From Candidatus Zhuqueibacter tengchongensis (lineage in GTDB: Bacteria; Zhuqueibacterota; Zhuqueibacteria; Zhuqueibacterales; Zhuqueibacteraceae), in contig JAPDQB010000038.1 of NCBI GenBank assembly GCA_034506175.1, forward strand, positions 2,003 to 66,002: a stretch of DNA of 64,000 bases, in the 5' to 3' direction. Made by a program: the position numbers and the translations under genes. Under the pieces are notes generated by a model, which saw only the letters and a program-made list of their open reading frames with translations, had not been told where the DNA came from and ran no database searches. Of this stretch, positions 1-64,000 are shown piece by piece; within the stretch, counting starts at the first letter, position 1; each line of letters starts with the position of its first letter.

Positions 1-543
1 GATCAATTCTTGTATTTGCTCTGCGACGTAGCGGCGATCACGCTCAAAATCCGGATCGCCCGGCCACGACTGTGTGCCCGCGGCGCGCGTGGCCGGAATG
101 TCAAGGGTGAAAATCGGAACGTGATACATGCGCTCCCAAATCTCGGCCCACTTGATGTAGGTGTTGCAAGCGTTGGTCAGCACGGCGAGACGGGGTTTGG
201 GAATTTTACCCATCGGATGCTGCCCGCCTTTCAACTGCACCGCCACGTCGGCTTTAACGTAGCCGCAAATATCCGGCGAGTAGCCATATTCTTCCGCTGC
301 ATTGAGAAACTCTGGTGCCACTTTTCGCACGGCGGTTTGCAAGGAATTGATCTCGGGAAATACAACAGGCAGATCGAAAGTTTTGAGAATCTCATTGAGG
401 CTACCCATGACGAACACATACGCCGCGCCTTCACCGCGCTCGCTGCATTCGTTTAATTCCGTGAACCACTCGCGAAAGAGCCTGGCACCGTCGCGATTGC
501 CTCTGCCAACAATTCCGTCATTATTACTTTTTTCGGATGACAT
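1..543 (-). CDS. bcrB: Benzoyl-CoA reductase / 2-hydroxyacyl-CoA dehydratase family subunit (BcrB/BadE-like), N-terminal 181 codons; continues past the window edge
   Basis: Absent from the ORF track because it is open at the window edge. The minus strand from ATG 543-541 reads MSSEKSNNDGIVGRGNRDGARLFREWFTELNECSERGEGAAYVFVMGSLNEILKTFDLPVVFPEINSLQTAVRKVAPEFLNAAEEYGYSPDICGYVKADV... with no stop down to position 1. It is a paralog-like partner directly downstream of 638-1807 and sits in a dch/had/oah context. Confidence 0.55.
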   Translation of the reverse strand, partial: MSSEKSNNDGIVGRGNRDGARLFREWFTELNECSERGEGAAYVFVMGSLNEILKTFDLPVVFPEINSLQTAVRKVAPEFLNAAEEYGYSPDICGYVKADVAVQLKGGQHPMGKIPKPRLAVLTNACNTYIKWAEIWERMYHVPIFTLDIPATRAAGTQSWPGDPDFERDRRYVAEQIQELI

Positions 544-637
544 TGGGCCGTTCTCCCTAAAGAATTTGCCAACGGACAGCTTTTATCAGTTGGATTGTTT
601 CTATCCGTTGGGGATTTTGCTTTTAGGCAATGTGTGA

Positions 638-1807
638 TTAATCAAAGAGAATATTTTCCACAAATGTTTCCAATTGAATCCCCAGATGCTCGAAGGTCGT
701 TTGATTCTCTTCAAACTCGGTGATGAAATAAGGAATGTGCTCAGCGTCGAGCGCCTTACTGTAAGTGACCTGTTCTTCCAAGCCCGGCTCGCACATTTTG
801 GCGGCGGCGAGAATCACGGCCTCGGCGCCGGATTGCTTGACGCGGTCGAGCAGCATTTTTTCCTTGGGCTTGCGCAGATCGTGCTGCACCGGGCTGTAAG
901 ACGATTTTTCGATGTACGCTTCCGCCAAATTAAACAACGGATCGCCATTCAGCGGAACATCTTCGAGAATGTAGCGCAGCCCGATCAACAGATCGTCATC
1001 GACAACGTAACACGATTGCGCGATGGTTTGCAAGAGATCGACCGGCGGCAGCTCGCAGAAGCCGCCTTCGAACACCACGCGCATTTTGTCCTGCTTTTTC
1101 AGCGGGCGCGATTTAATCATCGGCAGAACCGCGCGCAGAAATTCGTTGTACTCCTCGCGCGGCAGAAATCCGGCGAGCGCGATCAGCACAAACGCTTCGT
1201 CCGCGGCGAGCAGCCACGGTGTTTCGCGTTTGATGGCGTACAACTCGCGCATCAGCGTGCGGCTTTCATTATAAACCGCAAGCGAACGGCATAAATCGAC
1301 ATCCGTAACTTTGCGGCCTGCAATGGTTTCGATGTCGCCTTTCAGTCTTTCATATTCATCGCGAAGATACTTGATTGAATAATGCGAATTGGGATTTTGC
1401 GGTAAATAAAGAATCTGGCATTTGTAGGAAAAGTTGCGACCCCAAATCGCCGCGAGATTGCGCGCGGCATCACAGATGGGATGCGTGACGAACATGTCGA
1501 GTTCGACCTTCTTCGTCAGCGCCAGCTCGAGCGAAGTTTTGATGATTGAGCATAAATACGAACCAAAATGCGACTCGGCTTCCATGCCCTCGACTTGCGC
1601 GCCGCAAATTTTGACCGGCAGCAACCCCGCCGCGTGCGCGATTTCTTCGGGGAAGTAGACTTGAAAATGTCCCACGACTTTGCCGCCGCTCTCGCGCCAG
1701 CGGCGAACCGTGGGATGTTCGGAATCTTCGACCATGTCGCGGCAGAGGCTCAGAATCTCTTCTAATGGCTTTTGCTCCCAACCAGTAAACAGCCGCGTTT
1801 TTTCCAT
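638..1807 (-). CDS. bcrC: Benzoyl-CoA reductase / 2-hydroxyacyl-CoA dehydratase family subunit (BcrC/BadD-like)
   Basis: 389 aa with family-typical stretches ([45 protein letters not shown]). It is the first of two adjacent paralogous subunits, and its size fits the gamma subunit. It is clustered with dch, had and oah. Confidence 0.6.
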
Positions 1808-1928
1808 CAGTCTCCTCGCTTAAATCAAATCATCTTGAATAGCCAAAAGACTTCTGCGGAATGACATCATCATATTTAGCGCATGACGTATTGTCTTTTT
1901 ATCTCTTTTGCTTTTTATCTTTTTTATT

Positions 1929-2651
1929 TTATATGTACTGGCCGCCATCGATTTTTATTACTTCCCCGGTAATATGCCTCGCCAACTCCGAGCAGAGAAA
2001 TAGAATCACATTCGCCACATCCTCCGGCCGGCCCAATCTTCCCAGCACGGTTTCAGCCAAAGCTTGATCTAAAATTGGTTGCGGCAGATTTTGCGTGAGC
2101 GGCGTGAGAATATATCCCGGCGCGACGGCGTTGACGTTCACGTTGTACCGGCCCAATTCCTTTGCCACGGTTTTGGTCAATCCAATCAAGCCGGCTTTTG
2201 AGGCGGCGTAATTGGCCAAACCGAATTTGCCGCGCAGCCCATTGATTGAAGAAACGTTCACGATTTTCCCGCGCCGCCTTTCGCGGAAATGCGGCGCAAG
2301 ATGATGGATAAAATTGAACGCGCCTTTCAAATTCACGGCGAGCACCGCATCCCATGCGGCTTCGGCCATTTTCCACACCGGCGCATCGCGCGAGATGCCG
2401 GCGTTGTTGATGAGGCAATCAACGTTTTTTTCCTCGGCGAGAGTGTTGTTGGTGCACTCCTGCACGGCGTTGAAATCAGACACGTCGGCCTTGATGAAAC
2501 GGCAATTGGCAAGCGCTTCTTCTGGAGGCCGCATATCAACACAAACAACGCGGCCGCCGGCTTCAATAAAGAGTTTGGCAGTAGCCAGTCCAATACCGCC
2601 GCTGCCGCCGGTGATGACGGCAACTTGATTGGTAAAATCCAGCTTCAGCAT
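1929..2651 (-). CDS. Short-chain dehydrogenase/reductase (FabG/BadH-like)
   Basis: 240 aa with the TGGSGGIG Rossmann motif, NNAG, and the catalytic YAASKAG (YxxxK) motif. Confidence 0.85.
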   Translation of the reverse strand: MLKLDFTNQVAVITGGSGGIGLATAKLFIEAGGRVVCVDMRPPEEALANCRFIKADVSDFNAVQECTNNTLAEEKNVDCLINNAGISRDAPVWKMAEAAWDAVLAVNLKGAFNFIHHLAPHFRERRRGKIVNVSSINGLRGKFGLANYAASKAGLIGLTKTVAKELGRYNVNVNAVAPGYILTPLTQNLPQPILDQALAETVLGRLGRPEDVANVILFLCSELARHITGEVIKIDGGQYI

Positions 2652-2752
2652 CGCAGTAACTTGTGTGACCCACGAAACACACGAAATACGCTAAAAAGCC
2701 GTTCGTGTATTGTCGCGTGTTTCGGGGGCAAATCAAATTTGCTTGAGCAGAA

Positions 2753-3331
2753 TTATGAAGCCTTTGCTTCCTGTTGCGCAAATCGCTGCATGAGTTTGTT
2801 CCATCCCATGAGCGGGGCCGTCAGTTTAAACCATCCCATCATGAGTTTTTCCAAGGCCTTCAAGCCGCCGCGCACGGTGCTGAATTCCTTGTAGCCCAGG
2901 CCGTTGCTGATGTGCATGGCTTTGAAGACCGCGGGCATGCCCTCGATCTTTTCGCTTTTGAGGAACAGCATGATTTGAAAAAATTTCGCCTGATCTGCCG
3001 CGGGCGTGAACCAAACGCGGCAGCGCAAATCCGTCGCGTTTTTGTTGGCAGGGCTGTGCGGCGTCATGCGCGGTACCGTGATGGTCTCACCCGCGCGCGC
3101 GGTGATGGTTTTGCCGGCGAGCTTGAGCGTGACTTCGCCGGCGAGCACCTCAAAGTGCTCGACGCAATCCTTGTGCAGATGTTCCGGCACTGCGCCGCCG
3201 GGCTGCATCGTCCACAGGAACTCGCAGGCATTTTCTGATAAAACGAGAGGCTGAAAGATTTCTTTTCCCCAGCCGATGCTGGGATAGGCTGTTGATGACG
3301 GCATGTGTTTGTCCTTCAAAATAACGTTCAT
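2753..3331 (-). CDS. Cupin-domain protein
   Basis: Cupin-like core (GGAVPEHLHKDCVEHFEVLAGEVTLKLAGKTITARAGETITVPRMTPHS). I trimmed the track ORF (to 3574) to the ATG at 3331, because the longer form overlaps the upstream membrane-protein gene. Confidence 0.6.
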   Translation of the reverse strand: MNVILKDKHMPSSTAYPSIGWGKEIFQPLVLSENACEFLWTMQPGGAVPEHLHKDCVEHFEVLAGEVTLKLAGKTITARAGETITVPRMTPHSPANKNATDLRCRVWFTPAADQAKFFQIMLFLKSEKIEGMPAVFKAMHISNGLGYKEFSTVRGGLKALEKLMMGWFKLTAPLMGWNKLMQRFAQQEAKAS

Positions 3332-3357
3332 GACACGGATGTTCTTTCGCTTCGCAC

Positions 3358-4053
3358 TCACAACGTTGCCGCTTTTCTCCACAACACCACCCCCAGCCAA
3401 GCCGCCCACACTGGCGCGAAGAAAAGATAAAAATTCAGGCCCGCGCCCGAGAGCGCCGCGCTTTGCAGAATGTAACCGATCACGTCCGCCACGCTGGCAA
3501 TGCCGAGCAGCAAAGTGAACATGCCCAGCCAGCGATATTCGGATCGCAGCAGCCAGCCCGTGCCGAGAAACCAAACCGCGGCCAGCGTCATGGTGAAAAT
3601 ATTCCAGACGCCGCTCATCACCTCGTTGTTGAGATTAGCGAACACCTGTGTCACCACGGCTTTTTGCGCAGCCTCGCCGGCCGCGTAGGCCGCGTACAAC
3701 GGCACAGTGGCGCCAGCAAGCATGGCCGCGCCGGTAGCGCCGATGAGAATGTAGCCGAGGCCGCAGAGCGTGAACAACTGGCTGTGGAGCTTGGCAGTGG
3801 TTGAGAACCAGTGGTGAAGTGCAAACGCCAAGGGCACGACCGGCAAATAATACCCGAAGATATCGAGTATCCATCCCCAGCGCAGCGTCGCCGAGGGATC
3901 GGGTTGAAAGGCGATGGCCTTCACCGGATCGAAAGCCGTTTCAAAATCCCAATTAAAGGCGGTAAAAATGAGCAAGATGCTCGCCAGCGCCACCGGGCAG
4001 GAGAGCATGGCAACGAGTCCCGCCATTTTGAAAAAAGAAGCTTCTTTTTTCAT
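3358..4053 (-). CDS. Integral membrane protein, function unknown
   Basis: 231 aa with about six hydrophobic segments. The reverse complement of 4054-4071 reads AACTGAGGAGAAAGGAAC immediately upstream of the ATG, which contains a GGAG-type ribosome-binding site. The gene is embedded in the benzoyl-CoA cluster. Confidence 0.6.
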   Translation of the reverse strand: MKKEASFFKMAGLVAMLSCPVALASILLIFTAFNWDFETAFDPVKAIAFQPDPSATLRWGWILDIFGYYLPVVPLAFALHHWFSTTAKLHSQLFTLCGLGYILIGATGAAMLAGATVPLYAAYAAGEAAQKAVVTQVFANLNNEVMSGVWNIFTMTLAAVWFLGTGWLLRSEYRWLGMFTLLLGIASVADVIGYILQSAALSGAGLNFYLFFAPVWAAWLGVVLWRKAATL

Positions 4054-4158
4054 GTTCCTTTCTCCTCAGTTTTGGGTGGTTAAAAAAACTACTAATGATT
4101 GTAAAAATCCAGCCAATTGAGCTTCGAGTGCAAAACTTTAGTTTTGCTTCATTCGGGT

Positions 4159-4944
4159 CTACTGGTTTTTCCAAGCCGGCTTGCGTTTTTCCATGAATGC
4201 CTTGATGCCCTCGTTGGCATCGGCGGTTTCCATCAATTCCTGCACGTACATCTTTTCCAGTGTATCAATATTTTTTAGAAAGGCAAGATGCATTTCGTGA
4301 CGCGAGGCGCGCGCGGCAAATTGCAGCGCGACGGCGCTTTTCGGCAAAATGTGTTTGGCGAGAAATTCATCCAGCGCGGCCTGCGGATCGGCGGAAACGA
4401 AATGGACCACTCCCATCTGTTTCGCTTCCTGCGCCGTGAGGGAGCGGCCGCTGAGTACTAAATCATCGGCGGCTGATTGCCCAATGAGATATGGCAGGAT
4501 GAGAGAAGCAACGGGCGGAAAAACGGCGAGGTTGATTTCCGGCTGGCCGAATTGGGCATCTTCGGAAGCGAAAATCCAATGGCAAAACATCGCCAATTCA
4601 AACCCGCCGCCGAGGCATTGGCCGCGCACCAGAGCAATGCACGGCTTATTGACGGCGATGAGCGTGCGAAACAAATCATGAAACGTCGCCAGCATGTACG
4701 GCGCAAATTCTTTTTGATGCTCCGGCACGCTGGCGCCGAATGAGAAGTGATCGCTCGCGCCTTGAAACACGAGTGCTTTGAGCGAGGGCGCGCTGCCGTT
4801 CGCTTTGATGGCTGTCATCAGCTCCGTCATCATCTCGCGATCGAGGACATTGCCTTTGGGGGCGTTGAGGGTGAGTGTGAGAATTTGATTTTCGTGAGAG
4901 AAGTCTGATTTGATTTTTTTGAATTCTGCCATAAATTTTTTCAA
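4159..4944 (-). CDS. dch: Enoyl-CoA hydratase (crotonase) family; likely cyclohexa-1,5-diene-1-carbonyl-CoA hydratase
   Basis: 261 aa with a crotonase fold signature (FSFGASVPEH, GQCLGGGFELAMFCH). It is adjacent to oah and had. Confidence 0.75.
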   Translation of the reverse strand: MKKFMAEFKKIKSDFSHENQILTLTLNAPKGNVLDREMMTELMTAIKANGSAPSLKALVFQGASDHFSFGASVPEHQKEFAPYMLATFHDLFRTLIAVNKPCIALVRGQCLGGGFELAMFCHWIFASEDAQFGQPEINLAVFPPVASLILPYLIGQSAADDLVLSGRSLTAQEAKQMGVVHFVSADPQAALDEFLAKHILPKSAVALQFAARASRHEMHLAFLKNIDTLEKMYVQELMETADANEGIKAFMEKRKPAWKNQ

Positions 4945-5052
4945 TGCGGATGAACCGGAACCAAAAGGAAAACCTCCAACTGATAGAAGAACCCAACCGT
5001 TAAAACTTTATCCGCGCCTCTGAAGGGGCTACTACGAAACGCTACTACAAAA

Positions 5053-6144
5053 CTATTTCCGCGGTGGCATGATCGCTTCAATCAGCTCGTCGCTCCAGCG
5101 CTGGCCTTGCGCGAGCAGTTGCCGCAGCTTGATGAAATCCACTTCGCGATGGCCTTTGGCGCCTTCATTGAACGCCTTGAAACCGGCGCGGCCTTCGGTG
5201 AGCATGTTCATGCTCAGCCACGCGCGGTTGCTCTCGCGGTTGCGATCCCAATGCGCCAGCTTGTGTTTGCGCACGGACTCAATCGTCTTCGTCAAGCATC
5301 CCGGCACGGTCATCATGAGCGAGGTGCAAAGCCGATTGACGGCTTGATCGAGCAGCGAGAGATCATACTCACATTGGCTGATTAACTCTTTTGCTTTCTG
5401 CTTTTCCTCGCCGGTGCGCAATTCGCCAAAAATAATTTTGCCGGTCTCGTCGATCCAGCGGTCGGTGATCACGAGTGGGTTCGAGATGAATTTGCCGTCT
5501 TTTTTCAACACCGGCGCAATCTCGGTGAGCAGACCGAGGCGATAGGCCTTGTGCGCGCTCCAATGCTCGCACAGCGTGCAACTCAACATCGCATTTTCAA
5601 TTCCCACAAAGAGCGGAAGAAAATCCGTGGAGCCGCCATCCGGCGCCGAGCCGTGTTTCGGACCCGCTTGGCCGAACATGGCCATGTCGCTCGCAATCGA
5701 GAAATCGCAGGCCATGCCGATCTCCTGTCCGCCGGCGATGCGCATGCCGTTGACCCGGCAGATCACCGGCTTGTCGCAGTGCAGAATCGCGGTGACCATG
5801 TCGTTGAACAGCCGCATGTACTGGCGATATTCCTCCGGCTGGCCGCCATAATATTCGGCGTATTCTTTCGTGTTGCCGCCGGTGCAAAACGCCTGATGCC
5901 CGACGCCGGTGAAAACCACGGCCACAACGTTGCGCGCATTCGAGGCGGTGCGAAACGCGAGAATGACTTCCTTCACCATTTGCGTGGTATAGGAGTTGAG
6001 CTGTTCGGGATTGTTCAAAATGATCCAAGCATTGTACAAGCCTTCGACCGGTTTGCCTTGTTGATCGAGGCACGGCCGCAATTCATAATTGACTTGGGTA
6101 AATTTGAAATCGGGGAGGAGGTTGTGGTCTTTGAAGGTTGACAT
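5053..6144 (-). CDS. oah: 6-oxocyclohex-1-ene-1-carbonyl-CoA hydrolase (ring-cleaving; Oah/BamA)
   Basis: 363 aa. It is an extended crotonase with the typical Oah/BamA length and motifs (FCTGGNTKEYAEYY, VNGMRIAGGQEIGMACDF). A GGAG ribosome-binding site lies 9 nt upstream of the ATG. Confidence 0.85.
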   Translation of the reverse strand: MSTFKDHNLLPDFKFTQVNYELRPCLDQQGKPVEGLYNAWIILNNPEQLNSYTTQMVKEVILAFRTASNARNVVAVVFTGVGHQAFCTGGNTKEYAEYYGGQPEEYRQYMRLFNDMVTAILHCDKPVICRVNGMRIAGGQEIGMACDFSIASDMAMFGQAGPKHGSAPDGGSTDFLPLFVGIENAMLSCTLCEHWSAHKAYRLGLLTEIAPVLKKDGKFISNPLVITDRWIDETGKIIFGELRTGEEKQKAKELISQCEYDLSLLDQAVNRLCTSLMMTVPGCLTKTIESVRKHKLAHWDRNRESNRAWLSMNMLTEGRAGFKAFNEGAKGHREVDFIKLRQLLAQGQRWSDELIEAIMPPRK

Positions 6145-6205
6145 GCTTTGCTCCTTTTTCAGTGGATAGTAACCAGTGACCAGTTATCAGTCCACTGATT
6201 ACTGG

Positions 6206-7291
6206 TTACTGAAAATCCGGCACCAGCACCGGACGTTTATCCAACTCGCGGCGATGCACACGTTCGAAAACAGAGTTGATCTCGCTCAACGGAAACGTTT
6301 GCACGAACGGCGCCAATTGAATTTTCCCCTGCTGAACGAGCGCCAGCACTTCGGGATAATATTTGGGATCGCAGCCCCAATTGCCGAGGGCGCGCGCGTC
6401 AAACGCCATGAGATTGCTGAGGCGCAGCTCGAGCGTGTCCATCGTGAAGCCCACCACGCTCAACGTTGCGCCATGTGTGAGCAAGCCGAACGCCAACTCC
6501 TGTCCGGCTTTCGTGCCCGAGGTTTCAAAAATTTTCCATTCATAGGGTGATAGCGATTTTTCTTTGACAAAATTTTGGAGAGATTGGCGGATGGCTTTTT
6601 TGTCCAGCGCTTGCGGATTCAACGTGAGATCAGCGCCGTATTGCGAGAGAAGAGTAAGCTTGCGATCATCAATGTCAATAGCGACTACCGTCGCGCCGAG
6701 GGCTTTGGCGATTTGCACGCCGAAGCCGCCAATGCCACCCCCGCCGATGAAGATCGCGAAATCGTCTTTGGCGAGCCCGGAATTTTTGATCGCCTGATAG
6801 GGCGTGGTGACGGCATCGGCGACGACGGCAAGCTCGCGCAAGGTCACGCCGGAATTGCCGAAGGGAGAGGATTCGTCTGGCACAGAGACTTCACACAAGA
6901 ATCGCGCCGGCACGATAACGTGACTGGCAAAGCCGCCGTCAATGTGATTGCCCGGCATTTTTTGCTGGCGACAAATCGTGCCGCGACCTTTGCGGCAAAG
7001 GTCGCATTCGCCGCAGGGCAAAACCGCGGGCACGATGACGGCTTTGCCGAGCAATTTTCGAAAATTGGCGCCGGCCTCTTCGACGATGCCGCTGATTTCG
7101 TGGCCCAGCGTGAGGGGAGGAGGTTTGGCGGTGCGAATGCCTTCGTAAAAAAATCCGAGATCCGTGTGACAGACGCCGCAGCCGACAACACGAACCAACG
7201 CTTCGTCTTGGGCAGGAGAATTCATCGGAAGCTTGGCAGGAGACATGGGCCGGCTGACTTGGGTCATCTGCCAGCATGAAATTTCGCGCAT
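6206..7291 (-). CDS. had: Zn-dependent alcohol dehydrogenase family; likely 6-hydroxycyclohex-1-ene-1-carbonyl-CoA dehydrogenase
   Basis: 361 aa with GCGVCHTDLGFFYEG, structural-zinc cysteines (CGECDLCRKG) and a GGGGIGGFGVQ NAD-binding loop. It lies immediately upstream of oah. Confidence 0.8.
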   Translation of the reverse strand: MREISCWQMTQVSRPMSPAKLPMNSPAQDEALVRVVGCGVCHTDLGFFYEGIRTAKPPPLTLGHEISGIVEEAGANFRKLLGKAVIVPAVLPCGECDLCRKGRGTICRQQKMPGNHIDGGFASHVIVPARFLCEVSVPDESSPFGNSGVTLRELAVVADAVTTPYQAIKNSGLAKDDFAIFIGGGGIGGFGVQIAKALGATVVAIDIDDRKLTLLSQYGADLTLNPQALDKKAIRQSLQNFVKEKSLSPYEWKIFETSGTKAGQELAFGLLTHGATLSVVGFTMDTLELRLSNLMAFDARALGNWGCDPKYYPEVLALVQQGKIQLAPFVQTFPLSEINSVFERVHRRELDKRPVLVPDFQ

Positions 7292-7445
7292 GGCTGCTTT
7301 TTGGGCTAAACAATAAAAAAGGACTTATTTGCCTGTTTTATAATTTATACTCTTTTTTGAAATTGCAAAGAAAAATTTCACCGGGGGGAGCAAATTTTTA
7401 TCGAGGGACAAAACACAAATTCGGCTGTTGCAATCAGGCGGAGGA

Positions 7446-8135
7446 TTATCTCATCTGAGGAGAGTCATGAACATCGTTCTTGCCAAGATGATGCTTGACG
7501 CTTCTGGCCTCGATCATAAAAACCACTTCTTCGGCGATGTTGGTTGACAAATCCGCCACGCGCTCGAGATTTTTGGCAATGATGATCAAATGAATGGCGC
7601 GGGAAATCGTGCGGGAATCATTTGCCATGTAGGTGATCAGCTCGCGCAGCACCTGATCTTCGAGCGCATCCACCTCATCGTCGCTGCGGCAGAGATTGAT
7701 CGCTTGCTGCACGTCGCCGTGCACGAAGGCGTCAATGGCGGATTTCACCATGCCCTGCGCCAGCGTCGCCATGCGGGGAATGTCGAGGAGCGGCTTCAAT
7801 TCCGGCTCTTTGAGCAATTCCTGGGTGTGTTGCGCGATGTTAACGGCATGATCGCCGATACGCTCCAAATCCTTGTCGATTCGCATGGCGGAGGCGATGA
7901 ACCGCAAATCTTTGGCCAGCGGTTGAATACGGGCGATCAGGTCGACGCACAGATCGTCAATTTTTATTTCGAGCTGATTGAGTTGATGGTCTTCGTCGAT
8001 GACTTTTTGCGCCAGCTTGGCGTCGCGATTTTTCAGCGCCGTGATGGAAAACTCCACGGCCTTTTCGGCCAATGAAGCCATGTACAGAAGCTCGGTGCGC
8101 AGCTCGGCCAATTCATCTTCAAAATGACGGTGCAT
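7446..8135 (-). CDS. phoU: Phosphate transport system regulator PhoU
   Basis: 229 aa, a duplicated PhoU domain with the typical E(D)xxxD motifs (IDKDLERIGDHAVNIA and AKNLERVADLSTNIA). It follows pstB. Confidence 0.92.
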   Translation of the reverse strand: MHRHFEDELAELRTELLYMASLAEKAVEFSITALKNRDAKLAQKVIDEDHQLNQLEIKIDDLCVDLIARIQPLAKDLRFIASAMRIDKDLERIGDHAVNIAQHTQELLKEPELKPLLDIPRMATLAQGMVKSAIDAFVHGDVQQAINLCRSDDEVDALEDQVLRELITYMANDSRTISRAIHLIIIAKNLERVADLSTNIAEEVVFMIEARSVKHHLGKNDVHDSPQMR

Positions 8136-8237
8136 GACTTATCATTTCTCCTTGTCTTGCGACAATTATGTCGCGCTGCCATTTTAATGCAACTATCCAT
8201 CTCGCTCAACCAGGGCAACATGAATGTTGCGGTACAA

Positions 8238-9122
<885 letters not shown>

Positions 9123-9154
9123 GAGTTTTCTCCTTACTCGTTACGTATTACGCA

Positions 9155-10795
9155 TTAGAACTGTCCCATCGCAAAACGCCGGCGCAGGCGGTTGCGCAAA
9201 AAAATCGCCGTCAAATTCAGCACCAGCACGATCAAAATCAACAACAGCGTGGTGGCATAAACCATCGGCAAAGAGGCTTCGACGTTCGGCGATTGAAATC
9301 CAACGTCATAAATGTGGAAGCCGAGGTGCATGAATTTTCGCTCGAGATGCAGATACGGAAAATGGCCGTCCAGCGGCAGCGAGGGCGCCAGCTTGACGAC
9401 GCCGGTGATCATCAACGGCGCGACTTCACCGGCGGCGCGCGCCATCGCCAAAATCAACCCGGTCAAAATCGCTGGTGAGGCGCTCGGAATCAAGACGCGC
9501 CACAAGGTCTCGAATTTGGTTGCGCCCAAGCCCAGCGAGGCTTCGCGCATCGCGGTCGGCACCGCGGCCAAACCTTCTTCGGTGGTGACGATGACGACGG
9601 GAACGGTGAGCAGCGCCAGGGTCAGTGCCGCCCAGAAGATGCCGCCGGTGCCGTAGGTCGGTGTGGGCAGCGCTTCCGGATAAAAAAATTTGTCGATCGT
9701 GCCGCCGATGGCATAGACAAAAAATCCGAGGCCGAAAATCCCGAAGACAATCGACGGCACGCCGGCAAGATTATTAACGGCGATTCGCAGCGTCCGCACA
9801 AACGGCCCTTGTTTGGCGTATTCGCGCATGTAAATCGCGGTCAACACGCCCAGTGGCACAACGGCGACGCTCATGATGAACACCATCAACACGGTGCCGA
9901 AAATTGCCGGAGCGACGCCGCCTTCCATGTTCGCTTCGCGCGGCTCGCTGGTGAGAAATTCCCACATGCGTGCGAGATAGAGACCGGCCTTGTCAAGCCC
10001 CGACATTTGATTGGGCTGAAAGGCGCGGACGATTTCGAGCAATGTTATGGTTTTGGCGCGGCCATCAACGGTTTGAATCGTCAACTGATATGCTTCGCCC
10101 TTTTCGCGCAAGCTCTCCAGTTGTTTTTCGTTTTGATCGTATTGCTTTTGCAGCGCCGAAATTTCCGCTTCAAATTTTTGCTTTTGCGAAGCCGGGCCGG
10201 CATCAACGTTCTGCCGCAAGCTCAATCTTCTGATCGCCAGGCGCCGTTTTTCGATTTCGTGGTTGATATCGCCGATCACTTTTTTTTCGATGTGCGTGAT
10301 TTGCTGCAAGAGCCGGCCGGTTTCTTGCAGTAATTTCGGCAGGGCCGCGGCGATTTGCCCGGCGCCTCGCGCGATGGTTTCGTCGGCGAGCGCCAGTTCG
10401 GTGGCATAGCCGAAGAAATTTCCCCAGGCTTGGCGCTCAAAAACGAAAACGGAATCCGGAAATCTTCGCGCCTCGATTTCAGCTTCGTTGATCCAGCGAA
10501 AATCCAAACCGTAAAAATCACGGTTGCCGATTTTGAGGCGAATTCGCGCGGCCGGTGCATCCGCGCCGGCGCCGGGAATGCGCTCGCGATTCCAAATTTC
10601 GCCCAGAACTTTGCTGCCGTCTTTCAGTGTCAGCTCTTCCAGCCTTGCAGGCCAGAAAATGCCCAGGCCGTTTGTGAGAATCAGCGCGATCAAGCCGCCG
10701 ATCATCAGCAGGCCGATGCCGGCGGCCATGCCGGTGAGCCAAATGAAGGCGTTGCCGCTTTTCCAAAAAGATTTCATTGCTTGAGTAGTAAGCAC
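9155..10795 (-). CDS. pstA: Phosphate ABC transporter permease PstA (long form with periplasmic/coiled-coil insertion)
   Basis: 546 aa. The C-terminal half is a typical PstA permease (EASLGLGATKFETLWRVLIP). A roughly 250-aa insertion follows the first transmembrane segment. Confidence 0.85.
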   Translation of the reverse strand: MLTTQAMKSFWKSGNAFIWLTGMAAGIGLLMIGGLIALILTNGLGIFWPARLEELTLKDGSKVLGEIWNRERIPGAGADAPAARIRLKIGNRDFYGLDFRWINEAEIEARRFPDSVFVFERQAWGNFFGYATELALADETIARGAGQIAAALPKLLQETGRLLQQITHIEKKVIGDINHEIEKRRLAIRRLSLRQNVDAGPASQKQKFEAEISALQKQYDQNEKQLESLREKGEAYQLTIQTVDGRAKTITLLEIVRAFQPNQMSGLDKAGLYLARMWEFLTSEPREANMEGGVAPAIFGTVLMVFIMSVAVVPLGVLTAIYMREYAKQGPFVRTLRIAVNNLAGVPSIVFGIFGLGFFVYAIGGTIDKFFYPEALPTPTYGTGGIFWAALTLALLTVPVVIVTTEEGLAAVPTAMREASLGLGATKFETLWRVLIPSASPAILTGLILAMARAAGEVAPLMITGVVKLAPSLPLDGHFPYLHLERKFMHLGFHIYDVGFQSPNVEASLPMVYATTLLLILIVLVLNLTAIFLRNRLRRRFAMGQF

Positions 10796-10852
10796 GTTAC
10801 ACGTTACACGTTTAACGTGTAACGTGTAACGTGCTTAAGACAAATTAATGTG

Positions 10853-13186
10853 TTATTGCCTCTGATACTTCAATCGCATCCGCTGTCGAATTACTTCCGC
10901 GACTGTATTCACAAAAAATGTCATGACGAACAGCAGCAAAGCCGCGAGAAACAAGGTCCGAAACAGCGTGCCGCCGAAGGGCGCTTCGGGAATTTCGACG
11001 GCGATATTCGCCGACAAGGTGCGAAAGCCATTGAAGATGTTCCAGTCCATCACCGGCGTGTTGCCGGTGGCCATGAGCACGATCATGGTTTCGCCGACGG
11101 CGCGGCCAAAACCAATCATCGCAGCCGAAAAAATACCCGGACTGGCACTGGGCAGAACGACGTGCAGCGCGGTTTGCCAGGGGCTGGCGCCGAGGGCCAG
11201 CGAGGCCGCCGTCAAACTCGGCGGCACGCTCGAGAGCGCATCTTCGGAAATCGTGAAAATGATCGGCACAACGGCAAAGCCCATCACCATGCCGACGACA
11301 AAAGCGTTGCGCTGGTCGTAGCCGAGCTTGAAAGTATCCAAAAGCCACTGGCGAAAATCACTGCCAAAAAGCCAGCGTTCGAAGTTGGCGTTCATCGCCA
11401 GGCAGAACCAGACGGCCAAGATGATGAATGGAACCAAAATAAATATCTCAGACCCGGCGATCAGACGTTGCGTCCAATTTTTGGGCGCGCGCTGCCAGAG
11501 CCAGCCGGCGAACAAAGCCATGAGCGGAACGAAGATGAACATCGCCAAAACGCCCGGCATCACCGGTTGGACGCGCGGCGCCAGCCACAAGCCGGCGATA
11601 AATCCCAACACCACCGTCGGCAAGGCGGCCATGATTTCCACCGCCGGCTTCACCAGGCCGCGCAGTTTCGGATGCATGAACTGCGAGACGTACAGCGCCG
11701 AAAGCACGCCGATGGGCAGCGCAAACAGCAGCGCGTAAAACGTGCCTTTGAGCGTGCCGAAAATCAGCGGCATCAGGCTCAACTTGGCTTCGAAATCATC
11801 GGTGCCACTGCTGGATTGCCAAACATATTCGGGCTTGCTGTAACCCTCATACCAAATTTTCCCGAAAAAGGCGCGCCAGTTGGCCTCGGGATGCGGGTTG
11901 TCGATAAGCAAATGCGAGAGATTTTGTTGCGCGTCGATGACGAAGGCGCCGTCGGCTTTTGGCGCCATGCTGATCAAGGCGATGGGCGAAGATGAAAATG
12001 CCGCGCGGTAAAGCGTACGCTGGTTGGTCGAAAAATGCAAAATGATCTCGCCGTCTTCGCTGCCGGTAAAAAAAGTGCGATTGCGCTGTGAAGCCGCAAA
12101 GGCGCGAACCGCAGCGCGATGTGGCGCCAGCGCATGCGCTTTGCGAAGCCGGCGTTCGCCCTCGCCGTTTTCATCAAAACTCTCGAACCATACCGCGACG
12201 CTGCCTTGCGCATCGCCGACAATGATCGAGCGCTCGCCGATCAGAAAACCGAGTGTCGTAATCGCCGCTGGCGAAGCCGACAGTTTTTCCTTTATCTGCG
12301 GCGAGCTCGGATCTTGCAAATCATACTTCAGCAGCGTGCCATTATCGAAGCCGAGGTAAAGATTGTCCAAAGATTTTTCAAGCGCCAGCGCCGTCGGCGT
12401 GGCGGGAAGCTGATCGAGGCGGGGCCGTGTGACAACGGCTTCACCGGAACCGAAGAGAGAGGTTTCTGCTCGCCGGCTCAAAAGCGCGACCCGGCGATCG
12501 GCCGTAATCGCCGCGGCAAAAAAGTTTTCATCCGGCGAGCCGGCAGCAGCCACTTTTGTCAAGGCTTGCGCCGCCTCGTCGATTTGCAGCGGCTCGCTCA
12601 AAACAACCGTTGGCGCAAAAATGCGTTGTGATTCAACCAGCGCCACGCCATAATCGATCTCGCCAAAAATCAGTGTTCCCGCGCTCGTGCCGGCGGCGAA
12701 GCTTTTGCCGTCTCCTGAAGCCCACGCGCAGGTTAATTGCGTTGGGGCGGAAATCGGAATCGTGAAGTCGTGCAGCGATTTGAACGAGCTTATATCAAAA
12801 AATCGGAGATGCCCGGTGGTCGTCACGACGAACCCGATTTGTTGATACTCATCGCAACCGGCCGCCAGCGCCCGCGCATTCGAGTCAACATCGAGCTGGG
12901 TGAGCGGCAGTTGTTTCAGCGTTCTGACTTCGGCGTTGCGCCAGAGCGGCGCGATGACGAACAGAAATAAAAAGAACAATCCCAGGATGCTGGCAATCAC
13001 AACCAATCCGCCGGTGGTGACGACAGCGATCACCGCACGGTCGATTGCTTTACGAATGCGGTCGCGAGGATTTTTTGCCGGTGCGACTTCTTGCTGCACG
13101 CGTTCTTGCGTGTCGATTAACATGGGTGGCATTTTTATACAAGGGAGTGCGATTTCCCGGCCAAACCGCAGCCGGAAATATCGCAC
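10853..13186 (-). CDS. pstC: Phosphate ABC transporter permease PstC (long form with a ~400-aa periplasmic repeat domain)
   Basis: 777 aa. The C-terminal ~300 aa are a PstC permease (EDALSSVPPSLTAASLALGASPWQT). After TM1 comes a large domain with beta-propeller-like repeats (GTLIFGEIDY, GTLLKYDL, GSVAVWFES, DGEIILHFS). An alternative start lies at 13132. Confidence 0.85.
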   Translation of the reverse strand: MRYFRLRFGREIALPCIKMPPMLIDTQERVQQEVAPAKNPRDRIRKAIDRAVIAVVTTGGLVVIASILGLFFLFLFVIAPLWRNAEVRTLKQLPLTQLDVDSNARALAAGCDEYQQIGFVVTTTGHLRFFDISSFKSLHDFTIPISAPTQLTCAWASGDGKSFAAGTSAGTLIFGEIDYGVALVESQRIFAPTVVLSEPLQIDEAAQALTKVAAAGSPDENFFAAAITADRRVALLSRRAETSLFGSGEAVVTRPRLDQLPATPTALALEKSLDNLYLGFDNGTLLKYDLQDPSSPQIKEKLSASPAAITTLGFLIGERSIIVGDAQGSVAVWFESFDENGEGERRLRKAHALAPHRAAVRAFAASQRNRTFFTGSEDGEIILHFSTNQRTLYRAAFSSSPIALISMAPKADGAFVIDAQQNLSHLLIDNPHPEANWRAFFGKIWYEGYSKPEYVWQSSSGTDDFEAKLSLMPLIFGTLKGTFYALLFALPIGVLSALYVSQFMHPKLRGLVKPAVEIMAALPTVVLGFIAGLWLAPRVQPVMPGVLAMFIFVPLMALFAGWLWQRAPKNWTQRLIAGSEIFILVPFIILAVWFCLAMNANFERWLFGSDFRQWLLDTFKLGYDQRNAFVVGMVMGFAVVPIIFTISEDALSSVPPSLTAASLALGASPWQTALHVVLPSASPGIFSAAMIGFGRAVGETMIVLMATGNTPVMDWNIFNGFRTLSANIAVEIPEAPFGGTLFRTLFLAALLLFVMTFFVNTVAEVIRQRMRLKYQRQ

Positions 13187-13219
13187 TCCTGGTCAGGGGG
13201 GATAGCTACACCTCCCTGC

Positions 13220-14191
13220 CTATTCCAATTTTTTCAGTTCTTCGGCGACGACTTTGGCGGGCAGCGGCAAGTAGCCGTCCTTGATTACGACCTGCTGGCC
13301 TTCTTGTGTGAGGATGAATTTGCAAAATTCGCGCACGAGCGGGTCCAACGGCTTGTTCGGCGCTTTGTTGATATAGACATAGAGAAAACGCGCCAGCGGG
13401 TATTTTCCGCTCACAACATTTTCCAATGTGGCGGTATAAAACTCACCGCCCTCTTTTGCCGCCAACGGTACGGCGCGCACGCCGGAAGTTATGTAGCCGA
13501 TGCCGGAATAGCCGATGCCGAAGCGATCTTCGGTCACGCCTTGAACCACAGAAGCGGAGCCGGGTTGCTCTTTCACAGTGTCTTTGTAATCGCCCTTGTA
13601 CAGCGCGTGCTCTTTAAAATAGCCGTAAGTGCCGGACGCGGAGTTGCGGCCATACAGGCTGATCGGTTTTCCCGCCCAGCCGTCGGCCATGTTCAATTGA
13701 TCCCAAGTCGTCAGGTCTTGGGGAAAACCGCCGCGCCGGGTTTTGGAAAAAATCGCATCGACTTGCGGCATGGTCAGGCCTTTGATCGGATTGTCCTTGT
13801 TGACGTAAACCGCCAGCGCGTCAATCGAAGTGCGAATCGCCGTGGGCTTGTAGCCGTAAGCTTTCTCGAACTTGTCGATTTCTTCCTGCTTCATTTCACG
13901 CGACATCGGGCCAAACTGCGCGGTGCCGGCGATCAGGGCGGGCGGCGCGGTGCTGGAGCCTTTGCCTTCGACCTGTATCTTGACGTTGGGGTAAAATTTT
14001 GCAAAACCCTCGGCCCACAGCGTCATCAGATTATTCATCGTATCCGAGCCGATGCTGCTCACCGAGCCGGAAACGCCGCTGGTCTTTTTGTATTTGGCAA
14101 TTGCCGGATCGACTTTGACATTATCCTGCGCTGTCGCGGAAAGAGCAGCCGCAACGCTCAGCGTCATGAAAATTTTCAATGCGGGTTTCAT
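13220..14191 (-). CDS. pstS: Phosphate-binding protein PstS
   Basis: Signal peptide followed by PstS motifs (GSDTMNNLM, GKGSSTAPPALIAGTAQFGPMSREM). I chose the start at 14191 because AAGGAG lies 8 nt upstream; the track ORF starts at 14212. Confidence 0.88.
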   Translation of the reverse strand: MKPALKIFMTLSVAAALSATAQDNVKVDPAIAKYKKTSGVSGSVSSIGSDTMNNLMTLWAEGFAKFYPNVKIQVEGKGSSTAPPALIAGTAQFGPMSREMKQEEIDKFEKAYGYKPTAIRTSIDALAVYVNKDNPIKGLTMPQVDAIFSKTRRGGFPQDLTTWDQLNMADGWAGKPISLYGRNSASGTYGYFKEHALYKGDYKDTVKEQPGSASVVQGVTEDRFGIGYSGIGYITSGVRAVPLAAKEGGEFYTATLENVVSGKYPLARFLYVYINKAPNKPLDPLVREFCKFILTQEGQQVVIKDGYLPLPAKVVAEELKKLE

Positions 14192-14227
14192 GGGTTTTTC
14201 TCCTTTTTTCAAAGTTACTGCCTGTGA

Positions 14228-15247
14228 TTAAAACCGAAAGAACAACGTCACCTCGCCGATGGCGGTGGCATCCCTTCCCGCCGCCTGGTAGCTTTCGATT
14301 TTGACGTTGGGAATGATGTTGACATTTTTTTCCGGCGCGAAATCCAAGCCGGCGATGATGAAGGTGTTGCCGTCGTCATCGAGGTCGGCGTTCGGATCAT
14401 AAAGGTCGTAACGGCCGAGCAGCTTGACTTTCTCCGCCACTTTCACCGCGCCGAAGATCGAAAAGCCGTTTTCGGTCCTGTCCTGTTTGTTCGCCAGCGC
14501 TTTGTTGCTGGTTCGCCGGTAAGCTTCCACGCCGCCGTGAAAATTCGGTTTTTGCAAACCGGCGAATAGCGCCAGCGTATTTTTGCTCCTGCCGGCGTCG
14601 CCACCTTCATAATCAAAATAAGGAACGATGAAATAGGCGTTTTGAATCTTGATCGGTGTGTTGACGAAGACACGCTTGTTTTTGTCGGTTTCACTTCTTG
14701 TTCCCGTGCCATTGGCAATGAGAACGCTGTAATTCATGACCCCTGACTTGGTGAACTTGCCCTCCAACCCCAGGCCAAAATCAGCCGAACTGGTGACCCG
14801 TCGCAAGTCCATGATCGTTTTTTCCACCGCACGATATCCCCACACTTCTTCCGAAATGCTCCACGTTGGCACCGGCACCAGACCAAACGACAAATTGCTC
14901 TGCGAGATGAAATTGTTCCACCGCAGAAAGGCATGCTTGATATAAGGCGTGAGCTGGCTGCTGGCCCCGAAATCCTGGCTGCTGAATATATCCGGGCTGT
15001 TCATTTCGAGCCGAAAGCGCACGAAAAATCTTTCCGACAAATTGCGATCGTATGTGAAATAGGCCCGCCGGAATTGGAACCCGTTGCGATTAAGCGCGTC
15101 AGTTGCGGCATTGGGATGTGAAAATTCATAGAAATAATCGCCGAAGAGGTAGCCGCTGATCTTCCCTTCCTGCGCTGCAAGGTTGGAGAAAAAACACAAC
15201 AATACTGCGATGGGCATGGCCCACCGATGGGTGGCTTGGACCTTCAT
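14228..15247 (-). CDS. Phosphate-selective porin O/P-like outer-membrane beta-barrel
   Basis: Signal peptide (MKVQATHRWAMPIAVLLCFFSNLAAQ), alternating beta-strand pattern and a C-terminal aromatic residue (TLFFRF). It is the first gene of the pst cluster. AGGAGGG lies 5 nt before the ATG at 15247. Confidence 0.7.
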   Translation of the reverse strand: MKVQATHRWAMPIAVLLCFFSNLAAQEGKISGYLFGDYFYEFSHPNAATDALNRNGFQFRRAYFTYDRNLSERFFVRFRLEMNSPDIFSSQDFGASSQLTPYIKHAFLRWNNFISQSNLSFGLVPVPTWSISEEVWGYRAVEKTIMDLRRVTSSADFGLGLEGKFTKSGVMNYSVLIANGTGTRSETDKNKRVFVNTPIKIQNAYFIVPYFDYEGGDAGRSKNTLALFAGLQKPNFHGGVEAYRRTSNKALANKQDRTENGFSIFGAVKVAEKVKLLGRYDLYDPNADLDDDGNTFIIAGLDFAPEKNVNIIPNVKIESYQAAGRDATAIGEVTLFFRF

Positions 15248-15346
15248 GTTACCCTCCTGACCGTTGTTTTGAACCTGACCGTTTGCGTTGTTTTGGTACA
15301 CCAAAAAGCTACGTGCACGATAGCCGTTTGAAGGTAAGAAACAAAG

Positions 15347-15384
15347 TTTAAAGCAATATCAAGGCAATATTAAGATTGTGTTAA
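15347..15384 (-). promoter_or_regulatory. Candidate Pho-box array (four TTnAyA hexamers with 10-11 bp phasing)
   Basis: The minus strand reads TTAACA caatc TTAATA ttgcc TTGATA ttgc TTTAAA, 100-137 nt upstream of the porin start. The phasing and hexamer resemble PhoP/PhoB direct-repeat boxes. Confidence 0.4.
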
Positions 15385-15436
15385 TAGGGCAACCTACTGC
15401 CGATCAAATGCTGGAAAACATTTAGAATGTGACTGT

Positions 15437-15493
15437 GACCGGTCACTTAAATTTGCTGAAATCCAGAAATTTCAGGCACTGAAGTGACCGGTC
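15437..15493. repeat. GACCGGTC hairpin element, copy 1 (12-bp arms, 33-nt AT-rich loop)
   Basis: GACCGGTCACTT ... AAGTGACCGGTC are exact reverse complements. The loop is homologous to the loop of copy 2 (55325-55388). Confidence 0.7.
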
Positions 15494-15651
15494 CGTGACT
15501 TTGCAGATACCCTCTTGCAGAAAACTAATGAGTCGTAGAAAGAAAACGAGGTTTTTAATGAATCCATAACGCCGACATTATTCCTCCTTCATTCAGCAAT
15601 CTTATATTGGAAACGAACAATGAATTGGTGAAAAATTTTTCGGAGAAGAAC

Positions 15652-15852
15652 ATGTTTAAAACCACTCAACCCGTTGCTGCGCAAAACCCCGCTCCGAAGC
15701 CCGTCCCTTCCGAATGGGTATCACTGGCCGGCGTCTGTCATGTCTTTGCCTTTCGGCCTCAGAGATTTGTTAATCAGACGCAACCCGAGGCGATTCCTGA
15801 CGCAGACGCCGAGACCCTTCATGAGTTTCTCAAAGAAATACTTTTGTTTTAG
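15652..15852 (+). CDS. Possible small protein (66 aa), unknown function
   Basis: The ATG is preceded by GGAGAAGAAC, and the ORF ends 40 nt before the receiver gene. It has no recognisable family, so it may be non-coding. Confidence 0.2.
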   Translation: MFKTTQPVAAQNPAPKPVPSEWVSLAGVCHVFAFRPQRFVNQTQPEAIPDADAETLHEFLKEILLF

Positions 15853-15892
15853 TTAACGAACCGCTGTCTCCACCGAAAAGAGGAACTCGATT

Positions 15893-16267
15893 ATGATTTT
15901 CATGAATAAAATCAATCCGGCAACCGTCTTGCTGGTCGATGCCGATGCGGATGAGGCGCGCCGCAGCAAAAACGAGCTTGAAGCGCAGGGCTACCGCGTC
16001 ATTTGCGCGGGCTCCGGCGAACAGGCCTTTGCGGCGTTCGAGCGCGAAAAAATCGATGCGGTCGTCGTCGCCGCGCTTTTGCCGGACATGCACGTGTTGG
16101 ATCTCATCGACGACATCGCCGCCAAGCGTGATCGCAATGTTCGCATCATCGTCAACGATGCCGGTCCGAATTACAGGCACGATTTTCGTTATTGGGCCGC
16201 CGATGCGATTGTCGACCGATCATCTTATTCGCAAAGACTGTTCAACTATGTTGCGACACAGTTGTGA
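15893..16267 (+). CDS. Stand-alone CheY-like receiver domain protein with degenerate phosphorylation site
   Basis: 124 aa with a receiver-fold pattern (VLLVDADADEA...IDAVVVAALLPDM...RIIVND). Aligned to CheY, the phospho-acceptor Asp, the Thr/Ser and the Lys positions read Ala, Asn and Asp. A ribosome-binding site AAGAGGAA is present. Confidence 0.75.
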   Translation: MIFMNKINPATVLLVDADADEARRSKNELEAQGYRVICAGSGEQAFAAFEREKIDAVVVAALLPDMHVLDLIDDIAAKRDRNVRIIVNDAGPNYRHDFRYWAADAIVDRSSYSQRLFNYVATQL

Positions 16268-16331
16268 TCATTCGACCACCTCCCCCAATCGGTTATCACA
16301 GCTTTGCCTGTCAACTTTACAGGAGGATATC

Positions 16332-16976
16332 ATGTTCGTTCAAAAATTTTTTCGACGCGGCTTCATCAGCATGGGATTAGGTATGATGATTTTACTCACG
16401 ACAACCTCGCCGACACCCAGCCTGCAAGCTCAACCGGCGCATTACACAGCGGCTGAGAGCGTTGCAAGCAAAGAAAAAAGGGAAATCAGCGAGCCGGTTT
16501 CATCTCCCCGGAAAAACGTTTCGACCAAAGACGTCGATCTCACCCCAAGTCTTCCCTCGAGAAAAATCGAAACGGAAAAAATCACCTCGATCTTCGTGCA
16601 GGCCAATGACAGCAAGAGAATACAATTTTCGATTCTGGTTGCCTGCAAGCGGGAATTTACGCAAGCCGTGCGCGAGTTGTTCGGCGAAAACGTGACGCCG
16701 CTGTTGTTCTCGGTTTCGACCCTGCCGCTGCGCAACGTAATATTCGATCCTAGCCGGCTACGCTTCGAGCAGCGCGGCCGCATCTGGCAGCCTGATTCCT
16801 CGCGGCAGGCTCTTGATGTTTGGCCGCTCGTAGAAGGTGACCGCTTCGGCGGACCGATCACCGACGGCCAAATTCAGCAAGGTGTGATTTTGCTGCCGGA
16901 ATGGTTCGATCCCCAGGCGCCGATCACCGTGCGTTACGGGGATTTTCATTATCTGGCGCGATTCGCGCAGGAATGA
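16332..16976 (+). CDS. Secreted hypothetical protein
   Basis: AGGAGG lies 5 nt upstream of the ATG at 16332. There is an N-terminal signal-like segment (FISMGLGMMILLTTTSPTPSLQA). The longer track ORF (15939-) overlaps the receiver gene in another frame. Confidence 0.6.
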   Translation: MFVQKFFRRGFISMGLGMMILLTTTSPTPSLQAQPAHYTAAESVASKEKREISEPVSSPRKNVSTKDVDLTPSLPSRKIETEKITSIFVQANDSKRIQFSILVACKREFTQAVRELFGENVTPLLFSVSTLPLRNVIFDPSRLRFEQRGRIWQPDSSRQALDVWPLVEGDRFGGPITDGQIQQGVILLPEWFDPQAPITVRYGDFHYLARFAQE

Positions 16977-17106
16977 GGCCCGGCATTATGCAGTCGTGTT
17001 TAACGATGATTTAACACCCCGTTTATCCTTTGTTAATGACAGCATCGTAAATTCATGGGGATAAATTTTAAATTCTTTAAACCAGGGAAATAATTCGGAG
17101 GCAATA

Positions 17107-19995
17107 ATGATTCGCAGATGTGTTTCGATTTTTTTTGCTGTGCTTTTCTTGAGTTCGGGGGTTTTCGCTGCCCACATCGTGGTCTCGGGCAATATCACCG
17201 TGAACACGACCTGGACGAGCAGTAATACTTATTTGCTCAATGGCTTTGTTTACGTGAGAGCCGGCGCGACGTTGACCATCCAGCCCGGCACGGTGATTTA
17301 CGGCGACAAAGCCTCCAAAGGCGCGCTGATCATCGAGCAAGGCGCCAAAATCATGGCCGACGGCACGAAAGATAATCCGATTGTTTTCACCAGCGCCTTG
17401 CCAGCCGGCCAACGCAATTACGGCGATTGGGGCGGCGTCATTATCTGCGGCCGCGCGCCGATCAACGTTCCCGGCGGCACCGCCACCATCGAAGGCGGCG
17501 TCGGTTCGATTTACGGCGGCAACGATCCGAACGACAACAGCGGCGTTTTCCGCTACGTCCGCATCGAGTTTCCCGGCATTGCCTTTCAGCCCAACAATGA
17601 GATCAACGGTTTGACGCTCGGCGGCGTCGGCAGCGGCACGGTCATCGACTACGTGCAGGTGAGTTACTCCGGCGACGACGGCTTCGAGTTCTTCGGCGGC
17701 ACGGTGAATGCGAAGCATCTGATTTCGCTGCGAACTCTCGACGATGATTTTGACACGGACTTCGGTTATGCGGGCAAAATTCAATATGCCGTGGCGCTGC
17801 GCGACCCCCAGGCCGCCGACGTGAGCGCCAGCCAGGGCTTTGAAAGCGACAACGACGCGACCGGAACAGCCAACACGCCGAAAACCAGTGCCATCTTCTC
17901 GAATGTGACGCTGGTTGGCCCGAAGGTGACGAATGCGGACGTTGTCAACAGCAACTACAGACGGGCGTTGCATCTTCGTCGAAATACTGAAATATCCTTA
18001 TACAACAGCATTGTCATGGGCTGGCCCGGCACCGGCGCCGGCAGCGGCATTTTTATCGACGCCAACTCCACGGCGGACAATGCCATGAGCGGCAAGCTGC
18101 AAATTCGCAATGTTATTCTCGCCGGCAAGGACACCGTGACGACCAACGCCACCAACGGCTTCAACGCGATGACGTGGTTCGATACGCCGGCGTTCGGCAA
18201 TACGCGATTGACCAACAGCGCCGACGTAAAATTGGTTGATCCGTTTAATTTGACCAATCCCAATCTTACTCCCAAAACGGATTCGCCGGCTCTCACCAAT
18301 GCGGACTTCACGAACCCTCGTCTCACCGATCCATTCTTCACCGTCACAACTTTCCGCGGCGCCTTCGGTAGCGGTGAGCGTTGGGACTTGGGCTGGACGA
18401 ATTACAATCCACAAGGAACTTCCTCAGGCTCGCAAGTCGTGATCTCGGGCAACATTACCACTAACACAACTTGGACCAGCAACAAAACTTATTTGTTGAA
18501 TGGCTTTGTTTACGTGAGAGCCGGCGCGACGCTGACGATCGAACCCGGTACGGTGATTTACGGCGACAAGGCTTCCAAAGGCGCGTTGATCATCGAGCAA
18601 GGCGCCAAAATCATGGCCGACGGCACTGCTGATCGTCCCATCATTTTCACCAGCGCCCTTCCTCCGGGCCAACGCAGCTACGGCGATTGGGGCGGCGTCA
18701 TTATCTGCGGCCGCGCGCCGATCAACGTTCCCGGCGGCACCGCCACCATCGAAGGCGGCGTCGGTTCGATTTACGGCGGCAACGATCCGAACGACAACAG
18801 CGGCGTTTTCCGCTACGTCCGCATCGAGTTTCCCGGCATTGCCTTTCAGCCCAACAATGAGATCAACGGTTTGACGCTCGGCGGCGTCGGCAGCGGCACG
18901 GTCATCGACTACGTGCAGGTGAGTTACTCCGGCGACGACGGCTTCGAGTTCTTCGGCGGCACGGTGAATGCGAAGCATCTGATTTCGCTGCGAACTCTCG
19001 ACGATGATTTTGACACGGACTTCGGTTATGCGGGCAAAATTCAATATGCCGTGGCGCTGCGCGACCCCCAGGCCGCCGACGTGAGCGCCAGCCAGGGCTT
19101 TGAAAGCGACAACGACGCGACCGGAACAGCCAACACGCCGAAAACCAGTGCCATCTTCTCGAATGTGACGCTGGTTGGCCCGAAGGTGACGAATGCGGAC
19201 GTTGTCAACAGCAACTACAGACGGGCGTTGCATCTTCGTCGAAATACTGAAATATCCTTATACAACAGCATTGTCATGGGCTGGCCCGGCACCGGCGCCG
19301 GCAGCGGCATTTTTATCGACGCCAACTCCACGGCGGACAATGCCATGAGCGGCAAGCTGCAAATTCGCAATGTTATTCTCGCCGGCAAGGACACCGTGAC
19401 GACCAACGCCACCAACGGCTTCAACGCGATGACGTGGTTCGATACGCCGGCGTTCGGCAATACGCGGCTCACCAACGCTGCGGATGTGATGCTGCTCAAT
19501 CCTTTTAATTTGACCAATCCCGACTTCAGGCCCGCAAGCAGCTCGCCGGCATTGAGCGGCGCTGATTTCACGAACACGCGACTGACCGATGCCTTCTTCA
19601 CGCCGACGACTTTTCGCGGCGCGTTCGGCAGCGGCGAGCGCTGGGATGCGAAGTGGGCCAATTACAATCCGCAGTACAGCGTCAATTCCATTCTCAGTGA
19701 TGTGAAAGTCAAGCAAAATGCAGTGGTTCCCATGAAATATATGTTGGAGCAAAATTATCCGAATCCGTTCAATCCTGCGACGCAGATCAAGTATGCGCTG
19801 CCGAAAGCCGGTCACGTCACACTCAAGCTTTACGATGTGGTCGGTCGAGAAGTGGCGACACTCGTCGATCAAGCGCAAACGGCCGGTGAGTTTACCATAA
19901 CTTTCAACGCCGCCGGCCTGTCCACGGGAATTTATTTCTACCGCTTGAAGGTCGGCGATTACAGCGAAGTGAAGCGGCTGGCATTCGTGAAGTAA
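17107..19995 (+). CDS. Large secreted repeat protein (two ~420-aa beta-helix-like modules) with T9SS C-terminal sorting domain
   Basis: 962 aa with a signal peptide and a duplicated module (GNITVNTTWTS..YLLNGFVYVRAGATLTI.PGTVIYGDK ... DDGFEFFGGTVNAKH ... GFESDND). The C-terminus is T9SS type A-like (NYPNPFNPATQIKYALPKAGHVTLKLYDVVGREV...GIYFYRL). Confidence 0.85.
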   Translation: MIRRCVSIFFAVLFLSSGVFAAHIVVSGNITVNTTWTSSNTYLLNGFVYVRAGATLTIQPGTVIYGDKASKGALIIEQGAKIMADGTKDNPIVFTSALPAGQRNYGDWGGVIICGRAPINVPGGTATIEGGVGSIYGGNDPNDNSGVFRYVRIEFPGIAFQPNNEINGLTLGGVGSGTVIDYVQVSYSGDDGFEFFGGTVNAKHLISLRTLDDDFDTDFGYAGKIQYAVALRDPQAADVSASQGFESDNDATGTANTPKTSAIFSNVTLVGPKVTNADVVNSNYRRALHLRRNTEISLYNSIVMGWPGTGAGSGIFIDANSTADNAMSGKLQIRNVILAGKDTVTTNATNGFNAMTWFDTPAFGNTRLTNSADVKLVDPFNLTNPNLTPKTDSPALTNADFTNPRLTDPFFTVTTFRGAFGSGERWDLGWTNYNPQGTSSGSQVVISGNITTNTTWTSNKTYLLNGFVYVRAGATLTIEPGTVIYGDKASKGALIIEQGAKIMADGTADRPIIFTSALPPGQRSYGDWGGVIICGRAPINVPGGTATIEGGVGSIYGGNDPNDNSGVFRYVRIEFPGIAFQPNNEINGLTLGGVGSGTVIDYVQVSYSGDDGFEFFGGTVNAKHLISLRTLDDDFDTDFGYAGKIQYAVALRDPQAADVSASQGFESDNDATGTANTPKTSAIFSNVTLVGPKVTNADVVNSNYRRALHLRRNTEISLYNSIVMGWPGTGAGSGIFIDANSTADNAMSGKLQIRNVILAGKDTVTTNATNGFNAMTWFDTPAFGNTRLTNAADVMLLNPFNLTNPDFRPASSSPALSGADFTNTRLTDAFFTPTTFRGAFGSGERWDAKWANYNPQYSVNSILSDVKVKQNAVVPMKYMLEQNYPNPFNPATQIKYALPKAGHVTLKLYDVVGREVATLVDQAQTAGEFTITFNAAGLSTGIYFYRLKVGDYSEVKRLAFVK
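17170..19689 (+). repeat. In-frame tandem duplication, 2 x 1260 nt, inside the CDS
   Basis: Unit 1 is 17170-18429 and unit 2 is 18430-19689. Line-by-line comparison shows 17419-18206 is identical to 18679-19466 (788 nt, no mismatch), while the flanks of the units are clearly diverged. Confidence 0.95.
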
Positions 19996-20224
19996 GGAAA
20001 ATCAAACGTAATGCCGAAAAAACGCAACCTTCACGCATGACGCAATTACGCCTTACGCTTGACGAACCGTACTCTCCCCTCCATTCCCTTACTCTTGCTC
20101 GCGCACAGGAAGGTGGACTGCGAGTGAGAGTAAGGCGAGGGCGGGTACGAGCAAGTGAGAACAGGACAAAAATTACCCGCGAAACGGGTAACACAAACAT
20201 GACAAAAAGAGAGGCAGAGTACGC

Positions 20225-22969
20225 ATGAAAAACAAACTGAAAACGGCGATCTTAATCGTGGCGCTCTTGATGGCGCCCATGGTTTCCGCGCAAAACACCG
20301 GCCAGCTTTCCGGCAAGGTAACGGACGTCGCAAGCGGTGAAGCGCTGATCGGTGCCAACGTCATTATCGAGGGCACACAACTCGGCGCCACAGTTGACCT
20401 CGATGGCAACTATTGGGTTCGCGGCATTCCCGCCGGAACCTACAATGTCCGCTTTTCGCTCATAGGTTACGCTGTAAAAATCGTGAATAACATCGTCATC
20501 GAAGCCGGTAAAACCGCCAGGCTCGATGTGATTTTGCGAGAAGAAATCATTCAAGGCGAGGAAATCGTCGTTGAAGCCACGGCGATCATGAGTTCGGAAA
20601 AAGCGCTTTTGCAGCAGCAGCGCAAAGCTGCCACCATCGGCGATGCGGTTGCCGCTGAGCAAATCAAGCGTGCGCCGGACGCCACCACTGGCGACGCCCT
20701 GCGCCGAGTGACTGGTGTCTCGATTGTTGACAACAAATTCGTTTACGTGCGCGGCACCAGCGAACGCTACAGCAATACGCTGTTGAACGGCGCGCAGCTC
20801 TCCAGCACCGAACCGGACAAAAAAGCTTATGCCTTCGATACACTGCCGTCGAATCTGGTGGAGAACACGATCATCTCCAAATCGTTTACGCCCGATCTGC
20901 CCGGAAATTTTTCCGGTGGGTTGGTGCAAATCAACACCATCGAGTTTCCGGAGAAGCTGACGATTCGCCTGAGCGCGGCGGGTTCTTACAACACGGCCTC
21001 GACGGGCGGGAATTTCCGAACCTATGAAGGCAGTAAGTGGGATTTTTTGGGCATTGATGACGGTACGCGCAAGCTGCCCAGCGCGGTCAACGGCAGCAAA
21101 ATCATTTCTTCCAACTACTCTCCAAGCGAGCTGCAAGCCATCGGACGCTCATTTCCAAACATCTGGCGCGTTGCCAACCAGACGGCTGCGCCGAACAGCA
21201 GTTACATGCTTTCGCTCGGCAGCAACACCTCGTTATTCGGCCGGAGGTTGGGTTACATCGGCGCGTTGTCCTATCGCAACAGCTTCGACCGCATTGAAAT
21301 CGTTCGCAATGATTACAACTTTGACGGCACGCCGCAATTTGAATATGAAGGCGATGAATACCGGTTTTCGGTGTTGTGGGGAGGTTTGCTGAATCTGAGT
21401 TATAAGCTCGGCGATTTTCATAAAATCAGCTTCAAGAATCTTTACAATCGCGCTGCCGAAGATGAAGTGATCGAGCTGCGCGGCAATTATTATGATGCAG
21501 GCAACGAGCAGAAAAATACCGGCTTGAGGTTTGTTTCCCGCTCTTCTTACTCCGGCCAGCTCATGAGCGAGCATGCCTTTCCAAAGTTGGCGGGGTTGCA
21601 GTGGAATTGGCGTGCAGCGTATTCGGCTGCGGAGCGCGATGAACCCGACTACCGCCGCGTCATCTATTCACGCGGCATCGATTCGCCGGATCCATTTAGA
21701 GCCAGTCTTTCTTTCGTGCCGAACCCGGCCAGCGGCGGCCGTTTTTTCGCCACGATGAACGATCACAATTGGGATTTCGCCTCCGACTTCACCCTCCAGC
21801 TTTCGCGCGCGAAATTGAAATTCGGCGGCCTGTTCAACACCGGCATGCGCGATTTTTCCGCGCGCATTTTCGCTTACAAAACCACCAGCCAGACCGATTA
21901 TCGTCTTTTGTATTCAGATCTCGACATGTTGTTTGCCCCGCAACACATCGGCGCGCGCGGCTTTGAGATCGATGAAATTACCAACGGAGCGGACAAATAT
22001 GACGCAAGTCAACAACTTGCTGCCGGCTATTTTATGATCGATCTGCCCTTCCAGGTTTGGAACAAAAATCTGCGCCTGATTGCCGGCACCCGCGTTGAAA
22101 ATAATGCGCAGAAGCTGAGCTCTTTCGACCAGCAGGACCGGCCGGTGAACGTCAATCTGAAGAAAACGGATCTGCTGCCCTCATTCAATTTGACTTACAG
22201 TCTCACCGCCACGACCAATATTCGCGCCGCATTCAGCCGAACCGTCTCCCGGCCTGAGTTCAGAGAGCTGGCACCTTTTGCCTTCTTTGATTTCTCGACC
22301 GTGAGCGTGATTTACGGCAATCCTAGCTTGCGGCGGGCGTTGATCCGTAATTATGATGTCCGTTTTGAGATGTTTCCGGATATCGGCGAGATTTTGTCGG
22401 CGAGCATTTTCTACAAAGATTTCACCGACGCGATTGAGGAAGTGATTGTGCCGACCACGGAACTGACCCGCAGCTACGGCAACGCCGACAAGGCGCGGAA
22501 CTACGGTTTCGAGTTGGAGATGCGAAAATCGCTGCGCTTCCTGGGCAACACGTTCTCCAACTTTTCGCTGACGGCAAATTATGCCTTGATCCAATCCAAA
22601 GTCGATCTGCAAGGCTCGAGTCAGGCAATCGCCAAAGAGGGCCGCCGTCTGCAAGGTCAATCGCCTTATATGATCAATCTCGGCTTGTTGTACACCAGCT
22701 TGCAAAGCAGAACCTCAGTGAGCCTGCTCTACAACCGTTTTGGCAAGCGCATCGCGCAAGTCGGCTCGCTGTACGACGATGACATCATCGAGATGCCGCG
22801 CGATTTGCTGGACTTCACCTTGTTGCAAAATTTGGGCGATCATTACGAGCTTAAGATCAGTGCCAGAGATATTCTGCGCCAGGAGCAAGAGTTCATTCAA
22901 GCACAAAGGAAAGTTAAAGGCAATCAGAGGGGATCAACTTATTCACTCGGATTCTCGGTCAAGTATTAG
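20225..22969 (+). CDS. TonB-dependent receptor with CarboxypepD_reg-like N-terminal domain
   Basis: 914 aa: signal peptide, [53 protein letters not shown], a plug region ([17 protein letters not shown]) and a long beta-barrel ending in an aromatic residue (GFSVKY). Confidence 0.9.
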
Positions 22970-22979
22970 CCTCTCGTGT

Positions 22980-23450
22980 ATGTCTGTTAAAAAAATCAAA
23001 ATGAACGTGCGAAAAAATATCGCCCTTATTGCGCACGATAACCGCAAGAGGGATCTACTGGAGTGGACCGCCTTCAACAAAGAGCTGTTGCGAAACCATA
23101 ATCTTTTTGCCACGGGAACGACGGGCCAGATTATCAGCAAAGAAACCGGCCTGAATATTTCCCGTTTTCAGAGCGGCCCCTTGGGAGGTGATCAGCAAGT
23201 GGGCGCCAAAATCACCGAAGGCAAATTGGATTTCCTGATTTTCTTTTGGGATCCGTTATTGCCGCAGCCCCACGATCCCGACGTGAAAGCCCTGCTTCGC
23301 ATCGCCGTCGTGTGGAACATTCCGGTGGCCTGCAATCGCGCCTCGGCGGATTTTATGATTTCCTCCCATTTGATGAATGAAGAATATGAGCGTCTGCTGA
23401 TTGATTATGAGAGCCGCCAGAGGGAATTTTTGCGGGAATATGAGAGTTGA
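22980..23450 (+). CDS. mgsA: Methylglyoxal synthase
   Basis: [16 protein letters not shown] ... LFATGTTG ... [11 protein letters not shown] ... [18 protein letters not shown], which are canonical MgsA motifs. An alternative start lies at 23001. Confidence 0.9.
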
Positions 23451-23831
23451 TCGAAGGTGACAGATTGAAGGCCGGCTTCGAGTCGTGCAAACGCCTCGTA
23501 AGAATCAATTGGTGATTTACAAGTACCAACAGCAACAACTTTTTATGCTCCGAATTACTTTAAGATCACCAAACACCAACGGCAAGCGATTCGTGACGCC
23601 TTGCTTTTGAGAAAAAGCCAACTCGAATCGTTTGGCTAAAACTGTGCCGAAAATTATTGGCTCCAAAATAAATTTTTTCTTTGTTTTGCCATGCCTCGCA
23701 AATTATCGTGCTCCTGATCATTTCCCTTTGAATATGCCGCTGAATGAATTATATTGAGTCGTGATCAGCGCAAATCCCAAGGCACGCAATGCCGAAGCCT
23801 TGCACTCCGATGGTCATCAGAATACAATAAT

Positions 23832-24068
23832 ATGCGCATCGCCGTAGCCATCACCGGCTCCTCCGGCGCGGTTTATGCCGTTGAGTTTTTGAAACAATGT
23901 CCGGGCGACAAATACCTCATCATGCCCATCCCGCCGCCGCTGTATTTTTTGCCGAAAACGGTTGACGAGTACTCGCGCGCGTTTGCTGATAAAGTTCCCG
24001 GCGTCATTGGCGCGCGGCAGAGCAAAGGCTGGCGGGCGGAGAGTTGGAATGAGGGTATCCCCCGGTGA
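23832..24068 (+). pseudogene. ubiX: UbiX-type flavin prenyltransferase remnant (in-frame internal deletion)
   Basis: The N-terminal ~30 aa (MRIAVAITGSSGAVYAVEFLKQ) are joined directly to the UbiX C-terminal segment (IMPIPPPLYFLPKTVDEY). About 120 central residues are missing. The 3' end runs into repeat copy C1. Confidence 0.5.
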
Positions 24069-24112
24069 ACCGCATCTTTTCTTTTGGGGGTGAATTTCGT
24101 ATTTTTCCTCAA
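24055..24112 (+). repeat. C-type repeat segment, copy C1
   Basis: GTATCCCCCGGTGAACCGCATCTTTTCTTTTGGGGGTGAATTTCGTATTTTTCCTC aligns with 44014-44075 and, in its first ~30 nt, with 28371-28401. Confidence 0.6.
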
Positions 24113-24117
24113 ACGAA

Positions 24118-24608
24118 AAATTAAAAGCGGAGCTGGCGTATTCAAAAGCCGAACTGGCGAACCTGAAACGTTTGCTTTTCGGCCACAAGTGCGAACGCTT
24201 CATTCCGGCCAGCGACGCCTCGCAGTTGGAAATCGCGTTGGCAGACGCCAGACGCGAAAGCACGCCAGTGGTCGAAACCCAAACCATCACCCATGTATCG
24301 CCAGCGCCAGCAATTTCGCCGTCACGAGGTCGAGCTGGCCGAGTCCACCATGTTGTGATTGGGTCAAGGCCAGTTGCGCCTTGCTGAACCCGTTGTATGA
24401 AGTGCGGCGCAGTGAACTCTTGCGCGCGTCTTATCTGATGGCCGATGAAACGCCGATTCGGGTGTTGGACTCAGAGCAGCCGGGCAAGCGCCACGGCGTG
24501 GAACCGTTTGCCCATCTCAAAGACGTGCTCAGCCGCATCGCCGACTATCCGCACCGGCGCGTCGCCGAGTTTTTTTCACAGAGCTGGAAATCTGCCACTT
24601 CAATCTAG
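24118..24608 (+). mobile_element. IS66-family transposase remnant (several frames, internal deletions; non-functional)
   Basis: Fragments match conserved IS66 TnpC blocks: LANLKRLLFGHKCERF (N-terminal), LMADETPIRVL (central) and VEPFAHLKDVLSRIADYPHRRVAEF (C-terminal). They are compressed into under 500 nt across two frames. I found no inverted repeats. Confidence 0.55.
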
Positions 24609-24680
24609 CAACTCGTCCGCTCGTCGGCAAGAATGGGGTTCACCGGACGGATACGATAAAAAGCACCATGGACAACGGTA

Positions 24681-25673
24681 ATGAAGAAAAAATACATTAT
24701 CAGACAAGCCGTTGCCGACACTAATTATTATATGAACGACTCGGACGATTCAATTCTCGGCCTCGACATCGGCGGCACAAAAACCGCCGTTGTTTTGGGT
24801 TCGCAATCTGGCGAAGTCAGATGGCGAAAACAATTTTCGACCCGCCCCGAACGGGGCTTTGCGATTGTCTTTGGCGAGCTTGTCAACACCGTCGAAGAAG
24901 CGCTCGAGGCGACGAAAGGGAATGTGATGGCCATCAGCATTGCCATCGGCGGGCCGTTGGATGTGCTCAGGGGCATAATCAAATCGCCGCCCAATTTGCC
25001 GGGTTGGGTAAATGTGCCGTTGAAGGAACTGCTGACGGAGCGCTTTGCCTTGCCGGTTTATGTGGAGCATGATGGCAATGCCGGGGCGTTGGCGGAATTT
25101 TATTTTGGCGCAGGAAAAGGTTGTCAAAATATCATTTTCATCACGATGGGCACGGGCTTCGGCGCGGGGCTGATTCTCAACGGCCAACTCTATCGTGGCA
25201 CCAGTGATGCTGCCGGGGAAATCGGTCACATTCGCATTGCCGAAGACGGCCCATGGTGTTACGGCAAAGCCGGCTCGCTGGAGGGATTCGGCAGCGGCCC
25301 GGGAATCGCCAAGCTGGCGCAGATAATGTATCCAGAAATTTGGAACGCCTCCGCCACGGTGATTGAAGTTCACAACGCTTATCAGCATGGCTCAAAAGAA
25401 GCGCGAGTGGTTTTGGAGCGCGCCGGGTTTTATCTCGGGCGCGGTTTGGCGATCATCGCCGATACGCTGAATCCCGAACGCATCATCCTGGGGGGAATCG
25501 GCATGCGTCTTGGAGAGGCGTTGCTGACTCCGGCTCGGCGCGTCTTCGAAAGCGAAGCGTTGCCACAAACGGCGGAAGTTTGTGAAATCGTCCCGGCGCA
25601 GCTTGGCGAAGCCATTGGCGATGTTGCCGCGTTATGCGCTGCTTATGATCAAGGCAAATTGCTCAAGGTGTAA
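24681..25673 (+). CDS. ROK-family sugar kinase
   Basis: LGLDIGGTKTAVVLG ATP-binding motif, the ROK core (VEHDGNAGALAEFYFGAGKG ... GTGFGAGLILNGQLYRG ... AGEIGH). An alternative start lies at 24732. Confidence 0.85.
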   Translation: MKKKYIIRQAVADTNYYMNDSDDSILGLDIGGTKTAVVLGSQSGEVRWRKQFSTRPERGFAIVFGELVNTVEEALEATKGNVMAISIAIGGPLDVLRGIIKSPPNLPGWVNVPLKELLTERFALPVYVEHDGNAGALAEFYFGAGKGCQNIIFITMGTGFGAGLILNGQLYRGTSDAAGEIGHIRIAEDGPWCYGKAGSLEGFGSGPGIAKLAQIMYPEIWNASATVIEVHNAYQHGSKEARVVLERAGFYLGRGLAIIADTLNPERIILGGIGMRLGEALLTPARRVFESEALPQTAEVCEIVPAQLGEAIGDVAALCAAYDQGKLLKV

Positions 25674-25705
25674 ATTGAATCTCGAACAAAAAGTATGGGG
25701 CAAAT

Positions 25706-28030
25706 ATGCCGACCGTTCGCGAGTTCTTTTCCCAAATCAAAACCATCTGTTATACTTCGACGCATTTTCAAGTCGAACATACCGTCGCCAGCGAGTTACA
25801 GGCAACACTCGCTCCACAAGCGGAAGTGCGGCTTGCTCCGCAATTGGAAGCGCCGACGGGAACGGCGCGAATTGCCGTTGTCGATGACGCCGCGAAATGG
25901 AGATCAATTCACCCCGCGTTTGATCAGGGGCGCGATTGGATGATGTTACGCGTCCCGCCGGACCGCGGTATCGAGCTGTTCGTTTCGCGGCCACATTTGC
26001 TGTATGGATTTTTTTGTTGGATTCGAGACGAATGGCTCAGCCGTGACGTTGCCGAATTTGCCGACGGCAAGGCTCGCCATCCCACTTTTTCCAAAATGCG
26101 CCCGCTGTACGATTTGTTTCTCACGCAACACGCCAGAACCGTGCGGAATTTTAATCGCGAAGAGTATTTCAAAACCCTGGCGCGATATGGCTTTTCCCAC
26201 GCCGAAGTGAACGCCCTCGCCTTTGCGGTGCCAATCGAAACCGGCCCTCAGGGCGAAGTCTATCCGCGTTTTTACACGTACTGTCCGGCGTTGGATCAGT
26301 TTGTCGCAAGCCGTTTGAACAAGGGCATTTACCCCGATGATTATCTGCAGGCCAATCTCAACAATTTGAAAACCAATGTCGAGTTGGCCGAGCGTTACGG
26401 CCTGGCCTCCGGACTCGTCTGCTTCGAACCGCGCTCGGTGCCGGAGCAGCTCCTTCAACGTTATCCGATGCTGCGGGGCGCCCGGGTCGATCATCCCCTT
26501 CGCAGTTTTCAGCCGCGTTACAATCTTTCCATCGCCCACCCGGTCGTGCGCGAGCATTATGCTGAGATGATGGAGAATCTCATCAAAGAGGTGCCGAGCC
26601 TCGACTACATTTCGATTTGGTCGAATGACAGCGGTGCCGGCTTCGAATACACTGCCTCGCTTTACGTTGGTAGAAACGGCGGGGGTTATGTGATTCGCGA
26701 GTGGCAAGGCGACAAGGAAATCGCTGAAGCGGCGGCGCACAACCTCGTGCGCTTTTTGCGCGTTTTGCGGGACGCCGGCCGCAAAGTCAATCCGAAATTT
26801 CGCACGCTCATTCGCCTGGAGCCGTTCACCGCAGAGCATGACTATATTTGGGAACAACTTGAAGATGGCATCGACGTCGAAGTCTCGTCGCTCCAGACCA
26901 AGGGCTGGGGATTATCCTACCAACATCCCAAATATGCTGAGGTGCCGGAAATTCACGGCATGAATGTTTACAGCCGCTTTGATTCCAATGAAAAACCGCT
27001 GCTGCAGGCGTTGCAGCAAAAAGGCTCACAAGCGGACGTCGTTTTCACGCCGGGTATTTTGTGGAATCACGAGCCGCTCATTGGCATTCCGTTTCCTTAT
27101 CTCGTTTACGAGAAACTGAATGACATGGCCGCGCAGGAAGTGAAGACAGTGTGCGCGTTGGGCGGCGCGACGCCGCCGGCTTTCGCGCCGTACAACATCA
27201 ATCAAGAGTTGGTGCGCGCTTTTCAAATGGATCGTCAGCTCGAGCTGGGCACTTTCCTGCAAAAACAGGCTGCGGCGTGGGTGGGTGAAAATTTGGCGGG
27301 CGATCTCGTCAAAGTTTGGCGCCACGTCGATGAAGCCTGGCGCTCCTTCCCCATTCCGATTTGGATTTACGCGGCGTGGAGCGTGTGGTATCGGCTCTTC
27401 GTGCGCCCGATCATTCCCAACATCGAGGCGATCTCGGAAGCAGATCGCGCTTATTACGAAAAATTTTTGCTCGCCACCTCGCACAATCGCTGCCGCGTCG
27501 ATTTTCGCTACGATGTCGGCTTCGATTTGTTGGAGCCTTCGCGCGCGGCGCTGGCGGTGCGGCGCATGAATGAAGATCTTTTCCCGGAAATCAATACGGC
27601 CATTGCTTTGATCGATGGCATGTTCGCGCTGGCAGGCAGTGACGCCGTCAGAGCCTGCTTGACTGACCAGTTTGATCGTTTGCGGGCCTTGCGCTGTTGG
27701 TTTCGAACCCAGCGCAACATCGCCGCCTGGGTCGCCGGCGTTCACGGTTTTCTCGAATCCAGCAATGAAAAATGCAAACGGGATTGCAAAACGCAACTTC
27801 GTCTGATGGTATTGGATGAGATCGAGAACACCAGGGAGTTGCTGCAATTGTGGGAAACCTCAATGACGAATTGGATGATCATTTCCGAGGTTGGCGAAAC
27901 GACGATGATCTATTACAAAAATTTCGGCGAGTTGCTCGAGCGCAAGATCGCGCTGATGACCGGGCACGAGAATGACGATCCGTATGTCGATCCGGATTTT
28001 CAATGGCGCGTGCCGGGGTTTATGGTATGA
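25706..28030 (+). CDS. Large cytoplasmic protein of unknown function (774 aa)
   Basis: A long ORF with coding-like composition and no signal peptide, starting 33 nt after the ROK kinase. I could not recognise a family signature by eye. Confidence 0.7.
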   Translation: MPTVREFFSQIKTICYTSTHFQVEHTVASELQATLAPQAEVRLAPQLEAPTGTARIAVVDDAAKWRSIHPAFDQGRDWMMLRVPPDRGIELFVSRPHLLYGFFCWIRDEWLSRDVAEFADGKARHPTFSKMRPLYDLFLTQHARTVRNFNREEYFKTLARYGFSHAEVNALAFAVPIETGPQGEVYPRFYTYCPALDQFVASRLNKGIYPDDYLQANLNNLKTNVELAERYGLASGLVCFEPRSVPEQLLQRYPMLRGARVDHPLRSFQPRYNLSIAHPVVREHYAEMMENLIKEVPSLDYISIWSNDSGAGFEYTASLYVGRNGGGYVIREWQGDKEIAEAAAHNLVRFLRVLRDAGRKVNPKFRTLIRLEPFTAEHDYIWEQLEDGIDVEVSSLQTKGWGLSYQHPKYAEVPEIHGMNVYSRFDSNEKPLLQALQQKGSQADVVFTPGILWNHEPLIGIPFPYLVYEKLNDMAAQEVKTVCALGGATPPAFAPYNINQELVRAFQMDRQLELGTFLQKQAAAWVGENLAGDLVKVWRHVDEAWRSFPIPIWIYAAWSVWYRLFVRPIIPNIEAISEADRAYYEKFLLATSHNRCRVDFRYDVGFDLLEPSRAALAVRRMNEDLFPEINTAIALIDGMFALAGSDAVRACLTDQFDRLRALRCWFRTQRNIAAWVAGVHGFLESSNEKCKRDCKTQLRLMVLDEIENTRELLQLWETSMTNWMIISEVGETTMIYYKNFGELLERKIALMTGHENDDPYVDPDFQWRVPGFMV

Positions 28031-28079
28031 CTCATATTCCTGCCAACTCACCTGTTAATTTATTGGGTCTCATTGCCGG

Positions 28080-28310
28080 TGTAATTGTCATGTACGTTTG
28101 CACAGCCATCACGATGAAAATGCAGCGCAGACATCTTATCTGCAGGCAGTCTGGAAGCCTGCGCTACGGCATTTTCGTGGTAATGGCCCATGCCGGGCGC
28201 GGCACCTGATAATGATGAAAATAAACGTTTGTCGTGTCGCCTTCAGGCGTTCAACTTTTGTCGGGAGCCCGACGCCTCAAGGCGCAACGACGAACTTATT
28301 TTCAGAGGAA
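28080..28310 (+). repeat. ~230-nt composite structured repeat, copy B1 (REPIN-like head plus conserved hairpin-rich tail)
   Basis: Aligns along its whole length with 60638-60868 (+) and with the reverse complement of 41417-41649. It contains GCAGCGCAGACATCTTATCTGCAGGCAGTCTGGAAGCCTGCGCTAC and the hairpins GTCGCCTTCAGGCG and GTCGGGAGCCCGAC. Confidence 0.85.
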
Positions 28311-28370
28311 TTCTCGCCAGTTCTGCCGGATTATTATTCCCCACCTTGTAATTCCCCAAGATGTATTCGT

Positions 28371-28401
28371 GTATCCCCTCGGTGAACCGCATCTTTTTTT
28401 T
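28371..28401 (+). repeat. C-type repeat segment, copy C2 (short)
   Basis: GTATCCCCTCGGTGAACCGCATCTTTTTTTT matches the first part of C1 (24055-) and C3 (44014-). Confidence 0.5.
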
Positions 28402-28411
28402 AGGGAATACT

Positions 28412-30427
28412 TTATTTCAGCAAAACCGCCTTGCGGGTCTCTGAAAATTTGCCCGCGGTGAGTTGGTAGAAATAGATTCCCCCCGCCACATCGCGCGGCG
28501 CGAAGGTCACGTGGTGATGGCCTGCCTTCATCTCGCCGTCGATCAACCTCGCCACTTCTCTGCCATTCACAGCAAAAACCTTCAGCGTCACGGGGCTGTT
28601 CGCTGGTAACTGAAAACGGATTACTGTTGACGGATTAAATGGATTCGGATAGTTTTGGTAAAGGTGAAACTCGCGGGGAGTCCCCGCAGTGAAAGTGGGT
28701 TCGGTAACTTTGGTGCCGGTCATAAAATTGAATTGGCCGCCATTTGGTACGACATGAATCATACCGTTCAGGAGTGCCGCCGACTGCCGCGGGCCAACGC
28801 TGCCAGAGACGCGATAGGTGGAGAAATCGACTGCCTGCACCCCGCGCGCATCCACGATCAGCGCCGGTGTGGTGCCAAAAACCTGAAGCGAATGATGGGC
28901 AAAATGGAGGTGTGTTCCCGCATCCAACAAAATTCCATAAGCCGCTGGCGCTTTGGCCAGCCCCCAAAATAATCCGGCGGTGCGATTCTCATCATAATCG
29001 GCGTTTTCATAAACGCGCGGCATCACGACAAAGCCGGCGAGAAAATTCAAACCCTGATGCAGCGTCAGGCGACCGCGATAAGCCGCGGTGGTGGAACTTT
29101 CGGTTTGTCCCACTCCTGCCATCCCTGCCAATTTGGTGTCATTCCCCAAAAATAACATTTTGGCACCGGCATTGACGCGCGCGCCAACGGTGCTGCCGAC
29201 CAAAGTCGCCGCGTCAAAAAAAGTCGCGGCGCTATCCAAACTATTTCCGACAAAAACGAAGCCCTTGCAGGAGCGCACTTGATTGGCAAGCGCCGCATCA
29301 TTTTTCGTGGTCTCGCTGATCCACAACAACTGCTGGGGCTGCTGGCGTTGCGTGAGCTGTGCCGATACATTGTGCGCGAGCGTTGCGGCATCCGGAGAGC
29401 AAAAAATTCCTACTGTATCGGAGGAACTCGCGAGCGTTGTCAGAAATCTCGCCAGACTTCCCGAGGGGGCAAACCAATCGGCGCTGTTGTTGCTGCCATC
29501 GAGAGAGATGGCGCCGGCAAGGGCGGCGACGGCCGGCGGCGAAAATGTAGTGGCCGTGGACGGGGTGTATAACATTTGCCCGGTGGGAAGATATATGCGA
29601 AAGCCTTTGGTCATTTGGATGATTTGCACGTCGGAAAGTCTCAGGGGTTGTCCCGGCTGCACGGTGAAATGCGTCTGTGGCGCCGGTCGCAGTACGGTGA
29701 CCACGCCGGAGCCGAAGACCTCGGCGCTGCCATCCGCCGATACGCCGAGGGCCGTGGCGTCGTCGATGCCCACGCCGGTGATCCACTTGCCGGTTTGCTG
29801 GCGATAAACCGCCATCATCGCCAGCAGACGGCCGATTCTGCCGCGCTCGTAAAAATGCGTGTCCGCCAAAATTCCCGGCACGAAGCCGATGAAATCTTCG
29901 GTAAAGGTAATGCCGGCGTTGAGGGGATTGCGCAAGGCGGAGCGGGGATTGACGGAGGTGAGGCGTGCATCGAAAGCGACCGCGCTCAGGACCGCGGCAC
30001 CGGCGCTGGTGCCGCCAATGGCACCGCCGCGTTGATGCACTTGACGAAGCGCTTGTTCGGTCAGCGTGCCTTTCCACAATTCGACATAGCGCCATTGATC
30101 GCCGCCGCGGAGGAAGAGGCCATCGGCCTGCAAGATGGCGCGATAGGTCGCAGAATCATCCGCCAATGTGCGGCTGCTGATCACCAAATTCGTCGCGGTG
30201 GTGGCGCCGAGCCAGAGCAAATAATTCGGCAGGAAACTGGAGGCGTCGGCATAATGCAAAATCAGAATCCGTTTGTTGGCCGCATGCTGCACCAGCCAAC
30301 GATACGGCTCGTCCGACCAACTGTGGTAATTCTCGGAGCCGCCGCCGACGAGCAAGACCGCGCCTTGGCCGAAGGCGAGAGTGGCGAGTAGTCCGAGAAA
30401 CAGGGCCGTGAGTTTTACGCACCGCAT
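28412..30427 (-). CDS. Secreted two-domain peptidase S51 (cyanophycinase-like) protein with T9SS C-terminal sorting domain
   Basis: 671 aa with a signal peptide. The N-terminal S51 domain has an intact GGTSAGA nucleophile motif and ADTHFYERGRIGRL. The second S51-like domain has GNDTKLAG and MPRVYEN at the same positions. The C-terminus reads NYPNPFNPSTVIRFQLPANSPVTLKVFAVNGREV...GIYFYQL. Confidence 0.8.
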   Translation of the reverse strand: MRCVKLTALFLGLLATLAFGQGAVLLVGGGSENYHSWSDEPYRWLVQHAANKRILILHYADASSFLPNYLLWLGATTATNLVISSRTLADDSATYRAILQADGLFLRGGDQWRYVELWKGTLTEQALRQVHQRGGAIGGTSAGAAVLSAVAFDARLTSVNPRSALRNPLNAGITFTEDFIGFVPGILADTHFYERGRIGRLLAMMAVYRQQTGKWITGVGIDDATALGVSADGSAEVFGSGVVTVLRPAPQTHFTVQPGQPLRLSDVQIIQMTKGFRIYLPTGQMLYTPSTATTFSPPAVAALAGAISLDGSNNSADWFAPSGSLARFLTTLASSSDTVGIFCSPDAATLAHNVSAQLTQRQQPQQLLWISETTKNDAALANQVRSCKGFVFVGNSLDSAATFFDAATLVGSTVGARVNAGAKMLFLGNDTKLAGMAGVGQTESSTTAAYRGRLTLHQGLNFLAGFVVMPRVYENADYDENRTAGLFWGLAKAPAAYGILLDAGTHLHFAHHSLQVFGTTPALIVDARGVQAVDFSTYRVSGSVGPRQSAALLNGMIHVVPNGGQFNFMTGTKVTEPTFTAGTPREFHLYQNYPNPFNPSTVIRFQLPANSPVTLKVFAVNGREVARLIDGEMKAGHHHVTFAPRDVAGGIYFYQLTAGKFSETRKAVLLK

Positions 30428-30435
30428 GTGGTCTT

Positions 30436-31431
30436 CTAAAAATTAAGACCGATGGAAAACCGATTCACATTCGACAGCAAATCGTATCGCGAATAGGCGT
30501 AGTCGAACGTCAAGTGGTTTTGCGCGAACGGCAGGGCGACGCCAAAACCCAGCGTGAGGTCCTCGTCATCATAGTTGTAGCGATAGCCGCCGCGCAGAAA
30601 AATCTGATTGGACACGGCGACCTCGGTGCCGAAATTGATACGCTCGCTGTTGTCGTTCGGATGGGTGACATCCAGCCCGAGCTGCCACGCCAGCGGCCCG
30701 GATCGCATGAGCTCCATCGCCACGCCGACTTGAAAATGCAAGGGCAGGGGATAGGCTTCGGTTTCGAGCTTGGCCGGCGCGAGACGATTGCGCGGCAGAC
30801 TGGGATCGGTGTCGAATTTATATGAGAGATCGCGGCCATCGAAGCGCATGTCGCCGCCGAAGTTGGTCAGGCTCATGCCGATGGTGAGATGGCGAAAGCC
30901 GGTGCGATACTGCGTGCCCACATCGAATGCGATGCCCGAGGCGGTTTCGTTCCAAATGCGCTCCTGCACGTATTTGACCGTGATGCCGGCGCTGAAGCGG
31001 TCGGTCAGCGGCCGCGCATAAGTCAAGCCGATCATCAAGTTTTGCGCGTCAAAAGTCTGGCCGGTGCCATCGGGTTCGAGCTCGGTGGTCACTTCCATTT
31101 CGTCCATCGCCAGCACGCTTACGGCCACGCCGAGGGTACCGGCGGAACCCATGCGCAGCGCATAAGCTGCCGAATTCAAGGTCACGGTATTCCACCACGG
31201 CGTATGCGAGAAGTGTACGGATTGATTTTCGATATTGGCGATGCCGGCCGGGTTCCAAAACAACGCGAGGGCGTCGTTGGCCATCGCCACATAGGCGCCG
31301 CCCAGCGCCGCCGGTTTTGCACCGACACCGATCTGTAAAAACTGCGCACCCGCGGTGCCGAGGTTGGGATTTTGCGCCCAGACGGCGGCCGCAATGAAAA
31401 ACATCGCCATAAAGAAAAATTTTATTTTCAT
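30436..31431 (-). CDS. porV: PorV/PorQ-family T9SS outer-membrane protein
   Basis: Signal peptide followed by the family-typical N-terminus (GTAGAQFLQIGVGAKPAALGGAYVAMANDALALFWNPAGIA). It has a beta-barrel pattern and a terminal Phe. I set the start at 31431 because GAGG lies 8 nt upstream. Confidence 0.75.
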   Translation of the reverse strand: MKIKFFFMAMFFIAAAVWAQNPNLGTAGAQFLQIGVGAKPAALGGAYVAMANDALALFWNPAGIANIENQSVHFSHTPWWNTVTLNSAAYALRMGSAGTLGVAVSVLAMDEMEVTTELEPDGTGQTFDAQNLMIGLTYARPLTDRFSAGITVKYVQERIWNETASGIAFDVGTQYRTGFRHLTIGMSLTNFGGDMRFDGRDLSYKFDTDPSLPRNRLAPAKLETEAYPLPLHFQVGVAMELMRSGPLAWQLGLDVTHPNDNSERINFGTEVAVSNQIFLRGGYRYNYDDEDLTLGFGVALPFAQNHLTFDYAYSRYDLLSNVNRFSIGLNF

Positions 31432-31478
31432 AAGCAACCTCATCTTGATTTTTTCGCTGTAAGGCCTCAGTTATTAAT

Positions 31479-31541
31479 GGAAAATGTAGCGCAGACATCC
31501 TCCGGACCCGTCTTGTCTGCAAGCAGGAGGCTTGCGCTACT
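31479..31541 (+). repeat. REPIN-like GTAG palindrome pair (partial B-type head)
   Basis: GAAAATGTAGCGCAGACATCC...TGTCTGCAAGCAGGAGGCTTGCGCTAC, with the same head as the B elements. A GTCGCCTTCAGGCGAC hairpin follows at about 31600. Confidence 0.7.
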
Positions 31542-31642
31542 CCACGCGTAACTGAGACATTATTTTTTTCGCTGAACCGTATTGTCTATCAAAGAGGGTG
31601 GAGTCGCCTTCAGGCGACTTCCAAATCTGATGAATCATCATC

Positions 31643-34156
31643 TTATTTGATCACTGCAAAGCGATCCAGCTTTTGCGCGTTGTCGGTTCGCACCAAATAG
31701 AAATAAACGCCGGAGCTGATCTCACGACCGGCAGAGGTTCGCAAGTCCCAAGTGGCTGCGCCGGTGCCGTCGTCATGTTTGAGCGTTTGAATCAAATCAC
31801 CATCCAGCGTGAAAATGTCGATGGTGCAGGTCGGCGGCAGATGAATGAACTTGAGCTGCCGGATCGGCTCGCGCCGCAGTTGGCCGAACTCTTCCTCGAA
31901 GCGCGAGGCCACGACATACGGATTGGGCACGACGCGGACGCGATGCAGCTCGTTTTTCACGGCTTCTGCACTCACCGTGGCCGTCGTCGTGGTGAATTCA
32001 AACCGGTCTTTGTAAGTGATCGGCTGCGGATTGGCGGCCGGCGGCACAATGGAAAAGATCAAGCCATTCGTCGTCGCGTACGGTTTGGCAAATTCCAAAC
32101 GCCGCAGTCGCATCACCAGCTCGCTGCCGGCAAATACTTGCACGCCGCGACCAATCCAAATCACATCGCCGGCTTCGGGAAAGAAATCGAGCGGCACGGT
32201 GGGGTCGGCATCGTTGATGGTCACGCGCAATCCCTCGAACGTAAAGGGCGTGCCGGAAACATAGGCAAGATTTTTTTGCAAGACCTCGCCGGTGGCCGCG
32301 TCCAAGAGCACCAGCAAATCCTTCGCGGCGAATTTGAGCAAATAACTCTTTGTCGTCGTGGCGTTGAGGTCCGCAATCGTGACCTCGATCACGGAAGCAA
32401 GATTGCCGTGCGCAACGGTGGCGAGGGGAGCAAACTCAACGGTGTAGGTTTTGCCGGCGACACTGGCTTGGTCGGTGGCCGTGATCACGAAGCGATAATT
32501 CGAGTTGCCACTGCCGATCTGGCGCACCGAGGTGGTTTGCGGCGGTGTCCGGCCAATCGCCTCCTGTCGTGGCACCACCGCCACGATATTGGGCACTTCG
32601 AGATTCGAGCCGCGCGGCGACTCCAAGCTTTCAACGCTCGAATCGCCGCGATCGTACGCGGTGATGGAATACCAATATTCCAAGCCGTTGATCACCGTGG
32701 TATCCACGAAACTGTATTGCAAGCCGGTGTCTTTACCGATCCCATCGATTTTGTCGAACTCGACCAACGGCACCGGATCGGGCCCGGCGGTAGGCACCGC
32801 GTTGCGGTCGATTTGGTCCCAGGTTGCACCCTTGTCGAGACTGCGATAAATCCGATAGCCCTCAAAGTCGAATTGATTGGAAAATTTGTCACGCGAGCGC
32901 TCGGCGTTGTCGTCCCAATACAACGTCACGCGGCGGTCGCCGGGAACCGCGCTCAATTTCGGTGGATCCGGCGGGCGCGCCACGGCAAAGTCGAGGTCGA
33001 CAATGGTGTGAGCAATTTTGGTGTTGGCCAGAAGCTGGTTGTGATCGGCTCCCGCCACGATCGCGGTGATGAAGGTGAGCGTGTCGCCGATGTTGAGCGA
33101 ATACGGGCCGGAGCTGGCGATGGCATCGGTGTCGTTGCCGCCGGGGTCTTGCGTGGTGAGATCATCGAAATGGAGATTCGGCGCATTGGCCCCGGGATGG
33201 AAGAATTTCGCTCCGACCGCTGAATTGAACAAGCTCCTGGCGCTGGACATGATGCCATATTGCACGGTATCGACATCGAGCACGTTGAAGTCGTCGTAGA
33301 GAAACCAGTGCAAATCCGTGATGCCCAATTCCTTGCCGTTCACCTTTGGCGTGCGCAAGAAGACGACACCCATTTCGCCGGGAATATTGCCCGGCCATTC
33401 GCTGGTGTAATTATCAGCGTCATAATCATACATGAGCTGCAGCTCTTGGTCAAAGCCGATTTTTTCATCCGCCCACTCCGGATCACCGCCGGGAACATTG
33501 CCGGCATCGATGTCCATGTACATCGCGAAATAGAGACTGTCCAGACGTTTCGTCCCTTTGTTGATGATGTCGAATTTGAAAAAGATCATATCGCTGGCGA
33601 ATTTCACGCCATAGGCGTAGCCGGTCTGGTGCACCTCGAGGCCGAGAATGGCGCGCGTGTTGTTGGAATCGCTGTACACGCAATAGCTGTCCTGATCGGA
33701 GCGAAAGATCGGATTGCCGTCTTGATCCTTCACCGGCCAACCGCTTGCCGGCCAGGTTTGCGGTCGATCGGAAAAGGCGATTTGCGCCAGAGCCGGGTTG
33801 TGATAACCGCCGACGGCTTCCCATTCTTCATTGGTGGTAAAACGGCCTTGCACGACATTTCCCGGCACGCCAACGAAGGGATTGATGCGGTAAATGTAAT
33901 GCCGGCCGCTGCCGATGGGATATTCACCGGAGGGACCTTGGCTGAGGCGGCGCGGATAAAGTTTGCCGCGGTTCTCGAAAAACAGGCCGATGTTGCTCTT
34001 GTTGTGCGTGCCGCCGGCGCGATCTTTGACGCCGAGAATTCCGGCGGGCGCGGCAAGTGATTGCTCTTTCACTTCCTTCGCGATCTCTTTGGCATCATAT
34101 TGAGCAAAGAGCGCAAGCGGAACAGTGCTGCAAAGAATGAAAATGATTTTTCTCAT
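31643..34156 (-). CDS. Large secreted protein (837 aa) with FN3-like region and T9SS/FlgD-Ig-like C-terminal domain
   Basis: Signal peptide MRKIIFILCSTVPLALFAQ. The central segment resembles FN3 (PPKLSAVPGDRRVTLYWDDN...FEGYRIYRS...YWYSITAYD). The C-terminus reads VVPNPY...IDIFTLDGDLIQTL...GVYFYLV. I trimmed the track ORF (to 34336) because it overlapped the upstream receptor gene. Confidence 0.75.
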   Translation of the reverse strand: MRKIIFILCSTVPLALFAQYDAKEIAKEVKEQSLAAPAGILGVKDRAGGTHNKSNIGLFFENRGKLYPRRLSQGPSGEYPIGSGRHYIYRINPFVGVPGNVVQGRFTTNEEWEAVGGYHNPALAQIAFSDRPQTWPASGWPVKDQDGNPIFRSDQDSYCVYSDSNNTRAILGLEVHQTGYAYGVKFASDMIFFKFDIINKGTKRLDSLYFAMYMDIDAGNVPGGDPEWADEKIGFDQELQLMYDYDADNYTSEWPGNIPGEMGVVFLRTPKVNGKELGITDLHWFLYDDFNVLDVDTVQYGIMSSARSLFNSAVGAKFFHPGANAPNLHFDDLTTQDPGGNDTDAIASSGPYSLNIGDTLTFITAIVAGADHNQLLANTKIAHTIVDLDFAVARPPDPPKLSAVPGDRRVTLYWDDNAERSRDKFSNQFDFEGYRIYRSLDKGATWDQIDRNAVPTAGPDPVPLVEFDKIDGIGKDTGLQYSFVDTTVINGLEYWYSITAYDRGDSSVESLESPRGSNLEVPNIVAVVPRQEAIGRTPPQTTSVRQIGSGNSNYRFVITATDQASVAGKTYTVEFAPLATVAHGNLASVIEVTIADLNATTTKSYLLKFAAKDLLVLLDAATGEVLQKNLAYVSGTPFTFEGLRVTINDADPTVPLDFFPEAGDVIWIGRGVQVFAGSELVMRLRRLEFAKPYATTNGLIFSIVPPAANPQPITYKDRFEFTTTTATVSAEAVKNELHRVRVVPNPYVVASRFEEEFGQLRREPIRQLKFIHLPPTCTIDIFTLDGDLIQTLKHDDGTGAATWDLRTSAGREISSGVYFYLVRTDNAQKLDRFAVIK

Positions 34157-34198
34157 AGGGCATCGCGAGGCTAGAAGTGTTACGTCATGACATTTTGT

Positions 34199-34255
34199 TG
34201 TAGTGCCTTTAAGCACTTGAAGTGCCGAACTTGCTGACCCTGAAGGGTCCACTAC
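34199..34255 (-). repeat. GTAG-headed double hairpin (family E), copy 2
   Basis: The minus strand reads GTAGTGGACCCTTCAGGGTC ... AGTGCTTAAAGGCACT. This is the same two-hairpin layout as 48233-48295. Confidence 0.65.
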
Positions 34256-34266
34256 CAAAGCTACTT

Positions 34267-36744
34267 TTACCTTCTCAACCTGAGTCCCAGCCGCACGCGA
34301 CGCGGCGGGCCAAAGTTGGACGGGTCTCGGATCCACTCCGGCGAGTTATTTCCCAGTAGCGTCACATCCGGCAGGCCGGTATCCGAGTAGACATAAAGCA
34401 CATTCTTGAAGTCGGTCAGATTGAGTGCTTCGACGAAAGTCGTCAGCTCGAGGCCGGCCACGCGCCAATCCTTGCCGATCTCGGCATCGAGCGTGAAGGT
34501 CCACGGCATGCGCGCCGAGTTGCGAATCACGAAACCGACGTCGCGGCCGCCGGGCGTGTAGGGATAACCGCTGCTGGCGCGCATCACCACATTCCCGTAT
34601 GTGTTCGCCAACGGCTTGACGCCTAAAATCTCCGGCCCTTCGTCTTTACCAAAAGTCAGACTGGCGCTGGTGTTGATGATGTGCCGTTTGTCGAAATCGA
34701 GATAATATAACAGCGTCGATTCTTGCGTGCCGGGATATTGTTCGGCCTCGGAAGAAGAGCTGCCTTTGGCGATGGAATAGGTGTAGGTCAAGCCGCCGGC
34801 CAAATTCTTGGTGCGGCGCAAGGTGAGATCGATTTCAAAACCCTTGATGTTGGCATAGTCTTCATTGATGTACAGCGTGTAGCCGACATAGCGGCCGCCG
34901 ACAAAGGGATAATAATAGCGCGTGCCGATGAGATCAGTGACATCCTTGTAGTACGCGGTGAAACTCGCCGCAAGATTGTCGGTGAATTGATGTGCCAGAC
35001 CGACTTCGTAGGCCACGGTGCGCTGGGCGTCGAGACTGGGTTGGCCAAAGAGCGGCTCGCGCACGTTCAAATCGTACTGGCTGTTTTCGTAGAGAAATTC
35101 ATATTGCGGGTTCTGGAAGAAATGCCCGTAAGAAAAATGCAGGTTGGTGCGCTCGGTGATGGGATGGGCAATGCCGAGGCGCGGGCTGAGCTGCATTTTC
35201 TTTTTCGATGAAACGATGGAAGTCGGCCGCAGCGGATCGTCACGGAACGGCGCGCGCTGGTCGGCATAATCGAAACGCAGGCCGACATTCAAAATTAGCG
35301 AGGGGAATTCCATTTTGTCCTGAATATACGCCGCCCCTTCGATCGGATTACGATGATAATCATTGTAGTACGGGAAATTGCGTTTCGGATCATAAACGCT
35401 GTTGAGTTTCAAATCGTGCCGCTTGAAATCGAAGCCGGTCTTCAATTCGTGGTGGGTGTGGAATTGCCAAACCAGATCGCCCTTGGCGTTGAAGGTCGCG
35501 GTGCGGTTGTCGATGTATTCCACCGGATGGGCTTTGCTGTAAAACTCGAATCCATTGCCGGCGTCGGATTTATAGACGCGCGCCGAGGTCGGAAGATATT
35601 GGGAGGGCGGCAGAAAATTTTCATTTTCATCCAAGATGCCCAACCGATAACGCTGTTGAAAATAGGAAAACCTGACGTCGTAAAACGCCGCCGGAGACAG
35701 CACATGCTTCAGCGTCAATGTCCCTTGATGGCTGTTGGTGCGGGATTGATAATACTGCTCGGGAATGTATTTCCAGGCATGGCTGTAATTCTGACGTTCA
35801 CCGTGGGTGTAACGATAACTGTAGGTGGTTTTGACAGCGGCGGAAATCTTCTGCGAGAGTTTGCCGAGAGTGGAAAGCTGGCGGTCGTAACCGAACGGCA
35901 ACCAACTGCCGCGATTGTCCTGCTCGCCGGTCAACAGGAAGTTGAGATTCCGCACCAGCGGGCCGCTGAGCGAGCCGTTGACGCGATTCTCATCATACCG
36001 CGAGTAGGGTTTGGCAAAATCGCTGCTGCGCCCCTCGGCTTTGAAGTGAAAGTCCTCCGTTCCCTCGCGCGTGACAATGTTCACCACACCGCTCAAGGCG
36101 TCGCCGTATTCGGCGCTGAAGGTGCCGGAGAGAAATTCCATTTGCTCGATGGCGTCGTTGTGCACCCGCGTGCCCAAGCCGCCGAACAACGGATCTTCGA
36201 CATAGATGCCGTCGATGAGATAGGCCACCTCATTACCCCGGCCGCCGCGAACATGCAACGTGCTGCCTTCGCCAACGACGCCGGCCCGCAAGCGCAACAC
36301 GTCGACAAAATCGCGCACCGGCAATAATTGAATTTCTTCACGACTGACTACGGCCACCGTACCCGTCGCATCTTTGCGGACGAGGGGGCGCTCCGCCACG
36401 ACGGTCACTTCACCGGTCTCCAACGCCATCTCCGTCAGCTCGATATTCAAGGTGGTGGTTTGGTCGACGAAGACTTTGACATTCGCCAATGCGACCGGGG
36501 CAAAACCGATATAGCTCACTTTGACCGTATAGGTGCCGGGCGGGATGTTCAAAATGACGAAGGCGCCTTTGCTGTCGCTCGCCGCGCCCATCGTGGTGCC
36601 CTCCAGCAAGATATTGGCTCCGGGCAGCGCGGTTTTGGAATTTTTGTCCATGACCTTGCCGGCAATTTTGCCGGTTGTTCCTGCCAGCGCGAGAGCCGCG
36701 CTCAACAGCAAGATGGTCATGAGAGCCAGCAACTTGGTTCGCAT
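34267..36744 (-). CDS. TonB-dependent receptor with CarboxypepD_reg-like N-terminal domain
   Basis: 825 aa: signal peptide, GKIAGKVMDKNSKTALPGANILLEGTTMGAASDSKGAFVILNIPPGTYTVKVSYIGF, a plug (LHVRGGRGNEVAYLIDG) and a beta-barrel. Confidence 0.9.
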   Translation of the reverse strand: MRTKLLALMTILLLSAALALAGTTGKIAGKVMDKNSKTALPGANILLEGTTMGAASDSKGAFVILNIPPGTYTVKVSYIGFAPVALANVKVFVDQTTTLNIELTEMALETGEVTVVAERPLVRKDATGTVAVVSREEIQLLPVRDFVDVLRLRAGVVGEGSTLHVRGGRGNEVAYLIDGIYVEDPLFGGLGTRVHNDAIEQMEFLSGTFSAEYGDALSGVVNIVTREGTEDFHFKAEGRSSDFAKPYSRYDENRVNGSLSGPLVRNLNFLLTGEQDNRGSWLPFGYDRQLSTLGKLSQKISAAVKTTYSYRYTHGERQNYSHAWKYIPEQYYQSRTNSHQGTLTLKHVLSPAAFYDVRFSYFQQRYRLGILDENENFLPPSQYLPTSARVYKSDAGNGFEFYSKAHPVEYIDNRTATFNAKGDLVWQFHTHHELKTGFDFKRHDLKLNSVYDPKRNFPYYNDYHRNPIEGAAYIQDKMEFPSLILNVGLRFDYADQRAPFRDDPLRPTSIVSSKKKMQLSPRLGIAHPITERTNLHFSYGHFFQNPQYEFLYENSQYDLNVREPLFGQPSLDAQRTVAYEVGLAHQFTDNLAASFTAYYKDVTDLIGTRYYYPFVGGRYVGYTLYINEDYANIKGFEIDLTLRRTKNLAGGLTYTYSIAKGSSSSEAEQYPGTQESTLLYYLDFDKRHIINTSASLTFGKDEGPEILGVKPLANTYGNVVMRASSGYPYTPGGRDVGFVIRNSARMPWTFTLDAEIGKDWRVAGLELTTFVEALNLTDFKNVLYVYSDTGLPDVTLLGNNSPEWIRDPSNFGPPRRVRLGLRLRR

Positions 36745-36800
36745 AGAGTGCCTCTCTTTGCTTTTTTCGTTAGCGCGGCTTTGGCCGCAACCAAATGCAT

Positions 36801-36840
36801 TGTAAATTTTAAATTGAAAATTTTCAATTTAAAATTTACA
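36801..36840. promoter_or_regulatory. Perfect 40-bp AT-rich palindrome (candidate operator) between rpiR-like gene and TonB-dependent receptor
   Basis: TGTAAATTTTAAATTGAAAA|TTTTCAATTTAAAATTTACA, with the two 20-nt halves exact reverse complements. It lies 57-96 nt upstream of the receptor start and 54 nt downstream of the regulator stop. Confidence 0.55.
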
Positions 36841-36893
36841 ATTATCTTCACGAATGACACTTTTAAGCAATTGGGTGAACTTTTGCCTTTCTC

Positions 36894-37802
36894 TCACCCC
36901 AAAGCCGCTTCGCGCACATACTCATCGGTTTGATGCAACACGCGCGAGGTTTCCTTGAACACTTTTTTCACCGCGTTTTTGTTTTTCAAGGCAATTTCGG
37001 TCGCCAGCGCATTGATCACCACCGAGATCGCCGAAATCGAGTTGGTGTACAACATGTTTTTGGTGCGCACCACCAGAACCTTGGCGGCATGGAAGGTGAT
37101 CGGCGCGGTGAGCTTGTCGGTGATCGCCACCACGGTTATCCCACGACGCTTCGCATACGCCGCCGCGGCGACGGTTTCCCGGGAATAGGGTGGAAACGAA
37201 AAACCGATGACGAGGTCTTTTTTTTGGGCGAGCACGAGATGGCCGGCAAATCGCATCGTGTCGCTCGACAACGCCTGCGCCTCGATCGCCACATTGAGCA
37301 GCTCATAAGCCAAAACCTGCGCCAAAAGCGAGGAGATGCCGATGCCCATGGTGTACACCCGCCGCGCCCGCAGGATCATGGAGACCACTTCCGCCAGCGT
37401 TTGCCGGTCGAGCTCATGGATGGTTTGATTGATGTTCTGCACTTCGTTTTCGGCCACCAGCGTCAACGCCTCGTCGGGGGAATGTTTTCCCCACTCGACC
37501 ATGAACCGATTGACCGGCTCCAGATGTGATTGTAAGACATCCACCACTTCGTCATGCAACGCGGTGAAGCCGTCATAACCCAGACTTTGCGCAAAGCGCA
37601 CGATGGTGGCTTTACTCACCGCGAGCGCTGCAGCCATGGAATCGGTGGTGTGAAAAGCCACCTCGTTCGGGTGTTGCAGAAAATAATTCGCCACCTTTTT
37701 TTGGTTGGCCGGGAGGCGCTGATAAAGCGACAGGATTCTTTGTTTCAGCGCCTCCTGCAAACGTACGCCCGCGACGTTTTTGTTTCGCGTCGTTGCCATC
37801 AT
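36894..37802 (-). CDS. MurR/RpiR-family transcriptional regulator (HTH + SIS domain)
   Basis: 302 aa. The N-terminal HTH_6 pattern reads LPANQKKVANYFLQHPNEVAFHTTDSMAAALAVSKATIVRFAQSLGYDGF. The C-terminal part is a SIS-like domain (RRVYTMGIGISS). Confidence 0.85.
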   Translation of the reverse strand: MMATTRNKNVAGVRLQEALKQRILSLYQRLPANQKKVANYFLQHPNEVAFHTTDSMAAALAVSKATIVRFAQSLGYDGFTALHDEVVDVLQSHLEPVNRFMVEWGKHSPDEALTLVAENEVQNINQTIHELDRQTLAEVVSMILRARRVYTMGIGISSLLAQVLAYELLNVAIEAQALSSDTMRFAGHLVLAQKKDLVIGFSFPPYSRETVAAAAYAKRRGITVVAITDKLTAPITFHAAKVLVVRTKNMLYTNSISAISVVINALATEIALKNKNAVKKVFKETSRVLHQTDEYVREAALG

Positions 37803-38974
37803 TGTATGAGTAACATTTTACGGGTTGCCGCAAAACCGTTGGCACGCAACGTATAAAAGTAAACGCCGCTGGTCAGACCGGTTGCCTCAAACGGCACGAG
37901 GTGCGAGCCGGCCGGCAGCGTGCCCTGCACCAGCGTTCTCACTTCACGACCGCTCGCCTCGTATACCTTCAAACTCACGAAGCTGCTTTGTTCGAGAGTA
38001 AAGCTGATCTGCGTCGTGGGGTTGAAGGGATTGGGATAGTTTTGCTGGAGGGCGAAGCCGCTGGGAACTTGGAGATCGCGTATTTTTACGGCGGTAATCA
38101 ATCCAACCGTACGCGCTCTGGTCTCAACCTCCTTGATGGCTTGAACCATTCCGGCCTCGGTGACATCATACGCCATGGCATAATAATAAGTGGCGGAAGA
38201 ATCATTGGCGCCGATGGTGACCTCACCATTATTGATATGAATCATCGAACGTGTGCCCGCCGGCGAATCCTTGGTGAGATCGAAGCTCCGGTAACTGGCG
38301 GCGTTGAAACGCACGCTATCCGGTTGATCTTCTGCAAAAGAGCCACTGACATAAAATTCTGTGCCCGCGCTCAAGCGCACCCCGGTGGGCACACCGCTGA
38401 CATACTTGGCGCCCAAAAAATGCGCCAGCGTGCCACGGAAAAAGTAAGCAATACTGTCTTGGCTGCGCCAGCGGAGATTATGATCACTGTAACTCTGATC
38501 AATGCGCGGATACAGCTCGAAGGAAATCTTTCCTGTGACCGGAGTGGCTCCCGTGTTCTTGAAGCGATAAGCCACGATGACACCCTTGAGGTCTTTCCAC
38601 ACATACACCGTCATGATGTGATGCAATTTGGAACCGGAGGGGCTTGTCCCCAGCGTTCCGCTTGCTGGACTGGTGACTTTATACAACACGTAATTGGCCT
38701 TGCGTCCAGCCGAAGTCGAGTCAATGGGGAGCGTGGCAATGGTCTTTATCGAATCGTCGAAATTATAAACATTGGACTTGTCGACGGCCAAGTTCAGAAA
38801 GGCCCAGCGATTCATACCGCGAAGCGTGCTGGGATTGGATAATACCAATCTTCCGCCCGCGGAAACAAAGACATTTGCCAAAGGCGTCCCCAATTCAAGA
38901 TCCTGCGGCAACGCGACCGCCGAGAAACCAAAAACCAAGAACGCCATGGTCAAAACCGTTATCAAGTTCTTCAT
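37799..38974 (-). CDS. Secreted hypothetical protein with T9SS C-terminal sorting domain
   Basis: Signal peptide MKNLITVLTMAFLVFGFSAVALPQ. The C-terminus reads NYPNPFNPTTQISFTLEQSSFVSLKVYEASGREV...GVYFYTL. GAGGAGG precedes the ATG at 38974. Its stop overlaps the rpiR-like start (ATGA). Confidence 0.75.
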   Translation of the reverse strand: MKNLITVLTMAFLVFGFSAVALPQDLELGTPLANVFVSAGGRLVLSNPSTLRGMNRWAFLNLAVDKSNVYNFDDSIKTIATLPIDSTSAGRKANYVLYKVTSPASGTLGTSPSGSKLHHIMTVYVWKDLKGVIVAYRFKNTGATPVTGKISFELYPRIDQSYSDHNLRWRSQDSIAYFFRGTLAHFLGAKYVSGVPTGVRLSAGTEFYVSGSFAEDQPDSVRFNAASYRSFDLTKDSPAGTRSMIHINNGEVTIGANDSSATYYYAMAYDVTEAGMVQAIKEVETRARTVGLITAVKIRDLQVPSGFALQQNYPNPFNPTTQISFTLEQSSFVSLKVYEASGREVRTLVQGTLPAGSHLVPFEATGLTSGVYFYTLRANGFAATRKMLLIQ

Positions 38975-39029
38975 AATGCCTCCTCTTGAAAAATAGGGTG
39001 AAAAGTTTTGTAAATTGATCTCGTGATAA

Positions 39030-40442
39030 CTAGTGCGGCCCCCATCCAAACAGCACAGGGATCGCAATCAAGATCAAGCCGGCGGCATAAAAAAGCAGCG
39101 CCAGCGGCAGCGCCCAGCGTAGCCATTTCTCAAAAGGGATTTTCGCAATGCCGAGCACGCCCATGGTCACGCCGGAAGTTGGAATGATCATGTTGTTGAA
39201 GCCGTCGCCGAATTGGAAAATCAACACCGCGGTCTGGCGCGTGATGCCGAGCAAATCGCTCAGCGGCGCCATGATCGGCATCGTCAGCGCCGCCTGACCA
39301 CTGCCGGAGGGCATAAAGAAATTGATGCACGCCTGCACGAACAGCATCAGATACGCCGAGACGAGGGGATGCGCTTGCTGCGTGAGTCCGGACAGCGCCG
39401 CCAAAATCGTGTCGATAATTTTTCCCTCCGTTGCCATCACCAAAATACCGCGCGAAAACGCCACCACCAGTGCCGCCATCAGCATGTCCTTGGCCCCGGC
39501 CACAAACGCCTCGGCGATTTGATTGATCCGCCGCCGCGCCACCATGCCGGCGAGAATGCCCATGCCCAAAAACAGCGCCGCGATTTCAGTGATGTACCAA
39601 TCGAATTTCAGCGCGCCAATCACCAAGCCCGTGAAAGCGAGCAAAAAAATGAGCATCACCAGCTTTTGTGGCCGTGAGAACGTTTCAACTGGTGCGGGGT
39701 TCGCCGCGCCCATCACCTCGCTTTGCCGTTCACGGTCGAGATCGTAAACCGGGCTCAACTGTGGCCGGTGTTTGACTCTTTCGGCATAGCGCACGATGAA
39801 GACGACCGCAATCATGGTCACGATGGCCCAGACCACCACACGATATTCCAATCCTGAAAACAGCGGCAGCTCGGCAATGCCTTGCGCGATGCCGACGGTA
39901 AAAGGATTGGTGAAGGCCGCTGCAAAACCGGCGCCCGCGCCAACGAAAGGAATCGCCACCCCTACGATGGAATCATAGCCCATCGAGCGCGCCAAAGGAA
40001 TAAAAATCAAAATGAACGCCAGCACTTCCTCGCTCATGCCGAAGGTCGCGCCGGCGAGCGAGAACAGCGTCGTGAGCAGCGGGATGGTGGCGGCGCGCAG
40101 GAGTGGCGTGCGTTCCACGAATCGCGTGAAGGCTTTGATGGCGGCATCGACCGCACCGGTGGAAATCACCACGCCGAAGGCGCCGCCAATGAGGAAGATG
40201 AACGCAATGATATTCGCCGCTTCGACAAAGCCGCGCAGTGGCGCGCTAAGGATGGCGCCAATGCCTTGCGGTTGTGCCTCCACCCGCTGGTAAGTGTTCG
40301 GCACCACCACCGTTCTGCCGCTTTTCTCGGCACGATCAAACTGGCCGGCCGGAACGATCCACGTCAACGCCCCCATCACCACGATGATCGCAAAAATCAG
40401 TGCCAACGTGTGCGGAAGTGTGATTTCCTTGATCAGCTTCAT
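39030..40442 (-). CDS. YfcC/DcuC-type anion/peptide carrier family membrane transporter
   Basis: 470 aa, polytopic, with the YfcC-like N-terminus (MKLIKEITLPHTLALIFAIIVVMGALTWIVPAGQF). There is a 4-nt overlap with the cyanophycinase gene. Confidence 0.75.
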   Translation of the reverse strand: MKLIKEITLPHTLALIFAIIVVMGALTWIVPAGQFDRAEKSGRTVVVPNTYQRVEAQPQGIGAILSAPLRGFVEAANIIAFIFLIGGAFGVVISTGAVDAAIKAFTRFVERTPLLRAATIPLLTTLFSLAGATFGMSEEVLAFILIFIPLARSMGYDSIVGVAIPFVGAGAGFAAAFTNPFTVGIAQGIAELPLFSGLEYRVVVWAIVTMIAVVFIVRYAERVKHRPQLSPVYDLDRERQSEVMGAANPAPVETFSRPQKLVMLIFLLAFTGLVIGALKFDWYITEIAALFLGMGILAGMVARRRINQIAEAFVAGAKDMLMAALVVAFSRGILVMATEGKIIDTILAALSGLTQQAHPLVSAYLMLFVQACINFFMPSGSGQAALTMPIMAPLSDLLGITRQTAVLIFQFGDGFNNMIIPTSGVTMGVLGIAKIPFEKWLRWALPLALLFYAAGLILIAIPVLFGWGPH

Positions 40443-41329
40443 TTTTGATCGGGATTCAGTCTTGTCACTCTTCTTTTGCGCAAATCGTAAACCGAACCGT
40501 TTCTCAATACATGCAGCCGTATCTCTTGCGCCCGCAAGCCATACCCAGCATCATCGCGCCGGGCTTGTGCCTTTGTCGCATCGATGACGAGCACAGGACC
40601 GGCGCCAATGATCTCGAAGGTTTGATCCGGCTTGACCCAAATCGCCGTGTTTTCATCGATGCCAATGCCAACCCGTTGTGGATGTTCCAGCACCAAACTG
40701 AGCAGACGGTTGAACCGTTTGCGCCGCACAAAATGCTGGTCGATGATGGCGTGGTCGATAAATCCGAAGCCGGCGCTGGTAACGATATTTTCCGCCTCGA
40801 TGGTGTTGAAAGTGGAATCACCTACCGGCCGGCGCTGATCGCCGGTGATCATCATGGCGCTCATGACGGCCGCGCCGGCGCTGGTGCCACCGATAACACC
40901 ACCGCGCGCATAGAATTCATGCAACCACGCTTCGACCGCGGTGCCTTTGAGGGCCGCGGTCAGACGTGATTGATCGCCGCCGGAAAAGAATACACCGGTG
41001 ACCCCTTTCAGCAGTTGCCGCACCGAATCCGAATTGGCCTGCGCTTTAGTAATATTCAACACTATGGTTTCACCAGCGCCATAGTCGCGTAATTGCTTTG
41101 CCTTGTTGGCTCCCGTTTCGTTGGCGATGCTGCTGGCCATCGGGAAAATGATGACTTTCGCTCGCTCCGCGCCGGCCAAACGAGTAAAAGTCTGCATGAT
41201 GGTAGCCTCACGAATCTCGCCGCCACCCATGATGAGAAGATGGCCTTGCGGTGGCATGGCTGCCGTTTGTCCACCCCCCACGACCGTGATCGCCATGAGT
41301 GTAACGAAAATCTTGCGCGTCATGAACAT
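40439..41329 (-). CDS. cphE: Secreted cyanophycinase (peptidase S51)
   Basis: 296 aa: signal peptide, LLIMGGGE, FFSGGDQSRL, the GGTSAGAAVMS nucleophile motif and IIDQHFVRRKRFNRLL. Confidence 0.8.
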   Translation of the reverse strand: MFMTRKIFVTLMAITVVGGGQTAAMPPQGHLLIMGGGEIREATIMQTFTRLAGAERAKVIIFPMASSIANETGANKAKQLRDYGAGETIVLNITKAQANSDSVRQLLKGVTGVFFSGGDQSRLTAALKGTAVEAWLHEFYARGGVIGGTSAGAAVMSAMMITGDQRRPVGDSTFNTIEAENIVTSAGFGFIDHAIIDQHFVRRKRFNRLLSLVLEHPQRVGIGIDENTAIWVKPDQTFEIIGAGPVLVIDATKAQARRDDAGYGLRAQEIRLHVLRNGSVYDLRKRRVTRLNPDQK

Positions 41330-41416
41330 AGCAGTGCAATCAGTGATAAAAGAGGCGTGATGAAAATTCGAACGTCAGGAATTGAATAGGGTAGTGTACG
41401 CTTTGTTAATCCCGAT

Positions 41417-41649
41417 TCCTCTGAAAATAAGTTCGTCGTTGCGCCTTTAGGCGTCGGGCTCCCGACAAAAGTTAAACGCCTGAAGGCGACACGACAAACG
41501 TTTATTTTCATCATTATCGGGTGCCGCGCCCGGCATGGGCAATTACCACGAAAATGCCGTGGCGCAGGCTTCCAGCCTGCCTGCAGACAAGATGTCTGCG
41601 CTGCATTTTCATCGCGATGGGTGTCCAAACGGACATGAACAATTACTCC
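41417..41649 (-). repeat. ~230-nt composite structured repeat, copy B2
   Basis: Its reverse complement aligns with B1 and B3 over the full length. It lies between the M20 peptidase and cyanophycinase genes, in the sense orientation. Confidence 0.85.
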
Positions 41650-41700
41650 AGAAAAACTATCCCTGGCCTGCGGCAGGGCAGGCACGACCGCGAGGATTTT

Positions 41701-41752
41701 GTAGCGCAAGCTTCCAGCTCGCTTTTGTTTGCAGACTGGGAGTCTGCGCTAC
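41701..41752. repeat. REPIN-like inverted pair of GTAG-headed palindromes
   Basis: GTAGCGCAAGCTTCCAGCTCGC ttttgtt TGCAGACTGGGAGTCTGCGCTAC. The right half is the reverse complement of GTAGCGCAGACTCCCAGTCTGCA. Confidence 0.75.
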
Positions 41753-41764
41753 GAATTATCGGGG

Positions 41765-42883
41765 TCAATCCGGTTCGACCAGAGCGAAAGCAATCTCTGC
41801 GGTTTTAATGAGATCCTCAATCAGGACGAATTCCTCAACGGTGTGGGGCTTCTGGGCGCCAATGCCGAGGTTGATCGCCGGTAGTCCTTTGGCATTCCAG
41901 ATATTGGCGTCGCTTCCTCCCATGTAACGAATCGGATTCGGTACGAGAGCAACAGCGCGCAACGCGCGCTCCAGCGCTCTTACCACCGGCGCCTCGGGAG
42001 CGTGCCCATAAGGCTCGAAATCGTCGTAACTCTCGAAATGGAGGGCACCAATGCCGTTCACCGTACGTGCCGCCGTATCGCGAATCGAAGCGATCTGCTC
42101 TTGAATCCGCCGGCGGGAAAAAGAACGCACTTCCCCTTCAACCACCACTTTGTCCGGAACAATATTGATGGCGGTACCGCCGTGGATTTTTCCGAGATTG
42201 GCCGTCGTCTCCGTATCAATGCGACCGGTTTTGATTTGTGCCAAAGCCGTACTGGCCAAGGCGATGGCATTGATGCCTTCCTCGGGAGCAACCCCAGAAT
42301 GTGCAGCCTTGCCGATAAAAGTGAGTTGAAAAATCGTGGACCCGACACATTCGCGAATATAAGTGCCCGGTCGCCGCGAACAGTCGAAGACAAACGCCTG
42401 TTTGAGGTTGAGCCGGGATAAATCCAGTTGCGTGGCGCCCAGCATGCCGATTTCCTCGGCAACGGTAAAAACGACCATGAAATTCTTATGCGCGCGGCCT
42501 TGCCGCGCCAAAGTCAACAGGAGATGAACCAAGACGGCAACCCCGAGACGATTGTCCGCGCCTAAAATCGTTTTGCCATTGGTGCGCACGGCGTCACCAT
42601 CCGCCACCGGCTCGAGGCAGGCGGTCGATTGAACCGTGTCGAGATGTGCATTGAGAAGCAGAGCCGGTTCGTGCGGGTTGAAATCAGGCGGCAGGCAAAT
42701 TAGATTTCCCGTATTGCCCTGAAGACGTTTTCCGGCGTCGTCCTCCTGCACCCGGATATCATTTTGGCGCAGGAGCCCGATGATTTCATCGGCAATCCGC
42801 CGTTCGCCGAGAGCAACGCCCTCGATCGGCAACAGGCGCAGAAACAACTGCTGGAGAGCCTCCGGGTCGACGCACTTTGTCAT
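41765..42883 (-). CDS. Peptidase M20 family (PepT-like) metallopeptidase
   Basis: M20 motifs: LLNAHLDTVQ, GADNRLGVAVL and FTVAEEIGMLGA. I set the start at ATG 42883 because the longer track ORF (to 42961) begins inside a consensus promoter. Confidence 0.75.
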   Translation of the reverse strand: MTKCVDPEALQQLFLRLLPIEGVALGERRIADEIIGLLRQNDIRVQEDDAGKRLQGNTGNLICLPPDFNPHEPALLLNAHLDTVQSTACLEPVADGDAVRTNGKTILGADNRLGVAVLVHLLLTLARQGRAHKNFMVVFTVAEEIGMLGATQLDLSRLNLKQAFVFDCSRRPGTYIRECVGSTIFQLTFIGKAAHSGVAPEEGINAIALASTALAQIKTGRIDTETTANLGKIHGGTAINIVPDKVVVEGEVRSFSRRRIQEQIASIRDTAARTVNGIGALHFESYDDFEPYGHAPEAPVVRALERALRAVALVPNPIRYMGGSDANIWNAKGLPAINLGIGAQKPHTVEEFVLIEDLIKTAEIAFALVEPD

Positions 42884-42940
42884 GATTTGCACCAATTGTT
42901 TCACAAAAATGATTAACTGAAACAACTGACTCGCCGCCAT

Positions 42941-42969
42941 ATTATAATAACGTTCTTTCAATTTGTCAA
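42941..42969 (-). promoter_or_regulatory. Consensus sigma70-type promoter (TTGACA-17 nt-TATAAT)
   Basis: The minus strand reads TTGACA aattgaaagaacgttat TATAAT, about 55 nt upstream of the M20 peptidase ATG at 42883. Confidence 0.55.
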
Positions 42970-43112
42970 GTGTTTTTTTCTTTTGCTAAATTCTCTTTTT
43001 TCGATTTATATTGTAGCCGGAACCATGTCGCGGTTTATTGAACCGTGATAGGGGATCATCATACCATCGTTTTGTCATGACAATCGAATCTATATTTCCG
43101 AGAGGCGTTGCA

Positions 43113-44216
<1,104 letters not shown>

Positions 44217-45133
44217 TAACAGAGTAGTGTCAAAATTTTCCAGATTTTTTACTGTGAATTGTTTTATTTATCTGCAATTGATTATCGTTTAACCCTCCTC
44301 CCCCTAAGCCGTCAACTGTTTTATTCACGGAGACGTTGTCATGACGAGTATCAATCGTTTCGTGATTTGGCTTTGTTCGCGCTTTGAGCGTGAGCAACTC
44401 GAACAGATTGTTCAGCAACTCCAGGAGATTTTCGCCAATCGCAACCCCGAAATCAAACTCAAGGACGATTTTTAAAAAAAACACCCAAACTACCGAGAAT
44501 TCTCCGTCGATCCCACACCACTGTTAAAAGCGCCGCCACTTGCCCCACCAAGTCCCAAAGTGAATTGGCGGGAACGCCTCGCGGCGTTTTTTCGCACGCA
44601 TGGGTGTCACCTGCTTCCGGTCTTGTTCAATCATTGTCTCATGCCTAAGAAAACGCAAAAGCTTTCGCCGGTTAACCACTCGTGATCCGTTCTCCTCACT
44701 TGTCTTTTCACTTATCCCTCCCGTTTTTCATAAAACTTTTGACACTACCCAATTAGCGCCTTCAACTTTTGGGTGGGCTTATCGCCGGAATTTCAATCAT
44801 TCTCAAAAAATCGAAAATGTGTCATATTTTTAAACAAATTCCCTTCAAAAGTCAAGAATGTTTCAATTCTTGCATGCAATTTTTTAACTGAACCGGTATT
44901 GTCTCTGCGGGCCATGACGGACAAAAGACACGGCGCCCCTGTGATGTTGTTTCCCGGCAATATTTTTCCCCAGCTCAAATTCACTTCCGTAATTTTCCGC
45001 GATTGTCTGTATATACTATTCAGCTTTTAAAAAGCGTTTGGAAGCCAATGACGCCGAGTGAATAAAATTCCGTTCCTAAGATTTTGTTCAACTTGTTCTC
45101 AGGGACGGGAATGAGTCAGAATAGATAAGAACC

Positions 45134-48100
45134 ATGTTGTCTTTGAGACTGCGGATGGGAAACGAGAAGCGGAGAGCAGCAGGCAAAGTGCAGCGGGCAA
45201 AGTGCAGCGGGCAAAATCGCATTCTTTTTTGCTTGTTGCCACTTGCCACTTGCCGCGTGCTTGTGTGTGTCCTCGCCGTTCAGCTTTTGCCGCTCGCCGC
45301 TCTTCGCGCGCAAACCCCGGATTTTCCTTTAAAAGCTAATAAGGAAGAGTCGGAGCCGTCCGCCAAAACACAGGCCGCTTTCAACCCCGACCAAATCATC
45401 CCCTACGAAGATCGCCTGCGTTTTTATCTCGATCTCAAAACCAAGGATTTTCTGGTCGAGATGGCCGATAAAGAAATGATTTTGCTGCAAACCATCGAGA
45501 ACGTCACGGCGGAAGTCAAGCAGCGCGGCCTCGACGGCATCGTGAACGACGATGCCGGGTTCAACGTCGTTTACCAAAAAACGCAGACGCTGACCGACAG
45601 CTACACCGCCGAGCTGGAAGCGATTCTGGCGATGATCGATGAAATTTCCGCGCTGTCCGGAACCCTGGAGAAAGAGCGGCAGTACGGGCTTCTGGAAAAA
45701 TTTCAGGATTTGAAAGCGCGCCTGGTCGCCGCGCTGGAAGACCGCAAATTATACAAAAAAGCGCCGGCCACGCCGAGCCACGTCGCCGGCTTGATCAAAG
45801 AATACGGCGGCGAAGTCGACTCGCTGTTGCGGATTTATCATCGCCTGGAAAAATTCCGGCGGCTGGCGGAGGCAAAAGGCGACACGGCGGTGTTGCCGCT
45901 GGTGGAGAGGCAGAAGGCGAGTCTCTTGCGGATGGTGGCCGATCTCAAAAGCGACACCACGCGTACGCCGGATTTGGCCGAGGCCTTTCTCAAAGAAACC
46001 GAACAGGTCGCGGCGCTGTTGCTGGAGCTGGATAAACTCGAAAAAACCGCCACCACTTCGTTGGAGACGACGATTGAGGTCGAGGCCGTGCGCCGGAATC
46101 TGGTGGCAAAGATCGACACCCGGCTGTTGCAGCTTTTCGGATTTTATCAGTACGCCAACACCCGCAAGCCCAGCCTCGACGAGGTTTTTCACGCCTGGCG
46201 CGGCGAACGTTTGGCGGATTATCAAGCGCGGTCCGCTGAATATGAGGTGATGAAGAAACGCCTGCTCACCACCGGTGGCGCCAAAGAGCGCCGCCGCATG
46301 CTGGAGCGGGATTTGACCAATGCGCTGCTGAATTATGCGGCGGAGCGTTATCGCGTTGCCGAGCTGCAATTCGATGCAATTATTCGGGATTACGACCGCT
46401 ATTTTTCGAATTGGGACGCGATTAAATTTTATCGCGCCGAATCATTTTACGCCCGCCAGCTTTATCCCTCGGCTTTTGAAAGTTATGAAGAATTGCTGCG
46501 GAGCCATCCTGACTCCAAATTTCTCGGCTTGACGCTGCTGCGCCTGATGACGATTGCGCACACGCTGAAATGGGAACAGCCTTTTTTTGCATACTATCAT
46601 CGCCTTGACAGCCTGGCTCAGGCGGGCGGCCCGAACGCCGTGCCTTCCCGCGTGGTCGAGCGCGGCCGTTATTTGGCGGGATACTATAATTTGAATTTGG
46701 AAAAATATTCGGAGGCCGAAGCAGCGCTCAGCCAGATTCCGCCGCCGTCGCGTTATCATTTTGCGGCGCAATATCTGCGCGGCATTGCGCAAACGCATCT
46801 CGGCAATCTTTCCGCGGCTTTTTTGCATTTTCAATACGTCGCCGAAACCACCAGCGGTTTTAAAGAGCCGATCACCGGTTTGGCGTTGGCCAATCCGACC
46901 AACACGTTGATTCAAAACAACGCGATGATGCGGCTCGGCTTCATTTATTATCAACGCGGCGAGTTCGCCAATGCGATTCGTTATTTTGAAAAAGTCTCGC
47001 GCGGCGCGGAGAATTATGATCAGGCGCTCATCGGCTTGTCGTGGGCCTATTTGAAGCAGGGCGACTTGCAGCGCACGATGGCCGCCGCCGGCTCGGTGCT
47101 GAGTAATTATTTGTCGTCGAATTATCAGTATGAGGCCATGGTGCTTTCGGCGCATTGCCAGCGGCTGCTCAATCAACCGGAAAGCGCGCTGGAGGAATTT
47201 CGCTATGTGGCCAATGCCCACGGCGTGCTCGATTTGGCAAAGGGGTATCAAGATGAACGCGCCCAAATTCTCGCGCAGCTCGGCGAAGTCGACCGCCTGG
47301 AAAAAACGGCGCTGGAACATCAGGATCGCCAGCTGTACGCCATCATCGCTGAAGTCCGCCAGACTTTGTTCGGCATGATGAACGGTTTCGGTTTTCGCAG
47401 CAACACCGGCGCGAGGTTGATCGACAATTTTTCCGAAGAGCGGCAAAGTGTTTATCGACAGATTCAGCAATTGGATCGCCTGGTTGCGGAAGCTAATGCA
47501 ATGGGGTTGATTGACGTGGCGCGCGATGCCATCGAGCGGCGCAACCGCCTGGTGCGTGTCTTGGAGACGTATCAGGCCGACCGTTCGATTGAGAATGTGA
47601 ATTATTTCATCGACTATCCGCTGGCAACCAAGGAGAGCAGCGCCGCCTACCGCCGGCAGATCGTGCTGAATTTGTTTAAAGAAATGGAAGCGGAGCAGAA
47701 CCGTCTGAAGGAGAATCTCGCGGCTGCCAACCGCCTGGTCTCGTCGCCAACTGCCGGACGCGACCTCAGCGTCGCCATCGATTTGAAGGCGGTGCAGGAT
47801 GATTTCAAAGCGCTCAAATACCGCATGGATCGGTTTCAAACCTGGCTGTCGACTTACAAAGTCGATGAGGTGGCGACGCAGGCGGATTTGTGGGCGGATG
47901 TGTCCGGCTTCGGCATGAGCGATATTGCCTTTCGCCAGCTCAACCAGCGCGAGCAGCAGATCAATTTGTATTCACAAAATCTCACTTCGATCGACAACAT
48001 TCTGCGCGACCGCAAGAGCACGCTGGAAGAGATGCTGAAGGTTTTTGACAAGGAAATGCGCAAAATCGAGGAAGATTTGCTCAATGAGCAGGTTCGCCTC

Positions 48101-48226
48101 GACAAGCTGGAGCACGAGACCTATTTTAAAAAGTCTTATTTCGACCTGTCCACCTCCGAAATTGGCGTTGGCACGGCGCCCAAATCGCCGACTGTCGAAG
48201 ATATTTTGAAGGATCAAATTCCATAA
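45134..48226 (+). CDS. Giant envelope-associated coiled-coil/TPR protein (1030 aa)
   Basis: An N-terminal hydrophobic segment (LVCVLAVQLLPLAALRAQ), long heptad-like stretches at both ends, and central TPR-like repeats (e.g. NNAMMRLGFIYYQRGEFANAIRYFEKV, ALIGLSWAYLKQGDLQ). Confidence 0.75.
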   Translation: MLSLRLRMGNEKRRAAGKVQRAKCSGQNRILFCLLPLATCRVLVCVLAVQLLPLAALRAQTPDFPLKANKEESEPSAKTQAAFNPDQIIPYEDRLRFYLDLKTKDFLVEMADKEMILLQTIENVTAEVKQRGLDGIVNDDAGFNVVYQKTQTLTDSYTAELEAILAMIDEISALSGTLEKERQYGLLEKFQDLKARLVAALEDRKLYKKAPATPSHVAGLIKEYGGEVDSLLRIYHRLEKFRRLAEAKGDTAVLPLVERQKASLLRMVADLKSDTTRTPDLAEAFLKETEQVAALLLELDKLEKTATTSLETTIEVEAVRRNLVAKIDTRLLQLFGFYQYANTRKPSLDEVFHAWRGERLADYQARSAEYEVMKKRLLTTGGAKERRRMLERDLTNALLNYAAERYRVAELQFDAIIRDYDRYFSNWDAIKFYRAESFYARQLYPSAFESYEELLRSHPDSKFLGLTLLRLMTIAHTLKWEQPFFAYYHRLDSLAQAGGPNAVPSRVVERGRYLAGYYNLNLEKYSEAEAALSQIPPPSRYHFAAQYLRGIAQTHLGNLSAAFLHFQYVAETTSGFKEPITGLALANPTNTLIQNNAMMRLGFIYYQRGEFANAIRYFEKVSRGAENYDQALIGLSWAYLKQGDLQRTMAAAGSVLSNYLSSNYQYEAMVLSAHCQRLLNQPESALEEFRYVANAHGVLDLAKGYQDERAQILAQLGEVDRLEKTALEHQDRQLYAIIAEVRQTLFGMMNGFGFRSNTGARLIDNFSEERQSVYRQIQQLDRLVAEANAMGLIDVARDAIERRNRLVRVLETYQADRSIENVNYFIDYPLATKESSAAYRRQIVLNLFKEMEAEQNRLKENLAAANRLVSSPTAGRDLSVAIDLKAVQDDFKALKYRMDRFQTWLSTYKVDEVATQADLWADVSGFGMSDIAFRQLNQREQQINLYSQNLTSIDNILRDRKSTLEEMLKVFDKEMRKIEEDLLNEQVRLDKLEHETYFKKSYFDLSTSEIGVGTAPKSPTVEDILKDQIP

Positions 48227-48232
48227 TTTTTT

Positions 48233-48295
48233 GTAGTCGTCCCTTCAGGGACTGAATGCAGCATCATTATCGAGAGTGCCTAAAGGCACTGCGAC
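48233..48295 (+). repeat. GTAG-headed double hairpin (family E), copy 1
   Basis: GTAGTCGTCCCTTCAGGGACT ... AGTGCCTAAAGGCACT GCGAC, located in the gap between the two giant TPR genes. Confidence 0.65.
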
Positions 48296-48306
48296 GAAAC
48301 AGAATA

Positions 48307-51300
48307 ATGCGACGACCTCAGCATAAAATTTTCTCGCCAATCGTTTTGTTGCTCAGCCTCGTCATCTTGGACGCAAGATTATTGGCGCAAGCGAACAACG
48401 CTGGCGATGCGAGTGACAAACCCCGCCTGGTTTCTCCGGCTGAGAAGGCGAAGGAAGCGGTTTTGTCTCGCCGGGGCAAGGCCGGCCGCGACACCGTCTT
48501 GCGCGCGTACAGCATCAACGATTTGCTGGAGTACAAGGATTTCTACGAGCGCGAGCGTTTTCGTTTGGAAAGCGAACGGGCGTTTTTGCGCGATAAAGGC
48601 ATCAGCGACATGGAAGCGTTTTTGGCGAACCATCCCAAAAGCAAAATCCTCGACAAGGTGATCGTCCGCCTCGCCGAGCTGCATTACGAAAAAGCGCTGG
48701 AAGCCTACAACCGCGATCAGGAAAATTACAGTGTCCAGCTCGAGGCCCATGCCAAGGGGTTGTTGGCGGAGGCGCCGGTTGAGCCGAAGAAGGATTTCAG
48801 GCGCCCGCTGGAGCTTTATCAGCGCCTCATCGAACAGTTTCCGCAGAGCAAACTGGTGGATGACGCCAGTTATAACAAAGCGTTTCTGTTGGAAGATCTG
48901 GCGCAGCGTGATAGCGCTGTGGTGTTGTACGAAAAATTCGTGCAGGATTTTCCCGGCAGCCGGTACGTGCCGGAGGCGTTGTTCCGCGTCGCCGAATATT
49001 ATTTCAATCCGCCGGTCAATCAGGTCGAGCGCGCCATTGAAATTTACCGGCGGATTTTGCAGTACAACGACAGCCCCAAGTACGACGAAGCACTGTATCG
49101 CCTCGGTTGGAGCTATTATAAGCTGAATGATTATCCGCAGGCCATTTCTTATTTCACGATGTTGGCCGACGACATCAAGCGCGCGCAGCGGCTGGATCCG
49201 AAAAATAAAATCACCAATCCCAGCCTGGCGGAGGAGTCGATCGAATACATCGGCATCGCGTTTCTCGATTACAAAGGCGCATCGGCGGCGGCGGATTATT
49301 TGCACAGTGTCGGCGGCCGGCAATACGGCATCGATATATTGCGGAAGATCGGCGACGTTTACATGAACGTCAAGGAGGAATATGACAAGGCCATTCAGGC
49401 GTATCGACTGTTGCTCAAGATGTATCCGCTGGCGCCGGAAGCGCCAATGGTGCGCGCCAAGATCGCCGAATGTTATCGCGCCCTGGATGAGGAGCAGATG
49501 GCCTATTTGCAGCGCGACAGCCTGTTGGTGGAATACCACACCGGCTCGGCGTGGTGGCAGCACAACACCGACGACGATCTGCGCGCGAGGACGCATCAGC
49601 TCGTCGAGCGCGGGCTGCGCGAAAACGTCAATCTGCTGCTGAAACGCGCCGATGAAAGCAATGACATGACGCTTTATGCGCAGGCGGTGAGGGACAGCCG
49701 CAAATATTTGCGGGCTTTTCCGAAGGATTCCGCGGCCTCGCAAATTCATTGGAACATGGCGCTGACCCTCGACGCGAAATTGCGGCAGCACGACGCGGCT
49801 TATAACGAGTACATCAATTGCAGCAATTGGTACTGGAACAGCCGTTTCCGCAAAATGGCGGCGGAGAATGCCGTGGCCCTGGCGCAGGAAATTGCCGCCG
49901 CGGATACGGTTTCGCCGGTTGCAATGAAGCGCCCGGCGGTGATGCCGCTGAACATCGGCGAAATGAAAAACGCCATGCAAGACAGCACGGTGAAAGACCC
50001 GGCGGCGAAGCTGCGCCGCGCCTTGCATTTGGAGCGCCGCGAGCTGACCCCGGGCCAGATGAAACTGGCAGCGGCGCTGGATAATTACATCAAGCTTTTT
50101 CCGCATGAGCCGGAGACCGCGGAGCGCCTGGCGCAGGCCGGCGCGCTGTATTACAACAACAATGATTTCGCCGAATCGATCAAATATTTTAAAACGCTGA
50201 TCAGGCACTTTCCGGCAAGCCCGGCGGCGGAGTACGCCGAATATCTGCTGATGGAGAGCTATTTTGGAAAAATCGACTACAAAAGCTCGGAGATCGTCGC
50301 CAAGCGCATTCGCCTGAACAGCAAGAACGCCGATTACGTTGCCAAGGCTGAGCAGCGTTTGGCGGAATCGATTTTTCTGCAAGCCGAGGGTTTGGCCAAT
50401 CTCGCCGAGCATGTGAAAGCCGCGGAAGAATATCGCCGCGTTTTTGAAGAAGTGCCGCAGGCCGAGTTTGCCGATCTGGCGCTGCACAATTCCGGCCTGG
50501 AGTTCGATCAGGCGCGCGAGTACAGCCGCGCCGTCGAAACTTACAATATGTTGGTGAGCACCTTTGCCAAGTCGCCGCATTATTTGTCGGCGCTGAACAA
50601 CATGGCCTACGATTACGGCGCGTTGAATGATTACCGCAATGCCGCGCTCACTTTTGAGCGCCTCGCTGCCGAAGATCCCGACAGCGCAAAGGGCGAAACC
50701 TATTTGTACAACGCCAGCGGCTTTTACGTCAAAGCCGAGGAATGGCAGCGCGCCATCCGTGTCAACCGCGCTTTCGTCTCGCGCTTTCCCAATTCGAGAG
50801 ACGCGGCGGACATGTTCTATGAAATCGCCAACTTTTATTTGAAGCTCGATGACTGGGACAACGCCAACGCCGTCTATGGCGAATATGCCGAAAAATTTCC
50901 CGACTCACCGCGCACCGTCGAAACCTATTATCGCCGCGGCGAATATTACGAGCACAAGAACGATCCGAATCAGGCGAAAATCGAATATGAGAAGGCGCTG
51001 GCCAAAAGCCGCTCGTTTCAGGCGCGGAAAATGAGCGCCAACGAATTTTTTGCGGCGGAGGCGCTGTTCCGGCTCACGGAAATCAAATACCGCGAGTTTG
51101 CGGCGATTCGCTTCAAGCTGCCGGTGGCGCAGATGGATTTGGATAAAGAACGCAAGAAAAATGCGCTGCTGGAAATCATCGACAATTACACCCGCGTCGC
51201 CGCTTATGGCACCCTGCGTTTATACGAAGCCACCTACAAGATTGGCGAGGCCTACGAGGAGTTTGCGGCGGCATGGGCGAATCAGGAAATACCGGAAATC

Positions 51301-53007
51301 GACGCCAATCGCCGCATTGTGGCGCGTAAAGAAATCGGCCAAACCGCCGCCGAGCTTTACGAGCGTGCGCTGCAGTCGTATAAACACGCCGCCCGCGCCC
51401 TCGCCCGGCTGACGACGCTATACACGAATCAAGCCGCGCAAATTTACGCCGCCGCCGATACCACGCTGTTCGAGCGCTCCGGCCGTCTGGCGCGCGAAGA
51501 CACCACGCTGCGGGTGGCGAACCGCTGGATCGAGCGCAGCCGCATGAAAATTTCCGAAGTGATTTATGCAATGGCGGAAAGCCATTCCGCCTCGCTCGAG
51601 CTGCTGTTGGAAGCGCCGGTGCCGGAGAATATGGACGAGACCACCGCGCTGGAATTTCGCAACCAATTGCTCGGCAAATTCATCAAGCCGCTGGTTGGCG
51701 AGATTGTCTCGACGCATCAACGCGGCTTGGCGGAGGCGGATTCGCTGCATCTCAACAATCATTGGGTGGAAAGATCGCGGGAGAAAATCACGGCGACGCA
51801 AAATATTCTGGCGCGCGAGTACGCCGATTTGAGCTGGCGTGCGCTGTCGCAGTACAAAGCCGATATTGCCGATTACAAAGCCTCGGTCAATTCCGGCGAC
51901 ATACGCTCGCTGGCGCTGCGGGACGAGATGGCGAATTTGATCGATTTCTCGCGGTCCTTTGCCAAAGCCGCGGTCGAAGCTTACGGTGTGACGTTCGATC
52001 GTGCCGCCGCCATCAAAACCGGCGGTAACGAGCTGCGAAAAACTGAAGACGCCGCCTTTAGTTTTGCCTATCGTTTCGCCACGACTTTGGATTCATTGGC
52101 GAAAGTTGCCAACGACGAACGCCGGGCTTACGATGCTTTGGCCAAGCAAGGCAATGTCCCCTCCGGCGCCCGAGCCGGAGCCGACGGCAGGGGCGAAGGC
52201 TGGCAAGACGCCGTGGTGGCGTTTGAAGACAACTACTACTCGCTGTCAGAAGGCAAGACGGAAGTTCTACGGCTCGGCTTTGACTTGTCGCAGAAACATC
52301 AGCTCGAGAATGCGTGGTCGGAGAAGATCGTTTTGCTTTTGGTGAAAAGCGAGCCGGAAAAATACGCCGGCCTGCTTGGGCTTCAGGTTGCTCAGCTTAC
52401 TCTGCCGACAGACGAAACGTGGCTGGTTCATACGGCTCATCAAACCGGCTGGACCGAAGCAAGCTTCAACGCCGCGGATTGGCAGCCGGCGCAAAGTTTC
52501 GGCGCCAGCGCGAATTTTCAAGGCTACGGCGCACAACGGCTGTGGCTGGCCGGCAATGGAACGGCGAGCGCGGCGATCAAGCTTGTCGATCTCGTGGATT
52601 CTGTTCGCGTTGATTCAACGGCTCTGGCGCCGGCACCGAGCCCGGTGATGTATTTTCGCAAAAATTTTACCGTCGAGGGCTTGCCGGTGTCGGGACAAAT
52701 TCAACTGTTGGCGGATGATTCTTTCAATCTGTTTGTCAATGGCGAGTACGTGGCGCAATTCAACAAACTGCCGAACGAAAAAGTCGCGGTGCAGATCAAA
52801 GATGTGTCCACCTATTTGCTCGCGGGTGAAAACACGATTGCCCTCGAGGTGCGCGACACTGACAACAGTGGCGGGGTTTTGGAAGCCGTGATCTTTGTGA
52901 AATCCGTGCCGGGCTGGCAGCAGCGTGAGGCGGAATTGCGCGCCAAAAGAGAGCGCCGGCTAGACTGGATGATTTTCGAGCGCGGCATTTTGCCGAATAT
53001 TTATTGA
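48307..53007 (+). CDS. Giant TPR-repeat protein (about 1566 aa) with C-terminal galactose-binding-like domain
   Basis: Signal peptide MRRPQHKIFSPIVLLLSLVILDARLLAQA. There are more than 20 TPR / YbgF-like repeats (e.g. DEALYRLGWSYYKLNDYPQAISYF). The C-terminus reads WQPAQSFG...MYFRKNFTVEGLPVSGQIQLLADDSFNLFVNGEYV...GENTIALEV. I moved the start from 48256 to 48307 because the upstream codons lie inside a repeat hairpin. Confidence 0.8.
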   Translation: MRRPQHKIFSPIVLLLSLVILDARLLAQANNAGDASDKPRLVSPAEKAKEAVLSRRGKAGRDTVLRAYSINDLLEYKDFYERERFRLESERAFLRDKGISDMEAFLANHPKSKILDKVIVRLAELHYEKALEAYNRDQENYSVQLEAHAKGLLAEAPVEPKKDFRRPLELYQRLIEQFPQSKLVDDASYNKAFLLEDLAQRDSAVVLYEKFVQDFPGSRYVPEALFRVAEYYFNPPVNQVERAIEIYRRILQYNDSPKYDEALYRLGWSYYKLNDYPQAISYFTMLADDIKRAQRLDPKNKITNPSLAEESIEYIGIAFLDYKGASAAADYLHSVGGRQYGIDILRKIGDVYMNVKEEYDKAIQAYRLLLKMYPLAPEAPMVRAKIAECYRALDEEQMAYLQRDSLLVEYHTGSAWWQHNTDDDLRARTHQLVERGLRENVNLLLKRADESNDMTLYAQAVRDSRKYLRAFPKDSAASQIHWNMALTLDAKLRQHDAAYNEYINCSNWYWNSRFRKMAAENAVALAQEIAAADTVSPVAMKRPAVMPLNIGEMKNAMQDSTVKDPAAKLRRALHLERRELTPGQMKLAAALDNYIKLFPHEPETAERLAQAGALYYNNNDFAESIKYFKTLIRHFPASPAAEYAEYLLMESYFGKIDYKSSEIVAKRIRLNSKNADYVAKAEQRLAESIFLQAEGLANLAEHVKAAEEYRRVFEEVPQAEFADLALHNSGLEFDQAREYSRAVETYNMLVSTFAKSPHYLSALNNMAYDYGALNDYRNAALTFERLAAEDPDSAKGETYLYNASGFYVKAEEWQRAIRVNRAFVSRFPNSRDAADMFYEIANFYLKLDDWDNANAVYGEYAEKFPDSPRTVETYYRRGEYYEHKNDPNQAKIEYEKALAKSRSFQARKMSANEFFAAEALFRLTEIKYREFAAIRFKLPVAQMDLDKERKKNALLEIIDNYTRVAAYGTLRLYEATYKIGEAYEEFAAAWANQEIPEIDANRRIVARKEIGQTAAELYERALQSYKHAARALARLTTLYTNQAAQIYAAADTTLFERSGRLAREDTTLRVANRWIERSRMKISEVIYAMAESHSASLELLLEAPVPENMDETTALEFRNQLLGKFIKPLVGEIVSTHQRGLAEADSLHLNNHWVERSREKITATQNILAREYADLSWRALSQYKADIADYKASVNSGDIRSLALRDEMANLIDFSRSFAKAAVEAYGVTFDRAAAIKTGGNELRKTEDAAFSFAYRFATTLDSLAKVANDERRAYDALAKQGNVPSGARAGADGRGEGWQDAVVAFEDNYYSLSEGKTEVLRLGFDLSQKHQLENAWSEKIVLLLVKSEPEKYAGLLGLQVAQLTLPTDETWLVHTAHQTGWTEASFNAADWQPAQSFGASANFQGYGAQRLWLAGNGTASAAIKLVDLVDSVRVDSTALAPAPSPVMYFRKNFTVEGLPVSGQIQLLADDSFNLFVNGEYVAQFNKLPNEKVAVQIKDVSTYLLAGENTIALEVRDTDNSGGVLEAVIFVKSVPGWQQREAELRAKRERRLDWMIFERGILPNIY

Positions 53008-53013
53008 GAGGGA

Positions 53014-53433
53014 ATGACAATGAAAATGCGGATGGTCGTTTTCGTGATGGCCTGTTGCTGGCCGATGGTTGGATCGACGCAAAGCGCGTCTGATCAGCCC
53101 AAAACCGCGACGCCGGACACCGTGACGTCAAAAGTGATGCAACCGCCTCAAACGGCGCGCCTTACCCAGCCGGATTCGTCCAAGCCGGCGCAGGAATTGG
53201 AGCTGGAAGCCATTGCCATCGAGGCCATCATTGAAAAGCCGAATGTCAACATCATCCCCCGGCGTCTGGAGCCGGATTTGGAAGAAGTGGAATTTGTCGA
53301 ACGCAGCTTTGATCGCGAGCTGAAGGAGGTGCCGCGCGACTTGCTGCTGCTCGACGACGACCTCGACCGCGTCGCCCGGCTCGAGGGTTTGAAGAAACTG
53401 CTGGAAAAGAAAAAGAACAAACAGGATAAATAG
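53014..53433 (+). CDS. Small secreted/charged protein, unknown function
   Basis: 139 aa: signal-like MVVFVMACCWPMVGS, a Pro/Gln/Ser-rich linker and an acidic C-terminal half with a lysine tail. It lies 6 nt after the giant TPR gene. An alternative start lies at 53020. Confidence 0.6.
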   Translation: MTMKMRMVVFVMACCWPMVGSTQSASDQPKTATPDTVTSKVMQPPQTARLTQPDSSKPAQELELEAIAIEAIIEKPNVNIIPRRLEPDLEEVEFVERSFDRELKEVPRDLLLLDDDLDRVARLEGLKKLLEKKKNKQDK

Positions 53434-53574
53434 TCAGTCTATCCTGTCATTGCGTGGGAATCCTTGTTTAAATGCGGAGGAGCGATCGTGATGAATAAAA
53501 AGGATTCTTTTGGAAGGACATTTTGATGTTTGTTAACAATCAATCAACTTTACACGTCGTTGGAGGATTCTGAT

Positions 53575-54225
53575 ATGGACGTTTTCATCAAAGCATTTAG
53601 TCCAAACGAGCCTGGGTTTTTGTACATGTATGTCATTGCTTTTGTCGGCGCCTTTGCGATTGCCATTGCGATCGAACGGGCTTATTACATTGTCGTCCGT
53701 TCCAATATCAACGCCGACAAGTTCATGGCCGAGATTCGCAAGCTGGTGAAAGCCGGCGAATACAAAAAAGCCGTGGCGCTTTGCGATTCCGCCGGCAGCA
53801 AGGCGCTGCCGCAAGTCGTGGTCACCGGGTTGCGCGTGGTCGCCGAAAGCGACACCACGGACTTCCGCACGATTCAAAACAGCGTTGACGAGGGCACGCT
53901 GGAAATTCTGCCCAAACTGCAGGCGCGAACCAATTTTCTGCCGCTGCTGGCCAACGTGGCGACGCTGCTCGGCTTGATGGGAACGATCTGGGGTCTGATC
54001 CTCGCCTTCCGTTCGGTGTCGGTTCCGGGCATCGACGCGACGCAAAAAGCCAACATGCTGGCTGCCGGCATCTACACCGCGATGAACACGACGCTGCTGG
54101 GATTGGCCGTCGCCGTTCCCACCATTTTGATCTACGCCTTCATCCACAACAAAACCGCCAAAATCATCGACGAGATCGACGAACACACCGTCAAGTTGAT
54201 TAACCTGTTAACCGGAAACCGTTAA
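53575..54225 (+). CDS. exbB: MotA/TolQ/ExbB proton-channel family protein
   Basis: Three transmembrane segments and the family motif LLANVATLLGLMGTIWGLILAF ... AAGIYTAMNTTLLGLAVAVP. GGAGGA lies 8 nt before the ATG at 53575. Confidence 0.88.
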   Translation: MDVFIKAFSPNEPGFLYMYVIAFVGAFAIAIAIERAYYIVVRSNINADKFMAEIRKLVKAGEYKKAVALCDSAGSKALPQVVVTGLRVVAESDTTDFRTIQNSVDEGTLEILPKLQARTNFLPLLANVATLLGLMGTIWGLILAFRSVSVPGIDATQKANMLAAGIYTAMNTTLLGLAVAVPTILIYAFIHNKTAKIIDEIDEHTVKLINLLTGNR

Positions 54226-54228
54226 ACC

Positions 54229-54774
54229 ATGGCCTTTCGACCTTCTCTTCGCCGTCATTTAAAAATGGAAAGCACCGACTTGAATCTCACGCCGGTCATG
54301 AACTTGATGGTGGTGATGATTCCGATGCTGCTCTCCGGCTCACAGTTTATCAAATTGGGCATCATTGAGCTGAATTTGCCGCCCGCCGCCGGCGCCAGCG
54401 TTGCCGGCAATCCAACTACGGCTTTGCCCAAGGAAGAGCAGCGTTCGCTGGATTTGACGATTTCGATCACCGCGCGCGGTTTTTACCTTTCGAGCGCCCT
54501 CACCGTACTGCATGGCAAAGACAGCGCCGGCCCGACGATCCCCGCGAAGCCGGACGGCGAATATGATTTTGTCGAGCTTGCCAAAAAACTGCACGACGTC
54601 AAACAAAAAGCGCAAGGCATTTTTCCCGATGCCGATGCGATCGTGTTGCAAGCCGAGAAAGATATTAAATACCAGACGCTCGTGGATACGATGGACGCCG
54701 CGCGCATGATCGAAATCGACGGCAAAGTGATCGAACTTTTCCCGCGCGTGGCTTTGAGCGCCGGCGTCATGTAA
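54229..54774 (+). CDS. exbD: ExbD/TolR biopolymer transport protein (1 of 2)
   Basis: The N-terminal LNLTPVMNLMVVMIPMLL anchor is typical of ExbD/TolR, followed by a periplasmic domain (AIVLQAEKDIKYQTLVDTMDA). Confidence 0.85.
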   Translation: MAFRPSLRRHLKMESTDLNLTPVMNLMVVMIPMLLSGSQFIKLGIIELNLPPAAGASVAGNPTTALPKEEQRSLDLTISITARGFYLSSALTVLHGKDSAGPTIPAKPDGEYDFVELAKKLHDVKQKAQGIFPDADAIVLQAEKDIKYQTLVDTMDAARMIEIDGKVIELFPRVALSAGVM

Positions 54775-54794
54775 ATTTATTTCAGGTTGAATTT

Positions 54795-55301
54795 ATGGCT
54801 TTTATTCCCTCCAAAATCAAGAAACACAAATCGGAGATGCTGGTGTCGCTCAATCTCACTTCGATGATGGACATGTTTACCATCATTCTGGTGTTCTTGA
54901 TCAAGAATTATTCGACCGAGGGGGCGCTGATCACGCCATCGGATTATCTGCATTTGCCGTTTTCACAAATTCAGAAGGCGCCGGAAAAAGGCCTGGACGT
55001 GATCGTGTCCAAGCAGGTTCTCATGGTGAATAACGAGCCGGTGGCGCCGATGGCGGACGTGGTGACGAACAACCCGGCGATTGTCGAACAGGGCGTCATC
55101 AAACCGCTGCGGGAGAAACTGCTGTTTTACAGCAGCCAGAGCAAGAAAATGGAAGTCGATTACGGCATCAAGTTTTCCGGCAAGGTCACCATTCAGGGCG
55201 ACAAGGATTTGCCGTACTCGGAGCTGGTGAAGGTAATTCGCACCTGCGGCCTGTCGGATTACCCGAATTTGCGCTTGGTGGTTTATCGTAAAACTGATTG
55301 A
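54795..55301 (+). CDS. exbD: ExbD/TolR biopolymer transport protein (2 of 2)
   Basis: LNLTSMMDMFTIILVFLI anchor followed by a periplasmic domain (VTIQGDKDLPYSELVKVIRTC). Confidence 0.85.
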   Translation: MAFIPSKIKKHKSEMLVSLNLTSMMDMFTIILVFLIKNYSTEGALITPSDYLHLPFSQIQKAPEKGLDVIVSKQVLMVNNEPVAPMADVVTNNPAIVEQGVIKPLREKLLFYSSQSKKMEVDYGIKFSGKVTIQGDKDLPYSELVKVIRTCGLSDYPNLRLVVYRKTD

Positions 55302-55324
55302 GCGCTGAAAAGCAGAAAATGAAA

Positions 55325-55388
55325 CAGACCGGTCACTTAAGATTTGTAGAAAGCCATAAATTTTTACGCACTCCAAGTGACCGGTCTG
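55325..55388. repeat. GACCGGTC hairpin element, copy 2 (14-bp arms)
   Basis: CAGACCGGTCACTT ... AAGTGACCGGTCTG, located between exbD2 and the TonB-like gene. Confidence 0.7.
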
Positions 55389-55440
55389 TGGCTGTTCAGA
55401 GAGTCATGCACGCCACACTTCATTAAATTTACGGCACACG

Positions 55441-56637
55441 ATGGCACTGAAAACACAACCGGACTCTGCCCGCAGCGACATTGCAGACGCGACCGGCGAG
55501 TCGTTGTCAAAAACGCCCGGCGATGAGGCGATTAAGATGACTTTTCCCAAAGTGTTTGAGAAATCACTGTCGGATTTTATCGACCGCCGGTTCATCGTGA
55601 TTTTGGCTCTGACGATTGCGGTTGATTTTGGCAGCATCGCTTATTTCTTGTCCACCGCGCCGGCCGACATGAGTGAATCCGATGCCGAACGCTTTCGGAA
55701 AAAATTTGTCGAGCTGGTTCGCGACAAAATCGAATCCGAACGCGAAGCCAAGTTTGTCGAGGCGCCGCCGTTAAAAGCTTTGCCGCCCGCGCTGATGCCG
55801 AAAAATGTTTCGGATGGCCCGGCCTCGGTGTCCGGGCGTCGTCCTGGCGCCGCGGTTTCACCGGGAGGAAGCAGCGAAACCCTCCTGGCAGGCGGGAGCG
55901 CAGAAACTCATACCGCGCCGGGTGCTTCCGGTCGCCGGACGCGGGAAGACATCAGCCATGCCGCCAGCCGTGCCGGCATTCTCGCGTTGCTCACCGGCAA
56001 GGGAGATGCAGCCACCGGCCGCGCCGCCGAAGATGTTTTGAGCGGCAACAAAACGCCGATGGCAAATCTCGATGAAGCGCTCACCAACGCCGGCGGCCTC
56101 CGGCGCGGCTCGACGCGAGAACTGGGCACGGCGATGAGCTCCGGCGGCGATGCTGTCGGCAATGGCAGCAACCGCAGCCGCGAAATACGCGGCGGCCGCG
56201 CCACGCATGTCGGCGGCATTGATGCGCTGGTGCAAGGTCTCGGCGAGGGCAAATCCCAAAGCGTGCAGCGTTCCGGCGGCCTGGAGGTCGGAAATCATGA
56301 GCCGCTCATCGAAGAGCCTTCCGAAGACGGCCGGGCCACCGGCTCACGCGATCGTGATGCGGTTGCCGCGGTGGTGGCGCGGCATACTTCCGCCATTCAG
56401 TTTTGCTATCAACGAGAAGTCCGGCGCCTTCCGAATCTTCGCGGTAAACTTGTGGTGCGTTTCGTCATCACCCCACAAGGCACCATCGCCAGCGTCACCG
56501 TCCTTTCCTCGACGTTGAACAATCCCACCGTTGAAAGCTGCGTCGTTGAGCGCATCAAGCGCTGGGACGATTTCGGCGCCATTGATCCCTCCAAAGGCAA
56601 CACGACGTTTCGGCAGGTTTATACGTTTGGGTATTGA
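55441..56637 (+). CDS. TonB-like energy transducer with AgmX/PglI-type C-terminal domain
   Basis: 398 aa: a cytoplasmic N-terminus, one transmembrane segment (FIVILALTIAVDFGSIAYFL), a long Gly/Ala/Ser/Pro/Arg-rich linker and a C-terminal domain with two Cys (IQFCYQREVRRLPNLRGKLVVRFVITPQGTIASVTVLSSTLNNPTVESCVVERIKRW). Confidence 0.75.
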   Translation: MALKTQPDSARSDIADATGESLSKTPGDEAIKMTFPKVFEKSLSDFIDRRFIVILALTIAVDFGSIAYFLSTAPADMSESDAERFRKKFVELVRDKIESEREAKFVEAPPLKALPPALMPKNVSDGPASVSGRRPGAAVSPGGSSETLLAGGSAETHTAPGASGRRTREDISHAASRAGILALLTGKGDAATGRAAEDVLSGNKTPMANLDEALTNAGGLRRGSTRELGTAMSSGGDAVGNGSNRSREIRGGRATHVGGIDALVQGLGEGKSQSVQRSGGLEVGNHEPLIEEPSEDGRATGSRDRDAVAAVVARHTSAIQFCYQREVRRLPNLRGKLVVRFVITPQGTIASVTVLSSTLNNPTVESCVVERIKRWDDFGAIDPSKGNTTFRQVYTFGY

Positions 56638-56838
56638 GGCCGGCGTAGTTTCTTGGTGATGGGCTTCACTCTCCTGTCACCCCGACTCTTCACCTAATTG
56701 ATCGGGTTGGGGCGGCATCCATTTTTCCCACGTCCTCGCAAAATTCCCCTTGCCTTTTGAGGCGAAAATTCCGATTTTATAAAGTGTCTTGGGAAGTCGG
56801 CTGTAGTAGCAATTTTAACTGTTTAAAAGCGCGGCCAA

Positions 56839-56879
56839 GCCGAATCTCAGAGAAGTAACTTGAGATCGGCATTTTTTTT
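56839..56879 (+). terminator. Rho-independent terminator closing the TPR-exbBD-tonB-like operon
   Basis: GCCGAATCTCA gagaagtaact TGAGATCGGC followed by ATTTTTTTT. Confidence 0.65.
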
Positions 56880-56893
56880 ATCAGGTGGAAATC

Positions 56894-56955
56894 ATTGACC
56901 GGTCGCTAAATAATTTTTTTGACTGGAACGCTGAAAGTATGAGCGACCGGTCAAT
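56894..56955. repeat. GACCGGTC hairpin element, copy 3 (variant arms)
   Basis: ATTGACCGGTCGCT ... AGCGACCGGTCAAT, exact 14-bp arms with a 34-nt AT-rich loop, ending 25 nt before the aspS start. Confidence 0.65.
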
Positions 56956-56979
56956 AAAGATGTTAAAAGGCAAAAGCGT

Positions 56980-58749
<1,770 letters not shown>

Positions 58750-58830
58750 ATTTTGATTGACTGCGGCGCCTATATTTTTTATATTTAATGTCACGCTTTT
58801 GAAAGCCGAAATAGCTTTCATGAATTTGGC

Positions 58831-58903
58831 GAGCCTGTAGCTCAGCTGGTAGAGCAGCGGACTTTTAATCCGTTGGCCGGGAGTTCGATTCTCCCCAGGC
58901 TCA
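58831..58903 (+). tRNA. tRNA-Lys (anticodon UUU)
   Basis: Acceptor stem GAGCCTG/CAGGCTC, D-loop AGCTCAGCTGGTAGAGC, anticodon loop CTTTTAA, T-arm GGGAGTTCGATTCTCCC. No CCA is encoded. Confidence 0.9.
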
Positions 58904-58987
58904 CGAGACGGCAAAAAAGATAAAAAGAGAAAACCGGTAAAAACGAATGGTCTTTTTTCTCTGTTTATCCTTTTTGTTAGTGAAAAG

Positions 58988-59060
58988 GCGCCTATAGCTC
59001 AACTGGCAGAGCAGGTGACTCTTAATCACAAGGTTCCAGGTTCGATTCCTGGTAGGCGCA
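58988..59060 (+). tRNA. tRNA-Lys (anticodon CUU)
   Basis: Acceptor stem GCGCCTA/TAGGCGC, anticodon loop CTCTTAA, T-arm CCAGGTTCGATTCCTGG. Confidence 0.88.
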
Positions 59061-59139
59061 CGATGTGAAAAAAGATAAAAAGCAAAACGGAGCTTGAACT
59101 GTCTTTTTTGCTTTTTGTCCTTTTATCTTTTTTACCGAG

Positions 59140-59213
59140 GGGCCCTTAGCTCAGTTGGTTAGAGCGGCGGACTCATAATCCGCTGGTCGTAGGTTCAAGT
59201 CCTACAGGGCCCA
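59140..59213 (+). tRNA. tRNA with CAU anticodon (elongator Met, or Ile2 read via lysidine)
   Basis: Acceptor stem GGGCCCT/AGGGCCC, anticodon loop CTCATAA, T-arm GTAGGTTCAAGTCCTAC. The acceptor stem (C4, C5) and overall sequence resemble E. coli tRNA-Ile2. It lacks initiator features. Confidence 0.85.
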
Positions 59214-59225
59214 CCCGCAGGTGTT

Positions 59226-59256
59226 CCCCAAGCCTTTTTAAAGGCTTGGGGTTTTT
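59226..59256 (+). terminator. Rho-independent terminator after the tRNA cluster
   Basis: CCCCAAGCC tttttaaa GGCTTGGGG followed by TTTTT. Confidence 0.8.
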
Positions 59257-59375
59257 ATTTTATGACATTTTTTTAACCCGCAAAACCATCGCTCGGCAGG
59301 TAAATATAATTCTTGTTTAGTTTCTTAAAATGCAAAGTACACCTGTGAAATTTTACAAGGAGAAATCATTTCATC

Positions 59376-60545
59376 ATGTCTCTGAGCATACCTCACGGCG
59401 GCAAGCTGGTGGATCGCATTCTTCGCGGCGAAGAACGCGAAGCCGCTTTGCGCCGCGCCCGTGATGCGAAAAAAATCCCGCTTTCCGATGTCGGCGTCTC
59501 CGATCTCGAAATGATAGCCAACGGCGCGATGAGTCCGCTGACCGGCTTTATGGCGAAAGTTGATTATGAAAGCGTCGTGCAAAATATGCGGCTGTCCAAC
59601 GGCCTGGTCTGGTCGCTGCCGATCACGCTGGCGGTGGCAAAAGAAACCGCCGCCGACATTCGCCTTGATGAAGAAGTGGCTTTGGTTGAAAACGGCACTG
59701 GCGGCGCGATTTTGGGCGTGATGAAAATCGCGGAGAAATTTGAATACAACAAAACCCGGGAAGCCAGGGAAGTTTATCGGACGACGGAGGCCGCGCATCC
59801 CGGCGTCGCGCGCGTGCTGAGTCAGGGCGAAGTTTGCCTCGCCGGCGAAGTGTGGATGATCAACCGTCCCTCGAACGTGAGGTTTGCGGAATATCGCCGT
59901 GATCCAGCGGAGACGCGGCGCATTTTCAGGGAGCGCGGCTGGACGACGGTGGTCGGTTTTCAAACGCGCAATCCGGTGCATCGCGCTCACGAATATATTC
60001 AGAAATGCGCCATGGAAATCGTCGACGGGCTTTTGTTGCATCCACTTGTTGGAGAGACAAAAAAAGACGATATTCCGGCGGATTTGCGAATGGAAAGTTA
60101 TCAGGCGCTGCTGAAAAATTACTACCCACTCAACCGCGTGTTGTTGAGCGTGTTTCCGGCGGCGATGCGCTACGCCGGACCGCGTGAAGCGATTTTTCAT
60201 GCCTTATGCCGCAAGAATTACGGCTGTACGCATTTCATCGTCGGCCGCGATCACGCCGGCGTCGGCAAATATTACGGCACGTATGACGCCCAACAAATTT
60301 TCACCCACTTTACGTCCCAGGAGTTGGGCATTACGACGTTGAATTTTGAAAATTCGTTTTTTTGCAAAAAATGCGGCGCGGTGGTGACGAGCAAAACCTG
60401 CCCGCACGACGGCGCGTATCAAGTCATGCTGTCCGGCACGCAAGTGCGTGAAATGCTCGGCCGCGGTGAAGCGCCGCCGCCGGAATTCAGCCGGCCGGAA
60501 GTTGTGCAGATTTTGATAAAAGGACTGCGCCACGCTTCGGCGTGA
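59376..60545 (+). CDS. sat: Sulfate adenylyltransferase (ATP sulfurylase)
   Basis: 389 aa with [27 protein letters not shown] and GRDHAGVG motifs. Confidence 0.92.
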
Positions 60546-60637
60546 GTTTTATTCATCATGAAACGTGAAACGTGTAACGGCCTCAAGATGAGAGGCGCAA
60601 AAGTTCTGTGAACGCCGTCATCGGGCTTGTCATTCCG

Positions 60638-60868
60638 TAGGAATTGCCATGCCCATCTGGACACCCATCACGATGAAAATGTAGCGCAGACATCTTGTCT
60701 GCACGCCGGCTGGAAGCCTGCGCTACGGCATTTTGGTGGTAATTGCCCATGCCGGGTTCGACACCCGCTAATGATGAAAATAAACGTTTGTCGTGTCGCC
60801 TCCAGGCGTTCAACTTTTGTCGGGAGCCCGACGCTTAAAGGCGAAACTACGAACTTATTTTCAGAGGA
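60638..60868 (+). repeat. ~230-nt composite structured repeat, copy B3
   Basis: Full-length match to B1 and B2. It lies between sat and cysC in the sense orientation. Confidence 0.85.
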
Positions 60869-61020
60869 GTCTTTTTGCATTTTAAGCTCTGTGCCAGTGC
60901 GAAAAAGATTTTTCCAGAATGAGATGTGTGCGAAGGGCTGAATAGTTGCAGAACAAGAGCGTTGCGCGTAACACGTTACACGAAAACATGGACAAAACGA
61001 ATTTAATAAGGAACCATATC

Positions 61021-61644
61021 ATGACCAACTCCCCCCGTGGCTGCACTATATGGTTTACCGGCCTCTCCGGCGCCGGCAAGTCGACCATCACCGAGCATCT
61101 TGTCCCGTTGTTAAAAGCGCGCGGCAGCAAGGTGGAAGTGCTTGACGGTGACGTGGTGCGCACCAATTTGAGCAAAGGCCTGGGATTTTCCAAGGAAGAT
61201 CGTGACACCAACATCCGGCGCATCGGCTTCGTCTGCCATTTGCTGTCGCGCAACGGCGTGATCGCCATTGCCGCGGCGATTTCTCCTTACAAAGCCATTC
61301 GTGATGAAAATCGCGCGCTGATCAAAGACTTCGTCGAAGTCTATGTGAAAGTTTCGCTCGAAACTTGCATTCAGCGTGATGTCAAAGGCCTTTATAAAAA
61401 AGCACTGGCCGGTGAGATCAAGGAATTTACTGGCGTCAGCGATCCGTACGAGCCGCCGGACAATCCGGACGTGGTTTGCGAAACCGAAAAGGAAACGCCG
61501 CTCGAAAGCGCGCAAAAGATTATTCGCAAACTGGAAGAAATGGGTTATCTTTCTCCAACTGCCCATGCTGGCGATGACGGTTGCTTCACCGTCGGCGATC
61601 CCAGGGCGCACCAGCCGCAGCCGTCGGTATTGGCAGCGGTGTAA
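61021..61644 (+). CDS. cysC: Adenylyl-sulfate (APS) kinase
   Basis: GCTIWFTGLSGAGKST P-loop, LDGDVVRTNLSKGLGFSKEDRDTNIRR, and SPYKAIRDE. The start at 61021 is preceded by AAGGAA. The track ORF starts at 60946, inside the repeat-flanking DNA. Confidence 0.9.
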   Translation: MTNSPRGCTIWFTGLSGAGKSTITEHLVPLLKARGSKVEVLDGDVVRTNLSKGLGFSKEDRDTNIRRIGFVCHLLSRNGVIAIAAAISPYKAIRDENRALIKDFVEVYVKVSLETCIQRDVKGLYKKALAGEIKEFTGVSDPYEPPDNPDVVCETEKETPLESAQKIIRKLEEMGYLSPTAHAGDDGCFTVGDPRAHQPQPSVLAAV

Positions 61645-61672
61645 TCTTTTCAAAACAATGTTTGATTTTCCC

Positions 61673-61704
61673 AAAGCCGAGGACATGACTCGGCTTTTTT
61701 ATTT
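61673..61704 (+). terminator. Rho-independent terminator after cysC
   Basis: AAAGCCGAG gacatga CTCGGCTTT followed by TTTATTTTT. Confidence 0.8.
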
Positions 61705-61987
61705 TTGGAAAACCCGATTTTGCATTTAAACAGCATTGAATTTGATGCTTGTAATATATGTTGGGATTTTGTATATTGGTGCGGGTTTGCTCGGCGCCAT
61801 CCGGACGAGTTGGAACCGCAAAGTACGCTCATGGAAGATCCCGCCGCGGTGACATGGCGGAAAGGATTGGCACCAATCCATTGCGGCGCGAGTTTTCTTC
61901 CCGCAGCCGGATTTTTACTCTTGTAAAGATTGCGCGGGCAAGTCGCGAGGTTGTGCAAGCCCGATTCTCCGGCCTTTTCGTGATTCT

Positions 61988-62118
61988 AAACCCCAACACG
62001 GACGAGCCGCAACCAAAAAGAATTACTCGTTAACAGAAATGAAACTCTCACTGAAGTGAATTTTTCTGTGTGAGTTCAAATTCTGTGAGCCAAAAGTCTT
62101 TGCTTTTTTTGGCGAAGA
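61988..62118 (+). repeat. D-type repeat segment, copy D2
   Basis: AAACCCCAACACGGACGAGCCGCAACCAAAAAGAATTACTCG...TTCTGTGAGCCAAAAGTCTTTGCTTTTTTTGG aligns with 44077-44207. Confidence 0.75.
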
Positions 62119-62153
62119 TTCAACTTCTAAAAGATTATTGACTGGCGATAACC

Positions 62154-63662
62154 ATGATCGGCGACCCTGAAGATACCGTATCCGAAAATATTTCTGTGCC
62201 CAGAATGGGGTTGTTAATTGATCAAGGGTTTAGGAAGCTTTTTGAGGCGGTGCCGGATGCCATCCTCATTGTCAACCCCCAGGGCACAATTGTCATGGCC
62301 AATGCGCAAGCTGAGAAGTTGTTTGGTTGCACCTTGCAGGAACTGCTTGGTGTCACCGTGGAGAATTTGGTGCCGGAGCGTTTTCGTGATCAACATCTTC
62401 ATCAATGCGCCGCTTACTTTGCAAATCCGCAAGCGCGTCCGATGGGCGCGGGTTTGGAGCTTTATGGTTTGCGCAAGGACGGCAGCGTTTTCCCCGCGGA
62501 AATCAGCCTCAGTCCCCTGCAAACCGCCGATGGCACGCTGGTCGTTTGTGTGCTGCGCGACATGACGGCGCGCCAGCAGGCCGAGGCGCAGCTCGCCTAT
62601 CATTCCCATTTGCTCGCCAATATCAATGACGCGGTCGTGGCTTCTGACCATCACTTTGTGATCACCGCCTGGAATCGCGCCGCGGAAGTGCTCTATGGCT
62701 GGAAGGCGGAAGAGGTAATTGGCCGGTCGGCGCCGGAGATTTTTCGCACTGGCGTCGTTAACCTGGAGCGGTCGCGAACCATCCGGTTGTTAATGGCGAC
62801 GGGGCATTTCAAGGGCGAAGTGATTCACTATCATAAAAGCGGCGCGCCAATTTATGTTGAAGTCACCGCTATTGCGCTGCGCGATGAACAGGGCCGCACC
62901 AGCGGTTACGTCAGCGTGAACCGGGACATTACCGAGCGCAAGCGGGCGGAAAAGGCACTGCGCCAGAGCGAGGAGCGTTTCCGCGCGCTGATGGAAGAAT
63001 TGCGAACTTCGCGCGAACAGTTGCGCCATCATTATGTTCATTTGCAAACGGTTCGTGAAGAAGAACGGTCACGGATTGCGCGGGAGATTCACGACGAGCT
63101 GGGGCAGGTGCTCACCGCTTTGAAGATGGATTTGTCCTGGCTGCACAACGGCCTGCCCGGCTCATACCCGGGGCTGCGAGAAAAAGCCAAATCCATGCTG
63201 AAGCTTATCGATATGACCATCAAAACCGTGCAGCGGATTTCGGCGGAGCTGCGGCCGGGCATGTTGGATGACCTTGGCCTCTCCGCCGCCATCGAATGGC
63301 AGGCCAGGGAATTTCGTGATCGCACTGGCATCGAAACGGAAGTGGTCTTTTCGCCGGAAGACATCGTTATCGATCACGAGCGCTCAACTGTCATCTTTCG
63401 CATCTTTCAGGAAACCCTGACCAATATCGCCCGCCACGCCAGGGCCACCAAGCTTAAAATCAACCTGGTAAAAGGCGCAGACAAGCTCATCTTGAAGGTG
63501 CGCGACAATGGCAAAGGCATTACGAAAGAACAAATTTTCGACGCGAAATCGTTCGGGCTTATTGGCATGAGGGAGCGTGTCGATCCCTGGAAGGGAAAAG
63601 TTAAAATTAAAGGAATACCGAACCAGGGAACGATTATTTTTGTCAGCATTCCATTGCCGTGA
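62154..63662 (+). CDS. Cytoplasmic PAS-PAS sensor histidine kinase (HisKA_3 / NarL-partner type)
   Basis: 502 aa: two PAS-like modules (AILIVNPQGTIVMANAQAEKLFG; AVVASDHHFVITAWNRAAEVLYGW), a coiled coil, the HisKA_3 H-box (EEERSRIAREIHDELGQ) and HATPase_c (RDNGKGI ... GLIGMRER). Confidence 0.88.
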   Translation: MIGDPEDTVSENISVPRMGLLIDQGFRKLFEAVPDAILIVNPQGTIVMANAQAEKLFGCTLQELLGVTVENLVPERFRDQHLHQCAAYFANPQARPMGAGLELYGLRKDGSVFPAEISLSPLQTADGTLVVCVLRDMTARQQAEAQLAYHSHLLANINDAVVASDHHFVITAWNRAAEVLYGWKAEEVIGRSAPEIFRTGVVNLERSRTIRLLMATGHFKGEVIHYHKSGAPIYVEVTAIALRDEQGRTSGYVSVNRDITERKRAEKALRQSEERFRALMEELRTSREQLRHHYVHLQTVREEERSRIAREIHDELGQVLTALKMDLSWLHNGLPGSYPGLREKAKSMLKLIDMTIKTVQRISAELRPGMLDDLGLSAAIEWQAREFRDRTGIETEVVFSPEDIVIDHERSTVIFRIFQETLTNIARHARATKLKINLVKGADKLILKVRDNGKGITKEQIFDAKSFGLIGMRERVDPWKGKVKIKGIPNQGTIIFVSIPLP

Positions 63663-63971
63663 TTTTGTAGGACGAATACCGACAAATTCCGGGCAGCGGC
63701 TGACAAAAAAAGAGACTTTCGCTGATTGCCGTTGCCGGCCGGGATGATTACCTTCCGTGTCGGGGTAATTTTCCAAACTTCGAATGTTTCTGAGATGCCA
63801 GTTCACCGTCCGCATGCTTTTGCGCGAGATGGTGATGTTGTCACAACCATTTTGCTCAAATCAAGAAGCGTTCGAGGGCTTGCTTGAACTGCTGCCTTTT
63901 GCCAGGCAGAACTTGCAATTTTGAAGCATGAGCAGGTCGCCCATGGGTATTTATCCTTTGAGGTTGCAGGC

Positions 63972-64000
63972 ATGATCAATGTGCTCATCGTTGATGATCA
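63972..64000 (+). CDS. Probable response regulator, first 9 codons only (runs off window)
   Basis: MINVLIVDD is a typical receiver-domain start, downstream of a HisKA_3 kinase. Too little sequence is present for certainty. Confidence 0.35.

Follow-up and report, generated by a model that had tools for sequence, protein, structure and literature searches.

The analyzed window, i.e., the whole 64-kb stretch of DNA, harbors a gene array at positions 28412-42969, in which all genes are co-directional on the minus strand. The array is preceded by a predicted sigma-70-type promoter (TTGACA-17-TATAAT; 42941-42969, read from 42969 to 42941), which matches the consensus at 12/12 positions and is located about 58 nt upstream of the start codon of the first gene. 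This gene (41765-42883) encodes an M20 metallopeptidase of a PepT-like subfamily with the domains Peptidase_M20 and M20_dimer (372 aa), its start being M27 of the ORF. It is followed by the gene of an exported, periplasmic S51 cyanophycinase-family protein of 296 aa (short S51; 40439-41329) and, with an overlap of 4 nt (40439-40442), by that of a YfcC/DcuC inner-membrane carrier of 470 aa (39030-40442). The carrier matched PF03606 with 369 bits and NF008611, named 'putative basic amino acid antiporter YfcC', with 398 bits, below the cut-off of 500. A second 4-nt overlap (37799-37802) is shared by the genes of a 391-aa type-A cargo protein of a type IX secretion system (T9SS; 37799-38974) and of an RpiR/MurR-family regulator with HTH_6 and SIS domains (36894-37802). 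Beyond these, a TonB-dependent receptor (825 aa; 34267-36744), an exported all-beta multi-domain protein of 837 aa (31643-34156), an outer-membrane beta-barrel of the PorV/PorQ family (335 aa; 30436-31443) and a T9SS-secreted S51 protein of 671 aa (long S51; 28412-30427) are encoded. Promoter-like sites, together with gaps that measure 150, 110 and 199 nt, make at least three transcription units likely.

The gap between the M20 and short S51 genes is 436 nt, as compared to a median of 71 nt in relatives. It contains a hairpin-rich copy of a dispersed repeat of about 235 bp (41415-41650), which shares 94% identity with 28078-28311 and 90% with 60633-60871, both in reverse orientation. This copy is an insertion and does not belong to the pathway. 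Since it lies there, a 129-aa ORF (41320-41709) was considered spurious; this ORF matched no family and lacked conservation even in a 94%-identical relative. A perfect 44-nt palindrome (22+22 nt; 36799-36842), AT-rich and composed of three adjacent TTGAAAATTTTCAA-like units, follows the RpiR gene and lies upstream of the receptor gene, where it overlaps promoter-like hexamers. It is a candidate operator, and its exact sequence was not conserved in the relatives compared. Sugar phosphates are the usual signal of RpiR/SIS regulators, which sits oddly with a locus for a polyamide. Both operator and ligand of this regulator are putative; other variants of the locus have FecR-type regulation in place of RpiR.

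Both S51 proteins exceeded the cut-off of the cyanophycinase equivalog TIGR02069 (126.6 bits), the short one clearly (196 bits) and the long one narrowly (128.9 bits). The motifs GGDQ, GTSAG, DQHF-R-R--R and IDE of the short S51 align with Q101, S132, D172, Q173, H174, R178, R180, R183 and E201 of Synechocystis CphB, residues whose catalytic and pocket roles are those reported by Law et al. 2009. Both proteins retain the catalytic Ser and His, and the short S51 also retains the acid (Glu) and all residues of the cyanophycin pocket. Sec signal peptides, many ending in AQ, are conserved among its orthologues. The long S51 carries a signal peptide, an S51 domain that looks active and a type-A C-terminal sorting domain (TIGR04183, 33.5 bits), whereas its second domain lacks the catalytic motifs. 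In its AF2 model (pLDDT 92), about 280 residues matched best to cyanophycinases (TM 0.80-0.87, 24-25% identity). GGDQ, S141, H191, R195, R197 and R200 are invariant in 61 members of its family. The two proteins are candidate cyanophycinases, although the narrow score of the long S51 and its departures from CphB at two residues (Q173T and E201D) weigh against this assignment.

The receptor comprises CarbopepD_reg, Plug and barrel domains. It is not of the SusC type, as it reached 99 bits with TIGR04056 at a cut-off of 368. For the 837-aa protein no Pfam match was found, but it has more than 1157 homologues. Its AF2 model (pLDDT 81) consists of FN3-like beta-sandwich domains with a weak match to PorZ, and no enzyme fold was found in the structural comparison of this model; its C-terminus weakly resembles those of PorZ (E 1e-4) and PorU (9e-3). 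It is a candidate for a surface capture protein. The barrel scored 231 bits with NF033709 (cut-off 90), but did not reach the equivalog cut-offs of PorV, PorQ and PorV2. It comes after a homologue of the 837-aa protein in the relatives in which that stretch is covered and is probably its dedicated partner. The 391-aa cargo protein (TIGR04183, 36.9 bits; cut-off 23) possesses an uncharacterized N-terminal domain, and most related loci have a counterpart in its place, with 26-64% identity.

The preliminary description had named the array, the promoter, both overlaps and the palindrome correctly, and its domain identities were supported by searches with Pfam and NCBIfam profiles across the array. 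Its eleven genes had to be reduced to nine, the 129-aa ORF being the sole additional one. Its PorV belongs to the PorV/PorQ barrels without being PorV proper. Among its three T9SS cargo proteins, those of 391 and 671 aa have type-A tails above the cut-off, whereas the 837-aa protein offers only the weak resemblance to PorZ/PorU. Finally, the first S51 domain and the T9SS tail of the two-domain S51 protein were recovered, but the second domain was too diverged to match S51 significantly by sequence (HMM E 0.15).

Gene order was compared in a census of 80 species-level loci in which the M20 subfamily occurs, with denominators referring to loci with room for the respective neighbor. S51 was adjacent to M20 in 62/72 loci; YfcC was found in 63/66, RpiR in 52/57, the receptor in 47/52 and the 837-aa protein in 42/51. 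The order recurs in dozens of species labeled Ignavibacteria, Bacteroidota, KSB1 and Caldithrix, including the association of S51, YfcC, M20 and receptor that the preliminary description had proposed to look for. In full (M20-S51-YfcC-cargo-RpiR-receptor-837aa-barrel, in part followed by the long S51), it was present in KSB1 relatives (56-98% identity), in an Ignavibacteria genome (L018), where M20 and S51 overlap by 8 nt, and in an unclassified bacterium (L019). Such recurrence across phyla exceeds chance. The locus is a genuine gene cluster kept across several bacterial phyla.

The observed features, namely the domains encoded, the export signals, the conservation of catalytic motifs and the synteny across phyla, suggest that the cluster probably serves this hot-spring Zhuqueibacterota (KSB1) bacterium in harvesting cyanophycin, the nitrogen-storage polymer of cyanobacteria. 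The signal peptides place an S51 enzyme at the surface, followed by the receptor, a periplasmic S51 enzyme, the inner-membrane carrier and a cytoplasmic M20 enzyme. In the proposed route, the 671-aa S51 protein would leave through the T9SS to the cell surface or medium and cut the insoluble cyanophycin of lysed cyanobacteria to beta-Asp-Arg dipeptides and short oligomers. The 837-aa protein, which the adjacent barrel may anchor at the surface, would help to capture polymer or fragments, possibly assisted by the 391-aa cargo protein. Fragments would enter the periplasm through the TonB-dependent receptor, a need that we infer, since porins could also pass dipeptides across the outer membrane. 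There, the 296-aa S51 protein would complete cleavage to dipeptides. The YfcC-family protein, a candidate beta-Asp-Arg importer, would carry these into the cytoplasm, where the M20 metallopeptidase may split them to Asp and Arg. The RpiR-type regulator would govern the locus, perhaps via the palindrome ahead of the receptor gene. As a reading of the genomic sequence, such a utilization locus, with one enzyme at the surface, a receptor, another enzyme in the periplasm, a carrier and a dipeptidase in the cytoplasm, finds good support in comparative genomics, and the functional proposal of the preliminary description gained from the synteny, from the compartments and from IadA and IaaA holding the equivalent place elsewhere.

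The last step would depend on the M20 enzyme as a candidate cytoplasmic dipeptidase for beta-Asp-Arg/Lys. Its orthologues lack signal peptides, which matches the requirement of a cytoplasmic last step. The residues H80, D82, D110, E143, E144, D167 and H347 do not vary among 7 orthologues and, by analogy with M20 enzymes, are presumably metal ligands and catalytic residues. Beta-Asp-Arg is an N-acyl-arginine, and the matches from a PDB search include one that bears the name 'Poly(Aspartic acid) hydrolase' (7ljh; E 6e-10). Together with the invariant ligands, this makes the chemistry plausible. No homologue of the three known dipeptidase families, i.e., the amidohydrolase IadA, the Ntn-hydrolase IaaA and CphZ, was found in the 64-kb window. 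The S51 and YfcC core adjoins IadA (L121, L127 and L136) or IaaA (L116) in other taxa, whereas it adjoins M20 here and in a SusC/SusD locus of Muribaculaceae (L154). Since IadA and IaaA are known beta-Asp-Arg dipeptidases, their position supports an equivalent role for M20. In addition, Bacteroidota with CphA1 and cyanophycinase are described as usually missing IadA and IaaA (22%), so that some as yet unknown dipeptidase is to be expected. M14-family genes flank some Ignavibacteria versions of the locus, and among the entries that a PDB sequence search gave for these, none bears the name of a cyanophycin dipeptide hydrolase.

Alternatively, cyanophycin may be scavenged while beta-Asp-Arg is split by an enzyme of the IaaA, IadA or CphZ type encoded elsewhere, leaving M20 an accessory role in trimming alpha-linked or oligomeric products or as a tripeptidase. 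The window covers 64 kb of the genome, and an unlinked enzyme of this kind is conceivable. The best NCBIfam match of M20 is the 'peptidase T-like' TIGR01883 (245 bits, below the cut-off of 274), and its closest solved relatives, 3gb0 and 3rza, are named Peptidase T and tripeptidase. Two KSB1-like loci (L022 and L023) possess an IaaA-like Asparaginase_2 gene between RpiR and receptor besides M20; thus, M20 may not simply replace IaaA. However, these are the only 2 of the 80 M20 loci with an IaaA-like gene inside an S51-containing locus; in another (L067), IaaA lies 3.8 kb from M20, and S51 and YfcC are absent. The tight and wide linkage of M20 to S51 and YfcC, with M20 overlapping S51 or only a few nt away in some relatives, also argues against an accessory role, as do the equivalent position of IadA or IaaA in other taxa, the lack of both in the window and the cytoplasmic location of M20. 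We consider this alternative possible, but rather unlikely.

A substrate other than cyanophycin appears improbable. In that case, the S51 proteins would represent exopeptidases similar to cyanophycinase, or enzymes similar to PepE, in a general peptide utilization locus acting on Asp-rich or isopeptide-containing peptides or glycopeptides, e.g., Asp-X peptides derived from cell walls or proteins. The S51 family includes PepE and a 'cyanophycinase-like exopeptidase' (6nqc), and the short S51 gave its best sequence match in the PDB, to its nearest solved homologue, with an entry titled 'Pseudobacteroides cellulosolvens pseudo-CphB' (7uqv). Pseudo-CphB is reported by Sharon et al. 2022 to retain all catalytic residues, yet not to degrade cyanophycin; hence, motif conservation is no guarantee of S51 activity. 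The sugar-phosphate-sensing type of the regulator and the extra M14 and M28 peptidase and MR_MLE epimerase-like genes of related loci also fit another substrate. On the other hand, both S51 proteins surpass the cyanophycinase cut-off, while the PepE model gave 21.6 bits at a cut-off of 156, and the arginine-rich CphB pocket is kept in the short S51, the long S51 and the family of the latter. Moreover, the sister loci tie the S51 and YfcC core to the isoaspartyl dipeptidases IadA and IaaA, which indicates beta-aspartyl dipeptide products. That receptor, barrel and T9SS cargo are housekeeping or unrelated uptake genes lying by chance beside a small M20-S51-YfcC operon, for which the separate transcription units and a long S51 that is solitary in L017 and apart from the receptor module in L016 could be cited, is close to refuted by the census, since receptor, 837-aa protein and barrel follow M20-S51-YfcC in most loci labeled Ignavibacteria, Bacteroidota, KSB1 and Caldithrix, each of the two 837-aa family members whose gene neighborhood was looked up lies in this type of locus, and the trio precedes the long S51 in loci labeled Calditrichaceae, Caldithrix, Fidelibacterota and Neomarinimicrobiota.

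Harvest of cyanophycin by a dedicated locus has precedents, contrary to the preliminary description, which had regarded the locus type as not yet established. A "cyanophycin utilization locus" (CUL) was described in 2017 in Bacteroidetes, namely for Salinivirga cyanobacteriivorans L21-Spi-D4 (Ben Hania et al. 2017, Environ Microbiol 19:1134, as cited in PMC10206079 and PMC6243061). PMC6243061 mentions a plain cyanophycinase paired with another that has a Por secretion tail, and a cyanophycinase gene neighboring a TonB receptor was noted in 2012 (PMC3400609). Judged from these citing articles and from the Bacteroidales MAG locus L121, which looks like the same type, the Salinivirga CUL shares with the present locus the plain and the Por/T9SS-tailed S51 cyanophycinase, a DcuC/YfcC carrier, an outer-membrane TonB-dependent transporter, additional T9SS cargo proteins and the logic of a polysaccharide utilization locus applied to a polyamide. 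On the same basis, it differs by IadA as final hydrolase instead of the PepT-like M20, by SusC/SusD instead of a non-SusC receptor with the 837-aa protein and the PorV/PorQ-like barrel, by the RpiR-type regulator found here and by the host, here Zhuqueibacterota (KSB1), this variant also being common in Ignavibacteria-labeled genomes. Clusters of cyanophycinase with IadA, IaaA or CphZ (Sharon & Schmeing 2023, PMC10206079; Sharon et al. 2023, PMC9974463) likewise combine an S51 cyanophycinase with a subsequent dipeptide hydrolase, often with an amino-acid transporter, in hosts that scavenge cyanophycin rather than produce it, but here M20 stands in the place of those dipeptidases.

With the SusC/SusD polysaccharide utilization loci of Bacteroidota and the oligopeptide importer RagAB, the locus shares a surface depolymerase, a TonB-dependent outer-membrane importer that has a partner at the surface, an enzyme finishing the cleavage in the periplasm, a carrier in the inner membrane, a last step in the cytoplasm and a regulator of its own. 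Unlike in these systems, a SusD/RagB homologue is absent, the score of the receptor lies far under the SusC/RagA cut-off, the partner is apparently T9SS-exported with a cognate PorV/Q-like barrel instead of being a lipoprotein, and the substrate would be a polyamide. The arrangement of a big all-beta surface protein beside the gene of a 14-strand-type barrel of the PorV/PorQ family recalls PorZ-PorQ and PorU-PorV, the pairs found in the T9SS attachment complex of Porphyromonas gingivalis. PorZ and PorU retain their C-terminal domains; the 837-aa protein has a similar C-terminus, and PorZ (5m11) is among its top structural matches, but the resemblance is weak both in sequence (E 1e-4) and in structure (TM 0.11), and the pair lies within a nutrient-uptake locus beside a TonB receptor, not in secretion machinery. 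Thus, cyanophycin-scavenging loci as a type have been known since 2017, and the novelty is that of a variant, in which M20 is the candidate last enzyme in place of IadA, and the receptor, the 837-aa protein and the PorV/Q-like barrel take the place of SusC/SusD.

Every long ORF between 28412 and 42969 was found on the minus strand, and nine genes of this array were backed by Pfam and NCBIfam profiles. Read along this strand, they encode an M20 peptidase of 372 aa (41765-42883), an S51 protein of 296 aa (40439-41329; short S51), a YfcC/DcuC carrier (39030-40442), a 391-aa protein with a type-A T9SS sorting domain (37799-38974), an RpiR regulator with HTH_6 and SIS domains (36894-37802), a TonB-dependent receptor (34267-36744), an 837-aa protein (31643-34156), a PorV/PorQ-family barrel (30436-31443) and a 671-aa S51 protein with a type-A T9SS sorting domain (28412-30427; long S51). 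The M20 start was set to the ATG at 42883; in relatives, the called proteins measure 369-371 aa. The co-directional arrangement claimed in the preliminary description was thus confirmed, as were the 4-nt overlaps (40439-40442 and 37799-37802) and the consensus promoter (TTGACA-17-TATAAT at 42969-42941, 12/12 match). The array is a real feature.

Eleven genes had been counted initially, nine of which found support. The sole further ORF (41320-41709, 129 aa) was rejected as a gene, since it matches no family and lies on a dispersed repeat; its conservation is also poor in a relative that shows 93-99% identity in the proteins encoded around it. This hairpin-rich, MITE- or REP-like repeat of about 235 bp is present in three copies of 90-94% identity (41415-41650, 28078-28311 and 60633-60871). 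The copies at 41.4 kb and 28.1 kb are inverted and bracket 13 kb, from the short S51 gene to the long S51 gene. The unusually long gap between the M20 and short S51 genes (436 nt vs. a median of 71 nt in relatives) is explained by insertion of the repeat, and fragments of it occur in intergenic gaps of the Candidatus Zhuqueibacter pondensis locus (L002, L013). The perfect 44-nt palindrome reported between the RpiR and receptor genes was located at 36799-36842. Its exact sequence was matched in 0 of 99 related loci, while L002 and another related locus, L007, carry AT-rich TTTTGAAA-like motifs loosely similar to it. A role as operator is speculative.

Several genes flank the array. On the plus strand, divergent from the locus promoter, two adjacent ORFs (43038-43505 and 43641-44219) match positions 103-198 and 213-287 of the Beta_elim_lyase profile and resemble a threonine-aldolase/tryptophanase-type gene disrupted by a frameshift or by decay. 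Beyond the same end, tandem TPR-repeat giants of 1030 and 1583 aa are encoded on the opposite strand (45134-48226 and 48256-53007). Past the lower-coordinate end, four genes (17107-19995, 20225-22969, 24681-25673 and 25706-28030) encode a T9SS cargo protein with pentapeptide repeats, a second TonB receptor of the CarbopepD_reg type, a ROK-family protein and a 774-aa protein matching no Pfam domain; they may represent a further uptake locus.

Both S51 proteins exceeded the cut-off of the cyanophycinase equivalog TIGR02069 (126.6 bits), the short S51 clearly (196.2 bits) and the long S51 marginally (128.9 bits). Aligned to Synechocystis CphB (3en0), the short S51 retains GGDQ (Q101), GTSAG (S132) and IDE (E201), and its DQHF..R.R..R motif corresponds to D172, Q173, H174, R178, R180 and R183. 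Among these are the Ser-His-Glu triad of catalysis and the conserved residues of the CphB pocket. The same positions are retained in the first domain of the long S51 except for Q173T and E201D. Among 61 family members (41-100% identical), the catalytic and pocket positions are invariant or nearly so. The roles of these CphB residues were reportedly described by Law et al. in 2009. For the AlphaFold model of the long S51, which is confident (pLDDT 92, pTM 0.81), the best structural matches were cyanophycinases, over about 280 residues with TM scores of 0.80-0.87 and 24-25% identity; this is consistent with the matched region being domain 1. Residues ~300-570 of the model show an alpha/beta secondary-structure pattern like that of domain 1; the Ser and His motifs are absent from this part, and it matches the S51 profile marginally (E 0.15). 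It would constitute a degenerate second S51-like domain, possibly taking the place of the second subunit in the usual cyanophycinase dimer.

By sequence, the short S51 was matched best in the PDB by 7uqv, titled "Pseudobacteroides cellulosolvens pseudo-CphB", in which the same motifs occur. Sharon et al. reportedly found in 2022 that pseudo-CphB resembles the enzyme and keeps its catalytic residues intact, yet lacks cyanophycinase activity. Judged by sequence, the S51 pair are candidate enzymes for the conversion of cyanophycin to beta-Asp-Arg, with pseudo-CphB as an important caveat.

The predicted locations of the proteins were deduced from their export signals. Orthologues of the short S51 carry Sec signal peptides, many with an AQ end just ahead of the first conserved strand, and M20 orthologues begin directly at the catalytic domain, without a signal peptide. 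The long S51 and the 391-aa protein combine signal peptides with T9SS tails (33.5 and 36.9 bits on TIGR04183; cut-off 23). Of three T9SS cargo proteins proposed previously, these two were upheld, and the 837-aa protein was not. The carrier belongs to the DcuC/YfcC superfamily (PF03606, 369 bits) and is not an equivalog of E. coli YfcC (NF008611, 398 bits vs. a cut-off of 500). A carrier of this family is also encoded in the IadA-type Bacteroidales locus L121. On the basis of the export signals, the order of surface, outer membrane, periplasm, inner membrane and cytoplasm agrees with the proposed pathway. The functional reading as cyanophycin utilisation is probably right in outline.

The closest genome was a hot-spring MAG of Candidatus Zhuqueibacter pondensis, with a cyanophycinase 94% identical to that of the window. 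KSB1-type contigs keep the order M20-S51-YfcC-cargo-RpiR-receptor-837aa-barrel at protein identities of 56-98%. Zhuqueibacterota, formerly KSB1, belong to the Fibrobacterota-Chlorobiota-Bacteroidota (FCB) superphylum, and the paper describing them mentions neither cyanophycin nor T9SS or TonB (PMC11683472). Two members of the 837-aa protein family picked for context look-up led to an Ignavibacteria genome with the whole locus including the long S51 (L018) and to an unclassified bacterium with all locus genes but the long S51 within the stretch examined (L019).

For a census, one genome per species was scanned with an alignment of the M20 protein, yielding 244 relatives. The best 80 of these comprised, by label, 47 Ignavibacteria-type, 22 Bacteroidota and 7 KSB1 or unclassified genomes, one Caldithrix, one Chlorobi and two oddly binned contigs. 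Partner genes were counted among these 80 wherever enough downstream sequence was available. S51 was found in 62/72 and YfcC in 63/66 loci, RpiR in 52/57, the receptor in 47/52 and the 837-aa protein in 42/51. S51 and YfcC nearly always adjoin this M20 subfamily. Thus, the proposed gene association is kept in related genomes, and with counts this high an association confined to a single genome is clearly excluded. Across genomes labelled Ignavibacteria, KSB1/Zhuqueibacterota, Caldithrix and Bacteroidota, this type of locus is widely distributed.

Variation among the loci was also observed. In one sub-variant (L028, L029, L030, L035, L037 and L040), the short periplasmic S51 is missing and M20 is followed directly by YfcC, so that the short S51 is dispensable in some lineages; the longer of these loci (L028, L029, L035 and L040) retain the receptor, and L040 also the long S51. 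A gene of the 23S_rRNA_IVP family (about 132 aa) lies between the 837-aa and PorV-like genes in some KSB1 relatives (L005, 20132-20533; L008, 19678-20076). Only M20-S51-YfcC was found in a MAG labelled Acidobacteria (L045), and the part M20-S51-YfcC-cargo-RpiR-receptor-837aa in one labelled Synechococcus sp. UW140 (L044; CALRIY020000092.1). The latter is most likely a mis-binned contig of an associated heterotroph, which would suit a cyanobacteria-feeding lifestyle.

Seven orthologues of the M20 protein, some as distant as 40% identity, share without exception the residues H80, D82, D110, E143, E144, D167 and H347, which are candidates for metal binding and catalysis. It scored 245 bits on the Peptidase T-like profile TIGR01883, just under the cut-off of 274, and its nearest solved relatives were 3gb0 (named Peptidase T) and 3rza (named tripeptidase). 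We know of no substrate assigned to either. The PDB search also returned 7ljh, named "Poly(Aspartic acid) hydrolase" (E 6e-10).

The M20 gene sits where an isoaspartyl dipeptidase gene would be found in a classical locus, and neither IadA nor IaaA of E. coli gave a tblastn match in the 64-kb window. A second scan, centred on the S51 proteins, recorded which third enzyme adjoins the S51 and YfcC-family core. IadA was found there in Bacteroidales MAGs (L121, L127) and in Pseudobacteriovorax (L136), IaaA in Cytophagales (L116), and M20 in the locus type described here and in a Muribaculaceae SusC/SusD locus (L154). This alternation of IadA, IaaA and M20 is the strongest argument for M20 acting as a beta-Asp-Arg dipeptidase. 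Against a simple replacement by M20 stand two KSB1-like loci (L022, L023), in which an Asparaginase_2 (IaaA-like) gene occurs together with M20. The dipeptidase role of M20 is plausible and unproven, about as likely as not. That a dipeptidase is missing from the known set is expected from a published survey: IadA or IaaA is encoded by only 22% of CphA1-encoding Bacteroidota, whereas cyanophycinase is present in all of them (Sharon & Schmeing, PMC10206079). Nothing relevant linking M20 or YfcC to cyanophycin was found in the searchable literature.

M14 genes following the long S51 gene in Ignavibacteria were considered as possible CphZ genes and gave only distant M14 carboxypeptidase matches; in the PDB sequence search, no match was named as a cyanophycin dipeptide hydrolase. 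Such genes lie directly after the long S51 gene in the Ignavibacteria-type loci L016 (9146-10627) and L018 (16032-17498). L019 carries an M14/AstE-like gene and an MR_MLE (dipeptide-epimerase-like) gene (13869-15542 and 15547-16683), and the Bacteroidales locus L121 MR_MLE and M28 genes (5919-7028 and 7042-8601). These flanking genes may serve the processing of cyanophycin side chains or products.

The barrel, initially called PorV, reached 82 bits on NF033710 vs. a cut-off of 250 and also fell short of the cut-offs for PorQ and PorV2; its place is in the wider PorV/PorQ family (NF033709, 231 bits vs. 90). The receptor is not of SusC grade (TIGR04056, 99 bits vs. 368), and no protein of the window's locus contains a SusD domain; SusC/SusD are present in the Bacteroidales variants L121 and L154. 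More than 1157 homologues of the 837-aa protein exist, and Pfam recognises no domain in it. Its model (pLDDT 81) shows a string of beta-sandwich FN3-like domains and no enzyme fold. PorZ was, weakly, among the top structural matches, and a weak similarity to the PorZ and PorU C-termini was seen at the C-terminus, which misses the TIGR04183 cut-off. The most conserved stretch, residues ~45-117 (FENRGKLYPRR...EEWEAVGGYHN), contains many invariant residues and is the lowest-confidence part of the model (pLDDT 40-60); it could fold only against a partner, e.g., the receptor or the barrel.

Relatives covering this part of the locus encode the receptor, then the 837-aa homologue, then a PorV/PorQ-family barrel, and the trio precedes the long S51 in loci labelled Calditrichaceae, Caldithrix, Fidelibacterota and Neomarinimicrobiota. 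By analogy with PorZ-PorQ and PorU-PorV, the barrel would anchor the 837-aa protein at the surface beside the receptor. The anchored protein would then act as SusD and surface glycan-binding proteins do in polysaccharide utilisation loci. It is a tentative proposal, falling somewhat short of probable, that both parts hold jointly, i.e., that the PepT-like M20 is a fourth beta-Asp-Arg/Lys hydrolase family and that the trio is a new SusC/SusD-independent, T9SS-dependent module for polymer capture and import.

Cyanophycin is a major fixed-nitrogen store in cyanobacterial mats and blooms, and its consumers once the cells have lysed, and the route they use, are only partly known. If the reading is true, the groups carrying the locus are consumers of cyanophycin in hot springs, sediments and fens. 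The M20 gene is a concrete candidate for the missing dipeptidase, which would fill a gap in many Bacteroidota-group genomes with cyanophycinase and without IadA, IaaA or CphZ, and the YfcC-family carrier is a candidate dipeptide importer. The trio, which would be common to several FCB phyla, suggests uptake resembling polysaccharide utilisation loci without SusD and with T9SS-delivered partners, and bears on polymer acquisition by non-Bacteroidota members of this superphylum. CphA (cyanophycin synthetase) was not matched in the related loci by an N-terminal motif, which may be wrong.

The preliminary description regarded a locus of this logic acting on a polyamide as, to its knowledge, not an established type. 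This type is already established (Ben Hania et al. 2017, as cited in PMC10206079; PMC6243061; PMC3400609). Sharon & Schmeing (PMC10206079) cite the cyanophycin utilization locus of Ben Hania et al. 2017, and they mention cyanophycin-scavenging clusters for strain L21-Spi-D4 and Flammeovirga pacifica. Salinivirga and Cyclonatronum each possess two cyanophycinases, of which one is plain and the other bears a Por secretion domain (Sorokin et al., PMC6243061), and Tang et al. 2012 (PMC3400609) had already deduced from adjacent genes that cyanophycin is a substrate of a TonB receptor. As far as the literature could be searched, what is undescribed is M20 as a linked final hydrolase, the SusD-less module of receptor, 837-aa protein and PorV-like barrel, and the wide occurrence of the variant beyond classical Bacteroidota.

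L121 served as a stand-in for the classical SusC/SusD and IadA locus. With IadA, a long S51 with T9SS tail, a second S51, SusC, SusD, a PKD protein, a T9SS cargo protein and DcuC, it looks like the classical cyanophycin utilization layout. The Ben Hania abstract is said to describe a transport complex homologous to polysaccharide utilisation loci. Unlike SusC/SusD polysaccharide utilisation loci, the window's locus lacks the pair of SusC-type receptor and SusD lipoprotein; unlike the Ben Hania-type locus, it is without iadA and iaaA and has M20 in that place. It shares with the latter the clustered S51 genes, one of them encoding a protein secreted by means of a T9SS tail, and the associated YfcC/DcuC transporter. 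Current ideas are not overturned by this variant; rather, the known scheme is extended.

Follow-up and report, generated by a model that had tools for sequence, protein, structure and literature searches.

The Agl-Glt core complex is encoded by the Group B genes gltC, gltD, gltE, gltG, aglR, aglQ, and aglS, which occur in non-gliding bacteria. It was described in 2011 outside the myxobacteria, including in a member of the FCB superphylum (the Fibrobacterota-Chlorobiota-Bacteroidota group), and was argued not to drive motility by itself (Luciano et al. 2011, PMC3169522). An AlphaFold model of Glt has GltG 428-543 wrapping GltD and the end domain of GltG gaining a strand from the small protein GltF (PMC11761067). 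The operon described here lies in a 64-kb stretch (the window) of a KSB1 (Zhuqueibacterota) MAG (assembly GCA_034506175.1, contig JAPDQB010000038.1), and it represents a new, deeply conserved relative of that known, functionally unexplained core complex and not a new kind of system. Its seven plus-strand genes, g1 to g7, span 45134-56637 and are closed by a hairpin and U8:

45134..48226, plus strand: g1, 1030-aa ORF (989 aa from the NCBI start at 45257)
48256..53007, plus strand: g2, 1583-aa ORF (1566 aa if the start is 48307)
52390..52908, plus strand: C-terminal galactose-binding-like beta-sandwich of g2, residues ~1379-1551, then a terminal helix (AF2, Foldseek)
53014..53433, plus strand: g3, 139-aa ORF
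53575..54225, plus strand: g4, 216 aa (the ORF opens at TTG 53530; ortholog alignments begin at the ATG)
54229..54774, plus strand: g5, 181-aa ORF
54795..55301, plus strand: g6, 168-aa ORF
55441..56637, plus strand: g7, 398-aa ORF
56338..56634, plus strand: AgmX/PglI-type C-terminal domain of g7, residues 300-398 (NF033768, AF2, Foldseek)
56839..56879, plus strand: intrinsic-terminator-like hairpin and U8 at the end of the operon (sequence and fold)
56980..58749, plus strand: aspS, conserved downstream neighbor, a synteny marker outside the machine

All seven ORFs listed by an earlier, sequence-only reading of this DNA are present, and profile matches concur with its family assignments (two TPR proteins, one ExbB/TolQ, two ExbD/TolR). 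Successive genes are spaced by 29, 6, 141, 3, 20, and 139 nt, in line with its gaps of at most about 140 nt, and the terminator that it placed at 56839 proves to be a hairpin with a bulge (-14.2 kcal/mol, z -2.3, RNA fold) followed by eight U; a simple scan missed this terminator because of the bulge.

The same reading had proposed a core-module parts list, a concept known since 2011 and thus not new in itself, and the gene order here does equal that of the core complexes of Fibrobacter succinogenes (Fisuc_1892-1897, that is, FSU_2397-2403) and Methylibium (Mpe_A1224-1231): GltC, GltD, (GltE), AglR, AglQ, AglS, GltG. The smaller proteins correspond in size (212-217, 163-170, and 308-371 aa there, compared to 216, 181/168, and 398 aa here), no FHA domain is present on the transducer, a small extra gene precedes the motor genes, and one such complex belongs to an FCB-superphylum member with a T9SS. 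The lineage studied here was likewise said to bear a T9SS, and it does have T9SS parts: a protein resembling PorV, and others that carry the T9SS C-terminal sorting domain. The likening of g1, g2, and g4 to g6 to published core-complex members is by gene order and size, not sequence orthology; on that basis g1 holds the GltC position and g2 the GltD position. The TPR proteins, however, are much larger (1030 and 1583 aa, compared to 634-746 and 941-1292 aa), a lectin-like beta-sandwich closes g2, there is no GltE-like gene, and the patchy occurrence of the published complexes contrasts with vertical inheritance here, at one constant place in the chromosome across two phylum-level lineages.

Relatives of the operon were detected in 130 species-representative genomes, KSB1 and Calditrichota-labelled MAGs. 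Gene order is unchanged across the 80 loci retrieved, most often with the ATP synthase operon on one side and aspS on the other, and the seven-gene order recurs in 82 independent loci, so the arrangement is not due to chance. Among these 82, g1 was found in 65, g2 in 77, and g3 in 69. The flanks are syntenic, with atpD-atpC upstream and aspS-LysM-phoH downstream; aspS is directly 3' of the operon in 50/82 loci and also on a Calditrichota-type long contig. The expectation that the giant TPR genes are conserved neighbors of the motor genes holds strictly across the two phylum-level lineages. Because order and, usually, site are conserved in the retrieved loci, the operon is old and vertically inherited, and wherever sampled it is universal and single-copy.

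We lean, with modest confidence, toward reading the operon as a proton-driven, trans-periplasmic force transducer of the Tol/Ton family and the Agl-Glt core-complex kind, which would act on its own TPR scaffold and have a housekeeping envelope role. Since the operon is universal, single-copy, set among housekeeping genes, and devoid of gliding-specific parts, that role is most likely a core envelope function, an energized tethering or remodelling between inner membrane, wall, and outer membrane; locomotion is unlikely. Counting against the core-complex reading, two TonB-dependent receptors are encoded in the window, and therefore the cells need a TonB; the receptors aside, profile scores place every Glt equivalog match under its cutoff (80.7 against 650 for GltG, 57.8 against 450 for GltC). 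Among the seven proteins, a strong Glt-specific signal appears, by these scores, in g7 only.

The g7 product is a single-pass GltG-like TonB/TolA-type transducer with a short cytoplasmic head (FPKxFE...D(K/R)RF motif), one transmembrane helix (residues 51-71), and a Gly/Ala/Ser-rich linker of ~230 residues that carries conserved islands and is not Pro-rich. In a 27-homolog alignment, T58-x3-D62 falls at the S-x3-H position of TonB/TolA; the AF2 model has a helix at 49-71 and disorder at 101-298. The C-terminal domain had been assigned to the AgmX/PglI (GltG/GltJ) type and not to classical TonB_C, and the models agree: NF033768 (AgmX/PglI C-terminal) gives 85.1 bits, above its cutoff of 40, while Pfam TonB_C gives 21.2 bits, under its cutoff of 24.6. 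The generic TonB C-terminal model TIGR01352 is passed (29.8 bits, cutoff 27.1). The GltG equivalog match, although under cutoff, covers residues 199-376, reaching upstream of the C-terminal domain into the linker. All 27 homologs match the GltG, AgmX/PglI, GltJ, and TonB C-terminal models, with best E values of 7.5e-41 for GltG, 9.8e-28 for the AgmX/PglI domain, and 2.2e-10 for TonB C-terminal; for a Calditrichia homolog the alignment covers GltG positions 401-645, and relatives at E<1e-30 make up 264 representative clusters. The C-terminal domain is predicted to adopt the TonB C-terminal fold (block-mean pLDDT ~80-93, 7/10 blocks >90), its top Foldseek matches being the TonB C-terminal domains of FusB (7zc8) and H. 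pylori TonB (5lw8/6sly). It opens with a conserved Cys-Tyr (IQ-Y/F-CYQRE), where classical TonB has a Tyr-Pro motif, and C322 and C367, invariant in the 27-homolog alignment, may form a disulfide. JGI and NCBI often name g7 homologs 'TonB family protein'.

Those names, the three-part TonB layout, the fold, and the TIGR01352 match would all suit an ordinary Ton system, in which ExbB, ExbD1, ExbD2, and a divergent TonB energize many TonB-dependent receptors, with the TPR proteins as incidentally co-transcribed accessories. The motor families are shared with ExbB-ExbD-TonB, TonB-dependent receptors are encoded in the genome (two of them in the window), the operon is universal and set among housekeeping genes, and no second TonB or ExbB was found within the 64-kb window or the flanks (≤10 kb each side) of the 82 related loci; moreover, the Fibrobacter counterpart FSU_2400-2403 has been read as a Ton system that imports cellodextrins (PMC6851124). 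We nevertheless consider this reading unlikely. The best g7 models are AgmX/PglI and GltG, not TonB, with Pfam TonB_C under cutoff; the end domain has the Cys-Tyr start and invariant cysteine pair; and the linker departs from the Pro-rich type. In two phylum-level lineages the motor co-evolves with a pair of periplasmic proteins of ~1000-1600 aa and with a small protein, and plain Ton needs none of these.

The motor always comprises a single TolQ-like subunit and two TolR-like subunits of different kinds, as in AglR5QS. Subunit g4 is a predicted TolQ/ExbB/AglR-like proton-channel subunit (MotA_ExbB 82.3 bits, Pfam) with 59-93% identity among the 80 retrieved genome loci; it scores 51.6 bits as TolQ and 36.4 bits as ExbB in NCBIfam, both far under cutoffs, and its best PDB sequence matches are TolQ (34 bits) and ExbB (30.6 bits). 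The TolR/ExbD-like g5 (ExbD 47.5 bits, Pfam) has a longer linker after its transmembrane helix and carries Asn25 at the position of the proton-binding Asp of ExbD/TolR; of 81 aligned sequences, window included, 72 have Asn there and 8 Asp. The second such subunit, g6 (ExbD 43.5 bits, Pfam), keeps the transmembrane Asp (Asp26), invariant in 79/79 aligned sequences, window included, and had no match in the PDB sequence search. The two are separate paralog families that cross-match at only ~20-30 bits, and g4 to g6 lie far under every TolQ/ExbB/TolR/ExbD equivalog cutoff in profile searches.

Protein g1 is a predicted secreted protein of ~990-1030 aa whose central TPR block (~residues 390-730; Pfam matches at 396-702) is flanked by TPR-free, charged, helix-prone regions. 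The TPR half of its earlier description as a coiled-coil/TPR protein is confirmed by Pfam, whereas the coiled-coil flanks find backing only in a rough profile of heptads, charge, and Pro/Gly content. Its NCBIfam GltC match (57.8 bits, E 8.6e-16, cutoff 450) covers residues 392-732, yet GltC is matched by 23/34 g1 orthologs and YbgF/CpoB by 33/34; g1 resembles GltC no more strongly than CpoB/YbgF. The secreted giant g2 (1566-1583 aa, predicted) runs from many CpoB/BamD-like TPR units through a helical region to the beta-sandwich. Although far richer in TPR than g1, whose GltC match extends across 340 residues, it has no GltC match in NCBIfam. Pfam scores are 94 bits for TPR_6 and 35 bits for YfiO, and tol_pal_ybgF is matched at 105.9 bits across repeated stretches, five at E ≤ 0.01 and eight at E ≤ 10. 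More than 120 full-length homologs of ~1500-1590 aa were found, the named ones being KSB1 or Calditrichaeota; the JGI label for g2 homologs is 'TolA-binding protein'. The AF2 model of residues 1201-1583 has a mean pLDDT of 85, with most 10-residue blocks of the beta domain >90 and a disordered loop at ~1434-1458. The best Foldseek matches of the sandwich are the N-terminal sugar-binding domains of GH2 beta-glucuronidases and LacZ (E 1.6e-5), and Pfam gives a weak Glyco_hydro_2_N match at 1456-1533. Several Trp and Gly residues are invariant in 24 homologs, and the domain is also detectable in Calditrichota-type versions.

Between the TPR and motor genes, g3 encodes a small, predicted secreted protein that has a signal-like hydrophobic N-terminal segment and an acidic mature part (pI 4.9) with the conserved core I-x-IEAvIEKP-x-V-x-IIPKR ... 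RSF..ELK (72 aligned sequences, window included). It has no family match in Pfam or NCBIfam and is a candidate adaptor, whose place in the operon recalls that of GltF or of the 'additional gene' in core complexes.

The TPR evidence also bears on a divergent Tol-Pal-type system, in which TolQ, two TolR, a TolA-like g7, and greatly expanded CpoB-like TPR proteins stabilize and constrict the outer membrane, with TolB/Pal elsewhere or replaced. The operon shares with TolQ-TolR-TolA-TolB-Pal-CpoB a motor of the 5:2 type, a transducer built of three parts whose transmembrane helix bears a polar residue, CpoB/BamD-type TPR proteins, and synteny with housekeeping genes. Further, g4 scores slightly higher as TolQ than as ExbB, g2 exceeds the YbgF/CpoB cutoff (105.9 against 90.1 bits) through its repeated units, nearly all g1 orthologs match that family, the JGI name of g2 homologs points the same way, and Bacteroidetes lack recognizable tol-pal loci, other outer-membrane-stabilizing systems being expected there (PMC12204202). 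This reading, which overlaps in function with the force transducer that we favor, is nonetheless doubtful. As the sequence-only reading had stated, there is no Glt-type barrel and no tolB-pal nearby: genes for TolB, Pal, OmpA, and Glt-type barrels were not found in the window among ORFs of ≥150 aa not nested in longer ORFs on another frame or strand, plus downstream gene calls, a set in which five ORFs have no Pfam match. Nor do tolB, pal, ybgC, or OmpA-type genes occur in the window or the ≤10-kb flanks (each side) of the 82 loci. The TolQ, TolR, and TolA equivalog scores are far under cutoffs, the two TolR-like subunits are unlike, with the Asp usually missing from one of them, the CpoB model (PRK10803, 263 positions) is several-fold shorter than the TPR proteins, and the end domain is of the AgmX/PglI type with its Cys pair. 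Fibrobacter, with a collinear cluster, has a separate Pal and TPR lipoprotein, FSU_0603/0604 (PMC6851124).

The Myxococcus xanthus Agl-Glt machine and its Nfs sporulation paralog share the GltG-type transducer with an AgmX/PglI end domain and GltD-wrapping linker stretch, the TolQ-like pentamer with a heterodimeric TolR-like pair, and periplasmic TPR scaffolds with a small periplasmic adaptor. They differ in their GltA/B/H/K barrels or lipoproteins, CglB, GltI, GltJ, AglZ, and MglA link, and in the FHA domain of their transducer, all lacking here, and equivalog scores are all far under cutoffs. Nothing indicates a gliding or Nfs-type function for this locus, where none of GltA/B/H/K, CglB, GltI/J, and GltE was found. 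A working Glt/Nfs-kind surface-transport machine (gliding or surface polymer) with outer-membrane parts encoded elsewhere is very improbable: the GltG-type transducer and core-complex gene order would fit it, as would the greater abundance of the Fibrobacter TPR proteins FSU_2397/2398 in the envelope of cellulose-grown cells and the presence of FSU_2397, together with the OmpA protein encoded next to it (FSU_2396), in a multiprotein complex of the outer membrane (PMC6851124), but 0/7 Group A genes, which make a gliding machine of the core complex, were found near the operon, the core complex alone is not motility-driving according to Luciano et al. (PMC3169522), g7 has no FHA domain, and Caldithrix abyssi is described with flagellar and type IV pilus genes and without Bacteroidetes-type gliding machinery.

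For the favored force transducer, gene content, order, conservation, domain homologies, and predicted folds are shown directly, and from them we infer the following interactions and glycan binding. A pentameric g4 proton channel would enclose one g5 and one g6 as a heterodimeric axle, with the proton-binding Asp only on g6 in most species, and the g7 transmembrane helix would dock on g4 via the T/S-x3-(H/D) motif. Proton flow would pull or rotate g7, whose long disordered linker would span the cell wall; the linker islands, homologous to the GltG stretch predicted to wrap GltD, may bind the g1/g2 TPR grooves. The TonB-type end domain, putatively disulfide-braced, could capture a beta-strand partner, for which g3 is the best candidate, and the lectin-like beta-sandwich of g2 may anchor the scaffold on a glycan, which would be peptidoglycan or a polymer close to the outer membrane.

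A similar layout is seen in gene clusters of the PVC group, which also have a TPR gene, one TolQ-like gene, and a heterologous TolR-like pair followed by a single-pass transducer, but there the end domain is vWA and here it is of the TonB/AgmX type (PMC12204202).

The operon reads as seven plus-strand ORFs, with intergenic spacings of 29, 6, 141, 3, 20 and 139 nt from g1 to g7. A protein identical to g7 is encoded on contig JAPDQD010000038.1 of assembly GCA_034506095.1, and the gene calls there agree. The genes, the residues discussed below and the terminal hairpin are as follows.

45134-48226 (+): g1, ORF, TPR protein
48256-53007 (+): g2, ORF, TPR protein
53014-53433 (+): g3, ORF, small secreted protein
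53575-54225 (+): g4, ORF, TolQ/ExbB-like, open from 53530
54229-54774 (+): g5, ORF, TolR/ExbD-like
54301-54303: Asn25 of g5, at the site of the canonical proton-binding transmembrane Asp
54795-55301 (+): g6, ORF, TolR/ExbD-like
54870-54872: Asp26 of g6, the retained transmembrane Asp
55441-56637 (+): g7, ORF, GltG-like transducer
55612-55626: T58-x3-D62 of g7, with Asp where the TonB/TolA transmembrane helix has His
56839-56879: bulged hairpin followed by U8, -14.2 kcal/mol

The operon best fits a force transducer of the Tol/Ton family that is driven by protons, belongs to the Agl-Glt core type and works on a periplasmic TPR scaffold of its own. The core complex, regarded since 2011 as the seed from which the Myxococcus gliding motor grew, was defined by Luciano et al. 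as gltC, gltD, gltE, gltG, aglR, aglQ, aglS and one extra gene, and it forms a single cluster in some Gamma- and Betaproteobacteria, Geobacter and Fibrobacter succinogenes (PMC3169522). It was judged insufficient for gliding and was assigned no function in non-gliders; its origin was placed in the Proteobacteria, with a proposed transfer from the Deltaproteobacteria to Fibrobacter (PMC3169522). Table S3 of that paper lists, for Fibrobacter, the TPR proteins GltC (746 aa) and GltD (1292 aa), a TolQ-like protein (212 aa), a TolR-like protein (164 aa) and a TonB-like GltG (308 aa), and for Methylibium proteins of 634, 941, 243 (GltE), 217, 170, 163 and 371 aa (PMC3169522). The gene order of the window operon is that of these two clusters, and its motor and transducer proteins are of similar size. 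The arrangement of g1, g2 and the motor genes agrees with the tabulated gltC-gltD-(gltE)-aglRQS-gltG, with two TPR proteins in both.

The motor genes comprise one TolQ-like and two distinct TolR-like members, clustered as in the core complex. The g4 product is a channel subunit of the MotA/TolQ/ExbB family (MotA_ExbB, 82 bits), and g5 and g6 are ExbD/TolR-like, each matching ExbD. All three fall short of the NCBIfam equivalog models, g4 scoring 51.6 for TolQ (cutoff 221) and 36.4 for ExbB (cutoff 206), and the TolR and ExbD models giving 16.8 (cutoff 127) and at most 26.4 (cutoff 123). Against PDB sequences g4 gave only marginal matches, with TolQ slightly closer than ExbB, and g5 and g6 gave essentially none. 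The two TolR-like proteins belong to old, distinct paralog families: with the window counted in, g5 has Asn at the proton-binding site in 72 of 81 aligned sequences, and g6 has the transmembrane Asp in all 79. Judged from these alignments, the motor axle would contain only one protonatable Asp, and g5 and g6 would be a natural asymmetric TolR pair with the Asp on just one subunit.

Beside the motor genes lies a GltG-like single-pass transducer, g7, with a short cytoplasmic head (~50 aa), one transmembrane helix, a Gly/Ala/Ser-rich linker of ~230 residues that is predicted to be disordered and contains conserved islands, and a compact C-terminal domain in which two cysteines, C322 and C367, are invariant. 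M. xanthus GltG has an N-terminal FHA domain, whereas no FHA match was found in the g7 head. In the transmembrane helix a T/S-x3-(H/D/E/N) motif stands where TonB/TolA have S-x3-H; its last residue is Asp in the window's clade, but some close relatives carry Glu or Asn there, and His is the residue in most KSB1 orthologs. The sequence-only reading had likened the C-terminal domain to AgmX/PglI rather than to classical TonB_C. The likeness is confirmed by the AgmX/PglI C-terminal model NF033768, which scores 85.1 bits (cutoff 40) and is matched by 27 of 27 g7 homologs; PGAP names several homologs "AgmX/PglI C-terminal domain-containing protein". The separation from TonB_C stands for Pfam TonB_C (PF03544), where g7 scores 21.2 bits (cutoff 24.6), but not for the generic TonB C-terminal model TIGR01352, which it exceeds with 29.8 bits (cutoff 27.1).

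The GltG equivalog model (NF033760) covers residues 199-376 of g7 (E 8.6e-23), reaching well upstream of the end domain, although the score of 80.7 bits fails the cutoff of 650 and the match is limited to model positions 461-627; a Calditrichia homolog spans positions 401-645. GltG is matched by all 27 g7 homologs with a best E of 7.5e-41, ahead of 9.8e-28 for the end domain alone and 2.2e-10 for the TonB C-terminal model. The region that g7 shares with GltG takes in the stretch that, in the Myxococcus model, is predicted to wind round GltD (PMC11761067). The predicted end domain of g7 superposes on TonB C-terminal domains, and its structural matches include the H. pylori entry reported for GltJ (PMC11761067). 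On the basis of this superposition and of the GltG E-values, the predicted fold is TonB-like, yet the nearest family by sequence appears to be GltG/GltJ. It is unlikely that the operon is an ordinary Ton system, a reading that keeps some weight because g7 exceeds the generic TonB cutoff and TonB-dependent receptors are present in these cells. Among PDB sequences g7 has only marginal TonB matches.

A tblastn search of a plasmid collection with g7 found no match, and the best plasmid matches of g4 are unrelated systems, in a cluster of Vibrio alginolyticus pMBL287 and a TonB2-type locus of Pseudoalteromonas. The pMBL287 cluster (4133-11337), among the strongest g4 plasmid matches (lowest E 7e-15; 40% identity), encodes an outer-membrane barrel, a 726-aa protein without assignment, two small proteins, a TolQ-like protein, two TolR-like proteins and a putative transducer, proposed from position and composition, of 324 aa that is Pro-rich and lacks both TonB and AgmX domains. 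The cluster adds a further motor-transducer arrangement that is so far uncharacterised. Among single homologous proteins, P0371 (1528 aa; NCBI/JGI/Logan) joins a WD40 propeller and an FGE-sulfatase domain to a 283-aa C-terminal part homologous to residues 94-386 of g7, and P0311, P0374 and P0382 have three tandem TonB_C domains each.

Both g1 and g2 have N-terminal signal-like segments and TPR units of the CpoB/BamD type; the flanks of g1 contain no TPR and are charged and helix-prone by a crude test. The g1 protein matches the GltC model (E 8.6e-16), no more strongly than it matches CpoB. Neither protein has an NCBIfam match named GltD or GltE, and the operon contains no TPR gene of GltE size. 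The last ~380 residues of g2 have a high-confidence predicted fold consisting of a helical bundle and a beta-sandwich, the closest solved structures to the latter being the sugar-binding N-domains of GH2 enzymes, and this predicted lectin-like domain hints at what the scaffold may grip. g3 encodes a small, acidic, secreted protein whose core motif is strongly conserved and for which no known family was found. We rejected g2 as a relative of the T9SS protein PorW/SprE (just 19 bits), the g3 motif as a TonB box (visual resemblance only), and a recent duplication as the origin of g1 and g2, which are distinct families, though the single protein of one clade matches both.

When genomes were scanned with the g4 alignment, relatives turned up in 130 species representatives. 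The best 80 loci of the 130 were analysed, all of which contain the cluster, together with two further loci. Across these 82 loci g4 is always present, g1 is found in 65, g2 in 77, g3 in 69, g5 in 80, g6 in 78, g7 in 69 and a downstream aspS in 50, most absences falling where a contig end cuts the locus. The expectation that the giant TPR genes are conserved neighbours of the motor is thus upheld. The genes are always co-stranded and in constant order; many loci directly adjoin atpD-atpC upstream, and the usual downstream neighbours are aspS, a LysM coiled-coil protein, phoH and a 7TMR-HD gene. A 3.4-Mb Calditrichota-type contig shows this layout too. Neither in the window nor in the flanks of the 82 loci did the motor or the end domain turn up a second time. 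From the conserved order, the synteny and the single copy, we conclude that in the KSB1/Calditrichota lineages the operon is ancient, inherited vertically and probably indispensable.

Named homologs belong to candidate division KSB1, the Zhuqueibacterota. Protein searches with g7, g2 and a Calditrichota g7 listed KSB1 or Calditrichota homologs, and among the matches listed by an exhaustive profile search all were full-length relatives of the same kind, the named ones (ten checked) being KSB1. A divergent clade (L042, L051, L069 and L076) consists of Calditrichota-labelled and KSB1-2 MAGs. One TPR protein of ~1360 aa replaces g1 and g2 in three of its four loci, that of L069 matching both, and L051 also retains a shorter g1-like protein of 599 aa. 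At the g7 position these loci have a single-pass protein of 258-308 aa in which neither TonB_C nor AgmX could be detected.

The full gliding/Nfs Glt machine has the gliding-specific Group A parts, whereas none of the GltA/B/H barrels, GltK, GltF, GltI or GltJ was found in the window or within flanks of up to 10 kb per side of the 82 loci. We argue for a function in the envelope rather than in locomotion because of the housekeeping synteny and the lack of these gliding-specific parts; the operon is a compact parts list free of gliding add-ons. In two phylum-level FCB lineages the collinear unit is universal, occurs once wherever it was sampled and keeps its site between the ATP synthase operon and aspS. 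This speaks for a long-standing housekeeping role in the envelope and means that the proposed direction of transfer deserves a new test. To a Tol-like role, which overlaps functionally with the core-type reading, we give a low probability; no tolB and pal linked to tolQRA were found in the window or in the flanks read. As the sequence-only reading had noted, neither tolB/pal nor a Glt-type barrel lies near the operon among the window ORFs of at least 150 aa that were scanned, and these include no OmpA gene. The paper on the Zhuqueibacterota and its supplements make no mention of tonB, exbB or tolB.

The Fibrobacter counterparts are FSU_2397/2398 (TPR) and FSU_2400-2403 (ExbB, ExbD, ExbD, TonB), whose six products are all enriched in the envelope of cells grown on cellulose, and FSU_2397 and the OmpA protein FSU_2396 are members of an outer-membrane multiprotein complex (PMC6851124). 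From the agreeing order and annotations in the two papers we infer that the Fisuc genes are the FSU genes. The Fibrobacter proteomics and the conservation in KSB1/Calditrichota could merge into one testable hypothesis.

By analogy with TolQRA, ExbBD-TonB and the AlphaFold model of AglR5QS-GltG-GltD-GltF, a g4 pentamer would surround a g5-g6 heterodimer, the g7 helix would dock on this motor, the g7 linker would bind g1 or g2, the end domain would capture g3, and the beta-sandwich of g2 might bind glycan. A more far-reaching reading, improbable as a whole, takes the cluster as an ancient vertical machine of KSB1/Calditrichota, perhaps of the wider FCB, that is sister or ancestral to the later gliding-motor module; its proton-driven, GltG-type transducer would shift a giant TPR-lectin scaffold, or put it under tension, at the wall or the outer membrane, and would replace Tol-Pal or energise a surface process like the Fibrobacter polymer-adhesion complex. 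If true, it would reverse the direction of the Deltaproteobacteria-to-Fibrobacter transfer and provide the first function that can be assigned to the core complex. The concept is already known; the cluster is set apart by its giant scaffolds, a lectin-like domain, a TolR paralog with Asn, a constant chromosomal site and conservation throughout the phylum. No prior description of the cluster in KSB1 or Calditrichota was found in the literature searched.

The window also encodes one PorV-like gene, two proteins with T9SS C-terminal sorting domains and two TonB-dependent receptors, at 20225-22969 and 34267-36744; the first two kinds show that the lineage was rightly labelled T9SS-bearing. Between 28412 and 42961 lie two Peptidase_S51 proteins, an M20 peptidase, a DcuC-type carrier, an RpiR/SIS regulator, a T9SS-sorted protein, a PorV-like protein and a TonB-dependent receptor, a block that may be a locus for both the uptake and the use of peptides or beta-aspartyl dipeptides. 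Five of the scanned ORFs of at least 150 aa have no Pfam match. At E ≤ 1e-5 none was found for the ORFs at 14228-15304 (358 aa), 15939-16976 (345 aa), 25706-28030 (774 aa) and 31643-34336 (897 aa), two of which adjoin TonB-dependent receptor, PorV-like and T9SS-sorted genes. A gene for a beta-eliminating lyase of the tryptophanase/tyrosine phenol-lyase type, 43038-44219 (+), is broken across at least two frames, which marks it as a pseudogene or reflects a frameshift in the assembly. In a pst-phoU phosphate transport cluster, 7446-14212 (-), the permease ORFs are unusually long, at 777 and 546 aa, and the single BPD_transp_1 domain of each is C-terminal. After aspS, a cluster of tRNA-Lys(UUU), tRNA-Lys(CUU) and tRNA-Met at 58831-59215 stands where most relatives have a LysM-phoH-ybeY block.
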